The notes beneath the pieces are model-generated. The model ran no database searches. It worked only from the letters and a program-made list of their open reading frames with translations, and had not been told where the DNA came from. Below are positions 1 to 61,061 of a stretch of 61,061 nucleotides of DNA, one piece after another. The position numbers were made by a program, and so were the translations under genes. The first letter of the stretch is position 1, and every line of letters begins with the position of its first letter. The DNA is taken from positions 1 to 61,061 of the forward strand of contig JAFYUH010000137.1 in the NCBI GenBank assembly GCA_017549605.1, in the 5' to 3' direction. The stretch comes from Bacteroidales bacterium (GTDB taxonomy: Bacteria > Bacteroidota > Bacteroidia > Bacteroidales > F082).

Positions 1-24
1 AAAGATGCTAATCACCAGGTTTTT

Positions 25-120
25 AGACATACGTCCGTATGTCTCTACACGAGATTCGTTTATGAAATAGTAGTGTCTTTTTATACTGTAATTTCGTGTA
101 GAGTCGCACGGACGTGCGGC
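25..120. repeat. Composite nested palindromic element with CTCTACACGA / TCGTGTAGAG arms
   Basis: Left mini-hairpin 'agacatac gtcc gtatgtct', then 'ctctacacgagat', a ~35-nt AT-rich loop, 'atttcgtgtagag', then right mini-hairpin 'cgcac ggac gtgcg'. Confidence 0.6.
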
Positions 121-127
121 TTATTAA

Positions 128-220
128 GACGCCAAGTCACCAAGTCACCAAGACACCGAGGTTCTTAGTTCAAGGTTCAGAGTTCAAAGTTCAGAGTTCA
201 AAGTTCAAAGTTCAAAGTCC
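128..220. repeat. Adjacent word runs: CACCAAGT-type (128-161) then GTTCA[AG]A heptamers x8 (161-220)
   Basis: Direct reading: 'gacgccaagtcaccaagtcaccaagacaccgagg' followed by 'gttcttagttcaaggttcagagttcaaagttcagagttcaaagttcaaagttcaaagtcc'. Confidence 0.85.
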
Positions 221-290
221 ATCCTGCCGCCTCGGCTAAATAGAGCACTCCACTGCCTGCCTGGGAACAGTCGTCACTACGTGACTTTTT

Positions 291-368
291 AGAATCTCAG
301 AATCTCAGAACTTCAGAACTTCAGAATCTCAGAAAAATTTTGAGATTTTGAGGTTCTGAATTTCTGAT
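291..368. repeat. Hairpin of (A[AT]C[TT]TCAG) 8-mers x5 facing CTGA/TGAGA words, followed by a T-run
   Basis: 'agaatctcagaatctcagaacttcagaacttcagaatctcagaaaaattttgagattttgaggttctgaatttctga' followed by 'ttttttt'. Confidence 0.8.
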
Positions 369-399
369 TTTTTTATAAAAAACCTTTAGCCATTTTTCC

Positions 400-407
400 T
401 ATCTTTG
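400..407 (+). promoter_or_regulatory. Bacteroidota -7 box (TAnnTTTG) upstream of sdaA
   Basis: 'TATCTTTG' lies 27 nt upstream of the ATG. Confidence 0.5.
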
Positions 408-434
408 TAGAGGAAAAATATTTTTCGTTTTTAT

Positions 435-1646
435 ATGAAGACAATAAAAGAGATATATCGTATAGGTCATGGTCCTTCTAGCAGTCACACCATGGCTCCT
501 CGTTTTGCATCGGAGCAGTTCCTTGCTCGTCATCCTGAAGCAGCTCGCTTTGAAGTCACTTTGTATGGCAGTCTGGCCCTCACAGGCAAAGGCCACTTGA
601 CAGACGTCGCTATCATGGAAGTCTTCGGCGATAAGGCTCTTGTAACAATAAACTGGCAGCCTGACATTTTCCTTCCTTATCATCCTAATGGAATGACATT
701 TAAGGCTTTTAACAGTGAAGACGTCATGACAGAAGAATGGACGGTCTACAGCGTCGGCGGCGGTGCTCTTGAAGAAGAAGGCAAGCCTGCAGTGTTGCCT
801 GACATTTATCCTATCACCAAGATGACTGATATCTTGAACTGGTGCGAAGACACCGGCAAGGCTTATTGGGAATATGTCAAAGATGTTGAAAACGACCCTT
901 ATCTCATGGATTATCTTGAAGAGGTATGGCAGACTATGAGTGATGCCGTCGAGCGCGGACTCCAGACCGAAGGCCGTTTGCCTGGTCCTCTCAACCTTCC
1001 TCGTAAGGCTGCTAACTACCACGTCAAGGCGATGGGTTACCAGCATACTCTGAAAAGCAGGGGCTTGGTGTTCTCTTACGCCCTCGCCGTCAGCGAGGAA
1101 AACGCTTCCGGCGGTTTGATAGTGACAGCTCCTACATGCGGTTCATGCGGCGTCTTGCCATCAGTGTTGTATCACTCAGCCAAGGCATACGACATCGCTA
1201 AGCCTCGTATCCTTAACGCCTTGGCAACAGCGGCTCTCGTGGGTAACATCGCCAAGACCAACGCTTCTATCTCAGGTGCGGAAGTAGGATGCCAGGGTGA
1301 AGTCGGCGTTGCATGTGCTATGGCGGCTGCGGCTGTATGCCAGCTCTTCGGTGGCAGCTGTGCTCAGATAGAATACGCCGCTGAGATGGCCCTCGAACAT
1401 CACCTCGGAATGACCTGCGACCCTGTGTGCGGACTCGTGCAGATACCTTGTATAGAACGTAACGCCTTCGCTGCTGCACGCGCCATGGACGCTAACATCT
1501 ATGCAACATATACCGACGGCACCCACAGAGTGTCATACGATAAAGTGGTCGCTACAATGAAAAAGACAGGCCACGATATGCCATTGCTCTACAGAGAGAC
1601 CTCAACAGGAGGATTGGCAAGCGACTATGAACAAATGGATTATTAA
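435..1646 (+). CDS. sdaA: L-serine ammonia-lyase (Fe-S dependent, single-chain)
   Basis: 403-aa ORF. It has the N-terminal 'GHGPSSSHTMAP' motif and Cys-rich 'APTCGSCG' / 'CDPVCGLVQIPCIERN' segments typical of Fe-S L-serine dehydratases. Confidence 0.9.
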   Translation: MKTIKEIYRIGHGPSSSHTMAPRFASEQFLARHPEAARFEVTLYGSLALTGKGHLTDVAIMEVFGDKALVTINWQPDIFLPYHPNGMTFKAFNSEDVMTEEWTVYSVGGGALEEEGKPAVLPDIYPITKMTDILNWCEDTGKAYWEYVKDVENDPYLMDYLEEVWQTMSDAVERGLQTEGRLPGPLNLPRKAANYHVKAMGYQHTLKSRGLVFSYALAVSEENASGGLIVTAPTCGSCGVLPSVLYHSAKAYDIAKPRILNALATAALVGNIAKTNASISGAEVGCQGEVGVACAMAAAAVCQLFGGSCAQIEYAAEMALEHHLGMTCDPVCGLVQIPCIERNAFAAARAMDANIYATYTDGTHRVSYDKVVATMKKTGHDMPLLYRETSTGGLASDYEQMDY

Positions 1647-1742
1647 AAGACACCAAGTCACCAAGTCACCAAGTCACCAAGTCGCCAAGACCCTAAGTTT
1701 TTTTAAACTTGGTGACTCAGAGACTCGGTGTCTTGGTGACTT
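1647..1742 (+). terminator. Long hairpin built from CACCAAGT x4 facing ACTTGGTG-type words, directly after the sdaA stop
   Basis: 'aagacaccaagtcaccaagtcaccaagtcaccaagtcgccaagaccctaag ttttttt aaacttggtgactcagagactcggtgtcttggtgactt'. The arms are largely complementary. Terminator function is inferred from position only. Confidence 0.5.
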
Positions 1743-1754
1743 AAAATTTGAATT

Positions 1755-2318
1755 ATGAAAAGATTATTTCTAGCTATACCGATAAAGACTACAGATAATG
1801 AGTTCGTGCCGCTTCTGGATGGTTTGAAGCGTCAGCTGGCTCATGAGAAACGTATCAACTGGGTCAAGCCGCAGCATATTCATCTCACGCTGAAATTCAT
1901 CGGCAATACTCCCGACGAGGATATTCCTAAGATTATAGAAGGAGTGGAAGAGATGCTGAAAAACCATAAGAGCTTCACTATGGATTTCAACCATACTGGC
2001 ATCTTCGGAAGTCGCTATGCGCCGCGTGTGCTGTGGCTAGGAATGCAGAACACCCCACAGGAACTGTATGATTTAGAAGAAGACACTCTGACTGTCTTTG
2101 ACAAGATAGGATATCTTCGCGACAGACAGAACTTCGTGCCTCATATCACATTGGGACGTATCAAGGAATTGTGCGAGAAACAATACTTCCAGAAGATAGT
2201 GGCAGGAATAGAACAGAAGTCGTATATAAAACAAGAGGTCAACGAGATAATATTGTTCCAAAGTATCTTACGACCTGAAGGAGCTTTCTATAAAGCGATA
2301 AAGAAATTTAAACTTTAG
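1755..2318 (+). CDS. thpR: RNA 2',3'-cyclic phosphodiesterase (2H phosphoesterase / LigT family)
   Basis: 187 aa with two H-x-T-x motifs ('HIHLTLKF', 'HITLGR') at the spacing expected for the 2H family. Ends in TAG. Confidence 0.8.
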   Translation: MKRLFLAIPIKTTDNEFVPLLDGLKRQLAHEKRINWVKPQHIHLTLKFIGNTPDEDIPKIIEGVEEMLKNHKSFTMDFNHTGIFGSRYAPRVLWLGMQNTPQELYDLEEDTLTVFDKIGYLRDRQNFVPHITLGRIKELCEKQYFQKIVAGIEQKSYIKQEVNEIILFQSILRPEGAFYKAIKKFKL

Positions 2319-2380
2319 AAATTCAAAATCTCAGAATCTCAGAACTTCAGAACTTTTGAGTTTTTGAATTTTTGAGATTC
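2319..2380. repeat. TCAGAA[TC]C word hairpin between convergent thpR and acyltransferase; overlaps the acyltransferase 3' end
   Basis: 'aaattcaaaatctcagaatctcagaacttcagaacttttgagtttttgaatttttgagattc'. Confidence 0.8.
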
Positions 2381-3560
2381 TATTATTAAGCCAATTTCTA
2401 ACAGGTTCGTCATATAGTTTCAAACAGATGTATGCTAATGTGATATTCGTTGCCATGACGAGCAGTACCATCTGCCATGTTTCGCCGAGAGTGTATAACT
2501 CATTATCGATGAGCCATGAGTAGAAGAGATACATCACTGGATAATGTACTATATATAAAGGATAGGAGATGTCTCCTAAGAACTTGCATAACTTAGTGGT
2601 GAAGCCGTTTGTGATGTTTGCTGCTGCGCCGAACCATATTATCGCTGGAAAGACCAATATGATACACGATAATTCATAAATGCCGTTAAGACTGACGCTG
2701 CCCGTCTTCGTGATATAAGGCATAGAGAAAAGAACGAACATCACGATTACTGAAAGCCAAAAAATAGTTTGGTCGCTTAGCTTAGACCCCGTACTCTGAC
2801 TTAGTGTCTCGGTGTCTCGGCGTCTCGGCGTCTTATTAAAATTCCTCGACATTAGCATTCCGAGGGTGAATGGGAATAGCATCCTCAATAATCCTCCGAA
2901 GAAATTGACAGCGTCTAAGGTCCAGCCGATGCCTATCATATCGTATGTGGAGATGTCGAAGACGACGAAGCTTGTCCATAATAATCCAGTCATCACGACT
3001 AAGAATGCCAATCCTTTGTTGGATAGTTTTCTTATAAACAAAGCGTACAATATATTACCGATATATTCAAAGAAAAGCGACCAGCTCGGTCCGTTGAGAG
3101 GATACATCTCCCCATTGCCGCGTACATCGTAAGACGCTCCTGGATAAGCAGGGATGAGAAACATGGCAAGGAAAAACGCTACAAGAATCCAGTGAAATGG
3201 CATCTGTGTGCCGTCCCATCTTACTCCGCCTTGAAGGAGATATGTCGCCAGTCCGATGACCGCGCCCATCACCACCATAGGCTGCAATCTGACAAGACGA
3301 CGCTTGAAGAAGCTCCAGACGTTGACCGTTGACACTGACTGTTGACACAGACTTGGTGACTTCCATCTGTCATCATAAGCATAGCTGATGACGAATCCCG
3401 ACAGCATGAAGAAGAAGTCGACGCCGAGATGTCCGTGGTTGAAAGTCTCTATCATAGTGCCGCCAGCGAAGGCAAAACCTTCAAAGACGTGATACCATAA
3501 AACCATCAGAGCCGCTACACCGCGCAATCCGTCGAGTAATAAGTAATGCTGCTTCTCCAT
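2331..3560 (-). CDS. Acyltransferase family 3 integral membrane protein
   Basis: 409 aa, multi-pass hydrophobic, with the acyltransferase_3-type N-terminus 'LDGLRGVAALMVLWYHV'. It carries two in-frame word-repeat blocks, and its last codons plus stop lie in the TCAGAATC hairpin. Confidence 0.75.
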   Translation of the reverse strand: MEKQHYLLLDGLRGVAALMVLWYHVFEGFAFAGGTMIETFNHGHLGVDFFFMLSGFVISYAYDDRWKSPSLCQQSVSTVNVWSFFKRRLVRLQPMVVMGAVIGLATYLLQGGVRWDGTQMPFHWILVAFFLAMFLIPAYPGASYDVRGNGEMYPLNGPSWSLFFEYIGNILYALFIRKLSNKGLAFLVVMTGLLWTSFVVFDISTYDMIGIGWTLDAVNFFGGLLRMLFPFTLGMLMSRNFNKTPRRRDTETLSQSTGSKLSDQTIFWLSVIVMFVLFSMPYITKTGSVSLNGIYELSCIILVFPAIIWFGAAANITNGFTTKLCKFLGDISYPLYIVHYPVMYLFYSWLIDNELYTLGETWQMVLLVMATNITLAYICLKLYDEPVRNWLNNRISKIQKLKSSEVLRF

Positions 3561-3574
3561 AAAATTTTATTGTT

Positions 3575-3634
3575 AGAAATTCAAAATCTCAGAACCTCAA
3601 AAGTTTTTTTCTGAGATTCTGAGATTCTGAATTT
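3575..3634 (-). terminator. Hairpin of TCAGAA[TC]C words between S8 paralog A stop and the acyltransferase start
   Basis: 'agaaattcaaaatctcagaacctcaaaag ttttttt ctgagattctgagattctgaattt'. The arms are about 22 nt with 2-3 mismatches. Confidence 0.5.
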
Positions 3635-6600
3635 TTAATAAACAACTTTCACTGTCTTTACACATTCTTTATTTATCAAGCGAACGATATATGTGCCATT
3701 GTCGAAGCAACTCATATCTATTCTATAGTTGTCTTCTGAGACCTCGTTGCTATAGACGATGCGTCCCATTATGTCGATAATCTGAGCAGTGCCGATGGCA
3801 TTGATGATAAGTTCGTTGCCTGATTGATATACGAAATTGTTATTACAGTTTTCGTCAGATAATTTGTCATCTTTTGTAAATCTTACAACAAAACGATTGC
3901 GGATGTCTTGTGATGAAGCTGTGAATGTGTAGTCGTTCAGAAGCATATCGGTCTTTTCACCTGTGATATTGTCGACGAGAGTGATTGTCTCGAACTCGCC
4001 TTCGCTCTCGATGTGAAGTGTGTAGTTGCCCATTTCTTTTGCTTCGAAGTCGACATTGACTTCCTTGGCGTCTTCGTTACAGTTGTAGATTCCGTAATGC
4101 TTGTCGTTGCTTGTGACATAGATGTTAGCGATTGACTTATTGAAGTTATTCAATTTGTTGAAGCCCTCTTGACCTTCGTAGTTCATACATATTATCAGGT
4201 TGTCTTTGCCGCTATTGCTTGAAGCTATGATGTTGATAGAACGTACTGAGTTGTCGCTTCTTTGTTTTGCTACATTATATGTTAATGTAGGCTTGGTGTG
4301 GATGGCTTTTACGAAGAAACCGTCGCCGGCTTTGATAGTGCCGGATGTTGCATATTCATAACCGCCGTCAGCCTTTACGACAGCGTATCCGTCTGCTATA
4401 TCTTCTTTTTGAAGATTGTCCCAATCCATATCGAATGAGAAAGGATTGCCAAGGAGATGGAAGTTGGCGAGGTCCTTGCCTGTTGCGTAAGACAATGTGT
4501 ATTCGTGTGTCTTCTCGTTGTTGAGGATGCCTTTGAATACGGCCTGTGTCTCGCTTTCATAAGATGCCAAATAGCCTTTGCCTTGTTGGAATGTTGTCTT
4601 GAATTGTCCGCCTTTGTGGTTGAGCCATTCGAGTTCGTTGTTGCCTTCATATTTGTATAAGTCGTAGTCTGATGACTCAGGGATGAAGTCTTCTATATTG
4701 GCGTTTTTCACAGGAGATGAGATGAACTGCCATCCGTTGATGTTTTCGATGCTCCATTCGTCAGGGTTGATGATGTTCATTATGAATGTCGCTGCGACAT
4801 CATCGCTGCTTTGGAATACCTGAGCGCCGTCGTTGATGATGAGTCCGTCTGTATTGGCGTTGATGAGATCATTGTTGACAGTGAGTCTGACGCCTTCGTT
4901 AAGTGTAAGCGAACCGTTGTTGATTGTCATTGAATTTACTTCAACCTCTCCGCTTTCTATTGTAGCGTTGGCGTTGATGAGGATAAGGAAATCGTTAGCT
5001 GTAGGCACTTGTTTCTTGCTCCAGTTTTCTGCGTCATTCCAGAGACCGTCTTGTACGAAGGTGTTAGGGTTCTTATAGATCTTTTCAGACCATTCTATTC
5101 TTGATTCTTTGCTGCCGTCACCAGAGATGGCCACTTCGTCAAGACCTGTGCAGAAACCATATCCCGCAACATTTACGAATGCGATGTGGAATTTCTTGCC
5201 GATAAAGTCGCTTAAGTTGATTTCTACCTTTGTCCATTCAGAAACATTGGTTTTGTTGCTTGACCATACCTCTTTCCATCCGTCGTTATGAGCGGTGTTG
5301 CTTACCATGACTTTCAATGTGTTGACGTCAGTACCCCATGCTGGTGTGATATAATGGAATGACAGACTTATGCTGTTTCCGTCATATTGAGTGTAATCCA
5401 TAGGATCGGTTACCAGATATGTCAAATATGTAGGACTGTTGATATAAGACTTGATGAATGCTGCCTTGTTTCCCATAAAAGGAGTAAATATTGTCGGATT
5501 ATTTACTTGACCGGCGGAGAAGCTTTCCTCAATGACCCAGTTATATTTGCCGTTTTCGTTGTAATAGTACCAGTTTGGATTATTCGCATCATAAAGGGTG
5601 CTTGTAGATAAGCTTTCGAAGCCTTCTTCGTAGATTTTGCCTTGTTGTAAGTATAAGTTAGCTACACCATATTGATAAGCGCCGTCTTGCAATGTGTTCC
5701 AGTTGCTGTCGGTATATGTTTCGCCGTTTATGTTGGTAGCTATTTGTGTCTCTTCGCCAGATGTTTCGTTTTTTCTATAGATATTAGAACCTTTGCTGTT
5801 GTTGCCGTTGCTCCAGCTTATTTCTACATCGTTGCCGTTTACGTTTGCAGCCACATTGCTAGGAGCAGGTGTGCTTGAGTTGTCTTCTGTCTGAACGCGT
5901 AATATTTGAGAATATTCTGATTCTAAGTCTCCGCGTTTTGATGTCATGATGTAACTGTATAAAGTGCTATATTCCAATCCTTCGTCTATGTATGAAGTAC
6001 TTTCTGTATTAGCGAGGAATATCTTGTTGCGATAGATGTTGTAGCTTGTGGCGTTGTTGGTTTCATCCCATGTAAGTTTGATGGAATTGCCTGCAACCTG
6101 AGCGCTGATGCTTGGAGGAAGGAGCTCGTTGGAGATGTTTGCTACAATGTCGAAAGTACGTTTATGGCTTCCATTTGTCGCATTGACAGTGAAAGTGACC
6201 TTGTGATTGTCTGGAACTAATTTGTCGATAGTGATGACGAATTTAGCGGCTGCTGTTGCGTTGGCAGCCATTACGCCCATACTTTCGTTTCCGTCGACGA
6301 TAGTGACGTATTTGTCGTTTGTTGTTATAGTGACATTTGTATTTCCTGATGTTGAGCCTTGACCGTTATTGATTAATGTAAGTTCTAAGTTAAGATTTGT
6401 TCCAGGGATGAAATTGTTAGTGAAAGAATAAACGTTGAGGTAAGGATCGCTGGTGTTGAAATCGACGGCTTGTACGGCAGCGAGGGCGTCGATACAGCCA
6501 GAGCCAGTGTTGTTGTTTTTCTTGTCTGAAAGCTTTACTGCTGTTGTCTCGATTATTCTGCATAAGTCAGATGGTGTGAGTTCAGGGTTTTTCTCGAGCA

Positions 6601-7930
6601 TGAGAGCCATGACGCCCGCGACGCAAGGAGCGGCCATAGAGGTTCCGGCTTTGATTGCATATCCGTCGTTGCTCTCGTTGCTGAGTGACTTGACGCTTAC
6701 GCCAGGAGCGCAGATGTCAGGACGGATGAGACCTATTCCAGGGTTGTATGAATAATCGTTGTAGGATGTGTATTTCCATGTTGAAGGTCCGCGTGATGAT
6801 AATGCGGCTACTGTATTGTCATAATCTACTGCACCGACGCTGATGACGCTGGTTGTGCCGCCAGCGTTGCCTTGTTGGTCAGGGTGAATCCATGGCGGAG
6901 GGCAGTTGCCAGGTGTGCGTACGTTGTTAGGAACAGGATATGATGAAAGTTCGTTTCCGCTGTTTCCGGCTGCTACAGAAGTGACGACGCCTGCTTCTAA
7001 CACATTGCTGAATACTGTACGGAATGTCGCGCTTAAGTCGGCTGATGGATACCATCCCAATGACATGCTGATGATGTCAGCGCCGTTGTCTACAGCGAAT
7101 TCTATAGCGGAAATGATTTGTTCTGTTGTAGCGTTGATGTCTGGGTCGCTGACTTTAAGACACATAAGTGTTGCGTCTGGAGCCATGCCTGTTGCGAGGC
7201 CTGAGGTTCCGTCGCCGCAGATAGTGCCGGCGCAGTGTGTGCCGTGACCTTTGTTATCTAATGTTGATTGTCCAGGAGCGATGAAGTTATATCCGTGATG
7301 TGGGTATTGTGTGCCGCCATCCCAGAGGTGGTCTTTAAGGTCGACGTGGTTGTAGTTGACACCGCTGTCGATGATGGCTACCAAAACGCCTTTGCCTGTA
7401 TAACCTAAATCCCATACCTTGTCGGCATTGACATGTGTGACGTTTTCTGTGAGATTGCTATCTTCGCCTCTCAATGATTCGTTTTCGTCTTTATCGTCGT
7501 AAATGACAGATAACTCGCTGTTGTGGCTGATGCTTGCGATGTCAGGATGTGATGATAATTGGTATACGACATCGCGTTTTGCCTTGCAACTGACGCTGTT
7601 GATGATCCAGTGGCTTGTGATGTCGGCGACGCTTTCGCTTCTTTCTTCAGCCTTGATGATAGACATTATATCTTCTTGAGATTGCTTTGAGAATTTCTTC
7701 AACTCGTTGATGACTATCTCGCGACGCACTTCTTTGCTGTCGCTCTTGCAATATAATGACGATAAATTTTCTGTCGGCATCTGTGTTTTTAGACTGATGT
7801 TAATGCTGATGTAATCGTCATTCTTTTGGTTTAAGATTTTCTGTAATTCAGGGTCAATTACGTTGTTTTGCGCGTTTAACATAAAGATGCACAAAAACAA
7901 ATTAGCTACAAGTACAAATATTTTCTTCAT
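3635..7930 (-). CDS. Subtilisin-like S8 serine peptidase, multidomain, T9SS C-terminal sorting domain (paralog A)
   Basis: The ORF-track start at 7939 is TTG; the first ATG is at 7930 (MKKIFVLV..., signal peptide). Triad motifs are 'AIIDSGV', 'HGTHCAG' and 'GTSMAAP', with oxyanion 'AAGNSG'. Other parts are an I9-like propeptide, FN3 units, a cleaved-adhesin/choice-of-anchor-J-like module, and a C-terminal beta-sandwich tail '...IIDIMGRIVYSNE...GTYIVRLINKE...VKVVY'. Confidence 0.88.
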   Translation of the reverse strand: MKKIFVLVANLFLCIFMLNAQNNVIDPELQKILNQKNDDYISINISLKTQMPTENLSSLYCKSDSKEVRREIVINELKKFSKQSQEDIMSIIKAEERSESVADITSHWIINSVSCKAKRDVVYQLSSHPDIASISHNSELSVIYDDKDENESLRGEDSNLTENVTHVNADKVWDLGYTGKGVLVAIIDSGVNYNHVDLKDHLWDGGTQYPHHGYNFIAPGQSTLDNKGHGTHCAGTICGDGTSGLATGMAPDATLMCLKVSDPDINATTEQIISAIEFAVDNGADIISMSLGWYPSADLSATFRTVFSNVLEAGVVTSVAAGNSGNELSSYPVPNNVRTPGNCPPPWIHPDQQGNAGGTTSVISVGAVDYDNTVAALSSRGPSTWKYTSYNDYSYNPGIGLIRPDICAPGVSVKSLSNESNDGYAIKAGTSMAAPCVAGVMALMLEKNPELTPSDLCRIIETTAVKLSDKKNNNTGSGCIDALAAVQAVDFNTSDPYLNVYSFTNNFIPGTNLNLELTLINNGQGSTSGNTNVTITTNDKYVTIVDGNESMGVMAANATAAAKFVITIDKLVPDNHKVTFTVNATNGSHKRTFDIVANISNELLPPSISAQVAGNSIKLTWDETNNATSYNIYRNKIFLANTESTSYIDEGLEYSTLYSYIMTSKRGDLESEYSQILRVQTEDNSSTPAPSNVAANVNGNDVEISWSNGNNSKGSNIYRKNETSGEETQIATNINGETYTDSNWNTLQDGAYQYGVANLYLQQGKIYEEGFESLSTSTLYDANNPNWYYYNENGKYNWVIEESFSAGQVNNPTIFTPFMGNKAAFIKSYINSPTYLTYLVTDPMDYTQYDGNSISLSFHYITPAWGTDVNTLKVMVSNTAHNDGWKEVWSSNKTNVSEWTKVEINLSDFIGKKFHIAFVNVAGYGFCTGLDEVAISGDGSKESRIEWSEKIYKNPNTFVQDGLWNDAENWSKKQVPTANDFLILINANATIESGEVEVNSMTINNGSLTLNEGVRLTVNNDLINANTDGLIINDGAQVFQSSDDVAATFIMNIINPDEWSIENINGWQFISSPVKNANIEDFIPESSDYDLYKYEGNNELEWLNHKGGQFKTTFQQGKGYLASYESETQAVFKGILNNEKTHEYTLSYATGKDLANFHLLGNPFSFDMDWDNLQKEDIADGYAVVKADGGYEYATSGTIKAGDGFFVKAIHTKPTLTYNVAKQRSDNSVRSINIIASSNSGKDNLIICMNYEGQEGFNKLNNFNKSIANIYVTSNDKHYGIYNCNEDAKEVNVDFEAKEMGNYTLHIESEGEFETITLVDNITGEKTDMLLNDYTFTASSQDIRNRFVVRFTKDDKLSDENCNNNFVYQSGNELIINAIGTAQIIDIMGRIVYSNEVSEDNYRIDMSCFDNGTYIVRLINKECVKTVKVVY

Positions 7931-7984
7931 AAGAATCAATGAGATTTAATTGGATGCAAATATAAGAATAATTTGGTGTTTGGT

Positions 7985-8014
7985 GAAAAAAAAGAGATGC
8001 CCAAAGGCATCTCT
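7985..8014 (-). terminator. Canonical rho-independent terminator downstream of S8 paralog B
   Basis: On the minus strand: 'agagatgcc tttg ggcatctct' followed by T8. The stem is a perfect 9 bp. Confidence 0.75.
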
Positions 8015-8042
8015 ATGAGTGTGTTGAATGTGTTAAGGTCGC

Positions 8043-11000
8043 TTATAATATTACTATTTTTTGTGACCTTACTGTATTCTCGTTAATGTTACGTATTACG
8101 TAAGTTGTCTTGTTGAACTTGCTTACATTGACCCTGTTGTCTTCTCCAACGATGTCAGTGGTGTAAACAACTCTACCCATCATATCAATGATTTGAATTC
8201 TGCCTTCAGCCTTGACGATAAGTTCGTCGCCGCTTTGATATACAAACTGACCGTTGTCTGTTGTCTGTTGTCTGTTGTCCACCTTTACGACAAATCGGTT
8301 GTGGGTGTCATTGCTTGTAGCTGTGAAACTGTATTCGTTTTCGATGAGCATATTTGTTTCAATGCCTGTGAAGCGGTCGACCAATGTGACAGTTTCAAAC
8401 TCGCCGTTTATGTCTAAACTGATGCTGTAATTGCCCATTTGTGATGCTACGAATGAGAGCTCTACTTCAGTAACGTTTTCGTCTAAGTTGGCGATGCCGT
8501 AACGTCTGCCGTTATTGGCAACGAATACTGTAGCAATTCCTTCATTGAAGTTTTGCAACTTATCAAAACCTTCTGATTGTCCTGCGAAGTTGATGATTAC
8601 GTTGTCTTTACCAGCATTGCCAGAAGCGATGACATTTATGCTGTTGAATTGTCTGCCGCTTCTTGTTATCTCTTTTTTATGATCGTAAGAGAATGTTGGT
8701 TCTGCTGTAATGGCTTTCACGAAGAATCCGTCACCTGTTGCTATTGTAGTATCTGCAGGCGCATAGATGTAAGCTCCGTTAGTGCCTATTATAGCATAAC
8801 CTGTTGTCAATCCTTCTACTGTAGCTTTTCTCATATCCATATTGAATGGGAATGGGTTTCCGAGAAGGTGGAAGTTGGCGAGAGGTTTTTCTTCATTGTA
8901 GGATATTTCTGTGAAATTGAAATGATCTTTGCTGTAGAGAGAACCTGTCAGTGAGGCTGTAGATTCTGTTTCGTATGAAGCGAGGTAACCACGTCCGTTT
9001 ACGAAATCTTTTTCAAAGTCGGCGTCTATATTGTTGCCTTTTTTATGGTTGTTCCATTTTGTGTCCTCATATTTGTATAAGTCGTATGATCTGGCGGCTT
9101 CGTTGCCTGTAAAGTTCATAACGCTGGAGGTGTTGAATGGAGAAGCTATGAATTGCCAGCCGTCTTTGTTGCTACCCGACCATGATGTCGGATTTACAAT
9201 ATTCATATTGAATGTTGCAAATACGTTCTCGCTGCTTTGGAACAATTGAGCGCCGTCATTGATGATGAGTGATGCAGCGTCTGTGTTTGTCATTGTGCCG
9301 TTTACAGTGAGACGGACACCGCCATCAATTGTCATAGAACCGCTGTTGATGCTTACAGATTCTACAATGATATCACCGCTCGTTATTGTCACATCACCAT
9401 CGATGATGACATCATCTGTTGCTGTTGGGATAGAGCCTTTGCTCCAGTTGTTTGCATCGCTCCATAAACCGATGCCGGTGAATATATTGATAGAAGGATT
9501 TACGGTGACAGTGAATGAGTGAGGGTAAGTTGTTGTTTCTGTATGAGTTGAAATTGATTTTACATTGTAAATAGTGATGTCGTCAACAGCCAAGGCAGCA
9601 TTGTCACCGCAGTCGAAATGTCTGATGGCAACCCAAATGTTTTGACCCTCATAATCTACCAACATTGAAGATTTCAGAGTCATTTTCAAAGAGTTCGAAT
9701 TTTTAGCAAGAGTCCAGGCATCTACTTGTTTGAAAGAATTTACATCGGTATTACTTGTAGTTGATACGAAAACACCAAATTTTTCCACTGCATATTTGGT
9801 TTGATTTGCCATAGAACATACATGAAATTCAAATGTAGTACCATCTGATGGTATGATCTGTTCTGGCATTACTAACCAACGGTCTGGTGTAAGAGTTTTA
9901 TTGCCTTTATTGCAAAAAGACTCGCTGAATACGAAACCGCCAGTAGAATATGATTTATTATAATCATGACTGCTTTGTGTGCTTGAATGATACCAGTCGT
10001 GGTCATCTGCAGTTATAGTAGTGCAGCCTTGTAAATCATTGTCGAATGTATAGCTTTTATTGGAGACGCTTTCACTTATGACTTCATTTTCTACTATGAT
10101 ATTTATTTCAAAGTCTAAATCGTAGTTAGAAGGAATGTCTTCTGCCAATTTTATGCTAAATGAGACTGTTGTTGTTTCTCCAACTGCAATAGAACCAACA
10201 TTGTATGTGCCGTTAATGATGTTGACATATTCGTTGTCACACACTAAAGTCGCTGTTGTTGCGGCAGGTGTGGCTTTTTCACATTTATTAATTAATGTTG
10301 CAGTCAATGTTGCGTTTCCGTTTACAAGATTATCCAAGTTGAATGATTTTACAATCACACCAGTGAGTTTCTTGTCGGTTGTAGCGCAGGTGTTTTCTGA
10401 TAGTTCAGATTCCCCGACTTCGTTGACGGCTGTTACGTTGAAGCAGTATGTTGTCTCGGCTTCAAGGTTTTCAATGAGATATGTTGTTTCAGTCAGCTCT
10501 ATGTCGAGTGTTTCTGTGCCGCGATAGATATTGTAGCTCAATGCATTTTCAACGGCGTCCCATCTCAAGATTATAGATGATTCACCGTCAGCTGTCGCTG
10601 TCACTACAGGAGTTGCTGGTGCTTTTGGAGCTTCTAATGTTGTAGCGCAGGCGTCTTCAGATTTTTCAGACTCACCGATTTCGTTGACTGCTGTTACGTT
10701 GAAGCAGTATGTCGTTTCGGCTTCAAGGTTTTCTATGATGTATGTTGTTTCAGTCAGCTCTACAGCGAGTGTTTCTGTACCTCGATAGATATTGTAGCTC
10801 AATGCATTTTCAACAGCGTCCCAAGTCAAGACCACTTCTGATTCGCTTGTAGCTTCTGCTGTCGCTACAGGTGCTGTAGGTCTTTCTTTGAATGTTGTAG
10901 CATAAGCTTTTTCTGATTTCTCAGACTCGCCGATTTTGTTGACTGCTGTAATGCTGAAGCAGTATGTTGTCTCGGCTTCAAGATTTTCTACAGTATATGT

Positions 11001-14000
11001 TGTCTTGCTTAGTCCTGTCGCAATCAATTTTGTATCTTGATAAACGTTATAGCTTGCGGCTTCTTTGACATTGTCCCATTTCAAGACTATTTCTGATTCG
11101 CTTATCGCTTCTGCTCTTAGATTTGTTGGAGTTTTTATTGATGTAGGTTCTGATGTGGTTTCGCAGACTTCTTCAGAAAATCCTGATTCTCCAGAACTTG
11201 TGACAGTCGTTACAGCGTAGCAATATTGTGTCTCATAAGAAAGTTCGGTATCGACGTAAGCAGGTTCTGTCACAGTAGCGACTTTCTGTCCGTTGCGATA
11301 TACGTTATATTTGTTTACGTTATTGACGGCATTCCATGACAATGATATCTTTAATTCATCTGCTAATGTAGCTGTGATGTTTTTAACTTCAGGCAAGTTT
11401 ATTGTAGAACTTGCTATTACATTAAAATAGTAAGGGTCATCGAGACTATAAGTGGAAACGTGTTTCGTATTTACGATTACGTTTGAGAAAGCGATGTCAT
11501 CAATGTTTAAAGCATCAACCCCGAGTCCGCCGTCAGCTTGATAAGGGTCGTCCCATTCTTCATTTGTAAAGAAGTGACGTATGGCAATATAGATTTCCTG
11601 ACCTGCGTAATCGCTTAAGTCAACGGTATATTGCTTCCATGTTGTGCTTGTTGAACTTTCTGTTATTTTCCATTCTTCTATTGTGGTAAAGTCATTGGCA
11701 GAGGTGTTGCCAGTTGTTGACACTGCCAAACCAAAATGTTCCTTATAATATGCAGTGTAATGAGCACGTGCGTAGAAACTTACCTTACTGTTTTCGGTGA
11801 TTTTGACTTTTGCAGGAGATACGAGATAGTTGTCGATAGGATATGTGTATTGTATCATCTTAAGACCAGAATGACTCATAAGGTGTCCTTTGCCAGTGTG
11901 AGACTCGAATGGTTTTTTTTCGACGCTGTTAGCGTTAGAACTATGATTCCAAGGAGTTTTAATGTTATTGTTGCTTGCATTGAAACTGGTCCATCCTTGC
12001 ATATCGTTTTCGAATTCATAAACATAATCTTTTGGTTCTATGTTTTCTGAATATGTTTCAAGGAAGAAGTCAAATTCAAAACCGTCTTTAGGTTCTTTGG
12101 TTTCGATGGTAAATGTTCCTGTACCAGTTTCGTTTACATCCAATGGACTGATTGTGGTTACATCATTGATTAAAGTTAGGTGTTTCAAACTAGATGAAAT
12201 AGACACGAGTTTGAGTGTTATTGGACCTGAGAAGTCTGCAGTTCCATCGTTAACCATAGTGACTCTGATGTCGGTTTTTGTATTTGGCTTTACTACACCA
12301 GGACTTACACTTTGGAAGGTGAGTTTAGGACTGGCAGTGATGTTGATATAGAACACATCATCCCATTTGTAATTGTCGCTTGTTGTCGTTACGGTGAAAG
12401 TAGCAGTATGTCCGTTTGGCGTGGCAGGATTAACATCAAGTTCAAAATATAATGTTTTGGTGTTGTTTACACCGATAGTTCCTGTTGTTTGTGAAGGGTT
12501 TACGATCGTTACGTATGGGTCGTTTGCCAAAGACAATGTCACTGTTGTATTTTCATCGCTTGGACCATTGCCTTCGTTTTTCAATGTTATTCCGAGAGTG
12601 CTGTTTCCTGCAGATATTGTTGCTGGAGAGAAGGTGTTGAGTTTTACATAAGGATGTTCGATAACTTCAGTGATGCCGTTGACAGCAGCGAGAGCGTCGA
12701 CGATACCAGCTCCGATTATATTGTTTTTTGTTGCAGGTTTTGAAGATGCTGATTCTTCAATTATCTGTGATATCTGAGCAGGAGTGAGTGCTGAATTCTT
12801 TTCCAACATAAGCGCGATTACACCGGCAACGCATGGTGTTGCTTGTGATGTTCCGCTCTTGACGGCATTGTCGTTATTGCCGTTGTGTTTAGAAGAATAG
12901 ATGTAATAACCTGGAGCTGAGATGTCAGGACGGATGAGACCCATTGAAGCGCCACTGTTGTATGGATAGTCGTTGTAAGAAGTTCCTTCCCATGTTGAAG
13001 GACCGCGTGATGACTCGTTGAGGTCGTGAGCGCCGACGCAGATGACGCTTGAGTTGCCGCCTTTGAGTGTCTGGTTAGGGTTTGTCCAAGGTGCAGGACA
13101 TGCTGCTGGGTAGTCGACGTTGTCAGGTGCTCCGTAAGTGTCGCCATCGTTACCTGCTGCTGCACAGACGACAACGCCTGCACTTAACACATTGTCGAAA
13201 GCCTTGCGGATCTCTTCTTTCTGTGCTGTGGTTAACTGACTGTTCTTGAAACCTAATGACATGCTTAAAACGTCAGCGCCGTTTTCAACAGCGAACTGGA
13301 CGCCGCTCAGCATCTGTGACACTGAACCGCCACCAACACGGTTGATAATCTTTACGGTCATAAGGGATGCGTCTGGAGCAATGCCAGTGGTGTTGCCAGA
13401 AGTGCCGTCGCCACAGACGATACCAGCACAGTGTGTTCCGTGACCAAATTCGTCGGTGATGTCGCTATTGCCTCCGTCGAAGTTCCATCCGTTGACGTAG
13501 GTGTCAGGAGTACCGTCATTGTTAGTGTCGATATGACCTGACCAGAGATGGTCTTTTAGGTCGATGTGTTCAGTGTTTGTTCCAGAGTCCAACACCGCAA
13601 CAACAACATTTTTGCCTGTGTAGCCTTGTGCCCAGACATCGTCAGCATTGACGCTTACTACGTGAGCAAAAGGACCTCTTACGTCAGCAGGTTTTGCCTC
13701 GATGCTTTTCATCTGTTCTGGAGAAATCATCTGAATCTCCTTGTCATAGCCGATGATCTTTACGTCAGGATGAGAAGATAATTTATAGATTACATCTTTA
13801 GAAGCCTTACAGCTAATTGTGTTGGCGATCCATAGGTTGCGGATGTCGGAGACTTTGCCGTTTAATTTTTCTGCTTCTAAAATGTTTAAGACATCAGACT
13901 GAACATTTCCTGAATAAGTCTTAAGTTCATTGATGACAAAATCTTTCTTTTCTGATTTTGTAGAAGCGTTTCTGCTTGCTTGCTTAAGTTTGTTTGAATC

Positions 14001-14156
14001 TATATTTGACTTGAAATAGATCTGTATGTCAATCAGTTCTTCGTTTCTTTGGTTTAAAACTTTTTGCAACTCAATGTCAATCTTGCTGTTGTCTTGAGCA
14101 TTGGCGAATCCGCATAAGAATGACAATAAGAATAATGTAAAAATGATTTTTTTCAT
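8043..14156 (-). CDS. Subtilisin-like S8 serine peptidase, 2037 aa, two adhesin-like modules, four FN3 repeats, T9SS sorting domain (paralog B)
   Basis: Signal peptide 'MKKIIFTLFLLSFLCGFANAQ'. Triad motifs are 'VAVLDSGT', 'HGTHCAG' and 'GTSQATP'. Four tandem FN3 units carry the 'SYN(V/I)Y' signature. The C-terminal ~470 aa are homologous to the paralog A tail. Confidence 0.88.
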   Translation of the reverse strand: MKKIIFTLFLLSFLCGFANAQDNSKIDIELQKVLNQRNEELIDIQIYFKSNIDSNKLKQASRNASTKSEKKDFVINELKTYSGNVQSDVLNILEAEKLNGKVSDIRNLWIANTISCKASKDVIYKLSSHPDVKIIGYDKEIQMISPEQMKSIEAKPADVRGPFAHVVSVNADDVWAQGYTGKNVVVAVLDSGTNTEHIDLKDHLWSGHIDTNNDGTPDTYVNGWNFDGGNSDITDEFGHGTHCAGIVCGDGTSGNTTGIAPDASLMTVKIINRVGGGSVSQMLSGVQFAVENGADVLSMSLGFKNSQLTTAQKEEIRKAFDNVLSAGVVVCAAAGNDGDTYGAPDNVDYPAACPAPWTNPNQTLKGGNSSVICVGAHDLNESSRGPSTWEGTSYNDYPYNSGASMGLIRPDISAPGYYIYSSKHNGNNDNAVKSGTSQATPCVAGVIALMLEKNSALTPAQISQIIEESASSKPATKNNIIGAGIVDALAAVNGITEVIEHPYVKLNTFSPATISAGNSTLGITLKNEGNGPSDENTTVTLSLANDPYVTIVNPSQTTGTIGVNNTKTLYFELDVNPATPNGHTATFTVTTTSDNYKWDDVFYINITASPKLTFQSVSPGVVKPNTKTDIRVTMVNDGTADFSGPITLKLVSISSSLKHLTLINDVTTISPLDVNETGTGTFTIETKEPKDGFEFDFFLETYSENIEPKDYVYEFENDMQGWTSFNASNNNIKTPWNHSSNANSVEKKPFESHTGKGHLMSHSGLKMIQYTYPIDNYLVSPAKVKITENSKVSFYARAHYTAYYKEHFGLAVSTTGNTSANDFTTIEEWKITESSTSTTWKQYTVDLSDYAGQEIYIAIRHFFTNEEWDDPYQADGGLGVDALNIDDIAFSNVIVNTKHVSTYSLDDPYYFNVIASSTINLPEVKNITATLADELKISLSWNAVNNVNKYNVYRNGQKVATVTEPAYVDTELSYETQYCYAVTTVTSSGESGFSEEVCETTSEPTSIKTPTNLRAEAISESEIVLKWDNVKEAASYNVYQDTKLIATGLSKTTYTVENLEAETTYCFSITAVNKIGESEKSEKAYATTFKERPTAPVATAEATSESEVVLTWDAVENALSYNIYRGTETLAVELTETTYIIENLEAETTYCFNVTAVNEIGESEKSEDACATTLEAPKAPATPVVTATADGESSIILRWDAVENALSYNIYRGTETLDIELTETTYLIENLEAETTYCFNVTAVNEVGESELSENTCATTDKKLTGVIVKSFNLDNLVNGNATLTATLINKCEKATPAATTATLVCDNEYVNIINGTYNVGSIAVGETTTVSFSIKLAEDIPSNYDLDFEINIIVENEVISESVSNKSYTFDNDLQGCTTITADDHDWYHSSTQSSHDYNKSYSTGGFVFSESFCNKGNKTLTPDRWLVMPEQIIPSDGTTFEFHVCSMANQTKYAVEKFGVFVSTTSNTDVNSFKQVDAWTLAKNSNSLKMTLKSSMLVDYEGQNIWVAIRHFDCGDNAALAVDDITIYNVKSISTHTETTTYPHSFTVTVNPSINIFTGIGLWSDANNWSKGSIPTATDDVIIDGDVTITSGDIIVESVSINSGSMTIDGGVRLTVNGTMTNTDAASLIINDGAQLFQSSENVFATFNMNIVNPTSWSGSNKDGWQFIASPFNTSSVMNFTGNEAARSYDLYKYEDTKWNNHKKGNNIDADFEKDFVNGRGYLASYETESTASLTGSLYSKDHFNFTEISYNEEKPLANFHLLGNPFPFNMDMRKATVEGLTTGYAIIGTNGAYIYAPADTTIATGDGFFVKAITAEPTFSYDHKKEITRSGRQFNSINVIASGNAGKDNVIINFAGQSEGFDKLQNFNEGIATVFVANNGRRYGIANLDENVTEVELSFVASQMGNYSISLDINGEFETVTLVDRFTGIETNMLIENEYSFTATSNDTHNRFVVKVDNRQQTTDNGQFVYQSGDELIVKAEGRIQIIDMMGRVVYTTDIVGEDNRVNVSKFNKTTYVIRNINENTVRSQKIVIL
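8253..8280 (-). repeat. Heptamer tandem repeat (GTTGTCT x3 + GTTGTCC) inside the S8 paralog B CDS
   Basis: Direct reading. It encodes 'NRQQTTDNG' just upstream of the T9SS sorting domain. Confidence 0.9.
10370..11400 (-). repeat. Four tandem ~250-bp FN3-encoding units within paralog B
   Basis: Units 3 and 4 (about 10385-10620 and 10625-10870) are roughly 85-90% identical at the nucleotide level by eye. The peptides 'LSYNIYRGTETL..ELTETTY.IENLEAETTYCFNVTAVNE.GESE' are repeated. Confidence 0.85.
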
Positions 14157-14182
14157 TAAAAATAAATTGAAATTAAACTATA

Positions 14183-14224
14183 AATAGGAGATGAGAATTG
14201 TTATATAATTCCTAACTCCTATTT
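14183..14224 (-). terminator. Hairpin downstream of S8 paralog C stop
   Basis: 'aaataggagatgagaatt gttatat aattcctaactcctattt'. The arms are imperfect and AT-rich, and contain AGGAG-type words. Confidence 0.4.
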
Positions 14225-14241
14225 ATATTTTTATAAAATGC

Positions 14242-17200
14242 TTATTCCTTGACGAAGCGTTTTGTCAAAACTCCATCATTTGTCTTTATCATGATGAAGT
14301 AAACGCCAGCATTAAATTCTGAAACGTCAATTGTTGTGTTTTCTTGGTGACTTGGTGTCTCGGTGACTTGGAGTCTACCATAAACGTCATAAACAACAAC
14401 TTCTTCTATCTCGATTTCTGTATCGATATAAAGTTTGTCGTTTGCAGGATTTGGATAGATACGGAATGATGATGTGTGTTCATCGATTGCGTCGTCAACA
14501 ACAGTGACGGTATATACTTCTGATGGTTCAGATTCTGTTTCGTCATTGAATGCAACTACATAGAATTCAAATGTGATTTCTTCATTTGTTCCTATCACGT
14601 ATGCTGTGCCGTTTGTGTACCCCATGTGGAAATCTTGTGCGTTGTCGGTGTTTACATAAACATCGTAACCTGTTGCGCCTTCAACGGCATCCCATGCCAT
14701 TGTGATTTCGAATTTGTATCCATAACCAGGAACGTCTTGTCTGATAGCTGCTCTTAAGTTTTTAGGAGCTTCGAGTTTTGCAGGTTCTGGATTTTCAGCC
14801 TCGAATGTTGTAGCGCAAGCGTCTTCTGATTTGTCAGATTTACCTTCTTTATTGACTGCAACGACGTTGAAACAATATTGTGTGTTTGCTTCCAAATCGC
14901 TGACGGTGTATGTTGTTGCTGTTACGGCCAACTTAACTGTTTCTTCACCGCTATAGATGTTGTATCTTATTGCGTTTTCAACAGCTTCCCATGTCAATAC
15001 TATTGTTGATTCGCTTGTTGCTTCTGCTGTTACTACAGGTGCTGCCAATGTTGGTACTTCTGGCTCTATTGGTTCATCGCCTGTATCTTCTAATGTTGTA
15101 GCGCAAGCGCTTTCTGACTTGTCAGACTCGCCGAGTTTGTTGACGGCTGTCACGCTGAAGCAGTATTCTGTCTCGGCATTAAGACCGTTTACGGTGTACA
15201 TTGTGCTTGTGAGTTCTGATGCAATCAGTTCAGTGCCTTGATATACATTGTAGCTTGCAGCTTCTTCAACATAATCCCATGCTAAAAATATAGAAGATTC
15301 GTTCACAGCTTCTGCTGTTAAGTTGGTTGGAGTTGCAGCTTCTGTTGGTTCTAATGTTGTTGCACATGCTTCGTCACAGAATCCTGATTCGCCAGAACTA
15401 GTGATGGTTGTGACTGCATAGCAATATTGTGTTTCATAAGCAAGCTTGCTGTCGGTGAAAGAAGGTTCTGTTACAGTAGCGACTTTCTGTCCGTTGCGAT
15501 ATACGTTGTAGCTGTTAGCAGTGTTTACAGCATTCCATTCCAAAGAAATCTTTGAACTGCTTATTGCTGTTGCTGTGAGGTTTTCAACTTTAGGCAATAC
15601 TATTGAGTTGCTTGCTTTCACTGTGAAATAATAAGGGTCATCGTAACTGTAAGTTGAAGTGTGCTGTATATTCATGCTGACATTTGAGAAAGTGATGTCA
15701 TCAATGTTTAAAGCATCATAGTCATATCCATAATATGAGTCTTCCCATTCTTGTGCTGTAAAGAAGTGACGTATAGCGATATATATATCTTGACCTGCGT
15801 ATGCGCTTAAATCAGCAGTGTATTGTGTCCAGGTTGTTTTTTCGCTTATTACCCATTCTTGGATTGTAGTAAAGTCACTTGCAGAAGCATTGCCATTTGT
15901 TGACACAGCAAGTCCGAAATGTTCTTTATATCCAATATTGTTGTTACCTCTTGCATAGAAACTGACTTTACTGTTTCCTGTAATTTTAACTTTTTCAGGA
16001 GAGACGAGATAGTTGTCGATAGGATTGTATACTTGTGCGACACCATTTTGATTTGAAATACTCATAAGGTGACCTTTTCCTGAGAAAGACTCTTTTACAT
16101 TTGTTAGAGTAGTTGCATCGGTGCTGTGTAGCCAAGCCACTTTGGTGAAACTTCCCCCAGCTTTGAAGCTAGTCCAGCCTTCCATATCGTTTTCGAATTC
16201 ATAAACATAACTTGTTGGGTTAGTATATTCTGAATGTGTTTCAAGGAAGAAGTCGAAGCTATAACTTGGTTTAGTTTCAGGTAATTTTGTTTCAATAGTG
16301 AATGTTCCTGTTCCAGTTTCGCCTACGCCTAATGCAGGTATTGTTGTCTCTGCATCAATAAAATCTACATATTTTAAGTCGCCAGTAAGCGTCTTGAGGC
16401 TGAGTGTGATAGGAGAAGTGAATGCTGCTGTTCCATTGTTGATCACAGTGACTTTTATGTCGTTTGTTGCATTAGTTTCTACCACTCCAGGGCTCACAGA
16501 TTGGAAAGCCAAGTTTGGCATTGTTGTGATATTGACAGAGAATGTGTTTTCCCATGAAAAATTGCCGCTTTTTGTTGTGACAGTAAATGTTACAGTGTGA
16601 CCGCTTGGTGTGTCATTAGAGACATTGATGTTGAAGAATAATGATTTAGTGTCGCCAGCTCCGATTCTGCCTGCTGTCTGTGTTGGATTAGCGATTGTTA
16701 CGTATGGGTCGTTTGCCAATGCCAATGTCACTGTTGTGTTTTCATCACTTGGACCATTACCTTCATTTTTTAATGTTATGCCGATAGTATTGCTACCTGT
16801 TGATATTGTTGTTGGAGCAAATGTGTTAAGTTTAACGTAAGGATTGCCAACGACTTCGGTGATGCTGTTTACTGCTGCGAGAGCGTTGACGATACCAGCG
16901 CCGACGGTGTTGTTTTTTGTAGATGGTTTTGAAGTTGCTGTTGTTTCAATAATTTCTGAAATCTGAGCTGGAGTGAGTGTTGAGTTCTTTTCCAACATAA
17001 GGGCTATCACACCAGCAACTATAGGTGTTGCTTGTGATGTTCCGCTTTTCAATTCGTATATCTCATTGTTGTTATATTTTGTAGAACGTATAATATAACC
17101 TGGAGCTGAGATGTCAGGGCGGATGAGACCCATTGACTCTCCGTTGTTGTAAGGATAGTCATTGTAAGAAGTTCCTTCCCATGTTGAAGGACCGCGTGAT

Positions 17201-18360
17201 GACTCGTTGAGGTCATGAGCGCCGACGCAGATGACGCTTGACAAACCGCCTTCGAGTGTCTGGTCAGGGTTTCTCCAAGGAGCAGGGCAAGCTGCTGGGT
17301 AGTCGACATTGTCAGGAGCTCCGTATGAGTCGCCGTCGTTACCTGCTGCTGCACAGACGACAACGCCTGCACTTAACACATTGTCGAAAGCCTTGCGTAT
17401 CTCTTCTTTCTGTGCTGTGGTTAACTGGCTGTTCTTGAAACCTAAAGACATGCTTAAAACGTCAGCACCGTTTTCAACAGCGAACTGGACGCCGCTCAAC
17501 ATTTGAGTTACAGAACCGCCACCAGCACGGTTGATAGTCTTTAATGTCATAAGCAATGCATCTGGAGCGATACCTGTTGTAATCATTGAAGTACCATCGC
17601 CACAGACAATACCAGCGCAGTGTGTGCCATGGCCATAGTCGTCAGTGATGTTACTGTTGTTAGCAACATAGTTCCAACCGTTTACGTATGTATCAGGAGT
17701 ACCATCGTTATTGGTATCTACATATCCTGTCCAGAGATGATCTCTAAGGTCTAAGTGGTTGATGTTGGTGCCAGAGTCCAATACTGCAACGATTACGTTC
17801 TTGCCAGTATAACCTTCTTCCCACCAAACTCTTTGCGCTTCGACAGCTTGGACGTGAGCATCAGGACCGCCAGCTCTTACTGGAGTGGCTGGCTGTGCCT
17901 TGAGGCTTTCCTCCATTTGCTTAGGAGAGATCATCTGGATTTCTTTGTCATAGCCGATGATCTTTACATCAGGATGTGATGAGAGTCTGTAGATTACATC
18001 TTTAGAAGCCTTGCAGCTGATGCTGTTGGCAATCCATAGATTACGGATGTCTGCAACATTGCCGCTTAACTCTTCTGCTTTCAAGATATTCATCACGTCA
18101 GCTTGAACGTTTTCTGAATAAGTCTTGAGTTCGCCGATAACGATCTCTTTCTTTTCAGATTTTGTTTGAGCCTTTCTTGATGCTCGATTGAGTCTGTCAG
18201 AATTGATGTTTGACTTGAAATAAATCTGAATGTCGATCAATTCATCGTTTCTTTGATTTAAGATGTTCTGAAGTTCAGGTTCGATGGCATTGATGTTTTG
18301 AGCAAATGTCAAAGTGCTTAAAACCAATGCTAAAAATAAAATGATGTAATTCTTTTTCAT
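14242..18360 (-). CDS. Subtilisin-like S8 serine peptidase with FN3 repeats and T9SS sorting domain (paralog C)
   Basis: 1372 aa. The N-terminal ~640 aa are very similar to paralog B, and a compared catalytic-domain stretch is about 95% identical at the nucleotide level. The triad is intact. The C-terminal domain reads 'FRIYPNPANDKLYIDTE...GVYFIMIKT...RFVKE'. Confidence 0.88.
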   Translation of the reverse strand: MKKNYIILFLALVLSTLTFAQNINAIEPELQNILNQRNDELIDIQIYFKSNINSDRLNRASRKAQTKSEKKEIVIGELKTYSENVQADVMNILKAEELSGNVADIRNLWIANSISCKASKDVIYRLSSHPDVKIIGYDKEIQMISPKQMEESLKAQPATPVRAGGPDAHVQAVEAQRVWWEEGYTGKNVIVAVLDSGTNINHLDLRDHLWTGYVDTNNDGTPDTYVNGWNYVANNSNITDDYGHGTHCAGIVCGDGTSMITTGIAPDALLMTLKTINRAGGGSVTQMLSGVQFAVENGADVLSMSLGFKNSQLTTAQKEEIRKAFDNVLSAGVVVCAAAGNDGDSYGAPDNVDYPAACPAPWRNPDQTLEGGLSSVICVGAHDLNESSRGPSTWEGTSYNDYPYNNGESMGLIRPDISAPGYIIRSTKYNNNEIYELKSGTSQATPIVAGVIALMLEKNSTLTPAQISEIIETTATSKPSTKNNTVGAGIVNALAAVNSITEVVGNPYVKLNTFAPTTISTGSNTIGITLKNEGNGPSDENTTVTLALANDPYVTIANPTQTAGRIGAGDTKSLFFNINVSNDTPSGHTVTFTVTTKSGNFSWENTFSVNITTMPNLAFQSVSPGVVETNATNDIKVTVINNGTAAFTSPITLSLKTLTGDLKYVDFIDAETTIPALGVGETGTGTFTIETKLPETKPSYSFDFFLETHSEYTNPTSYVYEFENDMEGWTSFKAGGSFTKVAWLHSTDATTLTNVKESFSGKGHLMSISNQNGVAQVYNPIDNYLVSPEKVKITGNSKVSFYARGNNNIGYKEHFGLAVSTNGNASASDFTTIQEWVISEKTTWTQYTADLSAYAGQDIYIAIRHFFTAQEWEDSYYGYDYDALNIDDITFSNVSMNIQHTSTYSYDDPYYFTVKASNSIVLPKVENLTATAISSSKISLEWNAVNTANSYNVYRNGQKVATVTEPSFTDSKLAYETQYCYAVTTITSSGESGFCDEACATTLEPTEAATPTNLTAEAVNESSIFLAWDYVEEAASYNVYQGTELIASELTSTMYTVNGLNAETEYCFSVTAVNKLGESDKSESACATTLEDTGDEPIEPEVPTLAAPVVTAEATSESTIVLTWEAVENAIRYNIYSGEETVKLAVTATTYTVSDLEANTQYCFNVVAVNKEGKSDKSEDACATTFEAENPEPAKLEAPKNLRAAIRQDVPGYGYKFEITMAWDAVEGATGYDVYVNTDNAQDFHMGYTNGTAYVIGTNEEITFEFYVVAFNDETESEPSEVYTVTVVDDAIDEHTSSFRIYPNPANDKLYIDTEIEIEEVVVYDVYGRLQVTETPSHQENTTIDVSEFNAGVYFIMIKTNDGVLTKRFVKE

Positions 18361-18391
18361 TGTTATGAAATATTAAAATGTATCTTTTAAA

Positions 18392-18474
18392 AGCTGTTGG
18401 CTATTGGCTGTTAGTTAAAAGTCAACAGACAACTTTCAACCTTTTCCGTTGTCCGTTGTCTGTTGTCCGTTGTC
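18392..18474. repeat. GTTGTC[CT] heptamer run x4 facing GTCAACAGACAAC, plus CTGTTGG/CTATTGG words
   Basis: 'agctgttggctattggctgttagttaaaagtcaacagacaactttcaaccttttccgttgtccgttgtctgttgtccgttgtc'. It lies between the leuS stop and the paralog C start. Confidence 0.8.
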
Positions 18475-18479
18475 TATTA

Positions 18480-21347
18480 TTAACCGACTACGATATTTAT
18501 AATCTTCTTAGGAACGACGATGACTTTCTTGATACTCTTGTCGGCGATCCATTTCACTGCTTCCGGTGATTCGATGGCGGCTTTTTCTATTTCTGCCGGA
18601 CTTAATGTGATAGGCAATTCTAAGTCGAAGCGTTTCTTGCCGTTGATTGACACTGGATATGTGAAGTTGTTTTCAACGACGTAGCTTTCTACGAACTCTG
18701 GGAATTTCTGCATTACGACGCTGTCTTCATGTCCCATCTGGTGCCACAACTCTTCTGCGAGGTGAGGAGCGTATGGTGATACCATGATTGCGAGTGGCTC
18801 AAGGATTTCGCGTTTGTTGCACTTGAGGTCTGTCAATTCATTGACACAGATCATGAATGCTGAAACTACAGTGTTGAAAGATATTCTTTCGATATCGTCT
18901 TCTTCTTTCTTGATGAGTTTATGCAATGACTTCAACTCTTCTTTTGTTGCTGGCTCATCGCTGAAGCAGAATTCGTTATTTTCGTCTGTATATAATCTCC
19001 AGAACTTACGGATGAAACGGTAGACACCTTCGATGCCTTGTGTGTCCCATGGCTTTGATTGTTCGAGTGGTCCGAGGAACATTTCGTAAAGTCTCAAAGT
19101 GTCAGCGCCATATTTAGCGACGAGGTCGTCAGGGTTTTGAACGTTGAACTTAGACTTTGACATCTTTTCTACTTCCCAACCGCAGACGTAGATAGGATTA
19201 CCTTCTTTATCTTGTTCGAAGATGAACTTAGAGTCTTTGAGGTCGTCTCTCCATTGGTTGAATTCTTCTGTGTCGAGGATGTCGTTATGTACCATGCAGA
19301 TGTCGACGCGGATAGGGTCGCTGTAATAATCTCTTCCTTCAATGTTTTTAGAGACGAAGAGGTTAGAAGCGCCGAGTGTGTCGATGTCGAATGGCATTTC
19401 TTTATTGGCAAAATATTCTTTGAATTTCTGTACGTTGACGCGATATACGAAGCTTGTTCTGCCTTGGATCATACCTTGGTTGATCATTCTCTTGAATGGC
19501 TCGTCTTTGCAGATGACGCCGAGGTCGAATAAGAACTTGTTCCAGAAACGGCTGTAGATGAGGTGGCCTGTTCCGTGTTCTGCGCCGCCGATATATAAGT
19601 CTACTTGTTCCCAGTAGTTGTTAGCTTCTTTGCTGATGAATTCGTTATTGTTTTGTGGATCCATGTAGCGGAGGTAATATGCGCTTGATCCTGCGAATCC
19701 TGGCATTGTGTTGGTTTCGAGTCTGTAACCTTCTTCTGTTGTCCAGTCCTTAGCGCGTGCCAATGGTGGTTCGCCTGTTTCTGTTGGCTTGTAAGCGTCG
19801 ATAGCTGGCAACTCGAGAGGGAGTTGGCTTTCGTCTAAAGCGTAAGGCATTCCGTCTTTGTAGTAGATTGGGAATGGCTCGCCCCAGTAACGTTGACGGC
19901 TGAAGATAGCGTCGCGGAGACGATAGTTTGTCTTGCCTTTACCGATGCCCATTTCTTCAACTTTAGCGATCATTGTAGCGATAGCTTCTTTTACTGTGAG
20001 ACCGTTGAGGAACTCAGAGTTTACCATCACGCCTTCTTTAGCGTCGAATGATTCTGTCCATTGTGATGCTTCTGATGGTTCTTCGCCTGGTTTTGCAACG
20101 ACTTGTGTGATAGGTAAGTTGAAGTGACGTGCGAATGCGAAGTCGCGGCTGTCGTGAGCTGGTACTGCCATGATAGCGCCTGTGCCGTAGCCCATGAGTA
20201 CATAGTCAGCTACCCAGATTGGGATTCTAGCGCCAGTGAATGGGTTGATGCCATAAGCGCCAGTGAACACGCCTGATACTTTCTTGACCTCTGCCATACG
20301 TTCACGTTCTGAGCGGTTCTTTGCCCATGTGACGTATTCTTCAACAGCAGCGCGTTGTTCTTCAGTGACGAGCTCGCTGATCATCTCGTGTTCAGGAGCC
20401 AACACCATGAAGCTAGCACCGAATAAGGTGTCAGCGCGTGTTGTGAAAACTTCTATATTGATGTCTTTGTCGGCGATGTCGAATAACAATGATGCACCCA
20501 TTGACTTGCCGATCCAGTTGCGTTGTACTTCTTTGATTGACTCGCTCCAGTCTATTGTTTCAAGACCTTCGAGGAGACGTTCTGCGTAAGCTGTGATACG
20601 GAGCAACCATTGTTTCATGGTCTTGCGTACTACAGGGTGACCGCCGCGTACTGAGAGACCGTCGGCGACTTCGTCGTTAGCGAGAACAGTGCCGAGTTCT
20701 GGACACCAGTTAACCATAGTGTCTGCTAAGTAAGCGAGACGGTAGTTCATCAGGATTTCTTGTTGTTCTTTCTCGCTCTTTGCTTTCCATTCTTCAGCTG
20801 TGAATGTGAGTGGTGTGCTGCAAGCGGCGTCCAGACCTTCTGTGCCTTGTGCCTCGAATCTCTTTACCAAGTCGGCAATAGGCTGAGCTTTCTTTGTCTG
20901 GTTACAATAATATGAATTGAAAAGTTGGATGAATGTCCATTGAGTCCATTTGTAATAAGCAGGGTCGCTGGTGCGTACTTCGCGGTCCCAGTCGTAGCAG
21001 AAACCGATTTTGTCCAACTGCTCGCGATAGCGGTTGATGTTCTTCTCTGTTGTTATCGCTGGGTGAGTACCTGTCTGGATAGCATATTGCTCTGCTGGAA
21101 GACCGTAAGCGTCATAACCCATTGGGTGAAGGACGTTGAATCCTTTGAGACGTTTGTAACGTGCGTAAATGTCAGATGCAATATAACCGAGAGGGTGACC
21201 TACGTGAAGACCTGCGCCCGATGGATATGGGAACATGTCTAAGATATAAAATTTTGGCTTGTTGTTATCAATATCAACTTTATAGATGTTATTGTTACGC
21301 CAATATTCTTGCCATTTCTTTTCTACTTCATTAAAATTGTAATCCAT
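18480..21347 (-). CDS. leuS: Leucine--tRNA ligase
   Basis: 955 aa. It has the class I HIGH-type motif '[14 protein letters not shown]' and the KMSKS motif 'EKMSKSKFN', with LeuRS-typical length and editing-domain architecture. Confidence 0.97.
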
Positions 21348-21371
21348 AACCGTATTGTTTAGATAAGGTTA

Positions 21372-21379
21372 CAAAGATA
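21372..21379 (-). promoter_or_regulatory. -7 box (TAnnTTTG) upstream of leuS
   Basis: The minus strand reads 'TATCTTTG', 24 nt upstream of the ATG. Confidence 0.5.
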
Positions 21380-21392
21380 CAATTTTTTTTAA

Positions 21393-21439
21393 TTGAAAAT
21401 TGAAAATTTGTAGACAACAGTCAATGGTCAACAGTCAGG
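21393..21439. repeat. TTGAAAA x2 and CAACAGTCA-type words abutting the palindromic element
   Basis: 'ttgaaaattgaaaatttgtagacaacagtcaatggtcaacagtcagg'. Confidence 0.7.
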
Positions 21440-21441
21440 TT

Positions 21442-21520
21442 GTAGAGACGCGTCAATGATGTAATTTATAAATAAAGTAATCTGATTTTTATAAAAAATA
21501 CATCATTGACACGTCTGTAC
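21442..21520. mobile_element. 79-bp MITE/REP-like palindromic element PE-1, copy a
   Basis: 'gtagagacgcgtcaatgatgta ...35-nt AT loop... tacatcattgacacgtctgtac'. Its reverse complement differs from 48017..48095 at only 3 of 79 positions. Confidence 0.6.
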
Positions 21521-21532
21521 TTAGTTAAGAGT

Positions 21533-23554
21533 TCAAAGTTCTTTAACAAATCTCTTTACAATATTTCCGTTTGCAGTATTTATCTTAACGAAATAAACTC
21601 CGCTATTCAGATTAGAAATATCTATTGATATCATTTCTTGGTGACTTGGTGACTCGGTGACTTGGTGTCTTCCGTAAATATCATAAACTATCACTTCCTC
21701 GATTTCGCTTTCAGTCTTGATGTATAATCTGTCTTTAACCGGATTTGGATATATGCAGAAGTCTTTGTCGTTTTCTGTCAATGATGTACCGTTCTGTAAT
21801 GTGAATGTATGTCTCCAGCTAGGATGTCTTGAGAAATTGCTGATGCTGATATCATCGATGCATAAGATGAAGATGTCGGTACTGTTGAAGTGACGTATTG
21901 CTAACCAGATGTTTTGACCTACGTATTCGCTGAGGTCGACGGAGAAATATGTCCATTCTTCACCGAGACGATTGTCGGATGTCAGCGTCCATTCTTCTAT
22001 GGTGGTGAAGTCGTCGGCGGAGGTGCTGCTTTTTGTTGAAACGGCTACTCCGAAGTGTTCGCCTGGGACGGTCTTGTCTTGCATCGCTGCCCAGAACCCG
22101 AATGTCGTTTCTTCCTTGACATGTATCATAAAAGGAGAGACGATGTAGTCGTTAGGCATAAGTTCCGACAATATGATATTGCAGAACGACTCGCTCATGA
22201 GGTGTCCTTTGCCTGAGTGCGATGGTATCATTGTGACGAAATGGCCGTCTGATTCAGATGTGTGATACCATAAATGATCGTCGTTGTTAGCGTTTATGGT
22301 AGTCCAGCCTTCGAAGTCATTGTTGAAACTATAACTGATGTCGATGTTTTCTTCGAATGTCTCGTTGGCATAGATGTCGATGTTGAATGTCGCGATATGT
22401 CCTTCAGGCATAGAAGCATCGGTGGTGAAAGAGAATGAGTGTGTGACTTTCTCATTGCAAGCCATCGGCTCTAACAGATATTCGCCTTGTGTTATTGTGA
22501 CGAATTCATCGTCTGTCGACAAAATCGCTTTTGCCTGATATGATGATTCTTTCAAGCCATTATTGACAAATGTGACATCGAGATTCATCTCTTTGCCTGC
22601 AGCGAAGTCTTCGTGAGAGATGGCTTCAACGACTATGTTTTCCTGTGGGTTGTTGCCTTTTAATGAGAACTCGTTGTTCCATTTCATCGGCTGCATCACT
22701 CCTGTCAGCTCGACATCATCGACAGCGAGGAAGTATTGGTCGAAGCAATCGAAATGGCGTAATGCCATCCACACTTCCTGTCCTTCATATTCGCTTAAGT
22801 CGACGGTGTATTGATACCATGTTCCTTGGTCTCTGCTGCTTTTGGCTGTCAATGTCCATTCTTTTATTGTGGTGAAGTCATCGGCGGAGGTGTTGCCTGT
22901 CGATGATATTGCAAGACCGAAATGTTCTGCTGGATATTCGCGATCTTGAGCGCATGCCCAGAAACTGAAGGTTGCGTCTTTGCCTAATTTGAACTTCTCA
23001 GGTGTGACGAGATAGTTGTCAGGATATAAGATATCGAAGGTGTTGTCGTACGATTGAGAGAACATACAGTACATACTTTCGCGGCCGTGGCCTACTCCCA
23101 ATCTTTTTCCCGACTCGATCCAGTTGAATCCGTCGCCGTCAGCATCGATGGTTGTCTATCCTTGGATGCCGTCTTCGAAGTCGTAATAAAGATATGACTC
23201 TATGCTGCTGTCTTCAAGAACAGATTCTATGCTGAAGCTGATGTCGCTGTCGTGTGGTAACAGCTCGTTTGCTGTGATGACGAAGACAACTTCCTGTGTC
23301 GCATTAGGAGCCAATGGTTTGCAGATGGCTTCAGCATTGACGATGGTGATATATTTGCTGTCGCATTTCAATGTGACATGAGTGTCGTTTTCTGTCGCGA
23401 CCTCGCCATCGTTTATGAGTGTGACCTTTAGTTCAATATTCTTGCCCGGTGCTAAATTAGCATTCTCGCATGAATGAAAAGATATCTTAGGAAGCTGAGC
23501 GAAACCCAACTGTAAGAAAAGAGAGAATAAAAGTGTAAGTAATGTTTTTTTCAT
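21533..23554 (-). pseudogene. T9SS-sorted protein with two cleaved-adhesin/choice-of-anchor-J-like modules, interrupted by one in-frame TAG
   Basis: ORFs 23156..23554 (signal peptide 'MKKTLLTLLFSLFLQLGFAQ') and 21533..23101 are in the same frame (23158-23101=57). They are separated only by TAG at 23156..23158. The read-through is '...FEDGIQG*TTIDADGDGFNW...', and the second module of the same protein has 'FEGWTTINAN', so the stop replaces a conserved Trp. Confidence 0.8.
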
Positions 23555-23567
23555 GTTGTATTTTGTT

Positions 23568-23634
23568 GTGGGCTACGAGCTATGGGTTGTGAGCAATTTG
23601 AATTGTATGCTCACGGCTCACGGCTCATAACTCG
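23568..23634. repeat. Hairpin of GAGC/GTGAGC words facing CTCACGG x2
   Basis: 'gtgggctacgagctatgggttgtgagca atttgaattgt atgctcacggctcacggctcataactcg'. It lies between the paralog E stop and the pseudogene start. Confidence 0.75.
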
Positions 23635-23638
23635 ATGC

Positions 23639-25375
23639 TTATTCTTTAACAAACCTCTTTACAATATTTCCGTTTGCAGTATTTATCTTAACGAAATAAA
23701 CCCCGCTATTCAAATTAGAAATATCTATTGATATCATTTCTTGGTGACTTGGTGTCTCGGTGACTTGGTGTCTTCCGTAAATATCATAAACTATCACTTC
23801 CTCGATTTCGCTTTCAGTCTCGATGTATAATCTGTCTTTAACTGGATTTGGATATATGCTGACATTATTTGTGAACTTGTCTTCTATGCCAGTGATATCT
23901 TTATAGTCTTCTATTTCTTCTAAGGCTAACATTGCGTTGACGCATCCTGATCCTGTCTCGTTGCTTTTTGTCTCAGACAGTTTTGTTGCTGTTGTCTCGA
24001 GAGCTTCGCATATCTGTGCAGGAGTGAGGTATGGCTTCTTTTGTAACATGAGGCATACTACGCCAGTGACGCATGGTGTTGCCTGTGATGTGCCGTCCAT
24101 GCTGATGTATCCGCTGCTGTTGGTGTTGCTGCAAGATATGATTCCGACGCCAGGGGCGCATACGTCAGGACGTATGAGGCCTATCTCTCTTCCAGGTAGA
24201 TAAGGATAGTCTTCGTATGATGATGTCTGCCATGTGAAAGGTCCTCTTGATGAGAAATCGGCGACAACGTTATAATAGTTGACCGCGCTGACCGCGATGC
24301 ATGCTGAGAGTCCGCCAGGGTTTGCTTGTTGGTCAGGGTGGAGCCATGGAGGAGGACAGCCGCCTGGTACTCTAACGCTGTTAGGCACAGGGAATGTGAG
24401 GTTGAGCATGCCGTCGTTGCCTACTGCTGTCATGATGGCGACATTAGCTTCGAGGGCGTTTTCGTATGTCTGACGTAATGCTTCTCTTGTTGACATTGAG
24501 GCGTTAGGGAATCCTAATGACATATTCAATACGTCGGCGCCATGTTCTATAGCGAACTCGATTCCGGAGCATACGGTGTTGGCGTTTCCGCCGCCAGCGT
24601 CGTCCATAACTTTGATGCACATTACAGTTGCGTCAGGAGCTATTCCTGTCTGTGTTCCAGAGGTGCCGTCGCCGCAGATGATGCCAGCGCAGTGAGTGCC
24701 GTGGTTGAAGCCGTCGTGAACGTCATGGCTGTTCTCGAAAGTGTTGTAGCCGTGGTTAGGATATTCCTCGCCGCCGTCCCAAAGGTTTTTCTCCAAGTCT
24801 TTGTGGAAGTTGACGCCCGTGTCTATCACGCCGACGAGAACGCCTTTGCCAGTGTAACCTTCGTTCCATGCTTTATTGGCATTCACGTGCTTGATGTTTT
24901 GTGTCATGCCTCTTTGAGCCTCGACTTCTCTCGCTTTTTCATTCCATAAGAGAAACTGTGTCTCGTTGTAACCTATTATCTTGATATCATAATGTTCTGA
25001 CAACAAATAGATGTAGTCTTTGCTTGCAGTACATGTTATCATATTTGAAAGCCAGTGAGCTGTGATGTCTTTGACGTCGCCGCTTGCTTCGCCGGCTTTT
25101 AACAAAGACAAGATGTCTTTCTGTGATTGCTCAGAGAAATTTTTGAGTTCACTTACAACAACTTGACGTTGTGCCTTGGCGTCTTCTGTACTTTGTATGT
25201 TTTTTCTTAAATGGCTTATGTTAGCTTCTGATTTAAGAATGATGTTGACGCTGATCATGTCGTTGCTTTTTGAGTCAAGAACATTTTGAAGTTCAGGCTC
25301 GATGACGTTGTAGTTCTGCGCAAAGCCTATCTGGCATGCAAGTAATGATAGTAATAATAATAGGTGTCTTCTCAT
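23639..25375 (-). CDS. Subtilisin-like S8 serine peptidase with T9SS sorting domain (paralog E, minimal architecture)
   Basis: 578 aa. It has a signal peptide, an I9-like propeptide, triad motifs 'VGVIDTGV', 'HGTHCAG' and 'GTSQATP', and then directly the C-terminal domain 'SIYPNPVKDRLYIETE...GVYFVKINT...RFVKE'. Confidence 0.88.
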   Translation of the reverse strand: MRRHLLLLLSLLACQIGFAQNYNVIEPELQNVLDSKSNDMISVNIILKSEANISHLRKNIQSTEDAKAQRQVVVSELKNFSEQSQKDILSLLKAGEASGDVKDITAHWLSNMITCTASKDYIYLLSEHYDIKIIGYNETQFLLWNEKAREVEAQRGMTQNIKHVNANKAWNEGYTGKGVLVGVIDTGVNFHKDLEKNLWDGGEEYPNHGYNTFENSHDVHDGFNHGTHCAGIICGDGTSGTQTGIAPDATVMCIKVMDDAGGGNANTVCSGIEFAIEHGADVLNMSLGFPNASMSTREALRQTYENALEANVAIMTAVGNDGMLNLTFPVPNSVRVPGGCPPPWLHPDQQANPGGLSACIAVSAVNYYNVVADFSSRGPFTWQTSSYEDYPYLPGREIGLIRPDVCAPGVGIISCSNTNSSGYISMDGTSQATPCVTGVVCLMLQKKPYLTPAQICEALETTATKLSETKSNETGSGCVNAMLALEEIEDYKDITGIEDKFTNNVSIYPNPVKDRLYIETESEIEEVIVYDIYGRHQVTETPSHQEMISIDISNLNSGVYFVKINTANGNIVKRFVKE

Positions 25376-25381
25376 GGTAGA

Positions 25382-27715
25382 TTATTTTTTGATGAATTGT
25401 TTTGTTACGTATTCGTTTTCAGTCTTGATGTTGATGAAGTAGACTCCGCTGTTGAATCCGCTCATGTCAATAGTGTTGACGTCTTCTTCTGTAGAATATA
25501 TCAAGATGCCTACGACATTGTAGATATTTATCTTCTTGATGATTTCGTTAGTGCTTATGATGAGTCTGTCGTCTACAGGGTTAGGGTAGATGCTGAAGTA
25601 AGAGTTTTCTTCTGTGATGTCTTCGCCGCTTAATGTCAGAGTGCATGCTTCTTTGCTTGGTTCAGATGGTCCGAGGTTGCATATGCTCGCTACGCTATAG
25701 CAGTATCTTGTATCACTTTCAAGACCTTTGTCGGTATATGATGTCTCGTTTACAGTTGCTATTATTTCGCCGTCGCGTAGCACTTGGTATTTTTGGGCTG
25801 TTGTAGATGGAGACCATGTGACTCTGATGCTGCTTCCGTCAATAGCCTTGGCTCTTATGGTACTTGGCGCATAGCATTTGTTCGATACCTTTACAGAAAT
25901 TGTCTCTGTCCATACGTCAGCTGGAGATTCTTCAGAAATGTCTGTCAGGGTGAAGATGATTTCGTGTTCGTCAGGTGTTGATGTATTGACTTTCACTACA
26001 AAATTTTGTATAACGCTTTGTCCTGATTGCAATACACCGTAATTGCCGGTTCCGTTGACGATGGTGACGCATGTGTCTTCTGTTGTCAGGCTGAGCACTA
26101 TGTCGTGAGTTGCAACAGTGCCATCGTTACGTAATGTTATAGGCAATGCGATGTTGCCACCTGTTGTTATTTCAATAGGATTATATTGAAGTACTATCTC
26201 TGGACCTAGTTCGTCCATTAATTCCATTGCTGCCAAGGCGTCGATGCGTCCGCTACCTGTTCTGTTGCTTTTCTTGTCAGAGAGTTTCACTGCTGTTGTC
26301 TCGAATAATTTACAGATGAGAGCTGGTGTGAGGTCAGGGTTTTTCTCTAACAAAAGGGCGATGGCGCCAGCAACGCAAGGTGTCGCCATTGATGTTCCGC
26401 TTAATGTGCTGAAGCCGTTGTTTGATGTATGAGAACTGGATAAGATATAAACTCCAGGAGCGCATACGTCAGGGCGGATGAGTCCGAATTCATTTTCGTT
26501 GGCTCCTGGCTGGAAATTGATCATAGTGTTGAGGATATAATCGTCCCAGTCTGATCCTGACCATGTGACAGGTCCTTCTGATGAGAAATATGCAGGTTTT
26601 TCGTCATAGTCTACAGCTCCTACGCAGAGTACGCTTGACACACCGCCAGCATTGGCTTGTTGGTCAGGATGTATCCATGGTGGAGGACAGTTGCCTGGAG
26701 CGTTGACGTTTCTTGGTATTGGATATTCGTTTATCTTGCTTCTGTCGTTGCCTGCTGCTACTGCTGCCAAGACGTCGAAATTCAAGAGGTTTTCGAAAGT
26801 TCTGCGTAAGATGCCGCTGGTGTAAATGTCAGGGAATGCTACTCCAAGAGAGAGGCTTAAAAGGTCAGCGCCGTTTTCTATTGAGAACTCAACGCCGCTT
26901 ACGATAGCGTTGACAGAGCCTTCACCATTGTCACCGAGAACCTTGATACACATCAAAGTTGCCTCAGGAGCAATGCCTGTCTGTATGCCAGAGGTTCCGT
27001 CGCCGCAGATGGTGCCTGCGCAGTGTGTGCCGTGACCGTAAGTGTCGTTGATGTTATGGTTGTTGTTTAATGTGTTGTAGCCGTGGTTCGGATATTTGTC
27101 GCCGCCATCCCATAAGTGGTCTTTCAAGTCGACGTGGTCGGTGTTGACACCTGTGTCTAATATTGATACGAGTATGCCTTTGCCAGTGTATCCTTTTTCC
27201 CAGATCTTGTCAGCATTGATCTTGGTGATGTTGTCTGTCATATTGCCTCTTATGTCCTTGGCTTCTTGTATCTCTTCGTTGAAGAGCATATATTGCAACT
27301 TGTTATAAGCAATAGCTGCTACGTCAGGATGTTGTGCTATCTGATAGATGATGTCGCTGGAGGCTTCGCAGTTGATCATGTTTGTGATCCAGTGGCTTTG
27401 GATGTTCTTTACGCTGCTGCTTCTTGTTCCTGATTGCAAGATTGACAATACGTCTGATTGGCTTGCTTCAGAGAAACTCTTGTATTCGTTCAATACGTTG
27501 CTTCTCTTGTCGCTTCTGTCTCTATAAACTTGCTTTTTTGATTCTAGTTTCTGTGCGTCTATCTGTGATTTGAGGATGATGTTGACGCTGATGAGTTCAT
27601 CGCTTTTCTGATTGAGGATTTGTTGTAACTCAGGGTCGATGTCGCATGTTCCTTGAGCTTGACCGAAGTTGATGATGCAGAAAGTTAGCAGTAAAAGGAC
27701 TAATAATTTCTTCAT
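25382..27715 (-). CDS. Subtilisin-like S8 serine peptidase with one FN3 and T9SS sorting domain (paralog F)
   Basis: 777 aa. Triad motifs are 'VSILDTGV', 'HGTHCAG' and 'GTSMATP'. One FN3 unit ('KYQVLRDGEIIATV') and the C-terminal domain 'SIYPNPVDDRLII...GVYFINIKT' follow. Only 6 nt separate it from paralog E. Confidence 0.88.
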   Translation of the reverse strand: MKKLLVLLLLTFCIINFGQAQGTCDIDPELQQILNQKSDELISVNIILKSQIDAQKLESKKQVYRDRSDKRSNVLNEYKSFSEASQSDVLSILQSGTRSSSVKNIQSHWITNMINCEASSDIIYQIAQHPDVAAIAYNKLQYMLFNEEIQEAKDIRGNMTDNITKINADKIWEKGYTGKGILVSILDTGVNTDHVDLKDHLWDGGDKYPNHGYNTLNNNHNINDTYGHGTHCAGTICGDGTSGIQTGIAPEATLMCIKVLGDNGEGSVNAIVSGVEFSIENGADLLSLSLGVAFPDIYTSGILRRTFENLLNFDVLAAVAAGNDRSKINEYPIPRNVNAPGNCPPPWIHPDQQANAGGVSSVLCVGAVDYDEKPAYFSSEGPVTWSGSDWDDYILNTMINFQPGANENEFGLIRPDVCAPGVYILSSSHTSNNGFSTLSGTSMATPCVAGAIALLLEKNPDLTPALICKLFETTAVKLSDKKSNRTGSGRIDALAAMELMDELGPEIVLQYNPIEITTGGNIALPITLRNDGTVATHDIVLSLTTEDTCVTIVNGTGNYGVLQSGQSVIQNFVVKVNTSTPDEHEIIFTLTDISEESPADVWTETISVKVSNKCYAPSTIRAKAIDGSSIRVTWSPSTTAQKYQVLRDGEIIATVNETSYTDKGLESDTRYCYSVASICNLGPSEPSKEACTLTLSGEDITEENSYFSIYPNPVDDRLIISTNEIIKKINIYNVVGILIYSTEEDVNTIDMSGFNSGVYFINIKTENEYVTKQFIKK

Positions 27716-27801
27716 AGCTTTGTTTAAATTGTCAAATGAAATGATGTAAAATAATTTGGCGTAAAGATACGAAAATATATGTTTAAAACAGTAGAATTTT
27801 A

Positions 27802-27809
27802 TATATTTG
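27802..27809 (+). promoter_or_regulatory. -7 box candidate upstream of the histidine kinase gene
   Basis: 'TATATTTG' lies 76 nt upstream of the ATG. Confidence 0.35.
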
Positions 27810-27885
27810 TAAGGACGTATTTATCTTTAAAAAGCAATGAAATAATTGGAGATGATGATACGTTTAATGAACATAATTTTAAGGC

Positions 27886-29409
27886 ATGAGAAAGTTCAAT
27901 GATTTATATGTAAAGAAAAAAAGATGGAAGATCGTATTGTCGATAATCGCATTGCTGATCATAAGTCTTTCGATGTATTATACTAATAACTTGGTCAAGA
28001 AATTTGCAATGCAGGAGCAGAAGCAGATGGCGATGTGGGCGGAAGCTGTTCAGTCTCATGCAGAACTGATGAATTATACCGAAGGCTTTTTTGACGAGGT
28101 CAGTCTGCAGGAAAGCAAAAGAGTGGAACTTCTCGCCATGGCGTATCGTCGTTTTCTTGCCGCAAAAGACAATGAAAATATCGTGGTCTATCTGGATATA
28201 ATCCAAAGTAACATTAGCATTCCTGTCGTTATTACGGATAGTGAAAATAATATCACGCTTTCCATAAACCTTCCTAAGAAATTTCAGGACAAGGAAATCT
28301 TCGACCACGAAATGCAAATGGAATTTAACATTTACCCTCCGATAAAGATAGATATTTATGGCAAGGAGTCGTTTCTGTACTATAACGAGTCTCTTATCTA
28401 TACTGAATTGAGGACTGTTCTTGACGATATGTTTGCCTTGTTTATAAATGATGTGTCGGATAATGCTGTCGGTGTTCCTGTCATCATCCTTAACCAATCT
28501 CAGAATGAGATCCTCAGCTATGGCAACCTCGATTCGTCTATGATGAACGACGGCGATTATGTGGAAGAGCAACTGAAAATCATGAGTTCTGAAAATATGC
28601 CGATAGAACTTAATTATCTCAATGGTGAGAAGGCATATATCTATTACAGAAGTTCCGACTTGCTTCGTATCGTTAGTTATTTCCCTATAGTACAGATATT
28701 TGTCTTCATCTTCTTTATCATAGTGGCTTATCTGCTGTTCAGCTATGCTCGTCGTTCGGAACAGAATCAGGTGTGGGCCGGTATGGCAAAAGAGACTGCT
28801 CATCAGATCGGAACTCCTCTGACATCTCTGGTGGGCTGGATTGAACTGCTGAAACTGCAGGACACTCCTTTCATCGGCACCGTAGAGATGGAGAAAGATA
28901 TCGATAGGATGAAAGTCATAACAGAGCGTTTCTCTAAGATCGGTTCTATCCCTACCTTGGAACCTCGCGATGTAGTGGCTTCTGTCAATGAGACGATGGC
29001 TTATCTGAAACGCCGTTTCTCGAATAACAAATTCGAGTTCGAGCTGAACATACCTAACAGAGAGATTTTCGTTCCTCTCGACTCGGCTCTCTTTAGCTGG
29101 GTGCTTGAGAATCTAACAAAGAACGCCCTCGACGCAATGGAAGATCATGGAGTGCTGACGGTGGAGATGACTGAAGATGCTGATAACGTTTATATTGATG
29201 TCAGCGATACTGGTAAGGGCATGCAGCGCACTATGTTCAAGCAGGTGTTCCAGCCTGGCTATACAAGCAAGAAAAGAGGCTGGGGCCTTGGACTCTCTCT
29301 GGCGAGACGTATCATAGAAGAATATCATAAAGGAAAGATCTTCGTCAAGTCGTCAGTCGTTGGACAAGGAACAACGTTTAGAGTGTCGCTTAAAAAGACA
29401 AAAGGCTAA
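27886..29409 (+). CDS. Sensor histidine kinase (two TM segments, HisKA + HATPase_c)
   Basis: 507 aa. The H-box is 'ETAHQIGTPLTSL'; the ATPase N and G boxes are 'ENLTKNALDAM', 'DTGKGM' and 'GWGLGL'. No response regulator is adjacent. Confidence 0.85.
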   Translation: MRKFNDLYVKKKRWKIVLSIIALLIISLSMYYTNNLVKKFAMQEQKQMAMWAEAVQSHAELMNYTEGFFDEVSLQESKRVELLAMAYRRFLAAKDNENIVVYLDIIQSNISIPVVITDSENNITLSINLPKKFQDKEIFDHEMQMEFNIYPPIKIDIYGKESFLYYNESLIYTELRTVLDDMFALFINDVSDNAVGVPVIILNQSQNEILSYGNLDSSMMNDGDYVEEQLKIMSSENMPIELNYLNGEKAYIYYRSSDLLRIVSYFPIVQIFVFIFFIIVAYLLFSYARRSEQNQVWAGMAKETAHQIGTPLTSLVGWIELLKLQDTPFIGTVEMEKDIDRMKVITERFSKIGSIPTLEPRDVVASVNETMAYLKRRFSNNKFEFELNIPNREIFVPLDSALFSWVLENLTKNALDAMEDHGVLTVEMTEDADNVYIDVSDTGKGMQRTMFKQVFQPGYTSKKRGWGLGLSLARRIIEEYHKGKIFVKSSVVGQGTTFRVSLKKTKG

Positions 29410-29460
29410 GGGATTGAGAAGGATTATATAAATAAGATACATTTTATAACAGAGTATTTT

Positions 29461-29486
29461 GTAGAGACGTCACTCCTGTGGCGTCT
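29461..29486. repeat. Palindromic-element core 'gtagagacgtcactcctgtggcgtct' (intergenic copy) followed by TTAGGA[AG]T words
   Basis: The same 26-mer, as its reverse complement, occurs three times inside CDS 36215..37204. Confidence 0.8.
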
Positions 29487-29511
29487 AAAGAGTTAGGAAT
29501 TAGGAGTTGAT

Positions 29512-29561
29512 GTAGAGACGCGTCAACGTTACCTTGAAAATAAACACACGTTGACACGTCT
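29512..29561. repeat. Palindromic element PE-2, copy upstream of the helicase gene
   Basis: 'gtagagacgcgtcaacgt taccttgaaaataaacac acgttgacacgtct'. Confidence 0.7.
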
Positions 29562-29580
29562 TTTCAATTAGGAGTTAGGA

Positions 29581-31998
29581 ATGAAAAGTATGAAGAATGA
29601 TAAGATAGAGTTGTTGAATAGGTTTGTGCAAAACACGGACGTTCATATCTTTTTGACAGGAAAAGCTGGTACTGGAAAGACGACCTTCCTTCGTAACCTG
29701 GCGGCCAGTACATATAAGAGAATGGTCATTGTGGCTCCTACTGGCGTAGCTGCCATCAATGCGGGTGGCGTGACGATACATTCGTTTTTTCAGCTGCCTT
29801 TCGGTCCTATTGTGCCTGATGGAGAGCAGTCGTTGTCGTTGTTGTCTAATAAGATAAGCAAGACTAAACTGAAGATCATGCGCAGTCTTGACTTGCTGGT
29901 CATAGACGAGATCAGTATGGTTCGTGCCGACCTCCTCGATGCTGTCGACGCCGTATTGCGAAAAGTACGTCGTAGCAGCGCTGCTTTCGGCGGAGTGCAG
30001 CTGCTCATGATCGGCGACATACAACAGCTGGCTCCTGTGGCGCGACAAAACGAATGGGAACTGTTACAGCCTTATTATAAGTCTGTGTATTTCTTCGATA
30101 GTAAAGTGTTGAGCAGTAATCCTTATATCTGCGTGGAACTGGATCATATCTATCGTCAGAATGACGAGGATTTTATCAATATACTCAATCAGGTGAGAAA
30201 TAACAGACTGGATAAGAAAAGCGCCGACTTGCTCAACCAGCGTTATATGCCTGACTTCAACCCTGAAGATAAAGAAGGTTATATCACACTGACGACTCAT
30301 AACTCTCAGGCAGATGAGATAAATGAGCAGAAGCTTGGTGCTATAGATTCTAAGTTGCTTACTTTCAACGCTGAGATAAATGGGATATTCCCAGAGAACG
30401 CGTATCCTACAAAAGAGACTCTCGAACTGAAGGTGGGCGCACAGGTGATGTTCGTGAAGAATGACCCTTCGCCTGAGAAACAGTATTACAATGGCAAGAT
30501 TGGAAAGATAATATCATATAATTCAGACGAAGGTCTTGTAGTTCAATGTGAAGATAATGTTATCAATGTGACTCCGGTGCAATGGCAGAACTTTGAATAT
30601 ACTCTTAATGAAAAGACTAACGAGATAGAGGAGAAGGAGATAGGCAGCTTCACTCAGATTCCGCTGAGAACGGCTTGGGCTATCACTATACATAAGAGTC
30701 AGGGCCTTACATTCGACAAGGTGATTCTCAATGCAGAGATGGCTTTCACTCACGGACAGGTATATGTGGCTCTCAGCCGCTGCACTTCCCTCAAAGGCTT
30801 GGTGCTTAAGTCGAAGATACAGAATAATATCTTGTTTAACGATAACACCATAAATGCTTTCGTTGACAAGATACCTTCTCTTGAACCTGATAAAGAACGC
30901 CTTGCAAAAGAAGAATATAAGTTCTTGCACCACATGATCCTCGATTTATTCTCTTTTGGAAATCTTGAGACTCAGATGAACCGACTCGCTAAGGTGGTTC
31001 GTGAGAATGATAATATCTTTGATAAGGAGGCTGTGAATCATATCGCTGAGCGACGCCGACTTTTTAGAGAGGAGATAATAGATGTGGCGACACGCTTCGC
31101 TCGTCAGATCGACTCTATATTGCTCAATCCTAATGCCGACTTTAACTACCTTCAAGAGAGAATAAAGAAGGCCTCTGCTTATTTCTTCGACAAACTCAAT
31201 GAGTTGGAAAACATTGGCGACCATATAAACGAAACCGACAATAAAGCTGTCAACCTCTCGGTCAAGACGGTCTTGGATACGATAAGGGAGATTCTTTATG
31301 TCAAGACGGCTTGTGTCAATATGACCAAAGAAGGCTTTGACCTGGAACGCTTCCTTGAATTGAAAAACAAGAAAACTGTTGAAGCAGAGAACCTTTCTTC
31401 TTCAAAGTTGAAGTCGAAGACGATGGATAAGAAAGACCAGCCTTTGATGAATGCCTTGATGAAATGGCGTGAGGAAAAGGCAGAAGAGTTCGACAAACTG
31501 GAAAATCAGATACTTCCAAAAACAGTGTTGCTGCGTATCGTTGAGCAGAAACCTGTTTCTATAAGAGAACTTAAAGAAATCTCGAAACTTGGTATCACAC
31601 GTATAAAGAGCTTCGGATCTGACATTATTAATATGGTGCTGAAATACGAAGGCTTGGCTCAGAAGAACTTCGACGACGAGGAGTCAAAGAAAGAGATGAA
31701 TCTGTCGAGCAGCGTGCTTAAGACCTTAGAGCTTCTGGATGAAGGTGTGGAGATAGATGAGATTGCTAAGGAGAGAAATTACTCCCGTTCGACCATAGAG
31801 AATCATGTCATTGAAATTATCAAGAATGGTCTTTATACTGTGGAAGACTTTGTGGATAAAGAACATCTGGAAACGATAACAGAATATTTCGAGGAAGTCG
31901 ATGACACATCTTTATCTGCGGCACGCGACGTCCTCGGTGATGAATATTCGTATTTCGAGTTGAAATTAGGATTGATGTTGAAAAACCTTAACTCATAA
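29581..31998 (+). CDS. Pif1/RecD-like P-loop DNA helicase with C-terminal HRDC and HTH domains
   Basis: 805 aa. Walker A is 'GKAGTGKTT' and Walker B-like is 'LLVIDEISMV'; 'TIHKSQGLTF' is typical of RecD/Pif1 motif V. An HRDC-like segment lies around 'LMKWREEKAEEFDKLENQILPKTVL'. The start codon lies inside a TTAGGAG word run, and an alternative ATG 3 codons downstream is possible. Confidence 0.75.
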   Translation: MKSMKNDKIELLNRFVQNTDVHIFLTGKAGTGKTTFLRNLAASTYKRMVIVAPTGVAAINAGGVTIHSFFQLPFGPIVPDGEQSLSLLSNKISKTKLKIMRSLDLLVIDEISMVRADLLDAVDAVLRKVRRSSAAFGGVQLLMIGDIQQLAPVARQNEWELLQPYYKSVYFFDSKVLSSNPYICVELDHIYRQNDEDFINILNQVRNNRLDKKSADLLNQRYMPDFNPEDKEGYITLTTHNSQADEINEQKLGAIDSKLLTFNAEINGIFPENAYPTKETLELKVGAQVMFVKNDPSPEKQYYNGKIGKIISYNSDEGLVVQCEDNVINVTPVQWQNFEYTLNEKTNEIEEKEIGSFTQIPLRTAWAITIHKSQGLTFDKVILNAEMAFTHGQVYVALSRCTSLKGLVLKSKIQNNILFNDNTINAFVDKIPSLEPDKERLAKEEYKFLHHMILDLFSFGNLETQMNRLAKVVRENDNIFDKEAVNHIAERRRLFREEIIDVATRFARQIDSILLNPNADFNYLQERIKKASAYFFDKLNELENIGDHINETDNKAVNLSVKTVLDTIREILYVKTACVNMTKEGFDLERFLELKNKKTVEAENLSSSKLKSKTMDKKDQPLMNALMKWREEKAEEFDKLENQILPKTVLLRIVEQKPVSIRELKEISKLGITRIKSFGSDIINMVLKYEGLAQKNFDDEESKKEMNLSSSVLKTLELLDEGVEIDEIAKERNYSRSTIENHVIEIIKNGLYTVEDFVDKEHLETITEYFEEVDDTSLSAARDVLGDEYSYFELKLGLMLKNLNS

Positions 31999-32004
31999 AT
32001 TGAT

Positions 32005-32057
32005 AAGACGCATCAATGTGTGTTTATTTTTTATAAGTAACATTGACACGTCTCTAC
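32005..32057. repeat. Palindromic element PE-2, inverted copy downstream of the helicase gene
   Basis: 'aagacgcatcaatgt gtgtttattttttataagta acattgacacgtctctac'. Its reverse complement aligns with 29512..29561 at roughly 80% identity by eye, including the loop. Confidence 0.65.
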
Positions 32058-32070
32058 CTCTCGGCTAATT

Positions 32071-32109
32071 CATCAAATCCTCATACCCTCAAATCCTCAA
32101 TTCCTAATT
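32071..32109. repeat. AATCCTCA / TTCCTAA word run overlapping the M6 protease stop
   Basis: 'catcaaatcctcataccctcaaatcctcaattcctaatt'. Confidence 0.7.
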
Positions 32110-35100
32110 ACTTTATAGACTCTCGTCTCAGTCTCGGTAACGACTTGAATCAAGTATAAACCCTGACTGAAACCTCTCATGTCGATTTCCAATTTGTTGC
32201 AATTGACGTTTTCTTCAAGGAGAAGATTGCCTGTGATAGAATATATTCTGACATTTCTGATGCTGTCGTCGTAAATATTGACGTAGTCGTTTGTTGGGTT
32301 AGGATATAACTTTGGCGATTTGTCTTCCTCTGGCTCTGGATCTTCAGGTTCTGGTTCAGGCTCTGTTGGTGTCACCACGAGACAAGCCTTGTCGGAATAA
32401 AGTATGTCAGCGTTTTTGTAAACCACGCCGATATTATAACAGATGCTATCGCCTATATTCTTTTCTTCTGGATCTGTAAAAGTCGTTGATGTAATGTCAG
32501 AAGCGATGAGACTGTCTCCTCTGTAGATGTTGTAAGACAGACTGTTTACAAAGTCTTCATCTTGTTCTATATGGAGGCGTATCAGCCATGAATAGTTCAT
32601 GTTGAATTCAGATGCGCTTTTCCATGAGGTGCCTGATTTTATCATGTTGCTGTTTTCCAGTCCTACGAATTCTCCGCAAGGGATAGGAGGGTTGGATGTG
32701 CCGGCAGACTTGGCAGTTAACCATAAGTTCTGATTTGAATCGAAATTCACTTTCTTTGAGAGTTTGAAACTTACGAATTCGTTGGTGTTATTAGTCTTGA
32801 ACGCTTCGTTGTGGATGAGGTTGTCGTTGCCAGGTTTGTTGCCGTTATAGATGTTGAAGTTATATGTTGTTTCTGTAGCATCGAATATTTCTATTCCTGT
32901 GATTTTTGCACCTTCATAGATATTGAGGTTTTCTGCTGGCACCATGATGCCCCAGGTGTTGCTGCTTCCACCGATGCTTGTGACATATTTGCCATCGTCG
33001 TAATTGATAGAATGGGTGCTTTTGCTTGGGTCGACATTCCATTCCAATTTGACAAAGTTATTCTCTGATGTCGCTACGATGTCGATGATGTTTCTATTGT
33101 AATTCAAGATGGTAGCTGTTGTAGTGTCTGAAGGCAATGAGGTGCAGTCGCCTCTTTTGCTTATTATTGCATAACTGTAAGTTCCTGAATTGTTTATGGT
33201 TTTGTCAGTGTAATAGTTTGAAATGATATTATCAGCTATGACTTCGCCATTGCGTAAAACCATATAACTGTCGCTTTCAACATGAGAACTCCATTGTAAG
33301 TCGATGTATGGGCTTGATACTATAGCTATGAGGTTTTTAGGAGGTATGCATGATCCGCTGCCTTCGCAGTTTATTGTTGTTAACAAACCTTCTGTCAATG
33401 TCTCTGATTTATATATATCATTACCATTAGCGTTTATGCTGAACGAGCATTCTGTGTCATCCCATCCTGGAGTCCATTTTACGTATATCTCGGTGTTTGC
33501 AGGAACGACGACGCTCTGCTTTTTGTTGTCGCCGGAATACATTGTTAAATAGATGTCGTCCATCTCATTGTTGAAAGACAATGTTATTTCTCCGCCTTGC
33601 CATCCGTTTTCACCTGTACAATTCATGTCGAAGATATATTCGCAATAGTCTCCGGTTATGATTTTTTCTTCGTTGGAATGGAACGACTCTTTGCCATTGC
33701 TGTTGGAAGTCACATGGTATCTGTGATAACCTTCGCTGATGCTGTGATATTCGTCATTATAGTGATTTTCTGTTACATCGCTGGCGATTAAGGAACCGTC
33801 GCGGTATACGTTATAAGAATCTACATTTGCAACGGAATCCCATTTGAGTTCAACATATTTGTCTTTATTTACGTTGGCGAGCAGGTTCGTTGGGATGATT
33901 TCGCTGTTTGCTGGTAAGTATGAGAACGTCATCTGGTCGCCTTTTGCAGAGATGTTGCAGATGTTTAAATCATTATCTTTTTCGTTGATATTTAAGAAAG
34001 GATAAGGATCTGTTGTGCTGTTGAATGCTGTCTTTTTGTTGTCGGCGCTGAACGCTGCCAGGTTGATGCTGCCGTTCTTTTTGTATGTGCCGCCAGGTCT
34101 GAAGATATATAATTCGTCCAAGATGTCTTTGCCGTTATATTCTATACAGCCGTTGAATCTGGTGTCGAGGCGATAAATCAGCAATCCTCCTGTAGGCAGA
34201 CCTTTTTCGAAGATGTTGTTGTCGTTTCTGTATTCTACGAGGTAAAACTGGTCTGGGTCTGAGGTAGGTATTTTATAGCAGTTTCTGCGACCGCCTTCCC
34301 ATGAGTTGGCCTCGATGGTATATGTACCGTAACCTATTTCAGGTATGTCTTCGATCCATGTTCCGTATTTGTATTTCATATAAGTGGCGGAGTGCTGAGG
34401 CGGGTTTGAATTGTTGCACATCAAATCCCAAGGTCCGGTAGGTGAGAGGTGTTCGTAATCTTGGTTGTAGTGGTATAAGTCAGGGAATCCTAGAGAGTGA
34501 GCCATCTCGTGGCATAATGTCGACACTGTGAAATATGTTGAAGTCTCCAGTTGGAAGTTGAATCCCATGACTCTTTTGTTATGGATGTAGACATCTTCTC
34601 CATGAAGCTGCCACATGTGAGGCCAGAGCAAGTCGCTCCAGTCGCCGACATTACCTTTGACGACGAAGATGACATTGTCGATGAGTCCGTCTTCGTTACG
34701 GTCGATGTTAAGAGTGTCTGGCACTTCATCGGCTATATGTTCTATGGCTCTTTTCAGCAGCGCGAATTCGCGAGGGCCGCGGTCATTTTCCTTATAACCG
34801 TCAGGATTGGATGTTTTGTTGTAAGGTCTGTAATAATTTCTTGTGTAGATGTCTTCGTAAGCGAGAATCTTGTCACCATCAGCTTTTGGGTAGCAGTAAG
34901 ACTCCATAGAAAGTTGGTTATAAGTGGCTTTCTTGAAATAGTTGTTCATGGATATATCGTAATATCCGTTGTAGTTGAACATGGAGTCTATCTTGGTCTG
35001 TGATGTCTTGAAGTCATCGTCGCCTTTGAATTTAATGAAAACGACGAGGTTGTTATAGACGCCATGGTTAAGACCTACCAAGTCTCTGGTAGGAGTGATT

Positions 35101-35441
35101 TTCATTTTATCTCTTTTCTTAAGATATTCTTGTTGAGAGATCTTGATGTTAGGTGCGATGCCTAATGCTTTTGGGTCTGACTTTCCGGCAATATATTGGG
35201 TGGCAATTATTTCACCATCGGTGTTTGTCGTTGCATATACAAAAAAGCCGTTTTCTGCTTGGATGATGGTATAGCCGTTGATGTCGTGAAGACGGCTGTA
35301 GAATTCATCGCCGGATGCGTAACAATGTAATGTTGTGCCGTCAGGCTGTGTTAATATTCTTTCAACGTTTTTAAAAGGCGCAGCATTGATAGTTGTTAGA
35401 AGTAGTAGTAATAATGTGGTGAATAGCAGTCTTATTTTCAT
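32097..35441 (-). CDS. M6 (immune inhibitor A-like) zinc metalloprotease with FN3 units and T9SS sorting domain
   Basis: 1114 aa with a signal peptide and the zincin motif 'HEMAHSLGFPDLY'. It also has FN3-like 'SYNVYRDG' / 'SYNIYRGD' units, a Pro/Glu linker, and the C-terminal domain 'LYPNPTNDYVNIY...GLYLIQVVT'. Confidence 0.75.
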   Translation of the reverse strand: MKIRLLFTTLLLLLLTTINAAPFKNVERILTQPDGTTLHCYASGDEFYSRLHDINGYTIIQAENGFFVYATTNTDGEIIATQYIAGKSDPKALGIAPNIKISQQEYLKKRDKMKITPTRDLVGLNHGVYNNLVVFIKFKGDDDFKTSQTKIDSMFNYNGYYDISMNNYFKKATYNQLSMESYCYPKADGDKILAYEDIYTRNYYRPYNKTSNPDGYKENDRGPREFALLKRAIEHIADEVPDTLNIDRNEDGLIDNVIFVVKGNVGDWSDLLWPHMWQLHGEDVYIHNKRVMGFNFQLETSTYFTVSTLCHEMAHSLGFPDLYHYNQDYEHLSPTGPWDLMCNNSNPPQHSATYMKYKYGTWIEDIPEIGYGTYTIEANSWEGGRRNCYKIPTSDPDQFYLVEYRNDNNIFEKGLPTGGLLIYRLDTRFNGCIEYNGKDILDELYIFRPGGTYKKNGSINLAAFSADNKKTAFNSTTDPYPFLNINEKDNDLNICNISAKGDQMTFSYLPANSEIIPTNLLANVNKDKYVELKWDSVANVDSYNVYRDGSLIASDVTENHYNDEYHSISEGYHRYHVTSNSNGKESFHSNEEKIITGDYCEYIFDMNCTGENGWQGGEITLSFNNEMDDIYLTMYSGDNKKQSVVVPANTEIYVKWTPGWDDTECSFSINANGNDIYKSETLTEGLLTTINCEGSGSCIPPKNLIAIVSSPYIDLQWSSHVESDSYMVLRNGEVIADNIISNYYTDKTINNSGTYSYAIISKRGDCTSLPSDTTTATILNYNRNIIDIVATSENNFVKLEWNVDPSKSTHSINYDDGKYVTSIGGSSNTWGIMVPAENLNIYEGAKITGIEIFDATETTYNFNIYNGNKPGNDNLIHNEAFKTNNTNEFVSFKLSKKVNFDSNQNLWLTAKSAGTSNPPIPCGEFVGLENSNMIKSGTSWKSASEFNMNYSWLIRLHIEQDEDFVNSLSYNIYRGDSLIASDITSTTFTDPEEKNIGDSICYNIGVVYKNADILYSDKACLVVTPTEPEPEPEDPEPEEDKSPKLYPNPTNDYVNIYDDSIRNVRIYSITGNLLLEENVNCNKLEIDMRGFSQGLYLIQVVTETETRVYKVIRN

Positions 35442-35457
35442 ATTATGTTTGTTTTGT

Positions 35458-36135
35458 TTATTCTTTTTCCATTCCTTCCAATACGATGACGATCTCGCCC
35501 TTGACTTCTTTTTGGCTGAAGTGTGCTATCACTTCTTCGAGAGTGCCTCTTGCGTTCTCTTCGTAAATCTTTGTCAGTTCTCTAGCTACAGATACGCGTC
35601 TGTCAGGACCGCATACCTCAGCAAGTTGTTGTAAAGTCTTGAGGAGACGGAAAGGCGATTCGTATAATATTGTGGTATAATGGTTTTTGGCTATTTCGTT
35701 AATCTTGGTCTGTCTTCCTTTTTTATGAGGGAGGAAACCTTCGAAGATGAAATGGTCTGCCGACAGTCCGGAGTTGACGAGAGCTGGGACGAAGGCTGTA
35801 GCGCCTGGGAGACACTCGACTTCAGCGCCGAGTCTGAGGCATTCTCTTACAAGAAGAAATCCAGGGTCGGAGATGCCAGGTGTGCCTGCGTCTGTTACGA
35901 GAGCCATGCGTTCGCCTGCTACGATACGTTCAGCGAGAGCTGTCACAACCTTATGTTCGTTGTTGATATGGAAAGCAGACATCGGCTTGCTGATGCTGTA
36001 ATGTCTTAATAAGTTACCGCTTGTGCGGGTGTCTTCTGCTAATATAACATCCACTTCCTCACGTAAGATACGTAACGCGCGCAAAGTGATGTCTTCTAAA
36101 TTTCCTATAGGTGTCGGTACTAGATATAGTTTCAT
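35458..36135 (-). CDS. rsmI: 16S rRNA (cytidine1402-2'-O)-methyltransferase
   Basis: 225 aa. The N-terminus 'LYLVPTPIGNLEDITLRALRIL...ILAEDTR' is the RsmI signature. Confidence 0.9.
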   Translation of the reverse strand: MKLYLVPTPIGNLEDITLRALRILREEVDVILAEDTRTSGNLLRHYSISKPMSAFHINNEHKVVTALAERIVAGERMALVTDAGTPGISDPGFLLVRECLRLGAEVECLPGATAFVPALVNSGLSADHFIFEGFLPHKKGRQTKINEIAKNHYTTILYESPFRLLKTLQQLAEVCGPDRRVSVARELTKIYEENARGTLEEVIAHFSQKEVKGEIVIVLEGMEKE

Positions 36136-36143
36136 TTTTTTTT

Positions 36144-36211
36144 AATTCATAATTCACAATTCACAATGCATAATCAGTAAAATTATGAATTATGCATTAT
36201 GAATTATGCAT
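36144..36211. repeat. Hairpin of AATTCA[TC]A words facing TATGAAT/TATGCAT heptamers x4
   Basis: 'aattcataattcacaattcacaatgcataat cagtaaa attatgaattatgcattatgaattatgcatt'. Confidence 0.8.
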
Positions 36212-36214
36212 TGT

Positions 36215-37204
36215 TTATATAAATCTTCTTTCAACTAAGTCGTTTAATTTCTTATAAGCTTCAGAGGTGCAATCCCATTGGAATTCAATCTGAAGCTCGC
36301 TCATATAAGTCTTGGCTCCCAATAAAGTGGAGAAGCTGTTCAATGATCTTATGGACTTGTTATATTTCTCCATGCTTCCGCCAAACAATTCATTGAGGAA
36401 TAAGAACTTGTCGTTGATGCCTATTGCTGTTATCAAGTCTGACACAGGCTTGCGTTGCAGACGAGCGGCGAGACTCTTGTCCTCGCTTTGTTCCAGCATG
36501 TCGCCAAGTGTTGGGATATTCTCTCTTATTATACGATAAGCCCTGATGCCAGAGTCCTCTTCTTTTTCAGAAACTTCCTTTTTGGAATCAACGGCAGTAT
36601 CGCTTAATGAATCAGTGATGGGATCTTCTTCTTCTTCTTCAGTATCAGAAACTTCATCTTCTTCAAAGTCCTCAACTCCTAACTCCTCACTCCTCACTCC
36701 TAACTCTTCAGACGCCACAGGAGTGACGTCTCTACATTCTTCAATTCCTAATTCCTCACTCCTAACTCCTAACTCCTCAGATGCCACAGGAGTGACGTCT
36801 CTACGTTCTTCAATTCCTAACTCTTCTTTGGTGAAATCCCAAACCATATCAGCTTCCTCATCGCTTTCCTCTTCATTTCCAAAGTCAATGAGTTCATTGT
36901 CATCATTATCTTCATCTTCAAACTCCTCAACTCCTAACACCTCATTCCTAACTCCTAATTCTTCAGACGCCACAGGAGTGACGTCTCTACGTTCTTCAAT
37001 TCCTAACTCCTCATTCCTAACTCCTAATTCAATGGAACAAATCGTGTCGTATAATTTTCTTGTATTTTCCATCAATAAATCGACATCAAGTTGATTCATC
37101 GGCATCTCTTTTCTAATCAGAAAATTAACCTGATTAGACATCTTGTTTAGCAATGTTTCTATTTCAAAAATTATACGGTCTTGCTGATTATTTCGTTGTT
37201 CCAT
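36215..37204 (-). CDS. Hypothetical acidic protein carrying three in-frame palindromic-element copies
   Basis: 329-aa ORF with ordinary-looking N- and C-terminal parts. The central third consists of 'EELGIEE(R/C)RDVTPVASEELGVR(N/S)E' x3, encoded by the same DNA as the intergenic element at 29461..29511. No family was recognised. Confidence 0.55.
   Translation of the reverse strand: MEQRNNQQDRIIFEIETLLNKMSNQVNFLIRKEMPMNQLDVDLLMENTRKLYDTICSIELGVRNEELGIEERRDVTPVASEELGVRNEVLGVEEFEDEDNDDNELIDFGNEEESDEEADMVWDFTKEELGIEERRDVTPVASEELGVRSEELGIEECRDVTPVASEELGVRSEELGVEDFEEDEVSDTEEEEEDPITDSLSDTAVDSKKEVSEKEEDSGIRAYRIIRENIPTLGDMLEQSEDKSLAARLQRKPVSDLITAIGINDKFLFLNELFGGSMEKYNKSIRSLNSFSTLLGAKTYMSELQIEFQWDCTSEAYKKLNDLVERRFI
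36670..37030. repeat. Three in-CDS copies of [CCTAACT]n + 'agacgccacaggagtgacgtctctac' + TTCCTAA words
   Basis: The cores lie at 36710..36735, 36779..36804 (one substitution, 'agatgcc') and 36965..36990. Confidence 0.85.
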
Positions 37205-37217
37205 GATAAAATTTTTT

Positions 37218-37225
37218 TACTTTTG
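37218..37225 (+). promoter_or_regulatory. -7 box candidate for the OMP gene
   Basis: 'TACTTTTG' lies in the divergent spacer. Confidence 0.4.
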
Positions 37226-37235
37226 CTTGGCAGAA

Positions 37236-37243
37236 CAAAAATA
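37236..37243 (-). promoter_or_regulatory. -7 box candidate for the hypothetical-rsmI-M6 gene string
   Basis: The minus strand reads 'TATTTTTG', 32 nt upstream of the ATG at 37204. Confidence 0.4.
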
Positions 37244-37301
37244 CATTTTTTTTAGATAGGTTTTTACCTATAACGATTAAAAAACGATAATAATATAAGT
37301 T

Positions 37302-38741
37302 ATGAAAAGAAGCAGAAAATTATTGGCAGTGGTATCGATATTATTGATGTCATTTGCATTGCAAGCTCAAGACAGTATTCAGAATAATGATAACGGAAAG
37401 AAGAAAGAGAAGGTTTATAACGAGAAGGGCGAGCTTATCAAAAAAGGCTGGAACTTCGGTCCTCTTCCTGTCGTTGGTTTCAATTCTGACCTCGGTTTCC
37501 AATATGGTGCCTGCGTCGACATCTTCAACTACGGCGACGGTTCTCGCTATCCAAAATTCGATTATAAAATGAACCTCGAGGCTTCAGCCTACACAAAAGG
37601 TTCTCTCAACTTACGTTTCTATGGTGATTTCTATAACCTTATGCCAAACTCTCGTCTCTTCGTTGACGCTGGTTATTTCACCGACAAACGTTTTGAATTC
37701 TACGGCTTCAACGGATTTGCTTCGCCTTATTATGATGACATTTACGTTTTAGGTCAACAGACAACAGACAACGGTCAACAGTTGATTGAAAATTTTGATC
37801 CTAATTTCAACAGCGTGTTCTACAGAATGGATCGTAAACAATTCAGATTCAACTCATGTTTGCGCAATAAATTCGGTTTCGGAGAGCATTTCTATTATGG
37901 CGTAGGTCTCAGTTATTTCAACTATAACATGGGAAGAATCAATATTCACAACGAAGAATATCTTTATGACGAACAAATTACATTGTTTGAATTATATCGC
38001 GAAAGCGGTCTAATCAGAGCTAACGAAGCTGACGGTGGTAATGTCACTCAATTGAAACTTGCTTTCATCTACGATTCCAAAAACCACGACAGCGACCCAA
38101 CCAAAGGTGCTTACTTTGAAGCAACAGTGACAGCAGCTCCTGATTTTATCGACCGTGAAGGTTACAATCACATGACTTTCAATGCTGTATGGCAACATTA
38201 TATTCCAATCGTAAAGGAAAACCTTACATTCGCTTATCGTCTCGTTACTCAAAATGTTATCGCTGGCGACATCCCTTATTACGCTATGTTTAACTCAAAT
38301 ATGTTGTTCTATAAAAAGATGTCTACCGACGCTATGGGCGGTGCAAACTCAGTACGTGGCATCAACAGAAACAGAGTCATCGGCGCTGGTTACGCTTGGC
38401 TTAACGCAGAGCTCCGCTGGAAAGTGGCTGGTTTCCAATTCATCAACCAAAACTGGAACGTCGCTCTTAACCCATTCTTCGATGCAGGTATGGTGACACA
38501 AAGTTATCGCCTTGAAGAACAAGAAAAGGCTTGGTCAGAAATAGAAAAACAATATGACATTATAGGTAACAATAACCTCATCATCGACAGCTACACTAAG
38601 GGCATTCACACTTCTGCTGGTTGCGGCTTGAAACTCATCATGAATAAGAATTTCATCATCTCTGCTGAAGCAGCAAAGGCTCTCGACGCAAGAGACGGCG
38701 ACAACTTGAAGGTTTATATAGGATTTAATTACCTCTTCTAA
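37302..38741 (+). CDS. Outer-membrane beta-barrel protein (Omp85/surface-antigen-like)
   Basis: 479 aa with a signal peptide, an alternating beta-strand pattern and a C-terminal '...YIGFNYLF' aromatic terminus. The family assignment is tentative. Confidence 0.55.
   Translation: MKRSRKLLAVVSILLMSFALQAQDSIQNNDNGKKKEKVYNEKGELIKKGWNFGPLPVVGFNSDLGFQYGACVDIFNYGDGSRYPKFDYKMNLEASAYTKGSLNLRFYGDFYNLMPNSRLFVDAGYFTDKRFEFYGFNGFASPYYDDIYVLGQQTTDNGQQLIENFDPNFNSVFYRMDRKQFRFNSCLRNKFGFGEHFYYGVGLSYFNYNMGRINIHNEEYLYDEQITLFELYRESGLIRANEADGGNVTQLKLAFIYDSKNHDSDPTKGAYFEATVTAAPDFIDREGYNHMTFNAVWQHYIPIVKENLTFAYRLVTQNVIAGDIPYYAMFNSNMLFYKKMSTDAMGGANSVRGINRNRVIGAGYAWLNAELRWKVAGFQFINQNWNVALNPFFDAGMVTQSYRLEEQEKAWSEIEKQYDIIGNNNLIIDSYTKGIHTSAGCGLKLIMNKNFIISAEAAKALDARDGDNLKVYIGFNYLF
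37753..37781 (+). repeat. CAACAGA/CAACGGT heptamer words inside the OMP CDS
   Basis: 'gtcaacagacaacagacaacggtcaacag' encodes 'GQQTTDNGQQ'. Confidence 0.85.
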
Positions 38742-38864
38742 AGGCTACTAAAGGCAAAGGACTAAAGACAAATGTTGGGGAAAACTGTTGTCTGTTGACT
38801 TTTTTTAAAAAAAGTTTGAACAAAATTAACATTAGAAATATTTAATACTCAAAATTACATTCAT

Positions 38865-39923
38865 ATGAAAACATTGAAAAAACTAACTCTGATGATGGTT
38901 GTATTCATGATGACAGCAACCATGGCATTTGCTCAAAAACCAAACATCCGCATTCTTGCAACAGGCGGCACTATCGCTGGCGCTGGCGGCTCATCAACAG
39001 CAACAAACTACACTGCTGGTCAGATGGCTATCGCTACATTGCTCGAAGCAGTTCCTGAATTACAGAATATCGCTAACTGCGAAGGCGAACAGGTCGTACG
39101 CATTGGCTCACAAGACATGAGCGACGAAGTATGGCTTATCTTGGCAAAAAGAATCAATGAATTATTACAAGATCCTAACGTAGACGGTATCGTCATCACT
39201 CACGGAACCGACACTATGGAAGAGACAGCTTACTTCTTGAACCTCACAGTAAAGAGCGACAAACCTGTCGTTATGGTTGGTGCAATGCGTCCTTCAACAG
39301 CTATCAGCGCTGACGGTCCTCGTAACCTCTACAACGCTGTCGTAACAGCTGCTGCTCCTGAATCAAAAGGCAAAGGTGTTCTCGTTGTTATGAACGACAA
39401 CATCCTCGGCGCAGAAAGCGTGACAAAAATGCACACAACAGGTGTTCAGACATTCCAAGCTCCTAACGCTGGCCCTCTCGGCTACGTATTCAACAGCAAG
39501 GTTTTCTACAACCAACAACCTCTTAAAAAGCACACAACAGAAACAGTATTCGATGTTACTAACTTAGACAAATTACCAAAAGTCGGTATCGTTTACAGCC
39601 ACTCAAACATCAATCCTGATATGGTTGAACCAATGTTGAAAAACGACTATAAAGGTATCATCCACGCTGGCGTCGGTAATGGCAACATCCACAAAGACGT
39701 ATTCCCAGTATTAGAAAAAGCTCGTAAAAAAGGTATCCAAGTCGTTCGCTCATCACGCGTTCCAACAGGACCTAGCACACTCGACAATGAAGTTGATGAC
39801 GCTTACTATCAATTCGTAGCTTCACAACAACTCAACCCACAAAAAGCTCGTATCTTATTGATGCTCGCTTTGACACAAACAGATGACTGGAAACAAATCC
39901 AAGAATACTTCAATCAATATTAA
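38865..39923 (+). CDS. ansB: L-asparaginase type II (periplasmic)
   Basis: 352 aa with a signal peptide and the motifs 'ILATGGTIAG' and 'HGTDTMEETAYFL'. Confidence 0.92.
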   Translation: MKTLKKLTLMMVVFMMTATMAFAQKPNIRILATGGTIAGAGGSSTATNYTAGQMAIATLLEAVPELQNIANCEGEQVVRIGSQDMSDEVWLILAKRINELLQDPNVDGIVITHGTDTMEETAYFLNLTVKSDKPVVMVGAMRPSTAISADGPRNLYNAVVTAAAPESKGKGVLVVMNDNILGAESVTKMHTTGVQTFQAPNAGPLGYVFNSKVFYNQQPLKKHTTETVFDVTNLDKLPKVGIVYSHSNINPDMVEPMLKNDYKGIIHAGVGNGNIHKDVFPVLEKARKKGIQVVRSSRVPTGPSTLDNEVDDAYYQFVASQQLNPQKARILLMLALTQTDDWKQIQEYFNQY

Positions 39924-39926
39924 AAA

Positions 39927-40009
39927 ACTTTGAACCTTGAACTCTGAGCCCTGAACTTTGAACTAAGAACTTAAGGCTCAATGCTCAAAGCTCAAAGCTC
40001 AAGGTTCTC
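39927..40009. repeat. Hairpin of TTGAAC/CTGAGC words facing GCTCAA[AG] words after ansB
   Basis: 'ctttgaaccttgaactctgagccctgaactttgaactaagaacttaaggctcaatgctcaaagctcaaagctcaaggttctc'. Confidence 0.75.
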
Positions 40010-40026
40010 AAAAAAAAAGTGCTATT

Positions 40027-41223
40027 ATGAAAAAACTATTTACACTATTACTCGTGGCATTGTGTGTGCTCGGAGTAAACGCTCAGGAAAAATCTTTGTA
40101 TGAAGAACTCTCAGGTGTAAAGAAAAAGACAGACAAGTTCAATCTTTACATGAACATGAACGGCAGCTTCGACGCTATGTTTAACGCTGATGGCTTCGAC
40201 CAAGGCAAGTTCAATATGCGTCAGCTTCGTATCGAGTCAAAAGGTAATGTCAACGATTGGCTTTCATATCGCTGGCGTCAACGCCTCAACCGTCCTAACA
40301 ACGGCGGCGGCAATATCGACAACCTTCCTACTTCAATCGACATCGCTGGTATCGGCGTTAAGTTGAGCAATCAATGGTCACTTTTCTTAGGTAAACAATG
40401 TGCAGCTTACGGCGGTTTTGAATTCGACGCTAACCCTATCGAAATCTACGAATACAGCGACATGATTGAATACATGAGCAACTTCATGACAGGTGTTAAT
40501 ATCGGTTATGACTTCATGCCTGGACAACAAATCAACTTCCAAATCTTGAACAGCTTGAACGGTCCTTTCGAAAGCATGTATGGAACATTCTCTCCAGAAC
40601 AGTCACATTGGCTCCCTGGTGGTGAAGTTATCGTTGCAACTCCTTCAAAACTTCCTTTGGTTTATACTTTAAACTGGAACGGTAATTTCAGCGATGTTTA
40701 TAAGACACGCTGGTCAGCTTCTATCATGAGTCAAGGTGAAGGAACAAAAGGTGCCAAAAACTTATATTACTTCGCATTAGGTAATGAATTCACATTTGGC
40801 AAGTTCAATATGTACATCGACCTTATGTATTCAAGCGACGATATCGACCGTAGCGGTATCATGACAGAAATAGTTGGTCAAGTACAAGGTCACAATGTAT
40901 TTAATGCCAATTATTTGTCATTAGTTTCTAAGTTGAACTATCGTTTTGCTGATAAATGGAATGTCTTTGTTAAAGGTATGTATGAGACAGCATCTATCAA
41001 AGATTTTACAGATCCAGGAGATTATCCAGGTATAAAGAATGGCAAATACCGCACTTCATTAGGTTATCTCGGCGGCATCGAATATTATCCAATGGAAAGC
41101 AATTTGCACTTCTTCTTGACATACGTTGGACGTCATTACATATATGAAGAAATAGCAAACAAAGCTGATTATAGCACAAACCGCGTTTCTTTAGGTTTCA
41201 TCTATCAGCTTCCAATGTTCTAA
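40027..41223 (+). CDS. Putative porin / beta-barrel outer-membrane protein
   Basis: 398 aa with a signal peptide, amphipathic strand periodicity and a C-terminal 'GFIYQLPMF'. The subfamily (possibly phosphate-selective porin O/P-like) is not certain. Confidence 0.5.
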   Translation: MKKLFTLLLVALCVLGVNAQEKSLYEELSGVKKKTDKFNLYMNMNGSFDAMFNADGFDQGKFNMRQLRIESKGNVNDWLSYRWRQRLNRPNNGGGNIDNLPTSIDIAGIGVKLSNQWSLFLGKQCAAYGGFEFDANPIEIYEYSDMIEYMSNFMTGVNIGYDFMPGQQINFQILNSLNGPFESMYGTFSPEQSHWLPGGEVIVATPSKLPLVYTLNWNGNFSDVYKTRWSASIMSQGEGTKGAKNLYYFALGNEFTFGKFNMYIDLMYSSDDIDRSGIMTEIVGQVQGHNVFNANYLSLVSKLNYRFADKWNVFVKGMYETASIKDFTDPGDYPGIKNGKYRTSLGYLGGIEYYPMESNLHFFLTYVGRHYIYEEIANKADYSTNRVSLGFIYQLPMF

Positions 41224-41267
41224 TGCTAAGCAATGAGCCCTGAGCAATGGGCGTCTCATAAAATGAA

Positions 41268-41300
41268 AAGGCTAAAGTGTAAAAACTCTAGCCTTTTTTA
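41268..41300. terminator. Bidirectional hairpin terminator between convergent porin and acyltransferase genes
   Basis: 'aaaaggcta aagtgtaaaaactc tagcctttttt'. The stem is flanked by an A-run and a T-run, and nested inside outer TGAGC/GCTCA word arms. Confidence 0.6.
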
Positions 41301-41321
41301 TTACTATTATTTGCTCGTTGC

Positions 41322-42599
41322 TCACAGCCCACGGCTCATCGCACGAAGTTTCTTGTTAAACAGCCATCTAACATCTGACAGCCATCTTCTGAGGAACTCG
41401 GTGGCATCGACGAAGAATTCGTATGATACGTAATAGCAAATGCTGGTCAATGTTGCTTGTTCCCAAGGGAGGTTGCAGAATGACAAGACGAGGCATAATA
41501 TCATCAGCAATGGATGTAATACTGTCTCAACGCCGAAGCTTACTGTGTTGCCCCAAGCCTTGTCTTTGAAGCTGTTTTTTAAAATCATTGTGATAAGCCA
41601 TATTGGCAATGTGCCTACAGCTGAAGCAACGTAGGCTGGAATTCCGAGTAAAGCGACTAAAGTCTTCCATAATACAGTGCCACCGATGTTTTTCTTGGTG
41701 ACAGAGTAGATGGAAATCTTTTTCTTTTTACGTTCTTTAGTGAACTTATTGATTTTCTCGAAAGTCTCTTTTGCCTTTTCAGGTTCTCTTTCTTTCCATT
41801 CAAGGATTTCCTTGATGGTCTCCTGATTGCGTTTCAGACGTTCTGGAAGCGGTTCTAATAAATGGAATCTGTTTTTCAGCTTTGTCATTTCCCAGATCGC
41901 GTTGTAGTCTTCTTCGTTGTCAGGGATGAATGAAATCAGTTTTGACATGCGTTCTGAGAGCATCTCGCGTAAACCGTTCATGATGACGGCTTCGTTTTCT
42001 TCTTTATGTTGATTTACGTATTCTGTCACGTTGATAGGCTCGCCAATGTTTATCAAGGCTGTTGAGCGATAGCGGAAATAGTCGCCGTATTCTATGCCAG
42101 TAGGGATGATGTAGACAGGTTTCTCGTGACCGAACTGTTCGTTTGCTTTGAGCGCGATGTGGAAGATACCTTTGCTAAGTTGTTTCAAAGAGTGCTTGGT
42201 TCTGTGTGATGCTTCAGGATATAAGAAAAGCTTCACATTGTCGTGGATCACGTCGACGGCTTTGTCGATGATTTCCGAGTTGTTGTCTTTCACGCTTTTG
42301 AATCCGTCGCGAATTCTGTAGATAGGAAGAATGCGGCATAAGAACATCAATTTGGCAATGAAAGGCTTCTTGAAGATGTCGCCACGTGCGATGAAGACCT
42401 TCTTTTCTTTGGTCATGCTTAACAGCACTAAGGCATCCATCAAAGTGTTGGTATGGTTGGCGCTGAAGATGCAAGCAGCGTCTTGAGGAATGTTCTCTAA
42501 TCCGATGACTTTATAATGACTGAACGACTTGTGTAAGTGGTGGTCGATGAACGGCTTTGCACAATGGTAAAACAAGTTGTCGTCTTGAATCTTTGCCAT
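41322..42599 (-). CDS. Glycerolipid acyltransferase (PlsC-like domain) with C-terminal TM segments
   Basis: 425 aa. It has a PlsC-type block 'FSANHTNTLMDAL' and 'FPEASHRTK'-like motifs, plus a hydrophobic C-terminal third. The last 6 codons and the stop lie in a CTCACGG-type word repeat. Confidence 0.6.
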   Translation of the reverse strand: MAKIQDDNLFYHCAKPFIDHHLHKSFSHYKVIGLENIPQDAACIFSANHTNTLMDALVLLSMTKEKKVFIARGDIFKKPFIAKLMFLCRILPIYRIRDGFKSVKDNNSEIIDKAVDVIHDNVKLFLYPEASHRTKHSLKQLSKGIFHIALKANEQFGHEKPVYIIPTGIEYGDYFRYRSTALINIGEPINVTEYVNQHKEENEAVIMNGLREMLSERMSKLISFIPDNEEDYNAIWEMTKLKNRFHLLEPLPERLKRNQETIKEILEWKEREPEKAKETFEKINKFTKERKKKKISIYSVTKKNIGGTVLWKTLVALLGIPAYVASAVGTLPIWLITMILKNSFKDKAWGNTVSFGVETVLHPLLMILCLVLSFCNLPWEQATLTSICYYVSYEFFVDATEFLRRWLSDVRWLFNKKLRAMSRGL

Positions 42600-42624
42600 A
42601 ATCTTTAAATTTAAGTTAAAGTTA

Positions 42625-42632
42625 CAAATCTA
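42625..42632 (-). promoter_or_regulatory. -7 box candidate for the PlsC-like acyltransferase
   Basis: The minus strand reads 'TAGATTTG', 26 nt upstream of the ATG. Confidence 0.4.
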
Positions 42633-42666
42633 AAAAAAAATCATCTAACAAGGGTAGATATTTTTT

Positions 42667-42674
42667 TATTTTTG
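42667..42674 (+). promoter_or_regulatory. -7 box candidate for the FMN-binding membrane protein
   Basis: 'TATTTTTG' lies 19 nt upstream of the ATG. Confidence 0.4.
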
Positions 42675-42693
42675 TGTTCTGAATTTTTATGTC

Positions 42694-43836
42694 ATGTTGA
42701 AAATTAATAAGATTTTAAATTACTTGATAGTACTTTCCATATTGTTTTTAATAGGTAAAAGCATTTATGATAATAATATAGAGAAGCAAAAACTGAATCA
42801 GCCTAAGTATGAATTCTCCATGTCGTTGGATGAGACGAGAACTGTTTTCCCTTCAGCCGACAGCATAGCGCAGGATGCTGTTTCTTCATATATTGTTTTT
42901 GATAAGCAAGATGTCGTTGGAAAGGTTGTCAACACTTCTCCATATAGTGACAATATTTTCGGCTATAACAGCATCACGCCTCTTACTATTTATATCGATA
43001 AAAATGATAGGATCGTCAAGGTGGAACTTTGTCCTAACAGAGAGTCGCGTGGATATATTAATAATGTAATCAAGAGCGGATTCTTGGAGTCGTGGGACGG
43101 CCTTACTGTTGAAGAGGCGTTGACACATCATGTCGATGCGGTGAGCGGCAGCACTTATTCCTCGACTGCTATTTCTCAGTCGTTGCAGGTCAGGATGCAG
43201 GAACTGACATCTCAGAAAGCGAGACTTCATTCCTGGGATTGGATGCTGTTCGTTAAGCAGATGTGTGTTCTCGCAGTTACTATATTGGCATTGATATGTT
43301 TCTTCAATCCTAAAAAGACCAAGACATTAAGACGCGTGACATTGCTGCTTTCGATCTTGATATTAGGATTCTGGAGCAACTCGCTTCTTTCCTTGGCGAT
43401 GTTTTATAATTGGATTACCAATGGCGTTTCCTTGACGATGCAGTGGGCTGTAATATTCATCGCTGCCGTCTCGATAATCCTTCCTTTGGTGACGAAGAAA
43501 TCATTCTATTGTCAATATTTATGTCCTTTCGGCGCGGTGCAGGAATTTGTCGGGATGATACCAGTGAAGAAGATAACTGTCTCAGCAAAGCTGTATAAAT
43601 TATTCTCTGTTTTAAGAAAGGTGATATTGTTAACACTTATAGTGTTGCTGGCTTTGGGTTTTGGTCTCGATCTTTCTATGACTGAACCATTCAGCGTCTT
43701 CAGTTATCAGTCGATAATATTTGAAGTGGCATTGCTTGCTGCAGTCATAGTCATAGCTTCAATATTCATCAAGAAACCTTGGTGTAATTATCTGTGTCCT
43801 ACGGGAACTGTTTTAAAATTAGGAATGAGGAATTAG
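42694..43836 (+). CDS. FMN-binding domain / ferredoxin-type (NosR/NapH-like) membrane protein
   Basis: 380 aa. It has an FMN_bind-like 'VDAVSGSTYSSTAI' segment, several TM helices and two CxxxCP motifs ('CQYLCPFG', 'CNYLCPTG'). Confidence 0.6.
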   Translation: MLKINKILNYLIVLSILFLIGKSIYDNNIEKQKLNQPKYEFSMSLDETRTVFPSADSIAQDAVSSYIVFDKQDVVGKVVNTSPYSDNIFGYNSITPLTIYIDKNDRIVKVELCPNRESRGYINNVIKSGFLESWDGLTVEEALTHHVDAVSGSTYSSTAISQSLQVRMQELTSQKARLHSWDWMLFVKQMCVLAVTILALICFFNPKKTKTLRRVTLLLSILILGFWSNSLLSLAMFYNWITNGVSLTMQWAVIFIAAVSIILPLVTKKSFYCQYLCPFGAVQEFVGMIPVKKITVSAKLYKLFSVLRKVILLTLIVLLALGFGLDLSMTEPFSVFSYQSIIFEVALLAAVIVIASIFIKKPWCNYLCPTGTVLKLGMRN

Positions 43837-43893
43837 GAATGAGAAATGAATATTCTCTCTAAAACTCCTAACTCCTAATTCCTAACTCCTAAT
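43817..43893. repeat. Hairpin of TTAGGAAT/GAGGAAT words facing CTCCTAA[CT]T words; the left arm encodes the last codons of CDS 42694..43836
   Basis: 'aattaggaatgaggaattaggaatgagaaatgaatattctctctaaaactcctaactcctaattcctaactcctaatt'. Confidence 0.8.
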
Positions 43894-43895
43894 TA

Positions 43896-46040
43896 TTACA
43901 AGTTTGCCTTGAAATATTCTGTAATCTTAGTGACGAGGTGTGCTCTGTCTGGGCCGTATACGTTATGGTCGTGGCCTGGGTATACGAAGTAATCCAATTG
44001 TTTTCCGTTGTGAATACAGTTTTCAACGAATACCAATGAATGTTGCCAGAGAACTACAGGGTCTGTTGTACAGTGGATGATCATCAATTTGCCTTCGAGT
44101 TTTTCTGTCTTGTTTTCGAGGCTTGTGAGTTCATAACCTTCTGGGTTTTCTTCTGGGCTGTCCATATAACGTTCGCCGTACATCACTTCATAATATTTCC
44201 AATCCATCACAGGGCCGCCGGCTGTTGAAACCTTAACGTCTTCTGGGTAGTTGATTTTCATGTTTGTGCTCATGAAGCCGCCGTAGCTCCAGCCGTCTGT
44301 TCCGATGCGGTCAGCGTCTACGTAAGGAAGTGACTTGAGGTAGTCGATGCCGACTTTTTGGTCGCGCATTTCAGCTTGTCCGCATTGACGGTGGATCACT
44401 TGTTCGAAAGCCTCGCCGCGGTCAGCAGAACCTCTGTTGTCCAATGTGAAGACGATGAAACCTTCTTGTGAGAGGTAATGTAAGAATATGCCAGCGCCTG
44501 CTGTCCATGAGTCGGTGATCATCTGTGCGTGAGGACCGCCGTAGACGTAGATGACGACAGGATATTTCTTGTTTTCATCGAAGTTGTAAGGTTTGATAAG
44601 ACGAGTGTAGAGAGTCTGTCCGTCTTCTGCTTTCAAAGTGCCGAGTTCGATAGTGCCGGCGTTATATTCTTTCAAAGGATCTGTAGCTTCGTGTAAACGT
44701 TTGACTTGTTTGCCGTTGGCATCCATGATGTCGATGTTTCTTGCTACATCTGTGCTTGAATATGAGTCGATGAAATATTTTCCAGAAGCGCTTGGTGTCA
44801 CACCGTGAGTTCCGTGTTCTTTGCTGATCTTGACTTTCTTGCCAGTCTTAAGATTTTGCTTGTAATAATGACGTTCCAAAGGACTTTCTTCTGTTGAAGT
44901 GTAATAGATGTTGCCGTTTTTGTCGAAACCTTCGAAAGCAGTGATGACGAATTCGCCTTTTGTGATTTGCTTAGCTTCTTTTGTTATTGTGTTGTGTTTC
45001 CAAACGTGGTAGAAACCATCACGTTGAGCGAGCCATAAGAATTCCTTGTTGTTGTTTGGCAAGAAATGAGCTGGACCGACAGGTTCAACATATTGTTCGT
45101 CTCTGTCTTCGAAGATTGTTTGGAGATATTCGCCGTTCATAGCGTTATATTCATTGAATTGAAGATAATCTTGTCCGCGGTTTAATACGCCGATGTAGAT
45201 TTTTTCGTTGTCTGGGTTCCATGTGATAGATGTGAGATATTGATCAGCAGGACCTTCTGTCTTGACGACTGTCTCTTCACCGTTTACTGTGTTGTAAATC
45301 TTCAATGTTACTTCGTGGCTTGTCATACCTGCCATTGGATATTTGATAGGTTTTGCTTCAGCAACGCGTGTAGTGATGTCTACGAGAGGGTAGTCGCTGA
45401 CCATGCTTTCGTCCATTGAATAGTAAGCGAGTTTGCTGCCGTCTGGTGACCAGAAGATACCGCCGTTGATAGCGAATTCGTTACGGTGGACTGACTGACC
45501 TGCGATTACGTTAGCAGCGTTGTCTGTTACTTGCACTTGCTTGTCGCCATCAGCATAGTATAAGTTGTTGTCGATGGTGTAAGCAACTTTCAATGATGGA
45601 GTTGTTATTGTGTGGTTTTCTGCGTTTGAAGGAACTGCTGTGACTTTCTTGATGTTCTTTGCTTTTATGTCAAGAAGGTTGAGGTCTACGCAGTTGTTTT
45701 CCTTGTTAAAGCTGTAATAATAAGCCTTGCTTGCATCGAGCCAAGTGAGGTTTGGAAGACGAGTGATGCTGTCCATTCCGGCTGCGTTTAAGTAAGAGTT
45801 GACTTGGTCTAGTGTTAACAAGACGCTTGCAGTTTTAGCGTTAACATCTTGAACCATAAGGTTGCTGTTTTCTGTGAAGACGTATTTGTCTGTGCCAGTC
45901 AACCAGTTGACGCTTTTCCCTACAGGATATATGCTGCGGTTCTGATAAGCGGCATCCATAGGGGTAAGCATTTTCTTTTCCTGAGCAAATGATGATAATG
46001 CTACAGAAATCAATGCGATTAATAACAATGTCTTTTTCAT
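43896..46040 (-). CDS. Dipeptidyl-peptidase IV (S9B prolyl oligopeptidase family)
   Basis: 714 aa with a signal peptide, a beta-propeller N-terminal half, the nucleophile elbow 'GWSYGG', and C-terminal Asp/His ('TTDPVV', 'GHDHNV'). Confidence 0.88.
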   Translation of the reverse strand: MKKTLLLIALISVALSSFAQEKKMLTPMDAAYQNRSIYPVGKSVNWLTGTDKYVFTENSNLMVQDVNAKTASVLLTLDQVNSYLNAAGMDSITRLPNLTWLDASKAYYYSFNKENNCVDLNLLDIKAKNIKKVTAVPSNAENHTITTPSLKVAYTIDNNLYYADGDKQVQVTDNAANVIAGQSVHRNEFAINGGIFWSPDGSKLAYYSMDESMVSDYPLVDITTRVAEAKPIKYPMAGMTSHEVTLKIYNTVNGEETVVKTEGPADQYLTSITWNPDNEKIYIGVLNRGQDYLQFNEYNAMNGEYLQTIFEDRDEQYVEPVGPAHFLPNNNKEFLWLAQRDGFYHVWKHNTITKEAKQITKGEFVITAFEGFDKNGNIYYTSTEESPLERHYYKQNLKTGKKVKISKEHGTHGVTPSASGKYFIDSYSSTDVARNIDIMDANGKQVKRLHEATDPLKEYNAGTIELGTLKAEDGQTLYTRLIKPYNFDENKKYPVVIYVYGGPHAQMITDSWTAGAGIFLHYLSQEGFIVFTLDNRGSADRGEAFEQVIHRQCGQAEMRDQKVGIDYLKSLPYVDADRIGTDGWSYGGFMSTNMKINYPEDVKVSTAGGPVMDWKYYEVMYGERYMDSPEENPEGYELTSLENKTEKLEGKLMIIHCTTDPVVLWQHSLVFVENCIHNGKQLDYFVYPGHDHNVYGPDRAHLVTKITEYFKANL

Positions 46041-46057
46041 AGTATTGTATGTATTTT

Positions 46058-46088
46058 GATTATGAATTATGCATTATGAATTATGAAC
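46058..46088. repeat. TATGAAT/TATGCAT heptamer run overlapping the PcrB-like gene stop
   Basis: 'gattatgaattatgcattatgaattatgaac', the same words as at 36181..36211. Confidence 0.8.
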
Positions 46089-46802
46089 TGCGTCTGCGAA
46101 TTCCTGAAGTCTGTCGATGCTCTTTTCCAGGGCGTTGCCTACGACGATGATGTCTGCTCCTGCTTTGGCTGCAATCGCGGCTTTTTCTGGAGTGTTGATG
46201 CCGCCTCCGACGATGAGAGGAACCTCGATGGTATGTTTTACCTTGCAGATCATCTCGGCTGAGATAGGGTCTGTCGCACCTGAGCCGGCATCCATATAAA
46301 TGAGTTTCAAACCTAACATCTCGCCGGCAAGAGCTGTACACATCGCGATGTCATCTTTGTCGTGAGGGATAGGAGTGGTGTTGCTCATATATGAAACAGA
46401 TGTCGGTTTGCCGCCGTCAATAAGCATATAGCCTGTTGGAATTATCTCGTTGCCGTAAAGCTTGAGGTAAGGTGCTGCGATGACATGACGTCCGATGAGC
46501 ATTTCCGAATTACGTCCTGAGATTAAAGAAAGTAATAAGAAACCGTCGCACCATTTGCTTATCTGCAATGAATTGCCGGGGAATATCAAAACAGGAATGT
46601 CACAATGACTCTTGATCAATTTTATGCAATTGTCCAAGCTGTCTGTCGTTAACAGACTTCCTCCGACAAAGAAAAAGTCAACACCGACTTTTTTAGACTT
46701 CTCTACAATGTCGATGATTTCATTGTCGCTAGGTTTGTCAGGATCGATCAGAACTACAAATTTCTTTTTGGAAGTATCTGATAATCGGTTGTATATATTC
46801 AT
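46074..46802 (-). CDS. Geranylgeranylglyceryl/heptaprenylglyceryl phosphate synthase family (PcrB-like)
   Basis: 242 aa TIM-barrel pattern: 'FFFVGGS', 'IFPGN', 'YMDAGSGA', 'VGGGI'. Confidence 0.75.
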   Translation of the reverse strand: MNIYNRLSDTSKKKFVVLIDPDKPSDNEIIDIVEKSKKVGVDFFFVGGSLLTTDSLDNCIKLIKSHCDIPVLIFPGNSLQISKWCDGFLLLSLISGRNSEMLIGRHVIAAPYLKLYGNEIIPTGYMLIDGGKPTSVSYMSNTTPIPHDKDDIAMCTALAGEMLGLKLIYMDAGSGATDPISAEMICKVKHTIEVPLIVGGGINTPEKAAIAAKAGADIIVVGNALEKSIDRLQEFADAVHNS

Positions 46803-46880
46803 GTTTATAAGAGTTGAAATAGTTTACGAAGATAAGATTTTTTTCTTTATGAAAAGAGAATTATTTTTTAATTTTGCACC

Positions 46881-48005
46881 ATGTCTGGAATTTACATTCA
46901 TGTCCCTTTCTGCAAAAGCAAATGCGCTTATTGTAATTTCTTTTCTCTCGTCACCGAGAAGAAGGTCGATGACTATGTTGAAGCTTTAAAAAAAGAGATA
47001 GTCGACCGCAGGTCTTATCTCGGTGATGAACTTGTCGAAACGATTTATTTCGGAGGTGGAACGCCGTCGTTGCTCCCGACTAAATATGTAGAGGAAATAT
47101 TGGAACTTTTGCATAAGAATTATAACATTATTTCCACTCCAGAGATAACTTTAGAAATAAATCCTGATACTATAGACAAAGAGAAAATGTTTGCCTTGAA
47201 ACAGCTGGGCGTCAATAGGATGAGCATCGGCATTCAAAGTTTTCATGATGACGATTTGAGATATCTCGGAAGACGTCACGACTCTCGTCATGCGATGCAG
47301 GTTCTGGAGGATTTGAAGGCTGTGGATTTCGAGAAAATAACCCTTGATTTGATCTATGGCATGCCGACTCTGACGGAAGAGAAGTGGAATAAAAATCTCG
47401 ATATTTTCTTCTCTACAGGAATAACTCATCTCTCGGCTTACGCCTTGACAGTTGAGCCGAAAACCATCTTGGGACAGAAAATAGAAAAAGGTGAATTACA
47501 AGGCGTTAGTGAAGAGGAAACAATACTCCATTATGATGTTTTGGTTGAGAGAACGAAGGCAAACGGCTTTGAACATTACGAGATTTCCAATTTCGCAAAA
47601 GATGGTTGCCGCTCGCAGCATAACAGCATTTACTGGAAAGATGTGAAATATCTCGGACTAGGACCGTCGGCTCATTCTTACGACGGAAACTCTCGCCAGT
47701 GGAATGTCTCTAACCTGACGAAATACATACAGCTTGTGGGAAATTCAGAGGAATATTACGAAAAAGAAATCCTTACTCTTGATGATAAATTCAACGAATA
47801 TGTCATGACTTCGTTGAGGACGTCTTGGGGTTGCGACATTGAAAAAATAGAGAGAGATTACGGAAGATCATACGCCAGTCATTTCTTGAAAAATGTTAAG
47901 AAATATTTAGAAATGGGAGAGATGTTAAAAGATATTAACACTTATAAACTTACAGATGAAGGAATGCTCTTCGCTGATGGCATAGCAGCGGAATTGTTTG
48001 TTTGA
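46881..48005 (+). CDS. hemW: Radical SAM heme chaperone HemW (HemN-like, oxygen-independent coproporphyrinogen oxidase family)
   Basis: 374 aa. It has the CxxxCxxC cluster 'HVPFCKSKCAYCNF' and a HemN_C-like tail. Confidence 0.85.
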   Translation: MSGIYIHVPFCKSKCAYCNFFSLVTEKKVDDYVEALKKEIVDRRSYLGDELVETIYFGGGTPSLLPTKYVEEILELLHKNYNIISTPEITLEINPDTIDKEKMFALKQLGVNRMSIGIQSFHDDDLRYLGRRHDSRHAMQVLEDLKAVDFEKITLDLIYGMPTLTEEKWNKNLDIFFSTGITHLSAYALTVEPKTILGQKIEKGELQGVSEEETILHYDVLVERTKANGFEHYEISNFAKDGCRSQHNSIYWKDVKYLGLGPSAHSYDGNSRQWNVSNLTKYIQLVGNSEEYYEKEILTLDDKFNEYVMTSLRTSWGCDIEKIERDYGRSYASHFLKNVKKYLEMGEMLKDINTYKLTDEGMLFADGIAAELFV

Positions 48006-48016
48006 ACTCTGAACAA

Positions 48017-48095
48017 GTACAGACGTGTCAATGATGTATTTTTTATCAAAATCAGATTACTTTATTTATAAACTACATCATTGACGTGTCTCTAC
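48017..48095. mobile_element. 79-bp MITE/REP-like palindromic element PE-1, copy b (opposite orientation)
   Basis: 'gtacagacgtgtcaatgatgta ... tacatcattgacgtgtctctac'. It matches the reverse complement of 21442..21520 at 76 of 79 positions. Confidence 0.6.
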
Positions 48096-48131
48096 AATCC
48101 GAACTCTGACTCAGACACTGACCGCTGATAG
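48096..48131. repeat. CTGAC-type word run abutting PE-1b
   Basis: 'aatccgaactctgactcagacactgaccgctgatag'. Confidence 0.55.
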
Positions 48132-48226
48132 TATTTTAATTTTACACTAATGTTAAACATTACACTTTTTTTCTTAATTTTACGAACGAGAAATAATAAG
48201 AATACAAACTTTGCAAGTCTTTATTT

Positions 48227-48946
48227 ATGAGTAGATTCCGTAAAATTATAACTATTTTTCTATTAGTTATAGGCTTCGCTATTGCCACTTTTGAATTTTA
48301 CAGAACCATACGTTATGCAGTTGATGCTTCCTTGAACCAGTTGTATTCTGGTTATTTATGGATGGCAGTTGGCTTTATAGTTTATCTTATTTTCCATAAA
48401 TTTTTCTTTAGAAAGAACATTGACATCATGCAGACGATGTCGCACGAAGGCGCTCATATGCTTGTAGGCGCTCTCTTCTTGAGAAGGAAAATCTATCAGT
48501 TCAATGCAAAGTCATCAGACGCTCTTTCATACGGCGACAACACTCTCGGATTTGTCAGCAGTTCAAGAAATGGCAATAGAATCAGCATTATGTCAACGCT
48601 GGCTCCTTATATGCTTCCTTACTTGACATTCTTGTTACTTTTTTTCCGTCTTATGATCAAAAATGAATGTCTCCCGATAATAGATGTCATCATTGGCTTC
48701 TCATTGATGTTCTATATCTTGTGCTGGAAAAAAGACACACGCCGCGACCAAAGCGACATACAGCTTTGCGGAGTTTTCCTCTCTTATCTTTATATCGCGA
48801 CATTCCTGCTCTTAAACATATCATTGATCATCTATTCATTAAGTGGCGGAATCTCTGAACCTATGAATATCATCGATGCTGTTAAACATTATTTCGTACA
48901 GACTTGGAACGACATCTTGATGCTCGTGGATTTAGTTAGGAATTGA
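48227..48946 (+). CDS. Membrane protein with HExxH-like motif (putative M50B/zincin-like)
   Basis: 239 aa with about 5-6 TM helices and 'SHEGAHML'. The family is uncertain. The terminal codons 'VRN*' lie in the word TTAGGAATTGA. Confidence 0.4.
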   Translation: MSRFRKIITIFLLVIGFAIATFEFYRTIRYAVDASLNQLYSGYLWMAVGFIVYLIFHKFFFRKNIDIMQTMSHEGAHMLVGALFLRRKIYQFNAKSSDALSYGDNTLGFVSSSRNGNRISIMSTLAPYMLPYLTFLLLFFRLMIKNECLPIIDVIIGFSLMFYILCWKKDTRRDQSDIQLCGVFLSYLYIATFLLLNISLIIYSLSGGISEPMNIIDAVKHYFVQTWNDILMLVDLVRN

Positions 48947-48986
48947 GGACAAAGTCTGTTGTCTGTTGACTGTTGTCCGTTGACTT
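48947..48986. repeat. GTTGTC/GTTGAC heptamer words after CDS 48227..48946
   Basis: 'ggacaaagtctgttgtctgttgactgttgtccgttgactt'. Confidence 0.75.
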
Positions 48987-49022
48987 AAAAAAAGAAAATA
49001 TTAACATCAAATAAATAACAAA

Positions 49023-50654
49023 ATGAAAATTAGAAACTTAGTAATGATTTTAACTTTAGGTGCAGTTACAATGAGTTGCGCTGATTCTAAAAAACAAGAA
49101 ACAAACTATGCTGACCTTACAAAGCAATATGCAAAGGTTCAGTTGACTTCAGACATCACTCATTTGTCAGACAATGAGAAACAAATGTTGAACTATCTCT
49201 ATGAAATCGGTAATATCATGGATGATATTTTCTGGACACAACAATTCGGTGGCGACAAAGAAGCTTTCTTGAACTCAATCCAAGATCCAGACGCTCGTCT
49301 CTTCGCTGAAATCAACTATGGTCCATGGAACCACTTCGACAACCTCGCTTCTTTCCTTCCTGAATACGGCGAAATGCCAGCAGGCGCAGGTTTCTATCCA
49401 GCTGACATGACAAAAGAAGAATTCGAAGCATGGGACAACCCTGACAAGACAAGTCTCTACACTTTAATCAAACGCGATGAAAACGGTCAGTTACAAGCAG
49501 TTTGGTTCCACGACGCTTACGCTGAACAAATCAACAGAGTCGCTGAATTGTTGAACAAGGCTGCTGACCTCGCTGGCGACAAAGAATTTGCTGACTACTT
49601 ACGCCTCAGAGCTAAGGCTGTCTTGACAGACGATTATTTCGAAAGCGATATGGCTTGGATGGACGTCCGTAACAATAACGTTGACTTCGTTGTTGGTCCA
49701 ATCGAAAATTATGTTGACGCTCTCTATGGCTACAAAGCAGCTCACGAAGCATTCATTTTGATTAAAGACCAAGCATGGAGCAAACAACTCGCTCGCTATG
49801 CAGAACTTCTTCCTTTGTTACAAACACAACTTCCTGTAGCAGAAGAATATAAACAAGAAAAACCAGGTGCTGACGCTGACCTCGCTGTTTACGATGCTGT
49901 ATTCTACGGCGGCGACTGCAACATGGCTGGCAAGACTATCGCTATCAACTTGCCTAACGACGAACAAGTTCAACTTCAAAAAGGAACTCGTAAGTTACAA
50001 CTTAAAAACGCTATGAAAGCTAAGTTCGACCATATCTTGGCTCCTATCTCAGACGTCCTCATGACTCCTGAATCACGCGCTAACGTTAAATTCGAAGCTT
50101 TCTTCGCTAACGTTATGTTCCACGAAGTCGCTCACGGCATGGGTATCAAAAACACTCTCGATGGTAAAGGTACAGTACGCCACGCTCTTAAAGAACAATA
50201 TTCAGGTATCGAAGAAGCAAAAGCTGACATCTTGGGTCTTTACTTGATTACAAAACTTCACGAAATGGGCGAGTATAACAACTCAACATTGGAAGAAAAC
50301 TATACAACATTCATGGCAGGTATCTTCCGTTCAGTACGTTTTGGTGCTTCAAGTGCTCATGGTAAGGCTAATATGTTAACTTTCAACTTCTTGGAAAAAG
50401 AAGGCGCTTTCACACGCAATGAAGAAGGCTTATATGCTATCAACTTCGAAAATATGAAAGTGGCTGTTGCTAAACTCGGCGGCGAAATCCTCAAGGCTCA
50501 AGGCGACGGTAACTATGAATTCGTAAAAGAATGGATCGCTACAGAAGGCGTTATCAAGCCAACTCTCCAAGCTGACCTCGACAAAGTCAACGGCATGGGC
50601 ATCCCAACAGACATCTATTATGAAATGTCTCCAGAACTTCTTATTGGAAGATGA
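49023..50654 (+). CDS. M49-like (dipeptidyl-peptidase III-type) zinc peptidase, predicted lipoprotein
   Basis: 543 aa. A lipobox-like 'GAVTMSC' follows the signal peptide. Pentapeptide zinc motif 'HEVAHG' and, downstream, 'EEAKAD' match the second M49 motif (EExxAE/D). Confidence 0.6.
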   Translation: MKIRNLVMILTLGAVTMSCADSKKQETNYADLTKQYAKVQLTSDITHLSDNEKQMLNYLYEIGNIMDDIFWTQQFGGDKEAFLNSIQDPDARLFAEINYGPWNHFDNLASFLPEYGEMPAGAGFYPADMTKEEFEAWDNPDKTSLYTLIKRDENGQLQAVWFHDAYAEQINRVAELLNKAADLAGDKEFADYLRLRAKAVLTDDYFESDMAWMDVRNNNVDFVVGPIENYVDALYGYKAAHEAFILIKDQAWSKQLARYAELLPLLQTQLPVAEEYKQEKPGADADLAVYDAVFYGGDCNMAGKTIAINLPNDEQVQLQKGTRKLQLKNAMKAKFDHILAPISDVLMTPESRANVKFEAFFANVMFHEVAHGMGIKNTLDGKGTVRHALKEQYSGIEEAKADILGLYLITKLHEMGEYNNSTLEENYTTFMAGIFRSVRFGASSAHGKANMLTFNFLEKEGAFTRNEEGLYAINFENMKVAVAKLGGEILKAQGDGNYEFVKEWIATEGVIKPTLQADLDKVNGMGIPTDIYYEMSPELLIGR

Positions 50655-50765
50655 AAATTGAAATTTGAAAACTGAAATTAATTAGCCGTGAGCTATGGGC
50701 AGTGAGTCGTGAGCATATTGTGTTCAAAGCTCAAAACTCAAAGCTCATGGCTCAAAGCATAAAAA
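50655..50765. repeat. Three word families in series: TTGAAA[AT], GTGAGC, GCTCAAA
   Basis: 'aaattgaaatttgaaaactgaaattaattagccgtgagctatgggcagtgagtcgtgagcatattgtgttcaaagctcaaaactcaaagctcatggctcaaagc'. Confidence 0.75.
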
Positions 50766-50802
50766 ATAATCTAAATAATAACATTCTAAATTATACAAAA
50801 AA

Positions 50803-53004
50803 ATGAAAAAAACTTTCTTATTAGTAGCCCTCGTTATTTTCTCATTAGTGGGCAAAGTACACGCTGACGAAGGTATGTGGCTTCCTATGTTCGTTGAGCG
50901 TTTGAATTATGTTGACATGGAAAAGATGGGTCTTCAACTTACTCCTGAAGAACTCTATAGCATCAACAACAGCAGCTTGAAAGACGCTATCGTTGGCTTG
51001 TCAAACGGCGACAGACCACGTGGTTTCTTCTGCACAGGCGAAATCGTTTCTCAAAACAGCCTTATGTTCACTAACCACCACTGCGGTTACGGTTCAATCC
51101 AAAAACTCAGCACTGTTGAACATGACTATTTAACAGACGGTTTCTGGGCAAAAGACTTCAGCGAAGAACTTCCAGCTGAAGGTATCTCAGCTTCTTTCTT
51201 GGTACGTATGGAAGACGTTACAGAACAAGTTTTCAGTGTTTTGAACGACACAATGACATGGGCAGAACGTAATGCTGCTATCGCTGCTAAATCTGCAGAA
51301 CTCGAAGCTGCTGCTTCAGAAGATGGCAAATACAACCCAATCATCAAAGGTTTCTTCGAAGGTAACGAATACTATATGTTCGTATATCAAGTATATACAG
51401 ACGTTCGTCTCGTAGGTACTCCTCCTTCATCAATCGGTAAGTTCGGTGGTGACACTGACAACTGGATGTGGCCTCGTCACACTGGCGACTTCTCAATCTT
51501 CCGCGTTTACGCTGACGCTGAAGGCAATCCGGCTGCTTACTCACCAGAAAACAAACCTCTCACTCCAAAACATCATCTTCCAGTTAGCTTAGACGGCGTT
51601 CAACAAGATGACTTCACAATGATCTGGGGTTTCCCTGGTACAACAAATCGTTACCTTACATCATACGGCGTTGACTATAACGTAGAAACATTCTACCCAA
51701 TCATCCACGATATCTTCAAACTCCAAACAGACATCATGGACGAATTCATGCAAAAAGACGCTTCTGTCAACATTATGTACGCTGACGACAAAGCTGGTCT
51801 TGCTAACACATGGAAAAACTTCGAAGGTCAAATGTTGATGCTTCGTAAGAATAAAGTCGCTGAAAGAAAAGCTGAACTCGAAGCTCAATTCACAGAATGG
51901 GTTAACGCTGATCCAGCTCGCGTTGAAGAATACGGCAACGTATTGAACACATTAGCTGAAAACTACAACACTCTTTCAGAGTTAAGCGCATCAGTTTATT
52001 TCCCTAACTTCGTTTCACAAACAGGCGCTATCGCTATCTCAGCAGAATTCGCTCAATATGTAGCTGCTGCTCAAAGCAAAGATAAAGAAGCTGTCGCTGC
52101 TGCAGAAGAAGCTCTTAAAGCTATCGACGTTGATGCATTCTTCGCTGAAACATACAAACCATTAGAAGACAAAATGTTGGTTGAAATGTTGAAATTATAT
52201 TACAACACATTCAACGCTGAAGTAAATCCTGACTTCTACAACTTGGTTGAAAAACAATATAAAGGTGATGTTGTTGCTTTAGCTAACGCTATCTTGGAAA
52301 AATCTATCTTCGCAACAGCAGAATCAATCAATGCTTTCATCGCAAAACCTAATGCTAAGAAAGTTGAAAAAGATGCAGCTTACGTTGTATTCAACGCAAT
52401 GGTAAATCACATGGTAAGCGGTCTCGCTCCATTCCGCGCAGCAAACCAAGTTATTGCTGAAAACAACCACATGTTCGTTAAAGGCTTACGCGAATTCTAT
52501 GCTGAAACACAACCAGAAAAATCTTTATATCCAGACGCTAACTCATCATTACGTATGACTTACGGTTCTGTTAAAGATTACCAACCAGCTGACGCTGTTT
52601 CTTACGACTACATCTGTACAGCTAACGGTATCCTTGAAAAATATGTTCCTGGAGACTATGAATTCGACGTTCCACAAAGACTCCTCGACCTCATCGAAGC
52701 TAAAGACTTCGGTCAATATGCTAACGAAGACGGTGAATTGATCGTTTGCTTCCTTTCAACAAACGACATCACTGGCGGTAACTCAGGTAGTCCAATCATG
52801 AACAGCAGAGGCGAACTCATCGGTCTTGCATTCGACGGCAACTGGGAAGCTATGAGCGGCGACATCAACTTCGAACCAAGATTACAACGCACAATCAACG
52901 TTGACGCTCGTTACGTATTGTTCGTAATCGACAAGTTCGCTGGCGCAACAAACCTCATCGAAGAGTTGACAATCGTTAAAAGCGAACCAACAGTTGAAGA
53001 ATAA
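50803..53004 (+). CDS. S46 family dipeptidyl-peptidase (DPP7/DPP11-like)
   Basis: 733 aa. The mature N-terminus 'DEGMWLP' follows the signal peptide. It also has 'TNHHCGY' (catalytic His), 'GGNSGSP' (catalytic Ser) and a helical insert. Confidence 0.88.
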   Translation: MKKTFLLVALVIFSLVGKVHADEGMWLPMFVERLNYVDMEKMGLQLTPEELYSINNSSLKDAIVGLSNGDRPRGFFCTGEIVSQNSLMFTNHHCGYGSIQKLSTVEHDYLTDGFWAKDFSEELPAEGISASFLVRMEDVTEQVFSVLNDTMTWAERNAAIAAKSAELEAAASEDGKYNPIIKGFFEGNEYYMFVYQVYTDVRLVGTPPSSIGKFGGDTDNWMWPRHTGDFSIFRVYADAEGNPAAYSPENKPLTPKHHLPVSLDGVQQDDFTMIWGFPGTTNRYLTSYGVDYNVETFYPIIHDIFKLQTDIMDEFMQKDASVNIMYADDKAGLANTWKNFEGQMLMLRKNKVAERKAELEAQFTEWVNADPARVEEYGNVLNTLAENYNTLSELSASVYFPNFVSQTGAIAISAEFAQYVAAAQSKDKEAVAAAEEALKAIDVDAFFAETYKPLEDKMLVEMLKLYYNTFNAEVNPDFYNLVEKQYKGDVVALANAILEKSIFATAESINAFIAKPNAKKVEKDAAYVVFNAMVNHMVSGLAPFRAANQVIAENNHMFVKGLREFYAETQPEKSLYPDANSSLRMTYGSVKDYQPADAVSYDYICTANGILEKYVPGDYEFDVPQRLLDLIEAKDFGQYANEDGELIVCFLSTNDITGGNSGSPIMNSRGELIGLAFDGNWEAMSGDINFEPRLQRTINVDARYVLFVIDKFAGATNLIEELTIVKSEPTVEE

Positions 53005-53041
53005 TTGAAAATTGAAAACTGAAAGTTGAAAATTGAAAGTT
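53005..53041. repeat. TTGAAA[AG] heptamer run x5 after the S46 peptidase stop
   Basis: 'ttgaaaattgaaaactgaaagttgaaaattgaaagtt'. Confidence 0.8.
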
Positions 53042-53068
53042 AAGGACGCAGAATGCGTCCTTTTTTTT
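53042..53068 (+). terminator. Canonical rho-independent terminator after the S46 peptidase gene
   Basis: 'aaggacgca gaa tgcgtcctt' followed by a T-run. Confidence 0.8.
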
Positions 53069-53116
53069 ATTTCTCGCAGAGACGCAAAGGAACGCAAAGT
53101 TTATACAAACACCAAA

Positions 53117-53152
53117 AGACTGTTGTCCGTAGTCCGTTGACTGTTGTCTTTT
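53117..53152. repeat. GTTGTCC/GTTGAC word block downstream of the M1 peptidase gene
   Basis: 'agactgttgtccgtagtccgttgactgttgtctttt'. Confidence 0.65.
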
Positions 53153-53197
53153 CTTTTTGGGCGTTCCGGCTACGTCGTCGGGCTTTCCGCTCTATCT

Positions 53198-55486
53198 TTA
53201 ATTCTTTAAGAATTTCATTCTTTGGTTTGAGACATTAAGAAAATAAATTCCTGTAGTCAGGTCTTCAACGTCAATCGTGATTTCTTTTCCGTCGATATTC
53301 ATTTCCTTTACAACTTGACCCAATTGATTTACAATCGTAATCTTTCCCTTTATCTCATTGTTTAAATCAATATTGATATAATCTTTTGCAGGGTTAGGAT
53401 AAATTTCAATGCTTGTTTTGTCATTGATCTCATTTAATCCTACATACTTTTCATTCCATACTCCTAAGACATAATCTCCTGATTGTATGTTTTCTACTGT
53501 AAGAGTACCAGCGTTGTTGTTGCCTTTTATTGTGAAGTCAAGGCATTCCCATTGATGGTTTCCGTCCTTGCGATATAATATAACTAAGGAGTCGCCTTCA
53601 GATCTGAATAAGTCGGCGTCGTATGTCTCGTTTGTCTGATATTGGAATTCGCAGTTGATGACAGAGTTGCCTTTGTCGAGACGATGTATTGTCCAGTAGC
53701 GGTTAGGTGATATTTTGAATCCGTCAGTTAAAGATGCTGAACCCTCGGCTCCTACCCAGCGGTGTTCTACTCTTAATAATGTAGAGTCGCTGATTTCTTT
53801 GGCGACGAGTTTTATTCTTGCGTCTTTGAATTCCTTGTTACCTTTTTTATTTGCTACATAAGTATAGCTGTGACAAGCGTCTGCGAATTTGTTTTCGTAG
53901 TCGCAGAAGATGGCAACTGGTTCAAAGTCGAGGCATTTTGTTATGGTAGCGCTCGCGCCATCCCATTCGACCATCTCGCTATGCATGTTCCAGTCTTCGT
54001 CAACGAAAGTGATTTCGTATCTTACGCTGTTGCCAATATGTTCTGCTCCTCTATGTCTTTGATTCATCACAATTTCAACGTCATATTTGTCGCCATTGGC
54101 TTTTGTTGAGAATGACTTTACGCTGTAGACAGGACTTCCTGCTGCGAAGACCCAAGTGTCGAAGAAGTCGGTCATGTCGATATTGGTGAATTCGGAAATG
54201 GCGTCTCTTAAGTCTTCGGAAGAAGCAGCCTTGTAAGCGAATTTTTCAAGATATTGTTTCATGGCGTTTTCGAAAGTCTCTCTGCCAAGATAATTCATCA
54301 TAGTGTTGACAACGACAGCACCTTTGTCGTAGACTGTTGTTCCGTATGTGAGATCTAAAGGCATTTCGTTCAATGTGATCCAGCCTTCTTTCTGGTGACA
54401 TGACAAGATGATGCTGTTTGTGAGATCGTTCATATATTCTTTGAAAAGCTCTTCGCCGTAAAGTTCTGTGAGGTAGTAATAGTTGCAGAATGTAGCGAAT
54501 CCTTCGTTGAGCCACATGTCACCTGCTGTAGCGCAAGTCGTTTTATTTCCGAACCATGCGTGTGACATCTCGTGTGCTATGAGGCTTTCGTTTTGGAAGT
54601 TGGCGGTTCCGTTAATCAAAGAGCTGGCGAGAGCGATGTTGTCGACATGTTCCATACAGCCGAGGTTGGTGCTTACGTAACCAATTCTGTTCAAAGGATA
54701 AGGACCGAATTTATCTTCGTAGAAAGCAGCTATTTCCTTGATGTTAGCGAATGTTCCTTCTACTTTGCTGATCTGGTTGGGTTTTGCATATACTTGAATA
54801 GGAATCTCTTTCTCGATGCCTTGGTAAGTCTCTTCCCAAACTACGAAATCTCCGAATGCGAATGACATGAGATATGTTGCAATCTCTTGGCTTACGATCC
54901 AGTGGTCTGTCTTTGTGCTGTCGGCGTTAACCACAGATTCTGAAAGGATTCCGCCGCATGATGATGTCATTCCTTCAGGGATTGTGATGTATAAGTCGTA
55001 AGAAGCCTTGTCGGAGAAATTGTCTACGCAAGGGAACCAAGTCTTGCCGAGGTTGTGAGGCTGGCTGTCGAAACCTACACCTAAATTATATACATAGTCG
55101 TTGCTCCAGTGTATGCCGCCCCAGTTTTCGTTGAAGGTCTTGCCTTCGTAGTTTATGCATAGTGAAACTTTTGAATCTTTTGCTAGGGTAGAAGCGAGTT
55201 TTATTGTCAGTACGTCCTCGTTTTGTGAAAAATCTTTAACGTCAATTTCTTCGGAAACGACAGATGTCACGTTCAAGGAGCGGAGCTCCAATTCTATCGC
55301 ATCGGTTTCGTTGAGTGCGGTCAGTGTCACTGTCGTTGAAGCGACGAGAGATTTCTCTGCTATGTTAAACTCTTTAAGATGAATCTCATAATGGTTTACG
55401 TCAAAATCTTTTCCTATTTCATTTGATTTCGCTGCTGCTGAGAAAAACAAGCAAACGCTTAATAATAATGACAATACGTATTTCAT
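53198..55486 (-). CDS. M1 family aminopeptidase with T9SS sorting domain
   Basis: The ORF extends to 55531, but the signal peptide starts at the internal ATG at 55486 (MKYVLSLLLSVCLFFSAAA). It has 'HEMSHAWFGN' plus 'WLNEGFATF' (gluzincin motifs) and the C-terminal domain 'EIYPNPAKDYINID...GIYFLNVSN'. Confidence 0.85.
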   Translation of the reverse strand: MKYVLSLLLSVCLFFSAAAKSNEIGKDFDVNHYEIHLKEFNIAEKSLVASTTVTLTALNETDAIELELRSLNVTSVVSEEIDVKDFSQNEDVLTIKLASTLAKDSKVSLCINYEGKTFNENWGGIHWSNDYVYNLGVGFDSQPHNLGKTWFPCVDNFSDKASYDLYITIPEGMTSSCGGILSESVVNADSTKTDHWIVSQEIATYLMSFAFGDFVVWEETYQGIEKEIPIQVYAKPNQISKVEGTFANIKEIAAFYEDKFGPYPLNRIGYVSTNLGCMEHVDNIALASSLINGTANFQNESLIAHEMSHAWFGNKTTCATAGDMWLNEGFATFCNYYYLTELYGEELFKEYMNDLTNSIILSCHQKEGWITLNEMPLDLTYGTTVYDKGAVVVNTMMNYLGRETFENAMKQYLEKFAYKAASSEDLRDAISEFTNIDMTDFFDTWVFAAGSPVYSVKSFSTKANGDKYDVEIVMNQRHRGAEHIGNSVRYEITFVDEDWNMHSEMVEWDGASATITKCLDFEPVAIFCDYENKFADACHSYTYVANKKGNKEFKDARIKLVAKEISDSTLLRVEHRWVGAEGSASLTDGFKISPNRYWTIHRLDKGNSVINCEFQYQTNETYDADLFRSEGDSLVILYRKDGNHQWECLDFTIKGNNNAGTLTVENIQSGDYVLGVWNEKYVGLNEINDKTSIEIYPNPAKDYINIDLNNEIKGKITIVNQLGQVVKEMNIDGKEITIDVEDLTTGIYFLNVSNQRMKFLKN

Positions 55487-55570
55487 AGTTTGAATTTTTT
55501 TAAGCAAAATAATGGATTGGTAAAGATACACTTTTTTTAATTTTGCCGTTTAAGGTTTTAAAAAAAACAT

Positions 55571-55578
55571 TATTTTTG
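55571..55578 (+). promoter_or_regulatory. -7 box candidate for the mce-mmdA-BCCP operon
   Basis: 'TATTTTTG' lies 38 nt upstream of the mce ATG. Confidence 0.45.
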
Positions 55579-55616
55579 TATCCAAATTCGAATTTTTAAT
55601 TAAAAATAACGTTATT

Positions 55617-56033
55617 ATGAATCCAACTCATATTGAGCACATTGGAATAGCAGTTACAAGTTTAGAAGAATCTATTCCATTCTTTGAAACACTTCTCGGA
55701 ACAAAATGTTACAACATTGAAGAAGTAGTAGATCAAAAAGTCAAGACAGCATTTTTCAAGATAGGTCAAACCAAGATTGAATTATTGGAACCAACATCAC
55801 CAGAAAGCACAATCGCTTCATTCATTGAAAAGAACGGTGGCAAAGGTGGCATGCACCACATCGCTTTCGCAGTTGAAAACCTTGAAGGTCAATTAGCAGA
55901 CGCTGAAGCTGCTGGTATCCGTCTCATCGACAAGGCTCCACGTGGTGGCGCTGAAGGTTTAAGCATCGCTTTCTTACATCCAAAATCAACATGCGGTGTC
56001 TTGACAGAACTTTGCGAAGACAAGAATAAATAA
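55617..56033 (+). CDS. mce: Methylmalonyl-CoA epimerase (VOC/glyoxalase fold)
   Basis: 138 aa with 'IEHIGIAV', 'ELLEP' and 'GGMHHIAF' motifs. It sits directly upstream of the carboxyltransferase gene. Confidence 0.85.
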
Positions 56034-56071
56034 TCAATTATAAATCAGAAAAACAATTAAATCCTAATATT

Positions 56072-57631
56072 ATGGTAATTGAACAAAAAATTCAAGAATT
56101 GTTAGACAAACGCGCAGAGGCTCGTCTTGGTGGCGGTCAAAAGCGTATTGATGCGCAACATGCCAAAGGAAAATACACAGCTCGTGAACGTATAAATATG
56201 TTGCTCGACGAAGGTAGCTTCGAAGAATTTGACATGTTCTTAACTCACCGCACTACAGACTTCGGTCTCGACAAACAACAATATCTTGGTGATGGCGTTG
56301 TAACAGGTTATGGTACAATTGAAGGCCGCGTAGTTTACGTTTACGCACAAGACTTCACAGTATTCGGAGGTTCATTGTCAGAAACAATGTCAAAGAAGAT
56401 CTGCAAAGTTATGGACCAAGCTATGAAAGTCGGTGCTCCTGTTATCGGTATCTGCGACTCAGGTGGTGCTCGTATCCAAGAAGGTTCAAGAAGTTTGGCA
56501 GGTTATGCTGAAATCTTCCAACGCAATATCGACGCTTCTGGCGTTATCCCACAAATCTCAGCTATCTTCGGTCCTTGCGCAGGTGGTGCAGTTTACTCAC
56601 CAGCTTTGACTGACTTCATCTTGATGACAGAACAAAACAGCTACATGTTCCTCACAGGTCCAAAAGTTGTTAAGACTGTTACAGGCGAAGACGTAAGCAC
56701 AGAAGACTTAGGTGGCGCTCTCGTTCACAACCAAAAATCAGGTGTTAGCCAATTCATGGCTCCAACAGAAGAAGAAGCTCTCCAATTGATCAGAGACCTC
56801 GTTTCTTACCTCCCACAAAACAATTTAGAAGAACCTCCATACAGACCAACAGACGACCCAATCGATCGTAAGGATGATTCATTGAATGCGATTATCCCTG
56901 ATAATCCAAACAAACCTTACGACATGCAACATATCATCCATTCTATCGTCGACGACAACAAGTTCTTAGAAGTACATAAAGACTTCGCAAGAAACTTAAT
57001 CGTTGGTTTCGCACACTTCGATGGAATGCCAGTTGGTATCGTCGCTAACAACCCAGCATATTTTGCAGGTGTTCTCGACATCAACGCATCACGTAAAGGC
57101 GCACGTTTCGTACGTTTCTGCGACGCTTTCAACATTCCTATCATCACATTAGTTGACGTTCCTGGTTTCTTGCCTGGTACAGTTCAAGAATACGGCGGTA
57201 TCATCGCTCACGGTGCTAAGATGTTGTTCGCTTACGGTGAAGCTACAGTTCCAAAGATCACTGTTACAGTACGTAAATCTTACGGTGGTTCACACTTGGT
57301 TATGGGTTGCAAGCAACTCAGAGCTGACATCAACTACGCATGGCCATCAGCAGAAATCGCTGTTATGGGTCCTTCAGGCGCTGTTGAAGTTCTCGACGGT
57401 AAAGAAATCGCAGCTATCAGCGATCCAGCAGAACGCGCAGAACTCGTCGCTAAGAAAGAACAAGACTACCGCGATAAATTCGCTAACCCATACGATGCTG
57501 CTAAATTCGGTTATATCGACGATGTTATCGAACCACGCAACACACGTTTCCGTATCATCAGAGCATTACATGCTTTAGAAACTAAGAAAGATACAAATCC
57601 TCCTAAGAAACATTGTAACATTCCACTTTAA
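56072..57631 (+). CDS. mmdA: Methylmalonyl-CoA carboxyltransferase (decarboxylase alpha subunit / propionyl-CoA carboxylase beta-type)
   Basis: 519 aa. The carboxyl_trans family pattern includes 'GGARIQEG', '[16 protein letters not shown]' and 'RKSYGGS'. Confidence 0.9.
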
Positions 57632-57711
57632 AAATTAGCTCGATGAATACTTTATGTTTCCTTTAAATAAGGTAGAGATAAAGTAGAGTCGAAGTGAATA
57701 AAGACATAGAT

Positions 57712-57894
57712 ATGAAAACTTCTAAAAATAATATTAGCGACGATATCGCTGTAGCAATAGGCTTGGCGTTGTCAATGTCGATGGAAGTTCATGATGAAGA
57801 ATCAGGCGTTCTCACTATCAAGAGAGTACAGCCTCGTTATACTTCTCCATGGAGTTCTAAAATTTTAGGAATAAATAACTTAAATAGATATTAA
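57712..57894 (+). CDS. Small conserved operon protein (possible OadG/delta-like subunit)
   Basis: 60 aa from the first ATG; the ORF-track start at 57694 is GTG. It lies between the carboxyltransferase and BCCP genes, 5 nt from the latter. The call rests on position only. Confidence 0.4.
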   Translation: MKTSKNNISDDIAVAIGLALSMSMEVHDEESGVLTIKRVQPRYTSPWSSKILGINNLNRY

Positions 57895-57899
57895 TAATT

Positions 57900-58325
57900 A
57901 TGAAAAAATTCAAGTTCACTATAAGTGGAAAACAATATGAAGTAGAAGTACAAAGCTTCGAAAACGACAAGGCTCAAGTTGTTGTCAATGGCACACAATA
58001 CGAGGTTGACGTAGAACGCGAAAAGGAAGAAGCAAAACCTGTCATCGCTCCACGTCCAAAGGCAGCTCCTGCTCCAGCAGCAGCTTCAGCTCCAGCAGCT
58101 GGCGACGCTAACGGCACTAAGGCAGTTGCTCCACTTCCAGGTACTATCATGCAAATCTTTGTCAACGTCGGTGATGAAGTAAAACGCGGCGACAAGATTT
58201 TGATGTACGAAGCAATGAAAATGGAAAACAACTTCCTCGCTGAAGTTGATGGCGTAATAAAAGACATTAAAGTTAAAGTTGGCGACAACGTTCTTCAAGG
58301 CGCAGTTTTAGCTATCATAGGCTGA
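57900..58325 (+). CDS. Biotin carboxyl carrier protein (decarboxylase gamma / 1.3S-type subunit)
   Basis: 141 aa with an Ala/Pro linker followed by a biotinyl domain carrying 'YEAMKMEN'. Confidence 0.88.
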   Translation: MKKFKFTISGKQYEVEVQSFENDKAQVVVNGTQYEVDVEREKEEAKPVIAPRPKAAPAPAAASAPAAGDANGTKAVAPLPGTIMQIFVNVGDEVKRGDKILMYEAMKMENNFLAEVDGVIKDIKVKVGDNVLQGAVLAIIG

Positions 58326-58347
58326 TAAGTCGACTTTTACGGTTTTA

Positions 58348-58400
58348 AAAACGCAACAAGAGACAGCATTATCATGATTCTTGTTGCGTTTCTCTTTCTT
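58348..58400 (+). terminator. Hairpin terminator after the BCCP gene
   Basis: 'aaacgcaacaaga ...16 nt... tcttgttgcgttt' followed by a T-rich tail. It separates the mmd operon from the transporter gene. Confidence 0.6.
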
Positions 58401-58414
58401 ATAATTTTTTGATC

Positions 58415-60034
58415 ATGAAACAGCCAAAAGTACCGCATACATTTGTAATAGTTTTCTTTATCATCGTCATCGCCGCTGTGATGACATGGTTCGTCAGACC
58501 AGGTTTCTATGTTAAAGAAAACCTCGTGGAGAATGGAATAGAAAAGACAGAGTTACATTTTTACTATCAGGATCAATTGCCTGAACAATACCAAGACCAA
58601 TATCATTCTGAACCTCAGACATGGCAGATATTCTCTGCTTTATTCAAAGGATTTGAAAAACAAAGCGCTATAATAGTTTTCATATTGATAATAGGCGGAG
58701 CCTTCTGGATTATGAATAAGAGCCACGCCATCGATATGGGAATATTCTCTTTTTTGAAGTTTACGAAACGCCTGGAAAATTATCGTTTCATAAGGTTTAT
58801 GGGCGTAGATAATATTATCATAGTCCTGATAATGCTGCTCTTCAGCTTGTTCGGCGCGGTATTCGGCATGAGCGAGGAGTGTATTGCATTTATCATCATC
58901 GTCATACCTTTGGCGATATCTATGGGCTACGACTCTATCGTCGGCGTCTGTATGGTCTATGTCGCAGCACACGTCGGATTCGCCGGCGCGATATTGAATC
59001 CATTTACCATAGGCATCGCTCAAGGAATTGCGGAAGTGCCTCTCTTCTCGGGAATAGGCTACAGAGTGTTCTGCTGGGTGATGATAAACATCGTGACTAT
59101 AACATTCGTCTTGCTTTATGCGAAGAAAGTGAAACGTAATCCGAAGTCATCGATAATGTATGACGAGGATTCTTACTGGAGAGCACATGTCGTTGACGGA
59201 CAGCAGGAATATGAAAGTGGAAAGACAAAACAGTCATGGTATGTCTATGGAATGTTGCTTGTTGCTATGGCGATATTCTCATTCTGTTATCCGAAGACAA
59301 CTTTGACAGTAGGCAATGCTTCATTCACAGCACCTTTCATCCCGATATTGACAGCCATATTCGCTATCGTCGGTCCGTTCTCATTGAGAAAAGTACATAA
59401 CTTCATACTTTTAATATTGCTTTATACTATAATCTATCTCATCGTTGGTGTCATGGGTTATGGCTGGTATGTAATGGAAATCGCTACATTGTTCTTGGTC
59501 ATGGGTATTGCTAGCGGCATGGCGATAGGCAAGACTGCCAATGAGATAGCGAAGCTTTTCATTGAAGGTATGGGCGATATTTTGTCGGCTGCTGTCGTTG
59601 TCGGTCTCGCAGGCGGCATCGTGATAGTATTGCAAGAAGGCGGCATCATCGACACAATCTTATACGGACTCTCAAAATCGATGACAGATTTAGGCAAGAT
59701 CGCTTCTGTGGAGATAATGTATGCGATTCAGACCATCGTCAATGTCGTTATTCCGTCAGGTTCGGCAAAGGCGGCAATCACAATGCCTATCATGGCGCCA
59801 TTTAGCGATTTGATCGGCGTGTGCCGTCAGTCTACAGTGATGGCGTTCCAGTTCGGCGACGGATTTACCAATATGATAACACCTACTTCAGGAGTTCTTA
59901 TCGCTGCTCTTGGCGTAGCGAGAATACCATATCAGAAATGGTTCAAGTGGGTGTGGAAATTCATATTGTTAATGATAATACTAGGAGGTTTGCTCTTGAT
60001 TCCGACAGTGACAATGAGCCTTGAGGGATTTTGA
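58415..60034 (+). CDS. YfcC / DcuC-type anaerobic carrier family membrane transporter
   Basis: About 539 aa from the ATG at 58415; the ORF-track start at 58409 is TTG. It has 10 or more TM helices and the YfcC-like N-terminus 'PHTFVIVFFIIVIAAVMTWFV'. Confidence 0.65.
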   Translation: MKQPKVPHTFVIVFFIIVIAAVMTWFVRPGFYVKENLVENGIEKTELHFYYQDQLPEQYQDQYHSEPQTWQIFSALFKGFEKQSAIIVFILIIGGAFWIMNKSHAIDMGIFSFLKFTKRLENYRFIRFMGVDNIIIVLIMLLFSLFGAVFGMSEECIAFIIIVIPLAISMGYDSIVGVCMVYVAAHVGFAGAILNPFTIGIAQGIAEVPLFSGIGYRVFCWVMINIVTITFVLLYAKKVKRNPKSSIMYDEDSYWRAHVVDGQQEYESGKTKQSWYVYGMLLVAMAIFSFCYPKTTLTVGNASFTAPFIPILTAIFAIVGPFSLRKVHNFILLILLYTIIYLIVGVMGYGWYVMEIATLFLVMGIASGMAIGKTANEIAKLFIEGMGDILSAAVVVGLAGGIVIVLQEGGIIDTILYGLSKSMTDLGKIASVEIMYAIQTIVNVVIPSGSAKAAITMPIMAPFSDLIGVCRQSTVMAFQFGDGFTNMITPTSGVLIAALGVARIPYQKWFKWVWKFILLMIILGGLLLIPTVTMSLEGF

Positions 60035-60051
60035 CTTATTGACTTTTTTTC

Positions 60052-60059
60052 TATCTTTG
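60052..60059 (+). promoter_or_regulatory. -7 box candidate for ahcY
   Basis: 'TATCTTTG' lies 34 nt upstream of the ATG. Confidence 0.5.
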
Positions 60060-60093
60060 CATTCTTAGAAAAATTAATATAAAACATCATATC

Positions 60094-61061
60094 ATGAACG
60101 AAAAATTAAAACAAAACGATCTTCCTTACTTAGTAGCAGATATGTCTCTCGCTGACTGGGGAAGAAAAGAAATTGAAGTATCAGAACACGAAATGCCAGG
60201 TTTGATGGCGCTTCGTAAAAAATATGGCGAAGAAAAACCTTTAGCAGGTGCTCGCATCAGCGGTTCTTTACACATGACAATCCAAACTGCTATCTTGATT
60301 GAGACATTGGTAGCACTCGGCGCTGAAGTACGCTGGGCAAGCTGTAACATCTTCTCAACACAAGACCACGCAGCAGCAGCTATCGCTGAAGCTGGCACAG
60401 CGGTATTCGCATGGAAAGGCGAGACTTTGGAAGATTACTGGTGGTGTACAAAAAGAGCTTTGACATTCGCTGACGGCAAAGGTCCAGACCTCATCGTTGA
60501 CGATGGCGGCGACGCAACATTATTAATCCACAAAGGTTACGACTGCGAAAACGATCCTTCACTCTTGAATGTCGAGACAACAAACGCTGAAGAAGAAGCT
60601 CTTATGTCAGTTCTTAAAGCTACTTACGAAGAAAATCCTAACTTCTGGCATGAAGTAGTGGCTAACTGGAAAGGTGTTTCTGAAGAAACAACAACAGGTG
60701 TTCACCGTTTGTATCAGATGAAAGAACAAGGCAAGCTCCTCGTTCCAGCTATCAACGTTAACGACAGCGTTACAAAATCAAAATTCGATAACTTATACGG
60801 TTGCCGCGAATCTCTCGCTGACGGCATCAAACGCGCTACAGACGTTATGCTCGCTGGTAAAGTCGTCGTCGTTCTCGGTTATGGCGATGTCGGTAAAGGC
60901 TGCGCTCACTCAATGCGCTCTTATGGTGCAAGAGTCATCGTGACAGAAATCGACCCTATCTGCGCTCTCCAGGCTGCAATGGAAGGCTTTGAAGTCACAA
61001 CAATTGAAGAAGCTTTGGCAGAAGGTAATGTCTACGTTACATGTACAGGTAACCGCGACGT
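60094..61061 (+). CDS. ahcY: Adenosylhomocysteinase (5' part; runs off the window)
   Basis: Not in the ORF track because there is no stop in the window. Translation from the ATG at 60094 gives '[72 protein letters not shown]...', with the NAD motif '[12 protein letters not shown]' near the end. Confidence 0.92.

Follow-up and report, generated by a model that had tools for sequence, protein, structure and literature searches.

Word arrays and palindromes along the locus

The window, by which we mean the whole 61,061-nt stretch of DNA that was analysed, carries 7- and 8-nt words repeated in tandem, together with GTAG-headed palindromes, both between and within genes. In what follows, L numbers denote the loci compared with the window, z is the folding score against shuffles, and a strand is given only where a feature was assigned to one. 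At the left end, an inverted pair of GTAG-headed REP-like palindromes (25–120, with members at 25–48 and 98–120) is directly followed by plus-strand, direct-only runs (128–222) of CACCAAGT (three copies, 128–157) and GTTCA[AG]A (seven to eight copies, 161–222), which lie in a divergent spacer and for which no complementary arm was found nearby. A plus-strand hairpin of five TCAGAATC units and GAGATTYT, followed by T7, occupies 289–373, and related copies of it are present at several non-orthologous sites. The hairpin formed by five CACCAAGT units and ACTYGGTG (1649–1745, plus strand, z −7.9) begins 3 nt past the stop codon of a serine dehydratase gene. Between convergent genes, the acyltransferase ORF runs into a TCAGAATC hairpin (2311–2385) that is missing from L005, L006 and L010, where the acyltransferase has 395 residues rather than 409; the first 22 nt (TTAGAAATTCAAAATCTCAGAA) of a further hairpin of the TCAGAATC family (3577–3634, z −4.5, with 8-nt steps between strains) are common to this copy. 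Other hairpins are a short TAGGAG/CTCCTA hairpin downstream of a minus-strand gene (14179–14227, z −6.3), GACAAC/GTTGTCY (18423–18474, z −4.2) and GTGAGC/GCTCACG (23565–23632, z −4.8), and at 21391–21520 a TTGAAAA run with GTCAACA-type words (21391–21440) adjoins a 79-nt GTAG palindrome (21442–21520).

Further along, a plus-strand mosaic (29461–29580) consists of a 26-nt GTAG REP (29461–29486), a TTAGGAR run, a GTAG palindrome (29512–29562) and a second TTAGGAG run that adjoins the next start codon. At 32005–32105, a GTAG palindrome (32005–32057) precedes a period-8 TCAAATCC run; the sequence-only reading had placed TTAGGAG/CTCCTAA at 32071, where the orthologous spacer of the relatives L095 and L096 has CTCCTAA. 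With this one exception, the eight word families that it had reported are all present where it had placed them or a few bases away. At 36143–36212 lies an ATTCA[TC]A/TATGMAT hairpin (z −4.3), instead of which L098 and six further loci have GAGC and CTTGGTGA words. A plus-strand remnant GACTAAA/GTTGTCT hairpin (38766–38812), the 3′ arm of which is partly deleted, is followed by T7A7, and relatives carry perfect 26–27-bp stems followed by T7–8 at this site. From a stop codon to an A9 run, a plus-strand YTTGAAC/GCTCAAA hairpin (39927–40010, z −3.5) varies in arm length between strains, and L098 has an ATGCATA/TATGAAT hairpin instead. GAGC-type words stand on both sides of a canonical terminator at 41225–41321 (z −4.4), and the 5′ arm of a TTAGGAA/CTCCTAA hairpin between convergent genes (43817–43892, z −5.6) overlaps the end of an ORF. 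The direct TATGAAT run at 46048–46087, which crosses a 33-nt spacer and both neighbouring gene ends, forms no hairpin (z +0.8). A GTAG palindrome (48017–48095) leads into GTCAG/CTGAC-type words (48017–48130 overall), and a direct plus-strand GTTGTCY/GTTGACT run (48954–48985) occupies a site at which L093 has eight TTAGGAR units. The plus-strand element at 50652–50758 (z −5.3), made of a TTGAAAA run (50652–50679) and a GTGAGC/GCTCAAA hairpin (50685–50758), has a GTAG palindrome in its place in L106. At 53003–53150, five TTGAAAA units are followed by a canonical terminator (53041–53069) and GTTGTCC-type words (53117–53150).

Arrays also lie inside ORFs, where they use stop-free orientations or variant units. 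A minus-strand run within the acyltransferase gene (2804–2833) is of CACCGAGA type on the sense strand and stop-free in that orientation; a minus-strand stretch of GTTGAC/CTTGGTGA words (3323–3362) shows a 24-nt in-frame indel relative to L005, L006 and L010; and four minus-strand GACAACA units (8253–8279) encode VDNRQQTTDNGQ in front of the secretion-tail domain in a protease of 2037 residues. A minus-strand CACCAAGT-type run of about four units within a T9SS C-terminal sorting domain (14342–14376) recurs at 21637–21671 and 23739–23774, and all three code for the protein loop HQVTE[ST]PSHQE, with no stop codon in the sense orientation. At 36669–37030 on the minus strand, three modules in frame, each combining a TTAGGAG-type run with a 26-nt GTAG REP, encode ELGVRNEELGIEERRDVTPVASE in an acidic linker with variant units that avoid stop codons. 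The protein is conserved, but the number of modules in its linker differs between strains, giving lengths of 272–333 residues.

Periodicity, folding and placement

A strict lag-p self-match scan, in which periods 5–13 were compared, detected 11 arrays of period 7 and six of period 8 in the window and none of periods 5, 6 or 9–13. No array of any period from 7 to 13 arose in 60 dinucleotide-preserving shuffles of the window, and intergenic DNA makes up 6% of the window yet holds 12 of the 17 arrays. The word repeats are confirmed as real and far above chance, and the count in the sequence-only reading of about 17 word-bearing spacers among the 27 longer than 50 bp stands under our own gene model. 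All compared sequences are short-read assemblies; that the arrays are an artefact of short-read metagenome assembly is nevertheless of negligible probability. Nothing was found in its favour, the same arrays and hairpins were recovered independently from many samples and by several assemblers, L003 and the window agree at 100% identity across 3.7 kb, arrays included, and the arrays are shorter than one sequencing read.

Fifteen of the 19 word-bearing spacers fold with an MFE z of −3.3 to −7.9, none of 60 shuffles being as stable, and the five divergent spacers have values of −0.7 to −2.5. Against the description of word runs as paired with complementary runs, many arrays are direct-only (in the window 128–157, 161–218, 21391–21437, 46048–46087, 48954–48985 and 53003–53038), and for only about 17–33% of the lineage's arrays does a clean reverse-complement run in tandem lie within 110 nt. 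A crude scan placed a T-tract after 7% of hairpins, by eye a T-run follows only one of the roughly ten clear word hairpins in the window, and canonical terminators serve other genes of the same window. Most word hairpins differ from canonical stem-plus-U-tract terminators, and the statement that hairpins stand at most gene 3′ ends goes too far if these are taken as terminators, the 3′ bias being a tendency and not a rule. The elements at gene ends probably form a 3′ stem-loop on the transcript that serves RNA stabilisation, processing or termination, a putative role that is not directly supported, since T-tracts follow few of the hairpins.

Array density in the lineage falls from 5.3 per kb in tandem spacers to 3.5 in convergent and 1.8 in divergent ones; the 3′ bias amounts to some two- to three-fold and is short of absolute. 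That every word-bearing spacer includes a gene 3′ end does not hold for 1–434, which the wider context in L003 shows to be part of a 616-nt divergent spacer. The five divergent spacers said to be free of words are so in the window, but relatives carry word arrays in 46803–46880 and 55532–55616.

Strain variation and dispersal

In the uncultured gut Bacteroidales clade of the window, arrays occur at 2–5 per 10 kb, compared with 0.16 per 10 kb in 1.28 Mb of other Bacteroidales, a 17- to 30-fold difference. Related strains differ by whole units of 7, 8, 14 or 16 nt, by the presence or absence of arrays, and by exchange of one word hairpin for another at a single site; the predicted lineage enrichment and copy-number polymorphism are thus both observed. 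The spacer at 29410–29580 has alleles of 171, 185, 199, 213, 227 and 241 nt, in 14-nt steps, and other spacers show 8- or 16-nt differences. The two arms of a hairpin change independently (in L010 a 3′ arm has about ten units against four in the 5′ arm), and regularly spaced stem mismatches suggest a short, imperfect seed as the starting point from which each arm was amplified. A local seed at a stop codon, GACAAAAGGCTAAGG (29395–29409), is expanded about four-fold in L093, and another, AACTTTAGAACTTTAG, lies at the LigT stop codon in L005.

Such unit-step polymorphism, which is seen throughout, the independent variation of arms and the expansion in some strains of local seeds containing stop codons are what purely local microsatellite evolution would produce, by slippage in place from a terminator stem already present or from two repeat copies arisen by chance, with nothing mobile and shared words arising by convergence or biased slippage. 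Moreover, tandem heptamers outnumber other long simple-sequence repeats in many bacteria (Mrazek 2007, summarised in PMC4679880), and their origin has been attributed, as a proposal, to polymerase slippage (Mrazek 2007, cited in PMC4679880 and PMC4692102). This reading is nevertheless unlikely in view of what is found at and between sites. Among close relatives, the SDH–LigT spacer holds four different, unrelated word hairpins, which all fold (z −4.3 to −6.5): the window has CACCAAGT, L001, L005, L006 and L010 have CAATAAGT/ATAGACTC, L012 has TTAGGAA/CTCCTAA and L013 has ATGCATA/TATGAAT. In L098, both the 39924 and the 36136 spacers are swapped relative to the window. Conversely, near-identical whole hairpins, matching also in loops and in the order of variant units, stand at non-orthologous sites: window 19–166 and L001 7318–7465 are 99.3% identical over 148 nt, the element downstream of asparaginase in L098 and that downstream of SDH in L013 are 87% identical over 77 nt, the palindromes at 21442–21520 and 48017–48095 are 96% identical over 79 nt, and two other sites in L005 carry hairpin pieces of 41–43 nt at 100% identity. 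Clustering by word sorts the 202 non-identical arrays into 35 groups, the top ten of which hold 140, and this small vocabulary is common to different species. A composite REP-plus-word module can also be present or absent en bloc, as in the spacer at 46803–46880, where a GTAG palindrome and a TTTCAAC run occur in L094 and L106 only. The earlier proposal of dispersal beyond local slippage is borne out by the same-spacer swaps, the near-identical non-orthologous elements and the shared vocabulary, and dispersal plus slippage is supported.

Hairpin potential that is kept despite word replacement, and a limited vocabulary, would also fit words under selection because a lineage-specific factor that binds RNA or DNA, for example in termination or RNA stability, uses them as binding sites or structural modules, with selection and not mobility maintaining both words and hairpins. 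Proteins have been suggested to bind TAACTGA repeats (PMC4679880) and also the heptamers of Nostoc (bioRxiv 10.1101/2022.06.06.494920), including TTTTGAA, the same word as TTGAAAA of the window. However, at least eight unrelated words of two unit lengths would call for many factors, the arrays are hypervariable, often direct-only and missing from many orthologous sites, they are found in coding regions, and other genes of the window have canonical terminators; we consider selection for binding very unlikely as the explanation.

Whole-spacer import from diverged lineages by homologous recombination contributes to the swaps, given that the flanks of swapped alleles differ by 2–18%, and is inseparable from replacement in situ. 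Neither a transposase nor a target-site duplication nor defined ends of an element were found for the word hairpins, and their mobility is accordingly read only from its outcomes.

Proposed origin and relation to known repeats

We favour, with moderate confidence, the reading that the words belong to small non-coding repeat elements populating the whole lineage, which have 7- or 8-nt tandem arms, are intermixed with GTAG REP-like palindromes in BIME-like mosaics, and are shaped by unit slippage, by copying of hairpins to other sites and by selection as a filter. Whole units are gained and lost within each arm, as the strain differences show, most simply by replication slippage or unequal exchange. 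Whole hairpins or composite modules would in addition be copied elsewhere; the copies are seen as outcomes, and the mechanism may be a RAYT-type transposase specific for single strands or hairpins, or ectopic recombination between arrays. The copies land mostly in the short stretch from a stop codon to the next gene, where replacement of one word hairpin by another takes place on the timescale of 2–5% nucleotide divergence. On this reading, elements last at sites where they do little harm, such as the DNA past a stop codon, a protein loop or an acidic linker; those within ORFs persist only with a stop-free orientation or variant units, and promoter spacers have fewer of them than other spacers.

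The unit length might instead reflect the staggered cut of a transposase, an insertion sequence or miniature derivative having left both copies of its 7–8-bp target-site duplication and the arrays then being targeted again. A DDE-transposase element and its 385–459-nt derivatives do make 8-bp duplications (AAAATTTC in L012, exactly one array unit in length, and TGTTTTTA in L225), and in L012, L109, L007 and L199 they are located within word arrays or hairpins or next to them. These are, however, four cases only, all at AT-rich targets near terminators, which the same element prefers in other taxa free of arrays; no element with 7-bp duplications was seen, and GC-containing words such as CACCAAGT do not match the observed targets. 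Excision that retains both target-site duplications is not an established process in bacteria, and an origin by staggered cutting appears highly improbable.

The sequence-only reading had recognised no described repeat class, yet heptamer hairpin repeats are known from cyanobacteria, and heptamer repeats also from Xanthomonas and Beggiatoaceae. The STRR of cyanobacteria have a 7-bp unit and fold into intergenic hairpins, with a proposed role in transcript stability or termination (PMC2670836), inverted pairs occur among Xanthomonas and Nostoc repeats (PMC4692102), and the GTAG-headed palindromes seen with the words match the REP class (PMC3733652). The present elements are the Bacteroidales counterpart of this STRR or heptanucleotide class, as a new member of it and no new kind. 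Among high-GC IMG/VR contigs, arrays likewise have almost exclusively periods 7 and 8, with many words and paired hairpins.

Word arrays, their folding and their host lineage

In the window (61 kb, 42% GC), Tandem Repeats Finder detected some 45 arrays in which words of 7 or 8 nt form short tandem runs. A strict lag-p self-match scan of the window returned 11 arrays of period 7 and six of period 8 and none at periods 5, 6 and 9–13, while dinucleotide-preserving shuffles of the window (n = 60) contained no array at any of periods 7–13. Only 6% of the window is intergenic, yet this fraction holds 12 of the 17 strict arrays. The word families comprise at least eight distinct unit sequences and are mainly non-coding. 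A sequence-only reading had placed words in about 17 of the 27 long spacers; inspection of the window sequence confirmed the words where that reading had placed them, and our own gene model gave the same tally.

Folding showed that 15 of the 19 word-bearing spacers are far more stable than their shuffles, with z from −3.3 to −7.9 and none of 60 shuffles equally stable, whereas the divergent promoter spacers, five in number, are not (z between −0.7 and −2.5). Some runs have no partner arm: direct-only runs occur at 128–222, 21391–21437, 46048–46087, 48954–48985 and 53003–53038. Arrays can therefore not all be taken as hairpin arms, as a strict search across the lineage found a clean tandem reverse-complement partner within 110 nt for only 17–33% of arrays. 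In many hairpins the paired words are related without being identical (YTTGAAC and GCTCAAA, for example), which places mismatches at regular spacing. The TCAGAATC hairpins at 2311 and 3575 are identical over their first 22 nt.

The arrays are shorter than one sequencing read, and an assembly artefact is ruled out, since many assemblies made independently, from different samples and with different assemblers, contain the same arrays and hairpins. No Rfam family matched anywhere in the window at gathering thresholds. Inspection of the hairpin sequences for integron attC sites found no conserved RYYYAAC / GTTRRRY core boxes flanking an imperfect hairpin, and the neighbouring genes, in either orientation, have housekeeping functions; pairs of DNA-uptake sequences and CRISPR-like arrays were likewise ruled out by gene context and sequence features.

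Judged by its serine dehydratase gene, the window belongs to an uncultured lineage of Bacteroidales, the best matches being metagenome-assembled genomes (MAGs) of water-buffalo cecum and other animal guts with 99%, 98%, 94% and 90% protein identity. JAFYRK01, JAZKYV01 and JAZLAL01 are among the relatives. The density of arrays of periods 7 and 8 is 2.8 per 10 kb in the window, 5.1 in its closest relatives, 2.0 in two relatives at about 80% identity and 2.3 in eight related genomes with an identical epimerase, compared with 0.16 per 10 kb in 1.28 Mb of 74 other genomes, mostly Bacteroidales. The expectation that the words are enriched in the lineage is borne out by this contrast (2.0–5.1 versus 0.16), which shows a strong amplification of the trait in a single clade. 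Period 7 is still the commonest in the 74 other genomes, with 18 arrays against 0–4 for each other period, and the clade-level amplification sits on a weak order-wide background. The word feature is real, statistically robust, amplified in the lineage and hypervariable. The lineage is abundant in animal-gut metagenomes, so that each spacer can be followed through dozens of near-identical strains.

Variation, replacement and dispersal

Orthologous spacers were taken from fetched loci, chiefly of relatives' assemblies (handles beginning with L), that encode exactly the same neighbouring proteins. Units are gained and lost by slippage, and the copy-number polymorphism anticipated for relatives was found, in unit steps of 7, 8, 14 and 16 nt: alleles of the spacer at 29410–29580 measure 171, 185, 199, 213, 227 and 241 nt, the 14-nt steps being two alternating units, and strains differ by 8 or 16 nt in other spacers. 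The two arms of a hairpin change independently, one allele having about ten units in its 3' arm against four in its 5' arm. In two strains the last codons and stop of a kinase gene (GACAAAAGGCTAAGG) have been expanded about four-fold right past the stop, as from a local seed, and an allele lacking the hairpin at 2311 has a two-copy AACTTTAG run that takes in the stop codon.

Whole hairpins are also replaced. Four different hairpins occupy the dehydratase–LigT spacer. That of the window (1649–1745), just past the serine dehydratase gene, is built of CACCAAGT words; four loci have CAATAAGT/ATAGACTC, locus L012 has TTAGGAA/CTCCTAA and locus L013 has ATGCATA/TATGAAT, and all four versions fold, with z of −4.3 to −6.5. 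In locus L098 the hairpin after the asparaginase gene has been replaced by an ATGCATA hairpin exactly between the stop codon and the A-run, and the hairpin of the 36136 spacer has been swapped as well. The genes flanking swapped alleles diverge by 2–5% (L098 and the further locus L001), 5–8% (L012) and 18% (L013), and hairpin replacement therefore takes place over the time that separates subspecies or species; homologous recombination may contribute to it by importing alleles. Strain comparisons already display slippage of units, replacement of whole hairpins and insertion of blocks, each at defined sites, and the origin of the arrays, their 7–8-nt unit length and their mobility can be tested in this lineage with public data. 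Because the word spacers are hypervariable, they are useful as strain markers.

The argument that slippage alone is insufficient is upheld by near-identical hairpins at non-orthologous sites and by word clusters shared between species, neither of which slippage alone predicts. The ATGCATA hairpins after the asparaginase gene in L098 and after the dehydratase gene in L013 are 87% identical over the full 77 nt, including the loop and the order of variant units. Window positions 19–166, which contain a palindrome pair and a CACCAAGT run, have a 99.3% copy elsewhere in L001, and a strain without the TCAGAATC hairpin at the orthologous site has 41–43-nt pieces of it, with 100% identity, at two other places. 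Among 202 non-identical arrays of the lineage, 140 fall into ten word clusters, and species have these clusters in common. Dispersal of whole hairpins and modules is shown as an outcome; its agent, the reason for 7–8-nt units and the function of the elements are inferred.

Companion elements of a second kind are mixed with the words. GTAG-headed palindromes (GTAGAGACG...CGTCTCTAC), in a 26-nt form and forms of about 50–80 nt, lie at 25–120, 21442–21520, 29461–29562, 32005–32057, 36710–36990 and 48017–48095, and the GTAGAGACG... motif is over-represented, with 27 matches against 9.7 expected. With a GTAG head and a 9–18-bp stem, these palindromes have the head and the 20–40-nt imperfect palindrome of REP sequences. 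They form inverted doublets (25–48 with 98–120, and 21442–21520 and 48017–48095 with GTAG/CTAC at both ends), and the two 79-nt palindromes of the window are 96% identical to each other. Each GTAG palindrome in the window directly adjoins a word run, and the spacers are therefore BIME-like mosaics. No RAYT (IS200-like Y1) transposase was present among the called genes of the fetched loci (about 300 kb). A direct repeat of about 47 nt (CACTCCAC..CCTGCCTGGGAAC.GTCGTCACTACGTGACTTTTTA), at 8197–8245 of locus L003 and 245–291 of the window, flanks a block made up of the REP doublet, a CACCAAGT run and a GTTCAAA run; to the left of this block lies a strain-variable island with a GNAT/small-ORF pair and ORF6N and DUF1016 genes.

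A true miniature transposable element occurs close to some arrays. At 11880–12264 of L012, a 385-nt miniature with 28-bp inverted ends sits within a TCAGAA-type hairpin and is flanked by an 8-bp target duplication, AAAATTTC, the length of one array unit. Related copies lie in or beside word arrays at 17850–18308 of L109, ~100–212 of L007 and 844–2006 of L199. The full-length element, of about 1.2–1.4 kb, encodes a DDE transposase with weak Mutator/IS66/IS1595 matches and has the same 28-bp inverted ends as its miniature derivatives of 385–459 nt; the copy at 364–1732 of L225 has a clean 8-bp duplication, TGTTTTTA. A metagenome scan for the MITE end TTGCCAAAAATRGTTGG returned 120 matches, mostly due to chance as the pattern is too short, with the extended inverted repeat in 22. 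The occurrence of an element with 8-bp duplications in or beside word arrays at four loci might suggest that arrays grow by accretion of transposon target duplications. This explanation is unlikely, however, since there are only four cases, all with AT-rich targets, the same element also inserts beside ordinary terminators in other taxa and units of 7 nt are left unaccounted for. The word hairpins are not MITEs themselves: no duplication or fixed ends were found at presence/absence or swap boundaries, and the MITE nearby is a separate element.

Relation to described repeat classes

Heptamer tandem repeats have been known since 1990, when the cyanobacterial short tandemly repeated repetitive sequences (STRR) were reportedly described by Mazel et al. 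Small dispersed repeats of Nostoc that are very small, mobile and hairpin-associated are said to have been reported by Elhai et al. in 2008, with different families at equivalent positions in otherwise conserved intergenic contexts; those repeats are reportedly single units of 21–27 nt, unlike the tandem arrays found here.

The suggestion that the words form an undescribed class was not upheld, as heptamer repeats forming intergenic hairpins are already known: the STRR of filamentous cyanobacteria are 7-bp repeats that form intergenic hairpins, with proposed roles in transcript stability or termination (PMC2670836). The arrays resemble STRR in having tandem 7-nt units, several of them unrelated within a genome, mostly intergenic and strain-variable, with hairpins near gene 3' ends. 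Nostoc TTTTGAA arrays consist of the same word as TTGAAAA of the window (bioRxiv 10.1101/2022.06.06.494920), and overlap with canonical STRR units is incidental only (TTGAAAA, and CAACAGT at 21415–21437). The host here is an uncultured gut Bacteroidales MAG lineage and not a heterocystous cyanobacterium, so that the arrays are not STRR in the strict sense; a substantial share of the units here are 8 nt long, and the whole-hairpin swaps at fixed sites and in-frame runs in protein loops seen here have no counterpart in the STRR descriptions consulted.

Heptanucleotide units dominate the long simple-sequence repeats of many bacteria, for which polymerase slippage has been suggested (Mrazek 2007, as summarized in PMC4679880 and PMC4692102). 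In Xanthomonas and Nostoc, GGGAATC and GGGGAYT arrays vary in length between close strains and occasionally form inverted pairs (PMC4692102), and arrays of TAACTGA are known from Beggiatoaceae, from cyanobacteria and from five Bacteroidetes (PMC4679880). The present arrays share with this class the tandem 7-nt units, the several dispersed and mainly non-coding unit sequences, the preference for period 7, the intergenic location, the patchy distribution on the tree, the 7-nt length steps and the occasional inverted pairs. The studies of GGGAATC and TAACTGA each concern one word, which in most cases lies upstream of start codons or forms G-quadruplexes, whereas many words coexist here and are commonly paired into hairpins past stop codons. 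Because heptamer arrays of cyanobacteria, Xanthomonas, Beggiatoaceae and Bacteroidetes are already on record, the word arrays are a member of a described but unexplained heptamer-repeat class, to which they add a sizeable octamer share, the swapping of hairpins at fixed sites, runs that occupy protein loops in frame and the company of GTAG palindromes. A literature search for repeats of this kind in Prevotella/Bacteroidales returned nothing relevant.

Like REP, BIME and REPIN sequences (PMC3733652, PMC3116915), the elements of the window are small, dispersed, extragenic gene-end hairpins in mosaic clusters with inverted doublets, occasional in-frame intragenic copies and termini that supply stop codons; unlike REP, the word hairpins lack a GTAG head and a fixed sequence and are internally periodic. 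Rickettsia palindromic elements, as outlined in PMC3733652, are similarly palindromic modules carried in frame in genes and tolerated in loops and linkers, but measure 100–150 nt, are non-periodic and belong to an obligate intracellular bacterium.

A scan of IMG/VR with (AACTCCT)x3 and (CACCAAGT)x3 returned 34 contigs, several of which (L133, L132, L136, L146, L127, L113 and L125) are of high GC content (56–68%, several at 60–68%) and predicted viral. Nearly all arrays of these high-GC contigs have period 7 or 8, with many words and complementary pairs giving hairpins, and L133 holds 24 arrays in 14 kb. Their words include TTAGGAG/CTCCTAA, GGATTTT/AAAATCC, GGAGACAA/TTGTCTCC and GGGGATT; the sharing of the query words is partly ascertainment, because the contigs were found by searching for those words. 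It seems improbable that a dedicated enzymatic activity, patchy across Bacteroidales, cyanobacteria and high-GC contigs, writes or copies arrays of 7–8-nt units at hairpins. The almost exclusive use of periods 7 and 8, and the occurrence of the same words across phyla, would then be the footprint of one mechanism, possibly horizontally transferred, rather than of generic polymerase slippage; its agent could be a hairpin-specific HUH/RAYT-type enzyme, or a transposase whose 7–8-bp staggered cut accretes as tandem units.

Gene ends and reading frames

The sequence-only reading had assigned a gene 3' end to every word-bearing spacer. This generalization fails, as locus L003, which is 100% identical to the window across 3.7 kb, shows that window positions 1–434 lie within a divergent spacer. 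The five divergent spacers reported to be empty are indeed without words in the window, but relatives have arrays in those at 46803–46880 and 55532–55616. Across all loci of the lineage, array density per kb is 5.3 in tandem, 3.5 in convergent and 1.8 in divergent spacers, so that the location of words at gene 3' ends is a tendency toward tandem and convergent spacers and not a rule, divergent spacers also being hit.

The word hairpins start at the stop codon or no more than a few bases from it, and the stop codon is sometimes supplied by the hairpin. Canonical terminators (a GC-rich stem followed by T8) serve few genes of the window, for example at 7993–8017, 41265–41300 and 53041–53069, and at most other transcription-unit ends word hairpins or palindromes stand where a canonical terminator would. 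The hairpin potential is kept when the words are replaced. This persistence, together with the position of hairpins and palindromes at transcription-unit ends, suggests a candidate role of the word hairpins as the 3' stem-loop of the transcript, and in this uncultured gut clade many transcripts may have their 3' ends set by the word elements. Judged by eye, a clear word hairpin of the window is followed by a T-run in one case only (289–373), and the alleles of the 38742 spacer in loci L099 and L110 are textbook long-stem terminators with T7–8. At least five T within 9 nt after the stem were found for 7% of the word hairpins and for 19% of all others, a rough indicator only, since automatic scoring from whole-spacer MFE domains is crude and outer weak pairs shift the stem ends. 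After several word hairpins or runs, an A-run of 7–9 nt on the sense strand, instead of a T-run, stands just before the next gene, at 36136–36143, 40011–40019, 38800–38813 and 48987–48993.

Runs also occur within genes. Runs of CACCAAGT-type 8-nt units at 14342–14376, 21637–21671 and 23739–23774 encode the loop HQVTE[ST]PSHQE of the type-IX-secretion (T9SS) sorting domain in three proteins, GACAACA occurs four times inside the gene of a fourth protein and an acyltransferase gene contains two word runs. The conserved hypothetical protein at 36215–37204 (minus strand) has conserved N- and C-terminal domains joined by a hypervariable acidic linker, and its length is 272–333 aa among strains and 305–374 aa in related species. 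In the window this linker comprises three modules in which a TTAGGAG run is joined to a palindrome of 26 nt, and in this species one to three repeat modules have been taken up in frame. The runs within ORFs either have an orientation that is stop-free in all frames or contain variant units at places where uniform units would give a stop. The gain or loss of one unit in the sorting-domain runs would put the sorting signal out of frame and could thus act as an on/off switch; no frame-shifting allele of these T9SS tail runs was seen in the few strains available. A phase-variable contingency locus was rejected, as in-ORF runs of 7- and 8-nt units differ in these few strains only in frame-preserving ways (24 nt, or 69-nt modules) or not at all. 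As an alternative to the 3' stem-loop role, the word hairpins would be selfish or mutational by-products that are tolerated and filtered by selection, which accounts equally well for the bias toward 3' ends, for stop-free orientations within ORFs and for the placement in protein loops. Word elements that extend or invade ORF ends are a hazard for annotation.

Two further repeats or folds in the window concern coding sequence. The 268-nt "spacer" at 57632–57899 has no words and folds unusually well (z −4.1); in relatives a 60-aa ORF is annotated there, in some together with an OAD-gamma gene, and it may be coding in the window too. At 10378–11115, within the gene of a 2037-aa secreted protease, a 261-nt tandem repeat of about 2.4–2.8 copies with 78–82% identity probably encodes repeated fibronectin-type domains.

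Follow-up and report, generated by a model that had tools for sequence, protein, structure and literature searches.

In-frame arrays of 8-nt words in an acyltransferase-3 gene of a gut Bacteroidales lineage: probable tolerated copies of a dispersed repeat family

Why should the gene of a hydrophobic membrane protein carry, in frame, a run of short repeated words that also occurs between genes? The question is raised by a 61,061-nt stretch of DNA from an uncultured Bacteroidales bacterium, referred to here as the window. An open reading frame (ORF) at 2331..3560 on its minus strand encodes a stand-alone membrane protein of 409 amino acids that belongs to the acyltransferase-3 (AT3) family (Acyl_transf_3, PF01757, E 3.8e-34, residues 9-379 by Pfam). 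Pearson et al. 2020 (PMC7448272) served as the reference for AT3 motifs: transmembrane helix 1 (TMH1) has R/K-X10-H, TMH2 has a motif of the FFXISG type, and RXXR precedes TMH3. The corresponding parts of the translation are R13..H24, FFFMLSG (FFxxSG) and R88-L-V-R91. Inside this ORF, positions 2796-2835 read ctgacttagtgtctcggtgtctcggcgtctcggcgtctta, then ttaaaa, just as the original prediction had quoted them, and encode NKTPRRRDTETLSQS in the minus-strand context ...SRNFNKTPRRRDTETLSQSTGSKLSDQTIFW.... The block had been interpreted as a single in-frame insertion of about 45 nt that retained the end of an intergenic element. A clade-specific, in-frame, translated copy of a word array is what remains of that interpretation; the retained boundary and the single insertion do not.

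The core of the block is an array of octamers at 2799..2834 (-), AAGACGCC GAGACGCC GAGACACC GAGACACT AAGT, comprising four 8-nt units plus AAGT, or 12 codons (K243-S254, KTPRRRDTETLS). The units are imperfect, differing at 1-2 bases, and Tandem Repeats Finder (TRF) describes 2806-2833 as period 8 with 3.5 copies and 95% matches. The estimate of 45 nt was loose, as the array measures 36 nt and the complete variable loop that contains it (loop 2) 75 nt (2763-2837), which exceeds by 42 nt the alternative allele of a 92%-identical ortholog. As had been proposed, the words are those of intergenic arrays, sharing the AAGWCRCC octamer family with the arrays at 126-157 and 1647-1742. The reported match of 12 of 13 positions to the run at 121 is also real, TTAWTAAGACGCC having its only two exact copies at 121-133(+) and 2827-2839(-). 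However, this match does not mark an element end. Eight of the 13 matched bases are the first word, AAGACGCC, and the other five (TTAAT) lie within the codons TTT-AAT for F241-N242 (2835..2840, -), which are kept upstream of every type of loop-2 content in the clade orthologs, be it an 8-mer array, a 7-mer array or another element; F241 is invariant in the AT3 alignment (A1). Nor do other arrays of the family share this boundary, since they abut unrelated sequence, their AAG following TGG in loop 1 of the same gene, ..CGG in the T9SS sorting domains and TAA after sdaA. The only flank duplication is the AAG at both ends of the block (AAG...AAGT), which is the repeat unit's own start. RNA folding of 2770-2870(-) gave no stem (z -0.9; 42 of 200 shuffles folded equally well), and fold and flank comparison together showed a single-armed block with no terminal inverted repeat, overall palindrome or consensus ends.

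Arrays of this kind are a feature of the whole window. The 18 arrays retrieved by a strict caller all have period 7 or 8, with periods 5, 6, 9, 10 and 11 unrepresented; because 20 Markov-1 simulations produced no array of period 7 or 8 (period 5, mean 0.4), these numbers are far beyond chance. Non-coding sequence, 6% of the window, accommodates ten intergenic arrays and three at gene edges, and the coding 94% contains five. AAGWCRCC words are present at six places (126, 1647, 2811, 14346, 21640 and 23743), and a different word, CAACAGT, is arrayed at 21415-21437 (TRF). Between genes we found a single-arm array at 126..157 (+), AAGACGCC AAGTCACC AAGTCACC AAGACACC; a two-armed array hairpin at 1655..1742 (+), shortly behind the stop codon of sdaA and built as (AAGWCRCC)n, loop, (GGTGACTT-type)n, with a fold of -45.2 kcal/mol (z -7.0); and a terminator-like, two-armed AGAATCTC array hairpin at 3573..3638 (-), which separates the start codon of the AT3 gene from an S8 peptidase gene, with a fold of -34.4 kcal/mol (z -9.7). 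The sister arrays at 299-373 and 3573-3638 each form a stable stem-loop with a U-run downstream of a gene, as an intrinsic terminator does, and most intergenic members of the family have this appearance. The loop-2 block, having no stem, is unlike such a terminator, and the coding loops of the AT3 gene are without RNA structure (z -0.9 and +0.2, compared with -6.5 to -9.7 for the intergenic hairpins).

The family also enters other genes. An in-frame array lies in a T9SS C-terminal sorting domain at 21640..21671 (-) (..YGR HQVTESPSHQ EM..), with sister copies in sorting domains at 14346-14369 and 23743-23774, and the Por_Secre_tail matches keep their normal length. Further in-frame copies were detected in an acidic ORF at 36215..37204, in a shikimate-dehydrogenase-like ORF of a related locus (L141) and elsewhere. 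Copies are thus dispersed as in repeats of the MITE or Rickettsia palindromic element (RPE) type, in-frame copies in unrelated ORFs included. Pfam searches of 27 of the 33 ORFs of the window revealed no transposase, RAYT or reverse transcriptase, although a PIF1-like gene of the helicase type is present. Rfam gave no family at or above its gathering score for any part of the window.

Within the AT3 gene, two more sites have been colonised. Loop 1 (3312..3362, -; K67-S83, KSPSLCQQSVSTVNVWS; TRF row 3323-3353) contains one 8-nt unit plus AAGT (3351-3362, 12 nt) followed by a GTCAACR 7-mer-like run. The C-terminal extension (2334..2378, -; I395-F409, ISKIQKLKSSEVLRF; TRF rows 2311-2376) reads into one arm of a AGAATCTC/AGAACTTC array hairpin that is common to the convergent thpR gene, and orthologs end at ..KLLNR or ..RLSRS. 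In OafA the loop between TMH2 and TMH3, which bears RXXR, is cytoplasmic, and the termini of AT3 proteins are cytoplasmic as well (PMC7448272; PMC9833829). Together with K+R counts that alternate 0 / 6 / 0 around loop 2, this suggests that both array-bearing loops (TMH2-3 and, for loop 2, TMH6-7) and the tail face the cytoplasm. We infer this topology because the AlphaFold model (34-sequence alignment; mean pLDDT 46, pTM 0.34), in which helix positions are at most usable, is too poor to place the loops structurally. That the block sits in a hydrophilic loop of a membrane protein, as originally predicted, is supported.

We favour, at a probability of roughly 60%, the reading that the loop-2 block is a near-neutral passenger which the enzyme tolerates, not something designed into it, and that it stems from a genome-wide process of 7/8-nt array formation, filtered by reading frame. 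Such a process, operating in an uncultured ruminant-gut lineage of Bacteroidales, would make and spread arrays of 7/8-nt words, often joined to small hairpin elements. Between genes an array would pair with a complementary array to give a long terminator-like hairpin, and single-armed copies would land in genes too, where survival would require that the frame is kept, that the copy is stop-free, that the peptide is hydrophilic, as the AAG-sense orientation makes it, and that additional residues are tolerated at the site. Three places of this kind are filled in the AT3 gene: the predicted cytoplasmic loops TMH2-3 and TMH6-7 and the predicted cytoplasmic C-terminal tail. Slippage would then alter arrays by whole units, and other arrays would replace them, with only three-unit (24 nt) changes passing in coding DNA. 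We rejected stop codons as the cause of the sense-only orientation: antisense AAGTCACC contains TGA, but antisense AAGACRCC and GAGACRCC are stop-free, so stops alone do not explain it, and amino-acid composition is the likelier filter.

The distribution of the segment among orthologs bears on whether it might instead have been selected. The original prediction had looked to homologs from unrelated taxa for an equivalent charged segment as the evidence against it; this check does not refute the prediction, as orthologs from other genera at 57-66% identity (Bacteroides, Phocaeicola, Parabacteroides and Alloprevotella) have only 'KPxKVxG' at the site. Since the distant orthologs of Bacteroides and Phocaeicola have a 7-residue loop there, the loop-2 segment is specific to the clade. 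Outgroup loops are short ('GKSLTMKD', 'KPMKVKG'), and long array-coded loops were found only in the clade formed by 15 genome loci (L001-L015) and the window; the closest genomes are MAGs of uncultured Bacteroidales from the hindgut of yak, buffalo and cattle, including 'Candidatus Limimorpha sp.'. A functional loop, which might reinforce the positive-inside topology, form a flexible gate by the RXXR site for acyl-CoA or act as a linker that binds a partner, would fit the fact that many species of the clade retain the segment in substituted form (K[ST][TP]R..D..T.S), as well as its predicted position on the cytoplasmic face, where acyl-CoA enters. Yet close relatives (83-92% identity) lack the segment and carry a different, shorter array instead, loop length ranges from ~11 to ~70 residues among orthologs, and what is conserved is the word in the DNA and not the peptide, word variants altering residues. 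Moreover, cytoplasmic loops of AT3 proteins are normally only short (PMC9833829). Selection for function is therefore quite improbable in our judgement, although the enzyme's function could depend on charged loops beside the essential RXXR motif; near-neutrality is the reading that we infer. The total length of AT3 orthologs varies from 377 to 471 aa.

Loop 2 contains more than the array. Fused to it at 2763..2798 (-; Q255-I266) is the remnant of a hairpin element, CAGAGTACGG-GGTCT-AAGCTAAGCGACCAAACTATT, from which 33 nt of the core TGCCTGAGCCTGTCGAAGGC...GCGCTTCGAC are missing. The core is intact at two related loci, L086 and L087, and loop 2 of L086 reads AAT followed by (AAGACCAC)x4 AAGTCAGAGCACGG TGCCTGAGCCTGTCGAAGGC..GCGCTTCGAC AAGCTCAGCGACCAAACTATT, the window having the same flanks and 33 nt fewer. 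With the loop DNA set side by side, loop 2 of the window is evidently a decayed composite of a four-unit array and a hairpin element minus 33 nt; it was first complete, as it still is in the relatives, and lost part of its hairpin later. This composite, and the two further colonised sites in the gene, contradict the notion of a single 45-nt insertion. The hairpin element is also found at other intergenic places, and the array-hairpin junction of L086 and L087 recurs 3' of an unrelated folK-like ORF (L159), so the composite appears to have moved as one piece. Loop contents are replaced as well: one ortholog (L081) has flanks that are only ~4% diverged (41 of 1050 positions), yet its loop is an unalignable 33-nt stretch of RGCCAAA 7-mers, and the two word types trade places between loops 1 and 2 when L086 is compared with L087.

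Could the arrays have grown where they stand? Lys/Thr-rich loops with AAG-N5-AAG might have expanded independently by slippage, the likeness to intergenic arrays being convergence. In every species the arrays occupy the same two loop sites, starting from a Lys AAG right after the conserved W66 or N242; outgroup loops are Lys-rich; arbitrary-octamer arrays occur in many unrelated organisms; and a slippage bias towards period 7-8 is a known idea (Mrazek 2007, summarised in PMC4679880). Passing from one to four units by single-unit slippage, however, crosses frameshifted states. Growth in place also does not account for the array being joined to a specific hairpin with the same junction at the unrelated L159, and the word swap between L086 and L087 would need ~8 correlated substitutions per array, or replacement. 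In addition, contig depth rises from ~20 to 92-120 over 2767-2860, summed depth increases ~5-fold over the array, and separate contigs from other loci match exactly 2799/2800-2834, that is, the 36-nt stretch itself. We regard independent growth as unlikely.

Unit numbers point to a filter by frame. Among the 30 arrays found, 22 have four units followed by AAGT or AAG. Coding 8-nt arrays have four units plus AAGT (36 nt) or one unit plus AAGT (12 nt), and intergenic arrays have 2.8 to 5.6 units (TRF), with 8- and 16-nt differences between samples. The only length change seen in a coding array is 24 nt, or three units: loop 1 of L083, L084 and L085, the first of them 96%-identical to the window, has exactly 24 nt extra (CACCGAGA x3). 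A filter that passes one, four or seven units is a quantitative prediction of the passenger reading.

Simple-sequence contingency loci, such as the tetranucleotide tracts in lipopolysaccharide genes of Haemophilus and Neisseria, resemble the AT3 array in that a gene for cell-surface modification contains repeats whose unit length is not divisible by three. Slippage by a single 8-nt unit, in either direction, might thus switch a surface-modifying acyltransferase off and on. The ORF does belong to a family that modifies cell-surface sugars, metagenome contigs show 8- and 16-nt indels between samples in the neighbouring hairpin array (2345-2354), and hepta- and octanucleotide tracts are discussed among the simple sequence repeats of H. 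influenzae (PMC2651432). The tract is nevertheless short and imperfect (3.5 copies, units 1-2 bases apart) and changes by three units only. Frameshifted AT3 alleles were absent from the 15 genome loci and seven metagenome contigs of the clade, in all of which both loops read through, and contigs of four runs contained no indel at 2806-2833, even though one occurs 450 nt away; as these are contigs and not raw reads, rare length variants may be hidden. The same arrays furthermore lie in contexts, housekeeping and secretion signals among them, for which a switch has little rationale, and we consider phase variation very unlikely.

Short-read assemblers may mis-join low-complexity repeats, and contigs do break and mis-join at the arrays, with joints or loose ends at 2322-2383, 2800-2826 and 3353. 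But several samples and studies gave independent assemblies of the AT3 gene with its block (P0001, P0002/L083), runs X1-X3, from samples in which the window is present, contain 99% of the words (among metatranscriptome runs, only two contain 5-6% of them), gapless contigs of 3.9 kb (run X1) and 4.7 kb (run X4) cross the block, and the ORF is open, leaving an assembly chimera with next to no probability.

How arrays reach new sites is a matter of pattern rather than of mechanism, because the search for a mobilising enzyme, for terminal inverted repeats and for a clear target-site duplication found none of them. The candidate route of spread is slippage together with short-homology template switching or gene conversion. 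More speculatively, and rather doubtfully, the clade may possess an active, undescribed mechanism that copies ~4-unit 7/8-nt arrays and hairpin modules to new sites by microhomology and homogenises loci. Terminators and protein loops would in that case be continually rewritten from one shared pool, a genome-wide source of ORF-compatible peptide modules and not passive slippage debris.

Among known systems, the cyanobacterial sequences of the short tandemly repeated repetitive (STRR) kind, reportedly described as heptamers by Mazel and colleagues in 1990, come close, and CAACAGT, arrayed here too, is presumably one of their words. To our knowledge, neither where they come from nor what they do has been settled since 1990, and we know of no report of frame-quantised STRR arrays in ORFs. 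Their function is also given as unknown in PMC2670836. STRR and the present arrays are both tandem words in several families, genome-dispersed, mostly intergenic and hairpin-forming, and the layout of such repeats, at least three head-to-tail units of 5-11 nt (7 nt for STRR), is seen here. STRRs are tolerated inside a functional gene, that of RNase P RNA (Vioque 1997), as are our arrays inside genes. In the strict sense the term applies to heterocystous cyanobacteria and not to Bacteroidales; here, moreover, 8-nt words are as prominent as 7-nt words, arrays are translated and specific hairpins are attached.

The TAACTGA heptamers (MacGregor 2015, PMC4679880), which occur in Beggiatoaceae, Cyanobacteria and some Bacteroidetes, and long simple sequence repeats (Mrazek 2007) are likewise short direct repeats with a patchy phylogeny, a strong intergenic bias and orientation-dependent stops that limit overlap with ORFs. 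The heptamers consist of a single word just upstream of start codons, for which translational regulation is proposed, whereas many words occur here, mainly in post-gene hairpins and in ORFs. Our literature searches on Bacteroidales tandem repeats, hairpins and terminators retrieved general papers and MacGregor 2015 only, and none on the DNA words or the encoded peptides.

RPEs are ~150 bp long and fall into defined families (Ogata et al. 2000, reviewed in PMC10969869). They share with our arrays the nature of small non-autonomous repeats that are intergenic and, unusually often, in frame in unrelated genes. RPEs add a conserved peptide at fold-compatible places; the arrays do so in at least five protein contexts in the window and its relatives. 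In contrast to RPEs, the unit here is a 36-nt array of 8-nt words, sometimes with a ~60-nt hairpin, the block lacks a palindrome, terminal inverted repeats and consensus ends, and the host is a free-living gut Bacteroidales rather than an intracellular alphaproteobacterium. In the ease with which small repeats are written into proteins the clade appears on par with Rickettsia, the repeat type being nearer to cyanobacterial STRRs. It is a tractable system, with three colonised sites in one gene and dozens of orthologs that differ in words, unit numbers and states of decay. There are practical consequences as well: gene callers and protein clustering are misled by variable ortholog lengths and by C-termini that run into terminator hairpins, assemblers break at 7/8-nt arrays, and metagenomic peptides such as KTTRLQDNKTTS, RDVTPVAS and ELGVRNE are best taken as translations of repeats, not motifs.

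A special status of AAGACRCC-type words across phyla was considered and rejected, composition-matched control octamers being at least as frequent in viral contigs (one occurrence of the word, compared with four and two for two controls). In metagenomes, four AAGACRCC-type units in tandem were present in >120 contigs among the matches listed, with a GC content of 31-74%, many of them as hairpins.

The 40 bases originally reported as a word-repeat block were recovered at 2796-2835 of the window, followed by ttaaaa, and are antisense to ORF 2331..3560(-) (409 aa), whose translation includes LGMLMSRNFNKTPRRRDTETLSQSTGSKLSDQTIFW. As had been proposed, this gene encodes an acyltransferase-3 (AT3; PF01757, E 3.8e-34, residues 9-379). 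Tandem Repeats Finder returned a period of 8 with 3.5 copies and 95% matches at 2806-2833; on the coding strand, from 2834 down to 2799, the array consists of AAGACGCC GAGACGCC GAGACACC GAGACACT AAGT, 36 nt covering codons K243-S254. Such arrays occur in the window far beyond chance: across the 61 kb a strict caller detected 12 with period 7 and 6 with period 8, whereas periods 5, 6, 9, 10 and 11 were not represented, and twenty Markov simulations yielded none of period 7 or 8. Ten of the 18 are intergenic, three lie across gene ends and five within genes, non-coding sequence making up only 6% of the window. The original observation is confirmed and its interpretation partly supported. We consider it probable (roughly 0.6) that the AT3 block is a passenger of an array process acting genome-wide, tolerated and close to neutral.

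The AT3 ortholog was extracted from 80 species-level genomes, the nearest being uncultured Bacteroidales MAGs from the hindgut of yak, buffalo, cattle and deer, some of them named Candidatus Limimorpha. Among these orthologs, long loops occur only in the clade of the window (loci L001-L015). Orthologs from Bacteroides, Phocaeicola, Parabacteroides and Alloprevotella, at 57-66% identity, have a KPMKVKG-like loop of ~7 residues at the site of the block (loop 2, TMH6-7, 2763-2837) and 8 residues (GKSLTMKD) at a second site (loop 1, TMH2-3, 3312-3362). As no equivalent charged segment was found in unrelated taxa, the AT3 segment is a derived, clade-specific addition. Hypervariability in 34 close orthologs (70-98% identity, 377-471 aa) is located after DDRWK, after SRNFN and at the C-terminus, with peptides resembling translated repeats (SPRHRDTETP, KTTRLQDNKTTS, RDVTPVASQNVTPVAS..., QSAVPEPVEGKVRRFDKLSDRT, SELRTQNSELRTQN).

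The block does match the intergenic run starting at 121 at 12 of 13 positions, and the degenerate pattern TTAWTAAGACGCC occurs exactly only at that run and in the AT3 block. The further claim, that the coding copy retains an element boundary ('TTAATAAGACGCC'), does not hold: TTAAT falls within the gene's own TTT-AAT codons (F241-N242), of which F241 is invariant in the ortholog alignment, and the other 8 matched bases are merely the first word, AAGACGCC. Loop 2 content is always preceded by TTTAAT (or TTCAAT, TTTAAC, TTCATG, TTTATG), whether it is an array of 8-mers, one of 7-mers (AATGCCAACAGCCAAC, AATGTCAAAAGTCAAAAG) or an RDVTPVAS hairpin unit. Other arrays of the family abut unrelated sequence (TGG/AAG in loop 1, ..CGG/AAG in sorting domains, TAA/AAG after sdaA), so that the block is one more copy from the family of arrays found between genes and not an element with a preserved terminus. 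It has no terminal inverted repeats, and its sole flank duplication is the repeat unit's own AAG.

Both AT3 loops of most species contain (AAGNCNNC)x4 followed by AAGT, which makes 12 codons in 36 nt, with a word that varies by species (AAGACTAC, AAGACAAC, AAGACCAC, AAGTCAAC; RAGACRCC in the window). Loop 2 of L086, an ortholog locus at ~80% identity, reads AAT, AAGACCAC x4, AAGTCAGAGCACGG, TGCCTGAGCCTGTCGAAGGCAAAGTTCGGCGCTTCGAC, AAGCTCAGCGACCAAACTATT, and that of the window AAT, four units, AAGTCAGAGTACGG, GGTCT, AAGCTAAGCGACCAAACTATT. Because the layouts match, the 75-nt loop of the window (2763-2837) is an L086-type composite of array and hairpin, from which 33 nt of hairpin core have been deleted. 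Nor is the composite confined to the AT3 gene: in the metagenome contig L159 the array, the AAGTCA..AAGTCAG junction and the hairpin of loop 2 recur after a folK-like ORF, and the hairpin arm GGTCGCTGAGCTTGTCGAAG also adjoins word arrays in other intergenic regions. Metagenomes that contain the window show an increase in summed contig depth from ~20 to 92-120 across 2767-2860, and separate short contigs match exactly 2799/2800-2834, the 36-nt array, both of which independently support dispersal of the array; that the block is an artefact of assembly is scarcely credible. A 24-nt unit, (C)AGAATGTCACCCCTGTGGCGTCT, encoding QNVTPVAS and keeping the reading frame, is present in 2-4 tandem copies in the AT3 loops of L007, L015 and L087, and also intergenically in the window (29466-29485).

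In a census of AAGNCNNC-type arrays, 22 of 30 were precisely four units long, with AAGT or AAG next. A single unit and AAGT (12 nt) stand in loop 1 of the window; with a unit of 8 nt and a tail of 4 nt, only 1, 4, 7... units keep frame. In L083, whose protein is 96% identical, loop 1 differs from that of the window solely by CACCGAGA x3, 24 nt. Intergenic arrays have 2.8 to 5.6 units, and the hairpin array at the 3' end of the AT3 gene shows 8-nt and 16-nt differences between samples. This end is shared: one AGAATCTC/AGAACTTC array hairpin (2311-2382) is common to AT3 and the convergent thpR (1755..2318), the AT3 ORF runs 15 codons into it, and ortholog stops fall at different units. Loop 2 of L081, whose flanks are ~4% diverged from the window (41/1050 positions), is a 33-nt RGCCAAA 7-mer array that cannot be aligned with the window's, which suggests wholesale replacement. 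In L086, xCACC words occupy loop 1 and (AAGACCAC)x4 loop 2, with the opposite arrangement in L087; such a swap calls for either about eight correlated substitutions in each array or its replacement by another array. The window diverges from the ortholog P0005 by 4.5% ahead of loop 1 and by 20% beyond loop 2, a mosaic showing that lineages have recombined homologously, with breakpoints close to the loops. Growth in situ from Lys-rich loops is an unlikely origin for these arrays. As passengers, they would be maintained and reshaped by whole-unit slippage and replacement from other arrays, copies within genes being filtered by frame, stop codons and the hydrophilicity of the encoded peptide.

The window protein shows the AT3 hallmarks R13-X10-H24, FFFMLSG and R88-L-V-R91 (motifs as in PMC7448272). 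OafA has a periplasmic TMH1-2 loop and carries RXXR in loop 2-3, where TMH3 begins (PMC7448272), which would place loop 1 in the cytoplasm. AT3 domains have 10 TMH, both termini cytoplasmic and normally only short cytoplasmic loops (PMC9833829). A hydropathy scan counted no K+R in 202-217, 6 in 239-264 (the block), none in 290-298 and 6 in the C-terminal tail; from this topology and these counts, all three colonised sites are predicted to be cytoplasmic. An AlphaFold model (pLDDT 46, usable for helix positions only) sets both inserts between helices. A loop selected for a function is improbable, and the block itself is most likely inert.

Coding copies carry no significant RNA structure (z -0.9 at 2770-2870(-), +0.2 at 3300-3380(-)); two-armed intergenic arrays fold at z -6.5 to -9.7, some followed by U-runs, and Rfam gave no family matches in the window. 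The case for the AT3 array as a phase-variation tract, switching the gene by unit gain or loss, is weak, and this reading is slightly less probable still than a functional loop: the array is an imperfect one of few copies, each of the 15 genome loci and 7 metagenome contigs from the clade keeps its frame across both loops, and contigs of four metagenome runs matching the window show no 8-nt indel at the tract, assembled contigs from which rare variants could escape. An 8-nt indel is present 450 nt away in contigs of the same runs.

The same arrays and hairpins are found in other genes, so the AT3 block exemplifies a habit of the whole lineage. Three S8-peptidase/adhesin genes have, in their T9SS C-terminal sorting domains, in-frame AAGWCACC arrays of 3 or 4 units (14346-14369, 21640-21671 and 23743-23774, minus strand), reading YGR-HQVTESPSHQ-EM between 'YGR' and 'IDxS'. 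An array-bearing domain has 70 aa on profile positions 1-74, a normal length, so the array replaces ~12 residues of the conserved domain and is not added to it; two metagenome contigs (L116, L156) have likewise arrays in sorting domains. The acidic ORF 36215..37204(-), with no Pfam match, contains three in-frame composites of AGGAGTT-type 7-mers and the hairpin GTAGAGACGTCACTCCTGTGGCGTC, translating as EELGVRNEELGIEERRDVTPVASEELGV; this hairpin unit is tandemly repeated in the AT3 loops of L007, L015 and L087. The arrays of the acidic ORF lie at 36669-37030, with unit variants such as AGGAATG where an in-frame TAG would otherwise fall. Cytosolic housekeeping enzymes are apparently colonised too: in L141 (JAEIGA010163302.1) a shikimate-dehydrogenase-like ORF has an in-frame KTPSHQVTKSPS array (2276-2310) just before a Gly-rich motif and a second, ELGVRSVELGV, further on.

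Region 3635-27715 is a secreted-protease island: six minus-strand genes, five for large S8 subtilases and one with a Cleaved_Adhesin domain, form a run broken by leuS. Several have fn3 or Cleaved_Adhesin domains, and a T9SS sorting tail was detected in 4 of 6. A PIF1-like helicase with HRDC and HTH_40 domains is encoded at 29581-31998; PIF1-like helicases unwind hairpin and G4 DNA. In L087, a DpnII-type restriction-modification cassette (N6_N4_Mtase, DpnII, MethyltransfD12; 275-2962) lies between thpR and AT3.

How the arrays would spread we infer; Pfam annotation, covering 27 of 33 ORFs, revealed no mobilising gene in the window. In being in frame at a permissive site, the AT3 block works like Rickettsia palindromic elements, in-frame repeat insertions in permissive places of many unrelated proteins (PMC10969869); showing neither inverted termini nor a clear duplication of the target, it falls outside the MITE/RPE class by the tests made. 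The window arrays are built like long simple sequence repeats and cyanobacterial STRRs, which are 7-nt words of several families, hairpin-forming and with no known function (PMC2670836), and reported to be tolerated inside RNase P RNA (Vioque 1997); the window arrays are not strict STRRs because the phylum differs and 8-nt units are prominent. TAACTGA repeats (MacGregor 2015, PMC4679880) are also related. Our literature search found no paper containing these DNA words or peptides. That 7/8-nt arrays and hairpin modules colonise proteins in frame-quantised fashion throughout a lineage is unusual, and makes it a tractable system in which to approach a long-standing question.

Arrays of AAGACGCC-type octamers were present in at least 120 environmental contigs (L088-L207, among the matches listed) of 31-74% GC. 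Control octamers proved as common as the AT3-type octamer in viral contigs, and we rejected the idea that the word is special across phyla. The (AAGACGCC)n and (AAGACACC)n arrays of L088-L207 come from soil, marine and mat metagenomes and often form hairpins, GAACCGCC(AAGACGCC)n...(GGCGTCTT)nGGCGGTTC; array-armed hairpins seem widespread.

Follow-up and report, generated by a model that had tools for sequence, protein, structure and literature searches.

This locus raises the question of why a tandem repeat whose unit is not divisible by three lies inside an open reading frame, immediately ahead of a secretion sorting domain. The repeat lies in gene B, an S8 peptidase gene within the window, by which we mean the whole 61,061-nt stretch of Bacteroidales DNA that was analysed (Table 1). 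The initial annotation had described a heptamer repeat in frame just before the T9SS sorting domain of this paralogue, and both TRF and the translation agree; its other statements about the sequence prove correct as well. TRF reports a perfect core at 8253-8279 (period 7, 3.9 copies, 100% matches, unit GTTGTCT), and the minus strand of ORF 8043..14156(-) reads GGACAAC AGACAAC AGACAAC AGACAAC GGTCAG, translated as ..VKV-DNRQQTTDNGQ-FVYQSG.. The encoded residues 1960-1970 adjoin the sorting domain on its N-terminal side. Given the peptide and the codon usage of gene B, the probability of periodic encoding throughout is about 0.005.

Table 1. Positions of the gene B features and of the related arrays in the window.
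Feature	Position	Strand	Description
Gene B terminator	7993..8014	(-)	Ordinary G+C hairpin and T-run
Gene B	8043..14156	(-)	2037-aa S8 peptidase; Cleaved_Adhesin and fn3 domains, conserved C-terminal module of ~480 aa, linker, T9SS CTD
T9SS type A C-terminal sorting domain	8046..8246	(-)	Residues 1971-2037, starting FVYQSGDELIV; TIGR04183
Heptanucleotide array	8248-8281 with imperfect end units	(-)	Coding strand GGACAAC (AGACAAC)x3 GGTCA; residues 1960-1970, DNRQQTTDNG(Q)
Intergenic array, word family GTTGTCY	18442..18475		One arm of a terminator-like hairpin after leuS; z -4.4
Sister array GGTCAAC AGACAAC AGACAAC GGTCAAC	37752..37779	(+)	Inside Omp85-family gene 37302..38741; encodes GQQTTDNGQQ
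Intergenic array, GTCTGTT / GTTGACT	48953..48985		Downstream of ORF 48227..48946; word family shared with the gene B array

Gene B ends at the stop codon 8043-8045, and the exact protein is present on 7 metagenome contigs. The TIGR04183 profile (T9SS type A) scores 25.9 bits on residues 1973-2036, where 23 is the cut-off, the Pfam profile PF18962 scores 24 bits on the sorting domain, under its cut-off of 27, and NCBI gives homologues the name of T9SS type A sorting domain protein. In an AF2 model of the last 200 residues, the sorting domain is a seven-strand beta domain (E135-198), and pLDDT values below 50 are confined to QQTTDN, between strands E116-124 and E135-138. The array-encoded peptide is, according to this model, a disordered inter-domain linker. 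By inspection, the Bacteroidetes O-glycosylation motif D-[ST]-[AILVMT] is absent from it. The array region shows no folding excess over shuffles (z -0.27); neither an inverted partner nor an RNA structure was found for the coding array, and the gene B terminator is not built from arrays, which likewise leaves it unpartnered. A programmed ribosomal frameshift site was rejected, since the slippery X XXY YYZ motif is absent, folding is unremarkable and the alternative frames are short. Rfam gave 0 matches at gathering score in the whole window. Because the unit is 7 nt, any single-unit slip shifts the frame: both alternative frames of gene B reach a stop within 15-23 codons, and gain or loss of one unit gives a product of 1989 or 1985 aa that ends before the sorting domain.

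It had been suggested at the outset that repeat DNA replaced or entered the linker of gene B, the linker of paralogue A being unrelated. Paralogue A (ORF 3635..7939(-)) does have FTKDDKLSDENCNNN at the matching position and belongs with those members of the family that have no repeat. A recent replacement in gene B does not fit the family, since about 47 loci have heptamer-periodic linker DNA in a set of 101 homologues drawn from at least 17 gut Bacteroidales MAG assemblies; about half of the loci have no array. These comparisons indicate that the linker array is old within the protein family. Among the 22 loci with N.QQ.TDN, codon choice follows the period in 136 of 148 cases (about 52% expected), and 21 of the 22 have CAG for the second Gln, against a background of 14%; this periodicity exceeds the needs of the peptide. 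Unit types are concerted, with units 0.71-1.0 identical within arrays, compared with 0.39-0.73 for same-index units of different array types. Alleles are also swapped. Clusters at ≥90% identity mix the array types AQGSQLEAQSQ, DNGQQTTDNGQ and ANGQEPTANSQ, with the difference limited to a patch of ~20 aa, and the swapped patches reach ~10 codons upstream of the array and stop at it. This places the array inside the conversion tracts, which it does not clearly bound. In one strain allele (L131), GGT has become AGA, closer to the unit consensus, with the length unchanged.

The gene B array belongs to a wider excess. A strict scan of the window found 21 segments of period 7 and 9 of period 8, where Markov-shuffled sequence gave 0.3 and 0; periods 5, 6, 9, 10 and 11 had 0-1 segments each. 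In 487 kb of related loci, there were 201 period-7 arrays, 42 of period 8, and 1-17 at each of the other periods. Arrays of period 7 and 8 are ~30-fold enriched in non-coding DNA, and most are intergenic, where they form hairpin arms. Hairpin folding is seen in the intergenic arrays (z -3.9 to -8.2) but is absent from the coding ones (z -0.27 and -0.93). Intergenic runs of the gene B word had been noted at the outset and were located at 18442-18475 and 48953-48977; arrays of this word family between genes change by whole units among the very strains in which the 13 listed full-length alleles of gene B keep their length.

The word also recurs in an unrelated gene of the Omp85 family. The 23-nt string CAACAGACAACAGACAACGGTCA, already recognised as common to gene B and the OMP gene, has just two occurrences, at 8248-8270(-) and 37755-37777(+). 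Taken as proof that both were copied from a single source, this identity is not compelling: another Omp85-family allele, of equal length, has no repeat and already carries ACAGATAACGGT in the array's place, so the AACGGT end common to both genes may be ancestral in both. In the species of this DNA, two Omp85-family alleles (L132 and L133) are shorter by exactly one CAACAGA unit, and the gene is split. These alleles come from two samples and haplotypes, ~2 of about 29 array-bearing contigs. The same loss on two haplotypes hints at recurrent events, not a rare accident.

At gene B itself, no unit-number polymorphism was observed among the listed alleles on about 32 contigs, which are consensus assemblies in which minority length variants within a population are invisible. 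The strain comparison proposed in the initial annotation thus yielded no change in unit number among these alleles. They comprise 13 full-length proteins, 12 with 2037 aa and one with 2038 aa, as well as a fragment of 907 aa; in all 14 the linker has 11 residues and the sorting domain is in frame (the cluster has 18 members, three of which are not included). The strain data consist of exact-protein look-ups and cluster lists, as the closest relative in a metagenome scan for gene B strain variants was 69% identical; since the results of the homology search do not include the cluster of the window itself, a frameshifted gene B copy in a separate cluster could be missed. No array length variants were seen among the about 47 array-bearing representative loci, and the ~100 array-bearing homologue sequences included a single one. 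At the homologous linker of another species (L004), exactly 7 nt are missing and the downstream CTD-coding DNA is intact. Across 120 homologue clusters and about 60 cluster members, one linker was frameshifted.

Taken together, we consider it rather probable that the gene B array is a coding microsatellite with the role of a spacer, in which slippage, templated repair and conversion among paralogues keep the units uniform and frameshifts are rare. The host is an uncultured Bacteroidales of the ruminant and horse gut, known only from metagenomes and represented by Ca. Limimorpha-like MAGs, in which 7- and 8-nt arrays are generated at a very high rate. Most of these lie 3' of genes, as the two arms of long hairpins. 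The few that survive within genes would do so at sites that accept any polar sequence, provided that the total length keeps the frame. In gene B, the repeat, read in its only polar orientation, encodes a disordered spacer of ~11 residues, which follows the final beta-strand of the cargo module and leads to the first one of the type A sorting domain; it is presumably the region where that domain is cleaved. Processes at the DNA level, not selection on the peptide, would maintain the periodicity: slippage of misaligned units and their templated repair within the array, gene conversion over short patches among the many paralogues, and the occasional gain or loss of a unit. A single-unit slip would give a protein of ~1985-1989 aa without the sorting domain, which, going by known T9SS cargo, would not be exported. 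Such slips do happen but are rare, and at gene B they appear to be purged by selection; adaptive switching would play no part. Array homogeneity across homologues just 45-75% identical in protein counts against the spacer reading; it requires an active homogenising force, and ON/OFF cycles of unit loss and regain would also produce it. It also counts against this reading that every coding array seen belongs to a cell-envelope or secreted protein, where contingency loci typically sit.

An unlikely alternative is that the array is a true contingency locus, in which reversible one-unit slips, due to slipped-strand mispairing, detach the protease from its sorting domain, secretion or display varies by phase, and ON/OFF cycling keeps the array homogeneous. 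The unit length and the truncation just ahead of the CTD suit it, as do the exact -7-nt alleles at L004 and in the Omp85-family gene and the near-perfect arrays in divergent homologues. The initial annotation had proposed such an on/off switch; the frameshift before the sorting domain and natural one-unit losses at sister arrays are real, and a regulated switch at gene B would be mechanistically possible. The absence of length variants at gene B and in the representative loci, and the single one in ~100 homologue sequences, weigh against switching, and the length-neutral homogenising change in L131 means that OFF intermediates are not required. Haemophilus influenzae tetranucleotide tracts are intragenic SSR contingency loci. 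The gene B array resembles this class in that its unit is not a multiple of three and lies in the ORF of an envelope or secreted protein, so that a one-unit change shifts the frame, and in its natural one-unit variants, here at sister arrays. Unlike such loci, it sits near the 3' end, where a slip leaves a near-full-length product without the export signal only, is kept at one position family-wide in many species, and lacks length polymorphism among the listed alleles. Intragenic heptanucleotide tracts of H. influenzae, such as (AATTTTG)14 in hmw1A and (AACAACC)8-13 in an HI1369 homologue, have been proposed to mediate phase variation, but they have 8-38 units (PMC2651432), while the gene B array has ~4 and its homologues are often imperfect. 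A broader version, also doubtful, would make the 7- and 8-nt coding repeats at T9SS sorting-domain boundaries or loops and in outer-membrane proteins a family-wide contingency set in the uncultured gut Bacteroidales of this clade, in which reversible one-unit slips uncouple individual cargo proteins from secretion and array-guided conversion rapidly exchanges linker/CTD alleles. The order Bacteroidales is otherwise known for invertible promoters.

It is quite improbable that the nucleic acid acts as a cis element, either as a homology patch for exchange of linker/CTD cassettes among T9SS cargo paralogues or as a protein-bound site of unstructured CA-rich RNA. Near-identical alleles do differ in a swapped patch centred on the array, one CTD loop of paralogue C holds different 7- and 8-nt arrays depending on strain, 23 nt are identical in two unrelated genes, codon choice is constrained past the peptide, and the array RNA is without structure. 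The upstream reach of the swapped patches and their end at the array speak against the former version, the diversity of unit families argues against one sequence-specific binder, and about half of the family does without an array. Still less credible is a functional peptide NGQQTTDN, for instance a T9SS sortase recognition or cleavage motif, with the DNA periodicity as a by-product. This peptide recurs in many homologues, one locus (L037) keeps NRQQTTDNDN with non-periodic codons, and the peptide lies where CTD cleavage of T9SS cargo is expected. However, codon periodicity far exceeds what a peptide needs; the homologue linkers ANGQEPTANSQ, AVSDQQSAVSDN and AQGSQLEAQSQ each translate a heptamer unit of their own, some homologues have unrelated acidic linkers, and the unrelated Omp85-family protein has the same peptide, which one of its alleles lacks. 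A chance repeat or assembly artefact, with nothing but the small copy number in its favour, is next to negligible, given the observed period-7 arrays against shuffles, the identical DNA in independent assemblies, and assembly k-mers of 141, longer than the array.

In Porphyromonas gingivalis cargo, the linker before the type A CTD is the region cleaved by the PorU sortase. The gene B segment is likewise polar, disordered and directly N-terminal to a beta-sandwich CTD of ~70 aa; unlike the P. gingivalis linker, that of the gene B family is encoded by a DNA repeat, and the periodicity is conserved rather than the peptide. If the neutral spacer reading is true, gene B would be a clear example from nature of microsatellite dynamics, and not peptide selection, dictating the sequence of a protein linker in bacteria. 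The pre-CTD linker and a CTD loop of T9SS cargo would then be unusually permissive sites, useful for T9SS fusion engineering, and MAG annotation would be helped in that genes split at arrays may be real alleles, not necessarily assembly errors. Were a switch at work instead, phase variation would gain SSR-mediated control of export rather than expression, in abundant ruminant gut Bacteroidales; a family-wide set would amount to an SSR-based surface-variation system in Bacteroidales.

Cyanobacterial STRR sequences are one kind of genome-wide heptanucleotide repeat. PMC4679880 describes others, namely the long simple sequence repeats of Mrazek et al. 2007, and direct repeats of TAACTGA, which occur in Beggiatoaceae, Cyanobacteria and some Bacteroidetes. 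The arrays studied here share with them a lineage-specific, mostly intergenic 7-nt excess, a proposed origin in polymerase slippage, and occasional tolerated copies where protein modules end or adjoin. They differ in having many unit families instead of one, plus an 8-nt class; in that intergenic copies pair up as inverted arrays (hairpins) at the 3' ends of genes, not upstream of start codons; and in that coding copies are conserved, in frame, at a defined domain boundary. Literature searches gave no specific account of such arrays in (gut) Bacteroidales or at T9SS domains. The hairpins that tandem 7- and 8-nt units form at the 3' ends of genes in this clade appear to be undescribed so far, and they deserve a study of their own. 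One binding factor with a limited unit vocabulary was ruled out for the arrays by their dozens of unit families. Between strains, the array in the hairpin after leuS shows indels of whole 7-nt units.

The heptanucleotide tract of gene B, a 2037-aa S8 peptidase (paralogue B), was recovered by TRF as a perfect core, and, with its imperfect end units, by a strict scan requiring three or more units and matches of 85% or above. The minus (coding) strand reads GTG GAC AAC AGA CAA CAG ACA ACA GAC AAC GGT CAG TTT, or GGACAAC (AGACAAC)x3 GGTCAG in units, and is translated as V-DNRQQTTDNGQ-F (codons 1959-1971). Gene B contains Peptidase_S8, Cleaved_Adhesin, and three fn3 domains, and its last 65 residues form a T9SS type A C-terminal sorting domain (CTD; TIGR04183, 25.9 bits, cut-off 23); the Pfam counterpart, at 24 bits, falls slightly under its cut-off of 27. 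Paralogue A has FTKDDKLSDENCNNN where gene B has this linker, just N-terminal of the CTD. A 23-nt string of the array occurs in exactly two copies, the second within the gene for an outer-membrane protein of the Omp85 family (NF047779), and the same word family recurs in intergenic DNA. Everything that the initial annotation had read from the sequence (the repeat, its frame, the CTD, the paralogue A linker, the 23-nt string, and the intergenic words) was correct. A longer tandem repeat in gene B, with a 261-nt unit, corresponds to its duplicated fn3 domains and is an ordinary domain duplication.

Coordinates of the arrays and associated features in the window
Feature	Position	Strand	Detail
Gene B	8043..14156	-	2037 aa
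Gene B array, perfect core	8253-8279	-	(GTTGTCT)x3.9 on the plus strand, 100% matches
Gene B array with end units	8248-8281	-	strict scan
23-nt string	8248-8270	-	gene B
23-nt string	37755-37777	+	Omp85-family gene
Same word family, intergenic	18442-18475, 48953-48977
261-nt repeat	10378-11115		2.4-2.8 copies, ~80% identity
Gene B terminator	8014-7993		ordinary
Paralogue A	3635..7939	-
Paralogue C	14242..18360	-
Paralogue C array	14343-14376		octamer CACCAAGT
Cargo gene, ORF 21533..23101	21636-21671	-	octamer CACCAAGT
Cargo gene, ORF 23639..25375	23740-23774	-	octamer CACCAAGT
In-frame TAG	23156-23158
Signal-peptide ORF	23156..23554	-	132 aa
Omp85-family gene 37302..38741	37752-37779	+	CAACAGA array encoding GQQTTDNGQQ
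ORF 2331..3560, array	2803-2834	-	octamer GTCTCGGC, 472 nt before stop
ORF 2331..3560, 3' end	2327-2376	-	AGAATCTC-type array hairpin
329-aa 'ORF'	36215-37204
~90-nt palindromic element	21425-21520, 29465-29560, 32000-32060, 48015-48100
Paired-array hairpins, 3' intergenic	126-363, 1646-1742, 3561-3634, 18380-18479, 36136-36214, 39924-40026, 43810-43895, 50655-50760, 53001-53041

Arrays of this kind are in large excess in the window. The strict scan returned 21 segments of period 7 and 9 of period 8, against Markov-shuffled expectations of 0.3 and 0, while periods 5, 6, 9, 10, and 11 gave 0-1 against 0-1.8. Given the peptide and the codon usage of gene B, the probability that every linker codon would be periodic is ~0.005. 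About 20 of the ~26 7-/8-nt arrays lie in non-coding DNA, which is 11% of the window. Across 487 kb of related loci there were 201 arrays of period 7 and 42 of period 8, compared with 1-17 for each of periods 5, 6, 9, and 10, and their units fell into dozens of families. The window derives from an uncultured member of the Bacteroidales that inhabits the guts of ruminants and horses. A protein identical to that of gene B was found on 7 metagenome contigs, its cluster members are named as MAG Bacteroidaceae or Bacteroidales bacterium, and homologous loci carry the MAG labels Bacteroidales bacterium, Ca. Limimorpha, and Lentimicrobiaceae.

The usual intergenic layout is two mutually reverse-complementary 7-/8-nt arrays directly 3' of a gene, present in most gene 3' intergenic regions of the window. 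These pairs fold into long hairpins (z -3.9 to -8.2, stems up to ~40 bp), often followed by a T/A run, and look like a lineage-specific, terminator-like class built from tandem units, of which we found no published description. No folding was seen for the coding arrays of gene B (z -0.27) or paralogue C (z -0.93), and no Rfam family matched anywhere in the window. At the end of ORF 2331..3560, the last ~15 codons (..NNRISKIQKLKSSEVLRF) are encoded by such an array hairpin, so the frame extends into the 3' hairpin. A repeated, REP- or MITE-like palindromic element of ~90 nt (TGTAGAGACGCGTCAATGATG ... CATCATTGACACGTCT) is also intergenic, often beside heptamer arrays. The 329-aa 'ORF' is probably not a gene; its stretch is packed with heptamer arrays (TCCTAAC/AACTCCT) and with a repeat of 69 nt in which GACGCCACAGGAGTGACGTCTCTAC-type elements occur.

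A search with the last 600 aa of gene B identified 147 homologues at up to 65% identity, all from uncultured Bacteroidales, which have the C-terminal module in common and vary in their N-terminal architectures. Many carry NGQQTTDN[GS][QH] at the linker position; others have ANGQEPTANSQ, AVSDQQSAVSDN, or AQGSQLEAQSQ, and more distant homologues have unrelated acidic linkers. In linker DNA from 80 loci of species-representative genomes and 38 metagenome loci, these variants each translate another heptamer (AGACAAC, AGCCAAC, AGCAGTC, or GGCTCAA). The period-7 match was at least 0.5 in ~47 of 101 linkers, from at least 17 MAG assemblies, over a background of 0.15-0.35. The array is thus old within the protein family and did not enter the paralogue B linker recently. 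At the 22 loci encoding N.QQ.TDN, 136 of 148 codons (92%) were the periodic one, where ~52% was expected, and the second Gln was CAG in 21 of 22 (background 14%). Units were more alike within an array (identity 0.71-1.0) than same-index units across array types (0.39-0.73), as concerted evolution or whole-array replacement would produce. Together, the codon bias and unit identities argue that mainly the DNA periodicity, rather than the peptide, has been conserved. At one locus (L037) the peptide is retained, as NRQQTTDNDN, although its codons are non-periodic.

The 200 C-terminal residues of gene B were modelled with AlphaFold2 from a 22-sequence alignment (mean pLDDT 87). The only segment under 50 was QQTTDN (residues 126-131). 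It sits after strand E116-124 (NRFVVKVDN) and ahead of the strand that opens the seven-strand C-terminal domain, and the repeat is therefore predicted to encode a disordered inter-domain spacer. In view of how T9SS cargo is processed, we take this spacer to be the site where the sorting domain gets removed.

The best-supported reading is that the array is a coding microsatellite whose product acts as a flexible spacer. The lineage as a whole is prone to 7-/8-nt repeats, and this tendency would create the array and keep its units homogeneous, and it would be tolerated because the linker site accepts any polar sequence and only the CAACAGA orientation supplies one (the reverse would encode VVCCLLS). 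Single-unit slips occur and strip off the export signal, yet they are rare, and selection apparently acts against them at gene B. Gene B belongs to a 90% cluster of 18 members, and the 15 listed comprise 12 of 2037 aa, one of 2038 aa, and fragments of 907 and 266 aa. Among these 15 there was no array frameshift; 14 carry DNRQQTTDNGQ or DNRQQTTDNRQ, and the 266-aa fragment stops short of the linker. In the same strains, intergenic arrays of this word family vary by whole units (e.g. +AACAGCC, +CAACGGA), which indicates that slippage is active in the lineage and that the coding array stays constant through selection for frame. One allele (L131) has AGACAG for GGTCAG as its last partial unit, two adjacent changes toward the unit consensus at constant length, probably through templated repair after transient misalignment. 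The P0045 protein cluster mixes AQGSQLEAQSQ and DNGQQTTDNGQ, differing only in a ~20-aa patch, which in its alternative form matches other paralogues exactly; array types are also mixed in clusters P0029 and P0096, and one MAG holds several paralogues with different arrays. Such swaps between near-identical alleles are best explained by short-patch conversion among paralogues.

The initial annotation had instead suggested a phase-variable switch, in which slips detach gene B from its export signal. The mechanism is sound. Loss or gain of one unit was computed to give products of 1989 aa (ending ..QQTTVSLYIKAATNLSSRLKAEFKSLI) or 1985 aa (..DNRQRSVCISKRRRTYRQG), respectively, both without the sorting domain; changes of three units keep the frame. 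By the established biology of T9SS, cargo that lacks its CTD is not exported. There are natural precedents at sister arrays. Allele L004 (protein P0101), ~98% identical to L005-L007 (P0043), lacks exactly one 7-nt unit of GGACAAC AGTCAAC AGACAAC TGACAAC, which breaks the frame with a stop 21 codons on and leaves the downstream CTD-coding DNA intact. In this species' Omp85-family gene, alleles L132 and L133, which come from two samples and are several SNPs apart, are each short of exactly one CAACAGA unit, a deletion that cuts the gene into ORFs of 158 and 319 aa. At this gene (alleles L132, L133, L134) the population has three allele classes: the array (ON), the array minus one unit, and, in other strains, an equal-length non-repeat allele, MNYATDNGRNTLQ. 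Recurrence of the -1 allele in two haplotypes, the homogeneity of arrays across divergent homologues, and the confinement of coding arrays to envelope proteins also favor switching. However, the predicted unit-number polymorphism was seen only at these sister arrays, with no length variant among the listed gene B alleles; the unit number is low, and frameshifted linkers make up ~1% of the family, with no more found among 120 homologue clusters and ~60 cluster members. We therefore consider a switch at gene B unlikely, and favor the spacer.

Heptanucleotide tracts inside genes are known from H. influenzae, with (AATTTTG)14 in hmw1A and (AACAACC)8-13 in an HI1369 homologue (PMC2651432). The gene B array works like such intragenic SSR contingency tracts, but at this locus it differs in repeat number and in polymorphism, two of their defining properties. 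Across the genome, the background corresponds to the long simple sequence repeats that favor heptanucleotides, and to the TAACTGA repeats described for Beggiatoaceae, Cyanobacteria, and some Bacteroidetes (PMC4679880). Unlike those, the arrays here comprise many families of unit and include a class of 8 nt; they pair into 3' hairpins, and in-frame copies are conserved where two domains meet. The literature yielded no description of arrays like these, whether from gut Bacteroidales or from T9SS domains, and the gene B locus exposes an array phenomenon that is clade-wide.

Arrays were also observed within sorting domains. The octamer array of S8 paralogue C encodes a CTD loop between ..YDVYGR and IDVS.., and in strains at least 90% identical (L126, L127, L129) this one site holds different arrays: heptamer CAACRGA (QRTTDNGQQTT), octamer AATCTCAG (IQNLRTSESQNLRIS), and heptamer CAACAGC (QQLIANSQQPTA). 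Their 3'-UTR arrays vary as well. Two more T9SS cargo genes carry the paralogue C octamer in this same loop of the CTD ([HL]QVTE[ST]PSHQE), ~100 nt ahead of their stop codons, and paralogues within one genome therefore have a common array type. An in-frame TAG, TGG in paralogues (..DGIQG*TTIDADGDGFNW..), divides one of these genes into the signal-peptide ORF and ORF 21533..23101; this is either a nonsense allele or a pseudogene, or else an error in sequencing. In homologues P0073, P0076, and P0090, CTD loop peptides such as DAASHVRT..GRDAASHV look like in-frame insertions of an element related to the ~90-nt palindrome.

Follow-up and report, generated by a model that had tools for sequence, protein, structure and literature searches.

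The window, i.e., the whole stretch of 61,061 nucleotides analysed here, comes from a Limimorpha-like Bacteroidales lineage, and three genes on its minus strand end in a T9SS type-A C-terminal sorting domain that carries an octamer array. The first belongs to S8 protease paralog C (host ORF 14242..18360), where the domain runs from YPNP to the stop codon (14242..14457) and matches Pfam PF18962 (Por_Secre_tail) with 54.4 bits, the second to a nonsense-interrupted paralog (21533..21751; 60.8 bits) and the third to S8 protease paralog E (23639..23854; 59.0 bits). The curated cut-off of this profile is 27 bits, and all three matches end 1–3 residues before the stop. An AlphaFold model of the paralog E domain (pLDDT 86.6) is a beta-sandwich with six strands of at least three residues and a short first strand; a Foldseek search with this model matched the RemA sorting domain (8gl6_D, TM 0.79) as well as 8gl8_D, 8qb1_A and 5ag8_A. 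By profile and predicted fold these are T9SS type-A sorting domains, with export of the proteins and removal of the domain being putative.

In paralog C the array reads AGACTCCA AGTCACCG AGACACCA AGTCACCA AG (14343..14376, minus strand) and encodes the in-frame peptide RLQVTETPSHQE, i.e., (R)LQVTETPSHQE. Both the coordinates and the minus-strand peptide agree with an earlier note on this DNA, as do the near-identical minus-strand arrays at 21637..21671 in the interrupted paralog (HQVTESPSHQE) and at 23740..23774 in paralog E (HQVTETPSHQE). Each array consists of four in-frame octamer units, with AGACACCA and AGTCACCG types alternating, and TRF described the three sites with period 8 (3.6–4.4 copies, 80–88% matches) and also with period 16 (2.2 copies); at this level of matching they are not long perfect tracts. 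The three coding copies are paralogous and were therefore counted as one event. The other sorting domains had been called ordinary at this position, which holds for paralog F, the M6-like and M1 proteins and the weaker tails of paralogs A and B (ILIYSTEEDVNT is an example of such an array-free segment), except that paralog B has a heptamer array, encoding DNRQQTTDNGQ (8247-8279), just upstream of its sorting domain. The block had also been placed between two beta-strands; in the AlphaFold model of the paralog E domain this is correct for TPSHQE, which forms the strand 3-4 loop, but HQVTE is itself strand 3.

The same octamer family is found in the intergenic DNA of the window, all on the plus strand. 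It forms the array GACGCCAAGTCACCAAGTCACCAAGACACCGAGGT at 128..162 and, downstream of sdaA, an inverted pair whose left arm (1647..1690) contains four copies of CACCAAGT together with variant units, and whose right arm (1705..1742) is built of ACTTGGTG-type units complementary to both the left arm and the coding arrays. Aligned without gaps to the left arm, the arrays of paralog C, the interrupted paralog (21637-21671) and paralog E match at 31/34, 34/35 and 33/35 positions, i.e., with 91–97% identity, and a single 33-nt match of such quality is far beyond chance. Across the window CACCAAGT occurs 12 times (1.74 expected; 0/100 shuffles reached 12), and the 16-mer CACCAAGTCACCAAGT, with up to three mismatches, has 20 sites where 0.44 are expected. 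A chance likeness of the blocks to the hairpin words is ruled out by the shuffles together with the word-overlap statistics given below.

The hairpin at 1647-1742 is strong (−45.2 kcal/mol, z −7.0). It was originally described as the sdaA terminator, built from the word family of the coding arrays; the shared family stands, while the terminator role is unproven. As an intrinsic (Rho-independent) terminator it was rejected, since the stem, although present, is followed by GGUGACUUAAAAUUUG instead of a 3′ U-tract, and the terminator scan gave no call at this site. An Rfam search of the window gave no match.

The repeat structure of the blocks does not follow from the peptides that they encode. 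The lag-8 periodicity of the window blocks is 0.71–0.82, compared to 0.37–0.41 (± 0.08–0.10) for synonymous recodings of the same peptides, and the observed value was reached by at most 1/20000 recodings across the window blocks and by 0/20000 for the paralog C array. Residues that are identical between genomes also share their codon in 96% of cases within the block versus 59% in the flanks, with 46% predicted from codon usage alone. Amino-acid identity between genomes is 93% in the block versus 58% in the flanks, a difference inflated by the definition of the family through its block-peptide pattern. It is the DNA, and not the peptide that it encodes, that is periodic, and the block has frozen synonymous sites; the synonymous recoding and the codon identity rule out conservation at the peptide level as an explanation of the pattern.

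These arrays belong to a pattern that is clade-wide in the rumen and hindgut members of the lineage. We parsed 160 sorting domains from genome loci, and further ones from metagenome loci, all of them from MAG or metagenome assemblies that give consensus sequences; since the query used to retrieve the loci itself bore an array, arrays in sorting domains are overcounted. The HQVTETPSHQ block is conserved in a sorting-domain subfamily of at least seven species-level genomes as well as metagenome contigs. Such conservation in genomes devoid of the intergenic hairpins had been named as the observation that would undo the link between the two, and this is not what we found, as the clade carrying the block has intergenic CACCAAGT-family arrays (loci L024, L026, L050, L054, L058 and the window), and three genomes (those of the window, JBGVQR and JAZOSK) were seen to have both. 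The sorting-domain site is not occupied by CACCAAGT alone: in the YGR...IDVS subfamily it always holds a 7- or 8-nt array, drawn from at least nine word families. A periodicity score of at least 0.75 was reached by 70/226 blocks versus 4/226 control windows upstream in the same domains.

Coding and intergenic arrays in this clade share words. Ten octamer words are common to both (0.24 expected, p = 5e-15), as are 19 heptamer words (2.0 expected), and other 7/8-nt arrays have a median density of 0.48 per kb in loci with a periodic sorting-domain block versus 0.025 in loci without one. Array density per kb is 4.35 in intergenic DNA, 2.81 in sorting-domain DNA and 0.088 in other coding DNA, and the words are stop-free in 174/185 coding arrays versus 239/371 intergenic arrays. 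The intergenic hairpins contain G-U pairs. In the tandem paralogs of JAZOSA (L046, L032), a complementary array lies before the ATG of the next gene (−45 to −54 kcal/mol).

Between strains, one array can stand in the place of another while its surroundings hardly change. A set of 14 paralog C alleles, clustered at ≥90% identity, contains four different arrays, although the six alleles of the window type have an identical array with no length variation. Two of the alleles, L164 and L165, were fetched with their upstream flank and have leuS upstream, as in the window. Their protein bodies are 98.8% identical, but in their DNA only 16/45 positions agree within the block, compared to 260/264 on its upstream and 82/86 on its downstream side; additional pairs likewise have near-identical flanks and different arrays. 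Between the window and L001, LeuS is 97% identical and the body of paralog E approximately 90%, whereas its sorting domain is only 40–61% identical. The edges of the array are the swap boundaries (GGNAGA, array, RTTGAY). When each domain is paired with its closest neighbour in flank sequence, the array families agree only 32–39% of the time, and this test together with the mosaic paralog C alleles rules out array families as plain monophyletic lineages of sorting domains. Judged from the aligned alleles, the array at the sorting-domain site is exchanged as a cassette between strains and paralogs, with boundaries at the array edges, and the window block would be part of this exchangeable pattern rather than a local insertion in this genome.

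Similar events are seen in a single-copy acyltransferase (2331..3560) that is unrelated to the proteases. A loop of this protein is encoded by an in-frame array of the CACCAAGT word family, AGACGCCG AGACGCCG AGACACCG AGACACTA (2796..2834, minus strand; peptide KTPRRRDTETLSQ), and in the orthologue of L162 a heptamer GCCAAAG array replaces it, so that here too arrays of different families replace each other. At 3351..3358 (minus strand) the gene has a single CACCAAGT unit, exactly where the L161 orthologue (approximately 97% identical in nucleotides) is longer by three CACCGAGA units, an in-frame difference of +24 nt. Taken together, acyltransferase alleles of approximately 97% identity differ by +24 nt, by −16 nt and by one array replacement. 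Other in-frame hosts of such repeat DNA are the loop of an outer-membrane protein and an acidic linker. Modules of the intergenic type, among them GC-rich palindromes, lie in frame in other proteins too and, in one case (L137), at the very site in the sorting domain.

Changes in unit number also occur within sorting domains. Two otherwise intact genes of 643 aa, with signal peptides, have lost exactly one octamer (−8 nt); a stop follows 0–5 codons after the array, strands 4–7 are lost and the sorting domain is truncated. The claim that slippage by an 8-nt unit would shift the frame is thus borne out in nature, in two alleles of one word family that is sister to the CACCAAGT family, and for the window blocks a loss or gain of 8 nt leads to a stop within approximately 1–8 codons (worked by hand from the sequence). 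These two are the only out-of-frame cases among 258 sorting domains: the 80 metagenome loci held no further frameshifted sorting domains, and in-frame length variants of three units more or fewer were found in none of the sorting domains parsed from genome and metagenome loci. Within the strand 1-2 loop, a hexamer array shows length differences of 6, 12 or 24 nt. On the evidence of the compared alleles, arrays gain and lose whole units.

The explanation that we favour, and which we regard as probable though well short of certain, is that repeat DNA is tolerated in a discarded secretion signal, where it is swapped by short-patch recombination and is prone to frameshifts, with any selected function unproven. 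The block is a short tandem DNA repeat of four 8-nt units or, in the better description, of a 16-nt unit present 2.2 times, which at a fixed site of the T9SS type-A domain is predicted to encode beta-strand 3 and the next loop; the peptide would be a by-product. The intergenic DNA of the lineage is saturated with 7- and 8-nt arrays, often in inverted pairs predicted to fold into hairpins, and their word families also turn up at a small number of permissive coding sites, among which the sorting-domain site is the commonest by far; only words that are stop-free in every coding-strand frame can fit there. Slippage and template switching would generate and homogenise the arrays, and the exchange would be short-patch gene conversion from one paralogous sorting domain to another, of which there are many; breakage or stalling at the repeat may trigger it. 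The segment may be tolerated because the contacts with the translocon show little sequence conservation and the domain is presumably removed by cleavage after export. Indeed, the translocon-contacting surface of the sorting domain is poorly conserved except for one Lys (PMC10994853). A change of one unit is predicted to bring a stop within a few codons, to remove strands 4–7 and so to abolish export, and we treat this proneness to frameshift as a side effect rather than an evolved switch.

Several observations sit uneasily with this explanation. Array length and codon phase are fixed per family across many species and the synonymous sites are frozen, which a selected function of the DNA or RNA could equally produce. 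Furthermore, a swap confined to the array is hard to achieve through ordinary RecA-type conversion, as the fully conserved flank is only approximately 12 nt and no donor copy was identified. The acyltransferase is single-copy, yet its array families swap, and conversion between paralogs therefore cannot explain the swaps in this gene.

Of the alternatives, the one that fares best is a selected contingency (phase-variation) switch, in which slippage by one unit reversibly toggles export of the cargo while cassette swaps add diversity between strains; we consider it unlikely. A unit length that is not a multiple of three, the early stops that ±8 nt creates in the window blocks and the two natural −8 nt alleles all agree with such a switch, as do the frozen synonymous sites, the length polymorphism of the acyltransferase arrays between close strains and the perfect tracts of several families (GAAACTCA x4, AGACTACA x4). 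However, only 2/258 sorting domains are out of frame, both in one word family, the tracts are short (4–6 units), those of the window are imperfect and identical in six alleles, and like arrays occur in settings that are not switches, e.g., the acyltransferase loops and the acidic linker. We give a similarly low probability to the broader proposal that 7- and 8-nt arrays are interchangeable cassettes, placed at defined sites by a specific recombination or template-switching process, which at the T9SS sorting signal would provide hypervariation at the strain level and, via one-unit slips, heritable ON/OFF control of the export of individual cargo proteins. If this cassette and ON/OFF reading were true, contingency would operate at the level of secretion and not of expression.

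A function at the RNA level appears improbable. Here the coding arrays would pair with intergenic arrays, either in cis (the downstream UTR) or in trans (RNAs of the hairpin arms), and govern how stable the mRNAs of T9SS cargo are or how they are translated. For the window sorting-domain arrays and the right arm (1705-1742), a strong duplex is indeed predicted (−42 to −48 kcal/mol versus −15.6 ± 3.4 for shuffled arrays), the G-U pairs of the intergenic hairpins point to structure at the RNA level, and both the JAZOSA tandem paralogs and the frozen synonymous sites would be accommodated. General pairing in cis was nevertheless rejected, as complementarity with the gene's own downstream region is not general (Mann-Whitney p = 0.095) and is strong only in the JAZOSA tandem paralogs, and none of the three window genes has a complementary array nearby. 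Local mRNA structure was likewise rejected, the array lying outside any stable stem in the folded mRNA segments, and the Rfam search offers no support. In addition, alleles of one gene swap unrelated words, which would break any specific pairing.

It is more doubtful still that a mobile intergenic hairpin element, MITE- or RPE-like, recently entered one sorting domain of this genome and was then copied to two paralogs. The 91–97% identity of the blocks to the hairpin arm is what such an insertion would leave, and intergenic-type modules do lie in frame in other proteins, in L137 at the sorting-domain site. Against this, the same block, with the same phase and flanks, is present in at least seven species-level genomes; only one arm is found, its inverted partner being absent and no stable local hairpin involving the array. 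There is also no clean filled or empty site: compared to array-free relatives the array replaces rather than adds sequence (10 residues in L026 versus 13 in L040), array-free segments having 10–12 residues and array-bearing ones 12–15, and alleles differ by replacement. Finally, that VTETPSHQ is a protein motif kept by peptide selection, its DNA likeness to the hairpins being incidental or due to chance, is scarcely credible despite the conservation of the peptide across several genomes, since the same site takes many unrelated peptides, each determined by its own 7- or 8-nt word, the codons chosen follow the repeat and chance is excluded.

The literature searched gave nothing relevant about repeats of Limimorpha or repeats within T9SS sorting domains. 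Arbitrary nucleotide repeats can write, and rewrite between strains, a strand and a loop of the domain while its modelled fold stays, which bears on the degree to which the translocon recognises the sorting domain independently of sequence. The natural alleles, comprising the same gene with different cassettes as well as frameshifted forms, offer a test set for the requirements of the signal. The pattern also reveals an abundant rumen and hindgut Bacteroidales lineage in which short tandem repeats are spread over intergenic and coding DNA with turnover at the strain level, and through which the origin and propagation of dispersed repeat families such as STRRs become testable. In practical terms, assemblies will break at such sites, gene callers will be misled and secreted proteases will appear to include pseudogenes.

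Four groups of repeats invite comparison. According to PMC4679880, citing Mrazek et al. 2007, long simple sequence repeats of prokaryotic genomes have units of 5–11 nt, predominantly heptamers, and the evolutionary pressures on coding repeats are treated in PMC3315296. The arrays described here resemble such repeats (PMC4679880, PMC3315296) in being head-to-tail arrays of 7–8 nt units, mostly intergenic, with lineage-specific abundance and a role as indel hot spots. In coding regions, both are tolerated mainly near protein termini. They differ in that the word families are common to inverted intergenic hairpins and to one fixed secretion-signal site, in that units of a length not divisible by three stay in frame at fixed length, and in that arrays of unrelated words replace each other at one site between strains.

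The STRR of Cyanobacteria are heptamer repeat arrays dispersed over many intergenic loci, and the word CAACAGT of this clade matches an STRR word. TAACTGA repeats are known from Beggiatoaceae, Cyanobacteria and some Bacteroidetes (PMC4679880). The likeness lies in dispersed intergenic heptamer families and in stop codons within the word that limit the orientation in which it enters coding DNA; here, however, the phylum is different from that of the STRR, word families are many more and include octamers as well as heptamers, and there are inverted-pair hairpins and a site in a protein domain that is occupied systematically.

Rickettsia palindromic elements are selfish repeats of approximately 100–150 bp, palindromic, that are inserted once and in frame in protein-coding genes. 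As in our case, repeat DNA of a non-coding type lies in frame at permissive positions of unrelated proteins without destroying them, whereas the sorting-domain block is a tandem array with one arm, of 32–48 nt, that replaces sequence without target duplication and is swapped as a cassette. In Neisseria, the CTCTT repeats of opa lie in the region coding for the leader peptide, a secretion signal that is cleaved. There too a repeat with a unit length not divisible by three lies in the part coding for a cleaved signal, and a change in units switches the product off, but here the signal is C-terminal rather than N-terminal, tracts are short and often imperfect, and OFF alleles are rare. The Rickettsia elements are mentioned in PMC1779305 and PMC10969869, and general background on slipped-strand contingency loci is given in PMC11475388 and PMC3315296.

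The host domains themselves conform to the T9SS type-A sorting domain (PF18962 / TIGR04183; 8gl6, 8gl8, 8qb1, 5ag8) in score, position, predicted fold and the motifs PNP, GxY and C-terminal K. What sets this clade apart is that interchangeable nucleotide repeats make up the coding sequence of strand 3 and of the loop that joins it to strand 4.

The peptide at the variable site of these sorting domains follows from a DNA repeat. In paralog C, an S8 subtilase of 1372 aa with fn3, Cleaved_Adhesin and Por_Secre_tail domains (ORF 14242..18360), a block of 34 bases lies at 14343-14376 on the minus strand, 100 nt before the stop codon, reading AGACTCCA AGTCACCG AGACACCA AGTCACCA AG and encoding (R)LQVTETPSHQE. 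The earlier note had reported this block together with near-identical DNA in two more sorting domains, at 21637-21671 (the nonsense-split S8 gene) and 23740-23774 (paralog E), and both observations were confirmed. When each window peptide was recoded synonymously 20000 times with the codon usage of the clade, lag-8 match was 0.37-0.41 (sd 0.08-0.10) as against 0.71-0.82 observed, a value equalled by at most one recoding. Between genomes, codon identity at identical residues was 96% in the HQVTET block and 59% in the flanks, with 46% expected from codon usage alone.

The block is a DNA repeat belonging to an intergenic family. The word CACCAAGT occurs 12 times in the window (1.74 expected) and the double word, allowing for as many as 3 mismatches, 20 times (0.44 expected). 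TRF found period-8 arrays at all three coding sites and in intergenic DNA at 132-157, 1647-1689 and 1707-1742. Aligned with the left arm of the hairpin at 1647-1742, the coding blocks were identical at 31/34, 34/35 and 33/35 positions, in agreement with the word family proposed earlier. The folding energy of this hairpin is -45.2 kcal/mol (z -7.0); its earlier description as a terminator is not supported, as the hairpin is without a U-tract and was not flagged in a terminator scan. Paired 7-/8-nt arrays form long hairpins in most intergenic regions of the window (291-363, 2319-2371, 3562-3649, 36143-36212, 39926-40002 and 43817-43892, among others). That at 291-363 (-39.4 kcal/mol) pairs through many G-U wobbles, and a U-run follows the hairpin, features suggestive of RNA-level selection.

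With the 74-aa domain as protein query, 39 relatives were retrieved, nearly all metagenomic, and in the segment flanked by the conserved YGR and IDVS these had either HQVTETPSHQG or very different, oddly repetitive peptides. We compared 77 genome loci, among them Candidatus Limimorpha, unnamed Bacteroidales MAGs and Lentimicrobiaceae, and 80 metagenome loci, with Flavobacteriaceae as outgroups; all sequences were consensus assemblies and the comparison loci were retrieved with an array-bearing query. In the YGR...IDVS subfamily the site was occupied by a 7-/8-nt tandem array in every case, and the window block is one among many interchangeable arrays at this fixed site. The words included ACACCAAG (HQVTETPSHQG), GAAACTCA / GAATCTCA (VQNLRNSETQKLRNS), GCAACTCA (IQNLSNSATQQLSNS), AGACTACA (LQDYKTTRLQG), AGACAACA (QQDNKTTRQQG), CAGCTGT (RQQLSAVSCQPSV), CAACAGT (QQSTVNGQQS), GTCAACAA and CTACAGT, with additional words in other metagenome contigs. 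Periodicity of at least 0.75 was found in 70/226 blocks versus 4/226 control windows upstream in the same domains, and outgroup sorting domains had ordinary sequence. On metagenome contig Ga0082212_10126799 the site holds, in frame, a perfect 28-nt palindrome, GTAGAGACGTTGCGCGCAACGTCTCTAC, which encodes VETLRATSLQ and resembles the intergenic GC-rich hairpins. A second in-frame array, a hexamer/dodecamer GACTCAGACACT encoding TQTLTQT, sits in the strand 1-2 loop in L001, L003, L046, L085, L120 and other loci, and in none of the window's domains; its length differs by 6, 12 or 24 nt among near-identical sorting domains.

Arrays are replaced at strain level. In the syntenic locus L001, from a close relative (LeuS 97% identical), the body of paralog E is ~90% identical to that of the window, the sorting domain only 40-61%, and AGACTACA x4 stands in place of the CACCAAGT block. 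Window paralog C belongs to a 90%-identity cluster of 14 alleles with four different arrays: the CACCAAGT type in six, the window included, a CAACGGA/CAACAGA heptamer in three, the GAATCTCA octamer in one and a CAACAGC heptamer in four. Upstream flank was retrieved for two of these alleles, L164 and L165, and both have leuS there, as in the window. Between the two, the protein bodies are 98.8% identical and the DNA agrees at 260/264 positions 5' of the block, 82/86 positions 3' of it and 16/45 inside, the swap extending from GGAAGA to RTTGATGT. More pairs had different arrays despite near-identical flanks. Over the whole set of domains, the one closest in flank sequence carried the same array family in 32-39% of cases versus 15% by chance. 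Since blocks of one family share the first unit and the order of unit variants across sorting domains, other sorting domains are the putative donors. The arrays may be created and moved by slippage, by template switching and by short-patch conversion among paralogous sorting domains. At the position where paralog F of the window has ordinary sequence, its L001 orthologue (9957-10168) has an HQVAETPRHQG block; in the strand 1-2 loop of the orthologue, a GACACAGA-type repeat contains an in-frame TAG (IET*TQIQT). The split S8 gene of the window owes its interruption to a single in-frame TAG at 23156-23158 (-), TGG in L001 (GIQG*TTIDADGDGF versus MQGWTSIDADGDGF), and its remaining sequence is colinear with that of the intact 669-aa orthologue.

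Losing a unit truncates the sorting domain. Only 2/258 domains in which both halves could be found were out of frame, both with three AGACTACA-type units rather than four, in genes otherwise intact (643 aa, with signal peptides) that stop directly after the array; these natural one-unit-short alleles bear out the predicted frameshift upon 8-nt slippage.

In the ingroup, 935 kb contained 512 period-7 and 237 period-8 arrays; in the outgroup, 360 kb contained 28 and 32. Array density per kb was 4.35 in intergenic DNA, 2.81 in sorting-domain DNA, a count inflated by the array-bearing query, and 0.088 in other coding DNA. Coding and intergenic arrays had 10 octamer words in common where 0.24 would be expected (p = 5e-15), and 19 heptamer words where 2.0 would be expected. 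Words without a stop codon in any frame made up 174/185 coding arrays versus 239/371 intergenic arrays, and because coding arrays almost always use such words, only CACCAAGT, never ACTTGGTG, is found in genes. The alternative that the block is a conserved subfamily feature of genomes lacking the intergenic hairpins does not agree with these data, because further clade genomes carry intergenic CACCAAGT-family arrays (L024, L026, L050, L054 and L058) and loci with a periodic sorting-domain block are rich in other arrays (median 0.48 per kb, versus 0.025 in loci without).

Modelled with AlphaFold, the paralog E domain (pLDDT 86.6; strands at residues 10-14, 19-26, 31-35, 42-46, 53-61 and 64-72) matches solved T9SS sorting domains, 8gl6_D (TM 0.79) followed by 8gl8_D, 8qb1 and 5ag8. 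In this model the block is H31-E41; the earlier placement between two strands is right for TPSHQE, a loop, and wrong for HQVTE, which forms strand 3. The study behind 8gl6/8gl8 found the translocon-contacting surface poorly conserved except for one Lys (PMC10994853), which fits arbitrary sequence being tolerated at the block. The site may tolerate arrays because the domain would be recognised largely independently of sequence and discarded after export.

Other coding genes carry arrays too. The single-copy, highly conserved acyltransferase gene 2331..3560 (-) (PF01757) has an in-frame CACCAAGT-family array at 2796-2834 encoding KTPRRRDTETLSQ. Alleles with ~97% nucleotide identity differed by +24 nt (three additional CACCGAGA units at the single unit 3351-3358), by a heptamer GCCAAAG array replacing the octamer array at site 2, and by a 16-nt deletion within the repeat-encoded C-terminal tail. 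Hypervariability is concentrated at three sites, namely the positions following YDDRWK and RNFN and the C-terminal tail. Across 34 orthologues (377-471 aa) these sites were empty or filled by 7/8-nt arrays, some with apparently palindrome-encoded peptides (RDVTPVAS, VPEPVEGK..RFDKLSD); in the window, the hairpin at 2319-2371 encodes the tail, ISKIQKLKSSEVLRF. A 329-aa ORF (36215-37204, -) includes three in-frame copies of an intergenic-type module (arrays at 36669-37030). Each copy consists of a heptamer array (GAGTTAG), a palindrome rich in GC (AGACGTCACTCCTGTGGCGTCT) and another array, and the copies jointly encode EELGVRNEELGIEERRDVTPVAS repeats within an acidic linker. ORFs of similar length in L033, L038 and L049 are apparent counterparts and have other arrays at a similar position. 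CAACAGA-type heptamer arrays lie in frame at 37752-37781 (+), in a protein that has a signal peptide and a beta-barrel-like C-terminus (QQTTDNGQQ), and at 8247-8279 (-), immediately 5' of the sorting domain of S8 paralog B (DNRQQTTDNGQ).

Complementarity of coding arrays to their own downstream 200 nt was not general (p = 0.095), and was striking in the JAZOSA tandem paralogs. There (L046 and L032), each intergenic region between tandem T9SS cargo genes has GACTGTTGACTGTTGTCTGTTGTCCGTTGACTT immediately ahead of the ATG of the next gene, a sequence reverse complementary to the CAACAGT array of the sorting domain before it (-45 to -54 kcal/mol). The folded mRNA segments gave no stable local stem including the array, and Rfam had no match in the window. 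The literature searched held no description of repeats in T9SS sorting domains; nearest to our arrays are reports of long simple sequence repeats, TAACTGA or STRR repeats (PMC4679880), and of evolutionary pressure on coding repeats (PMC3315296).
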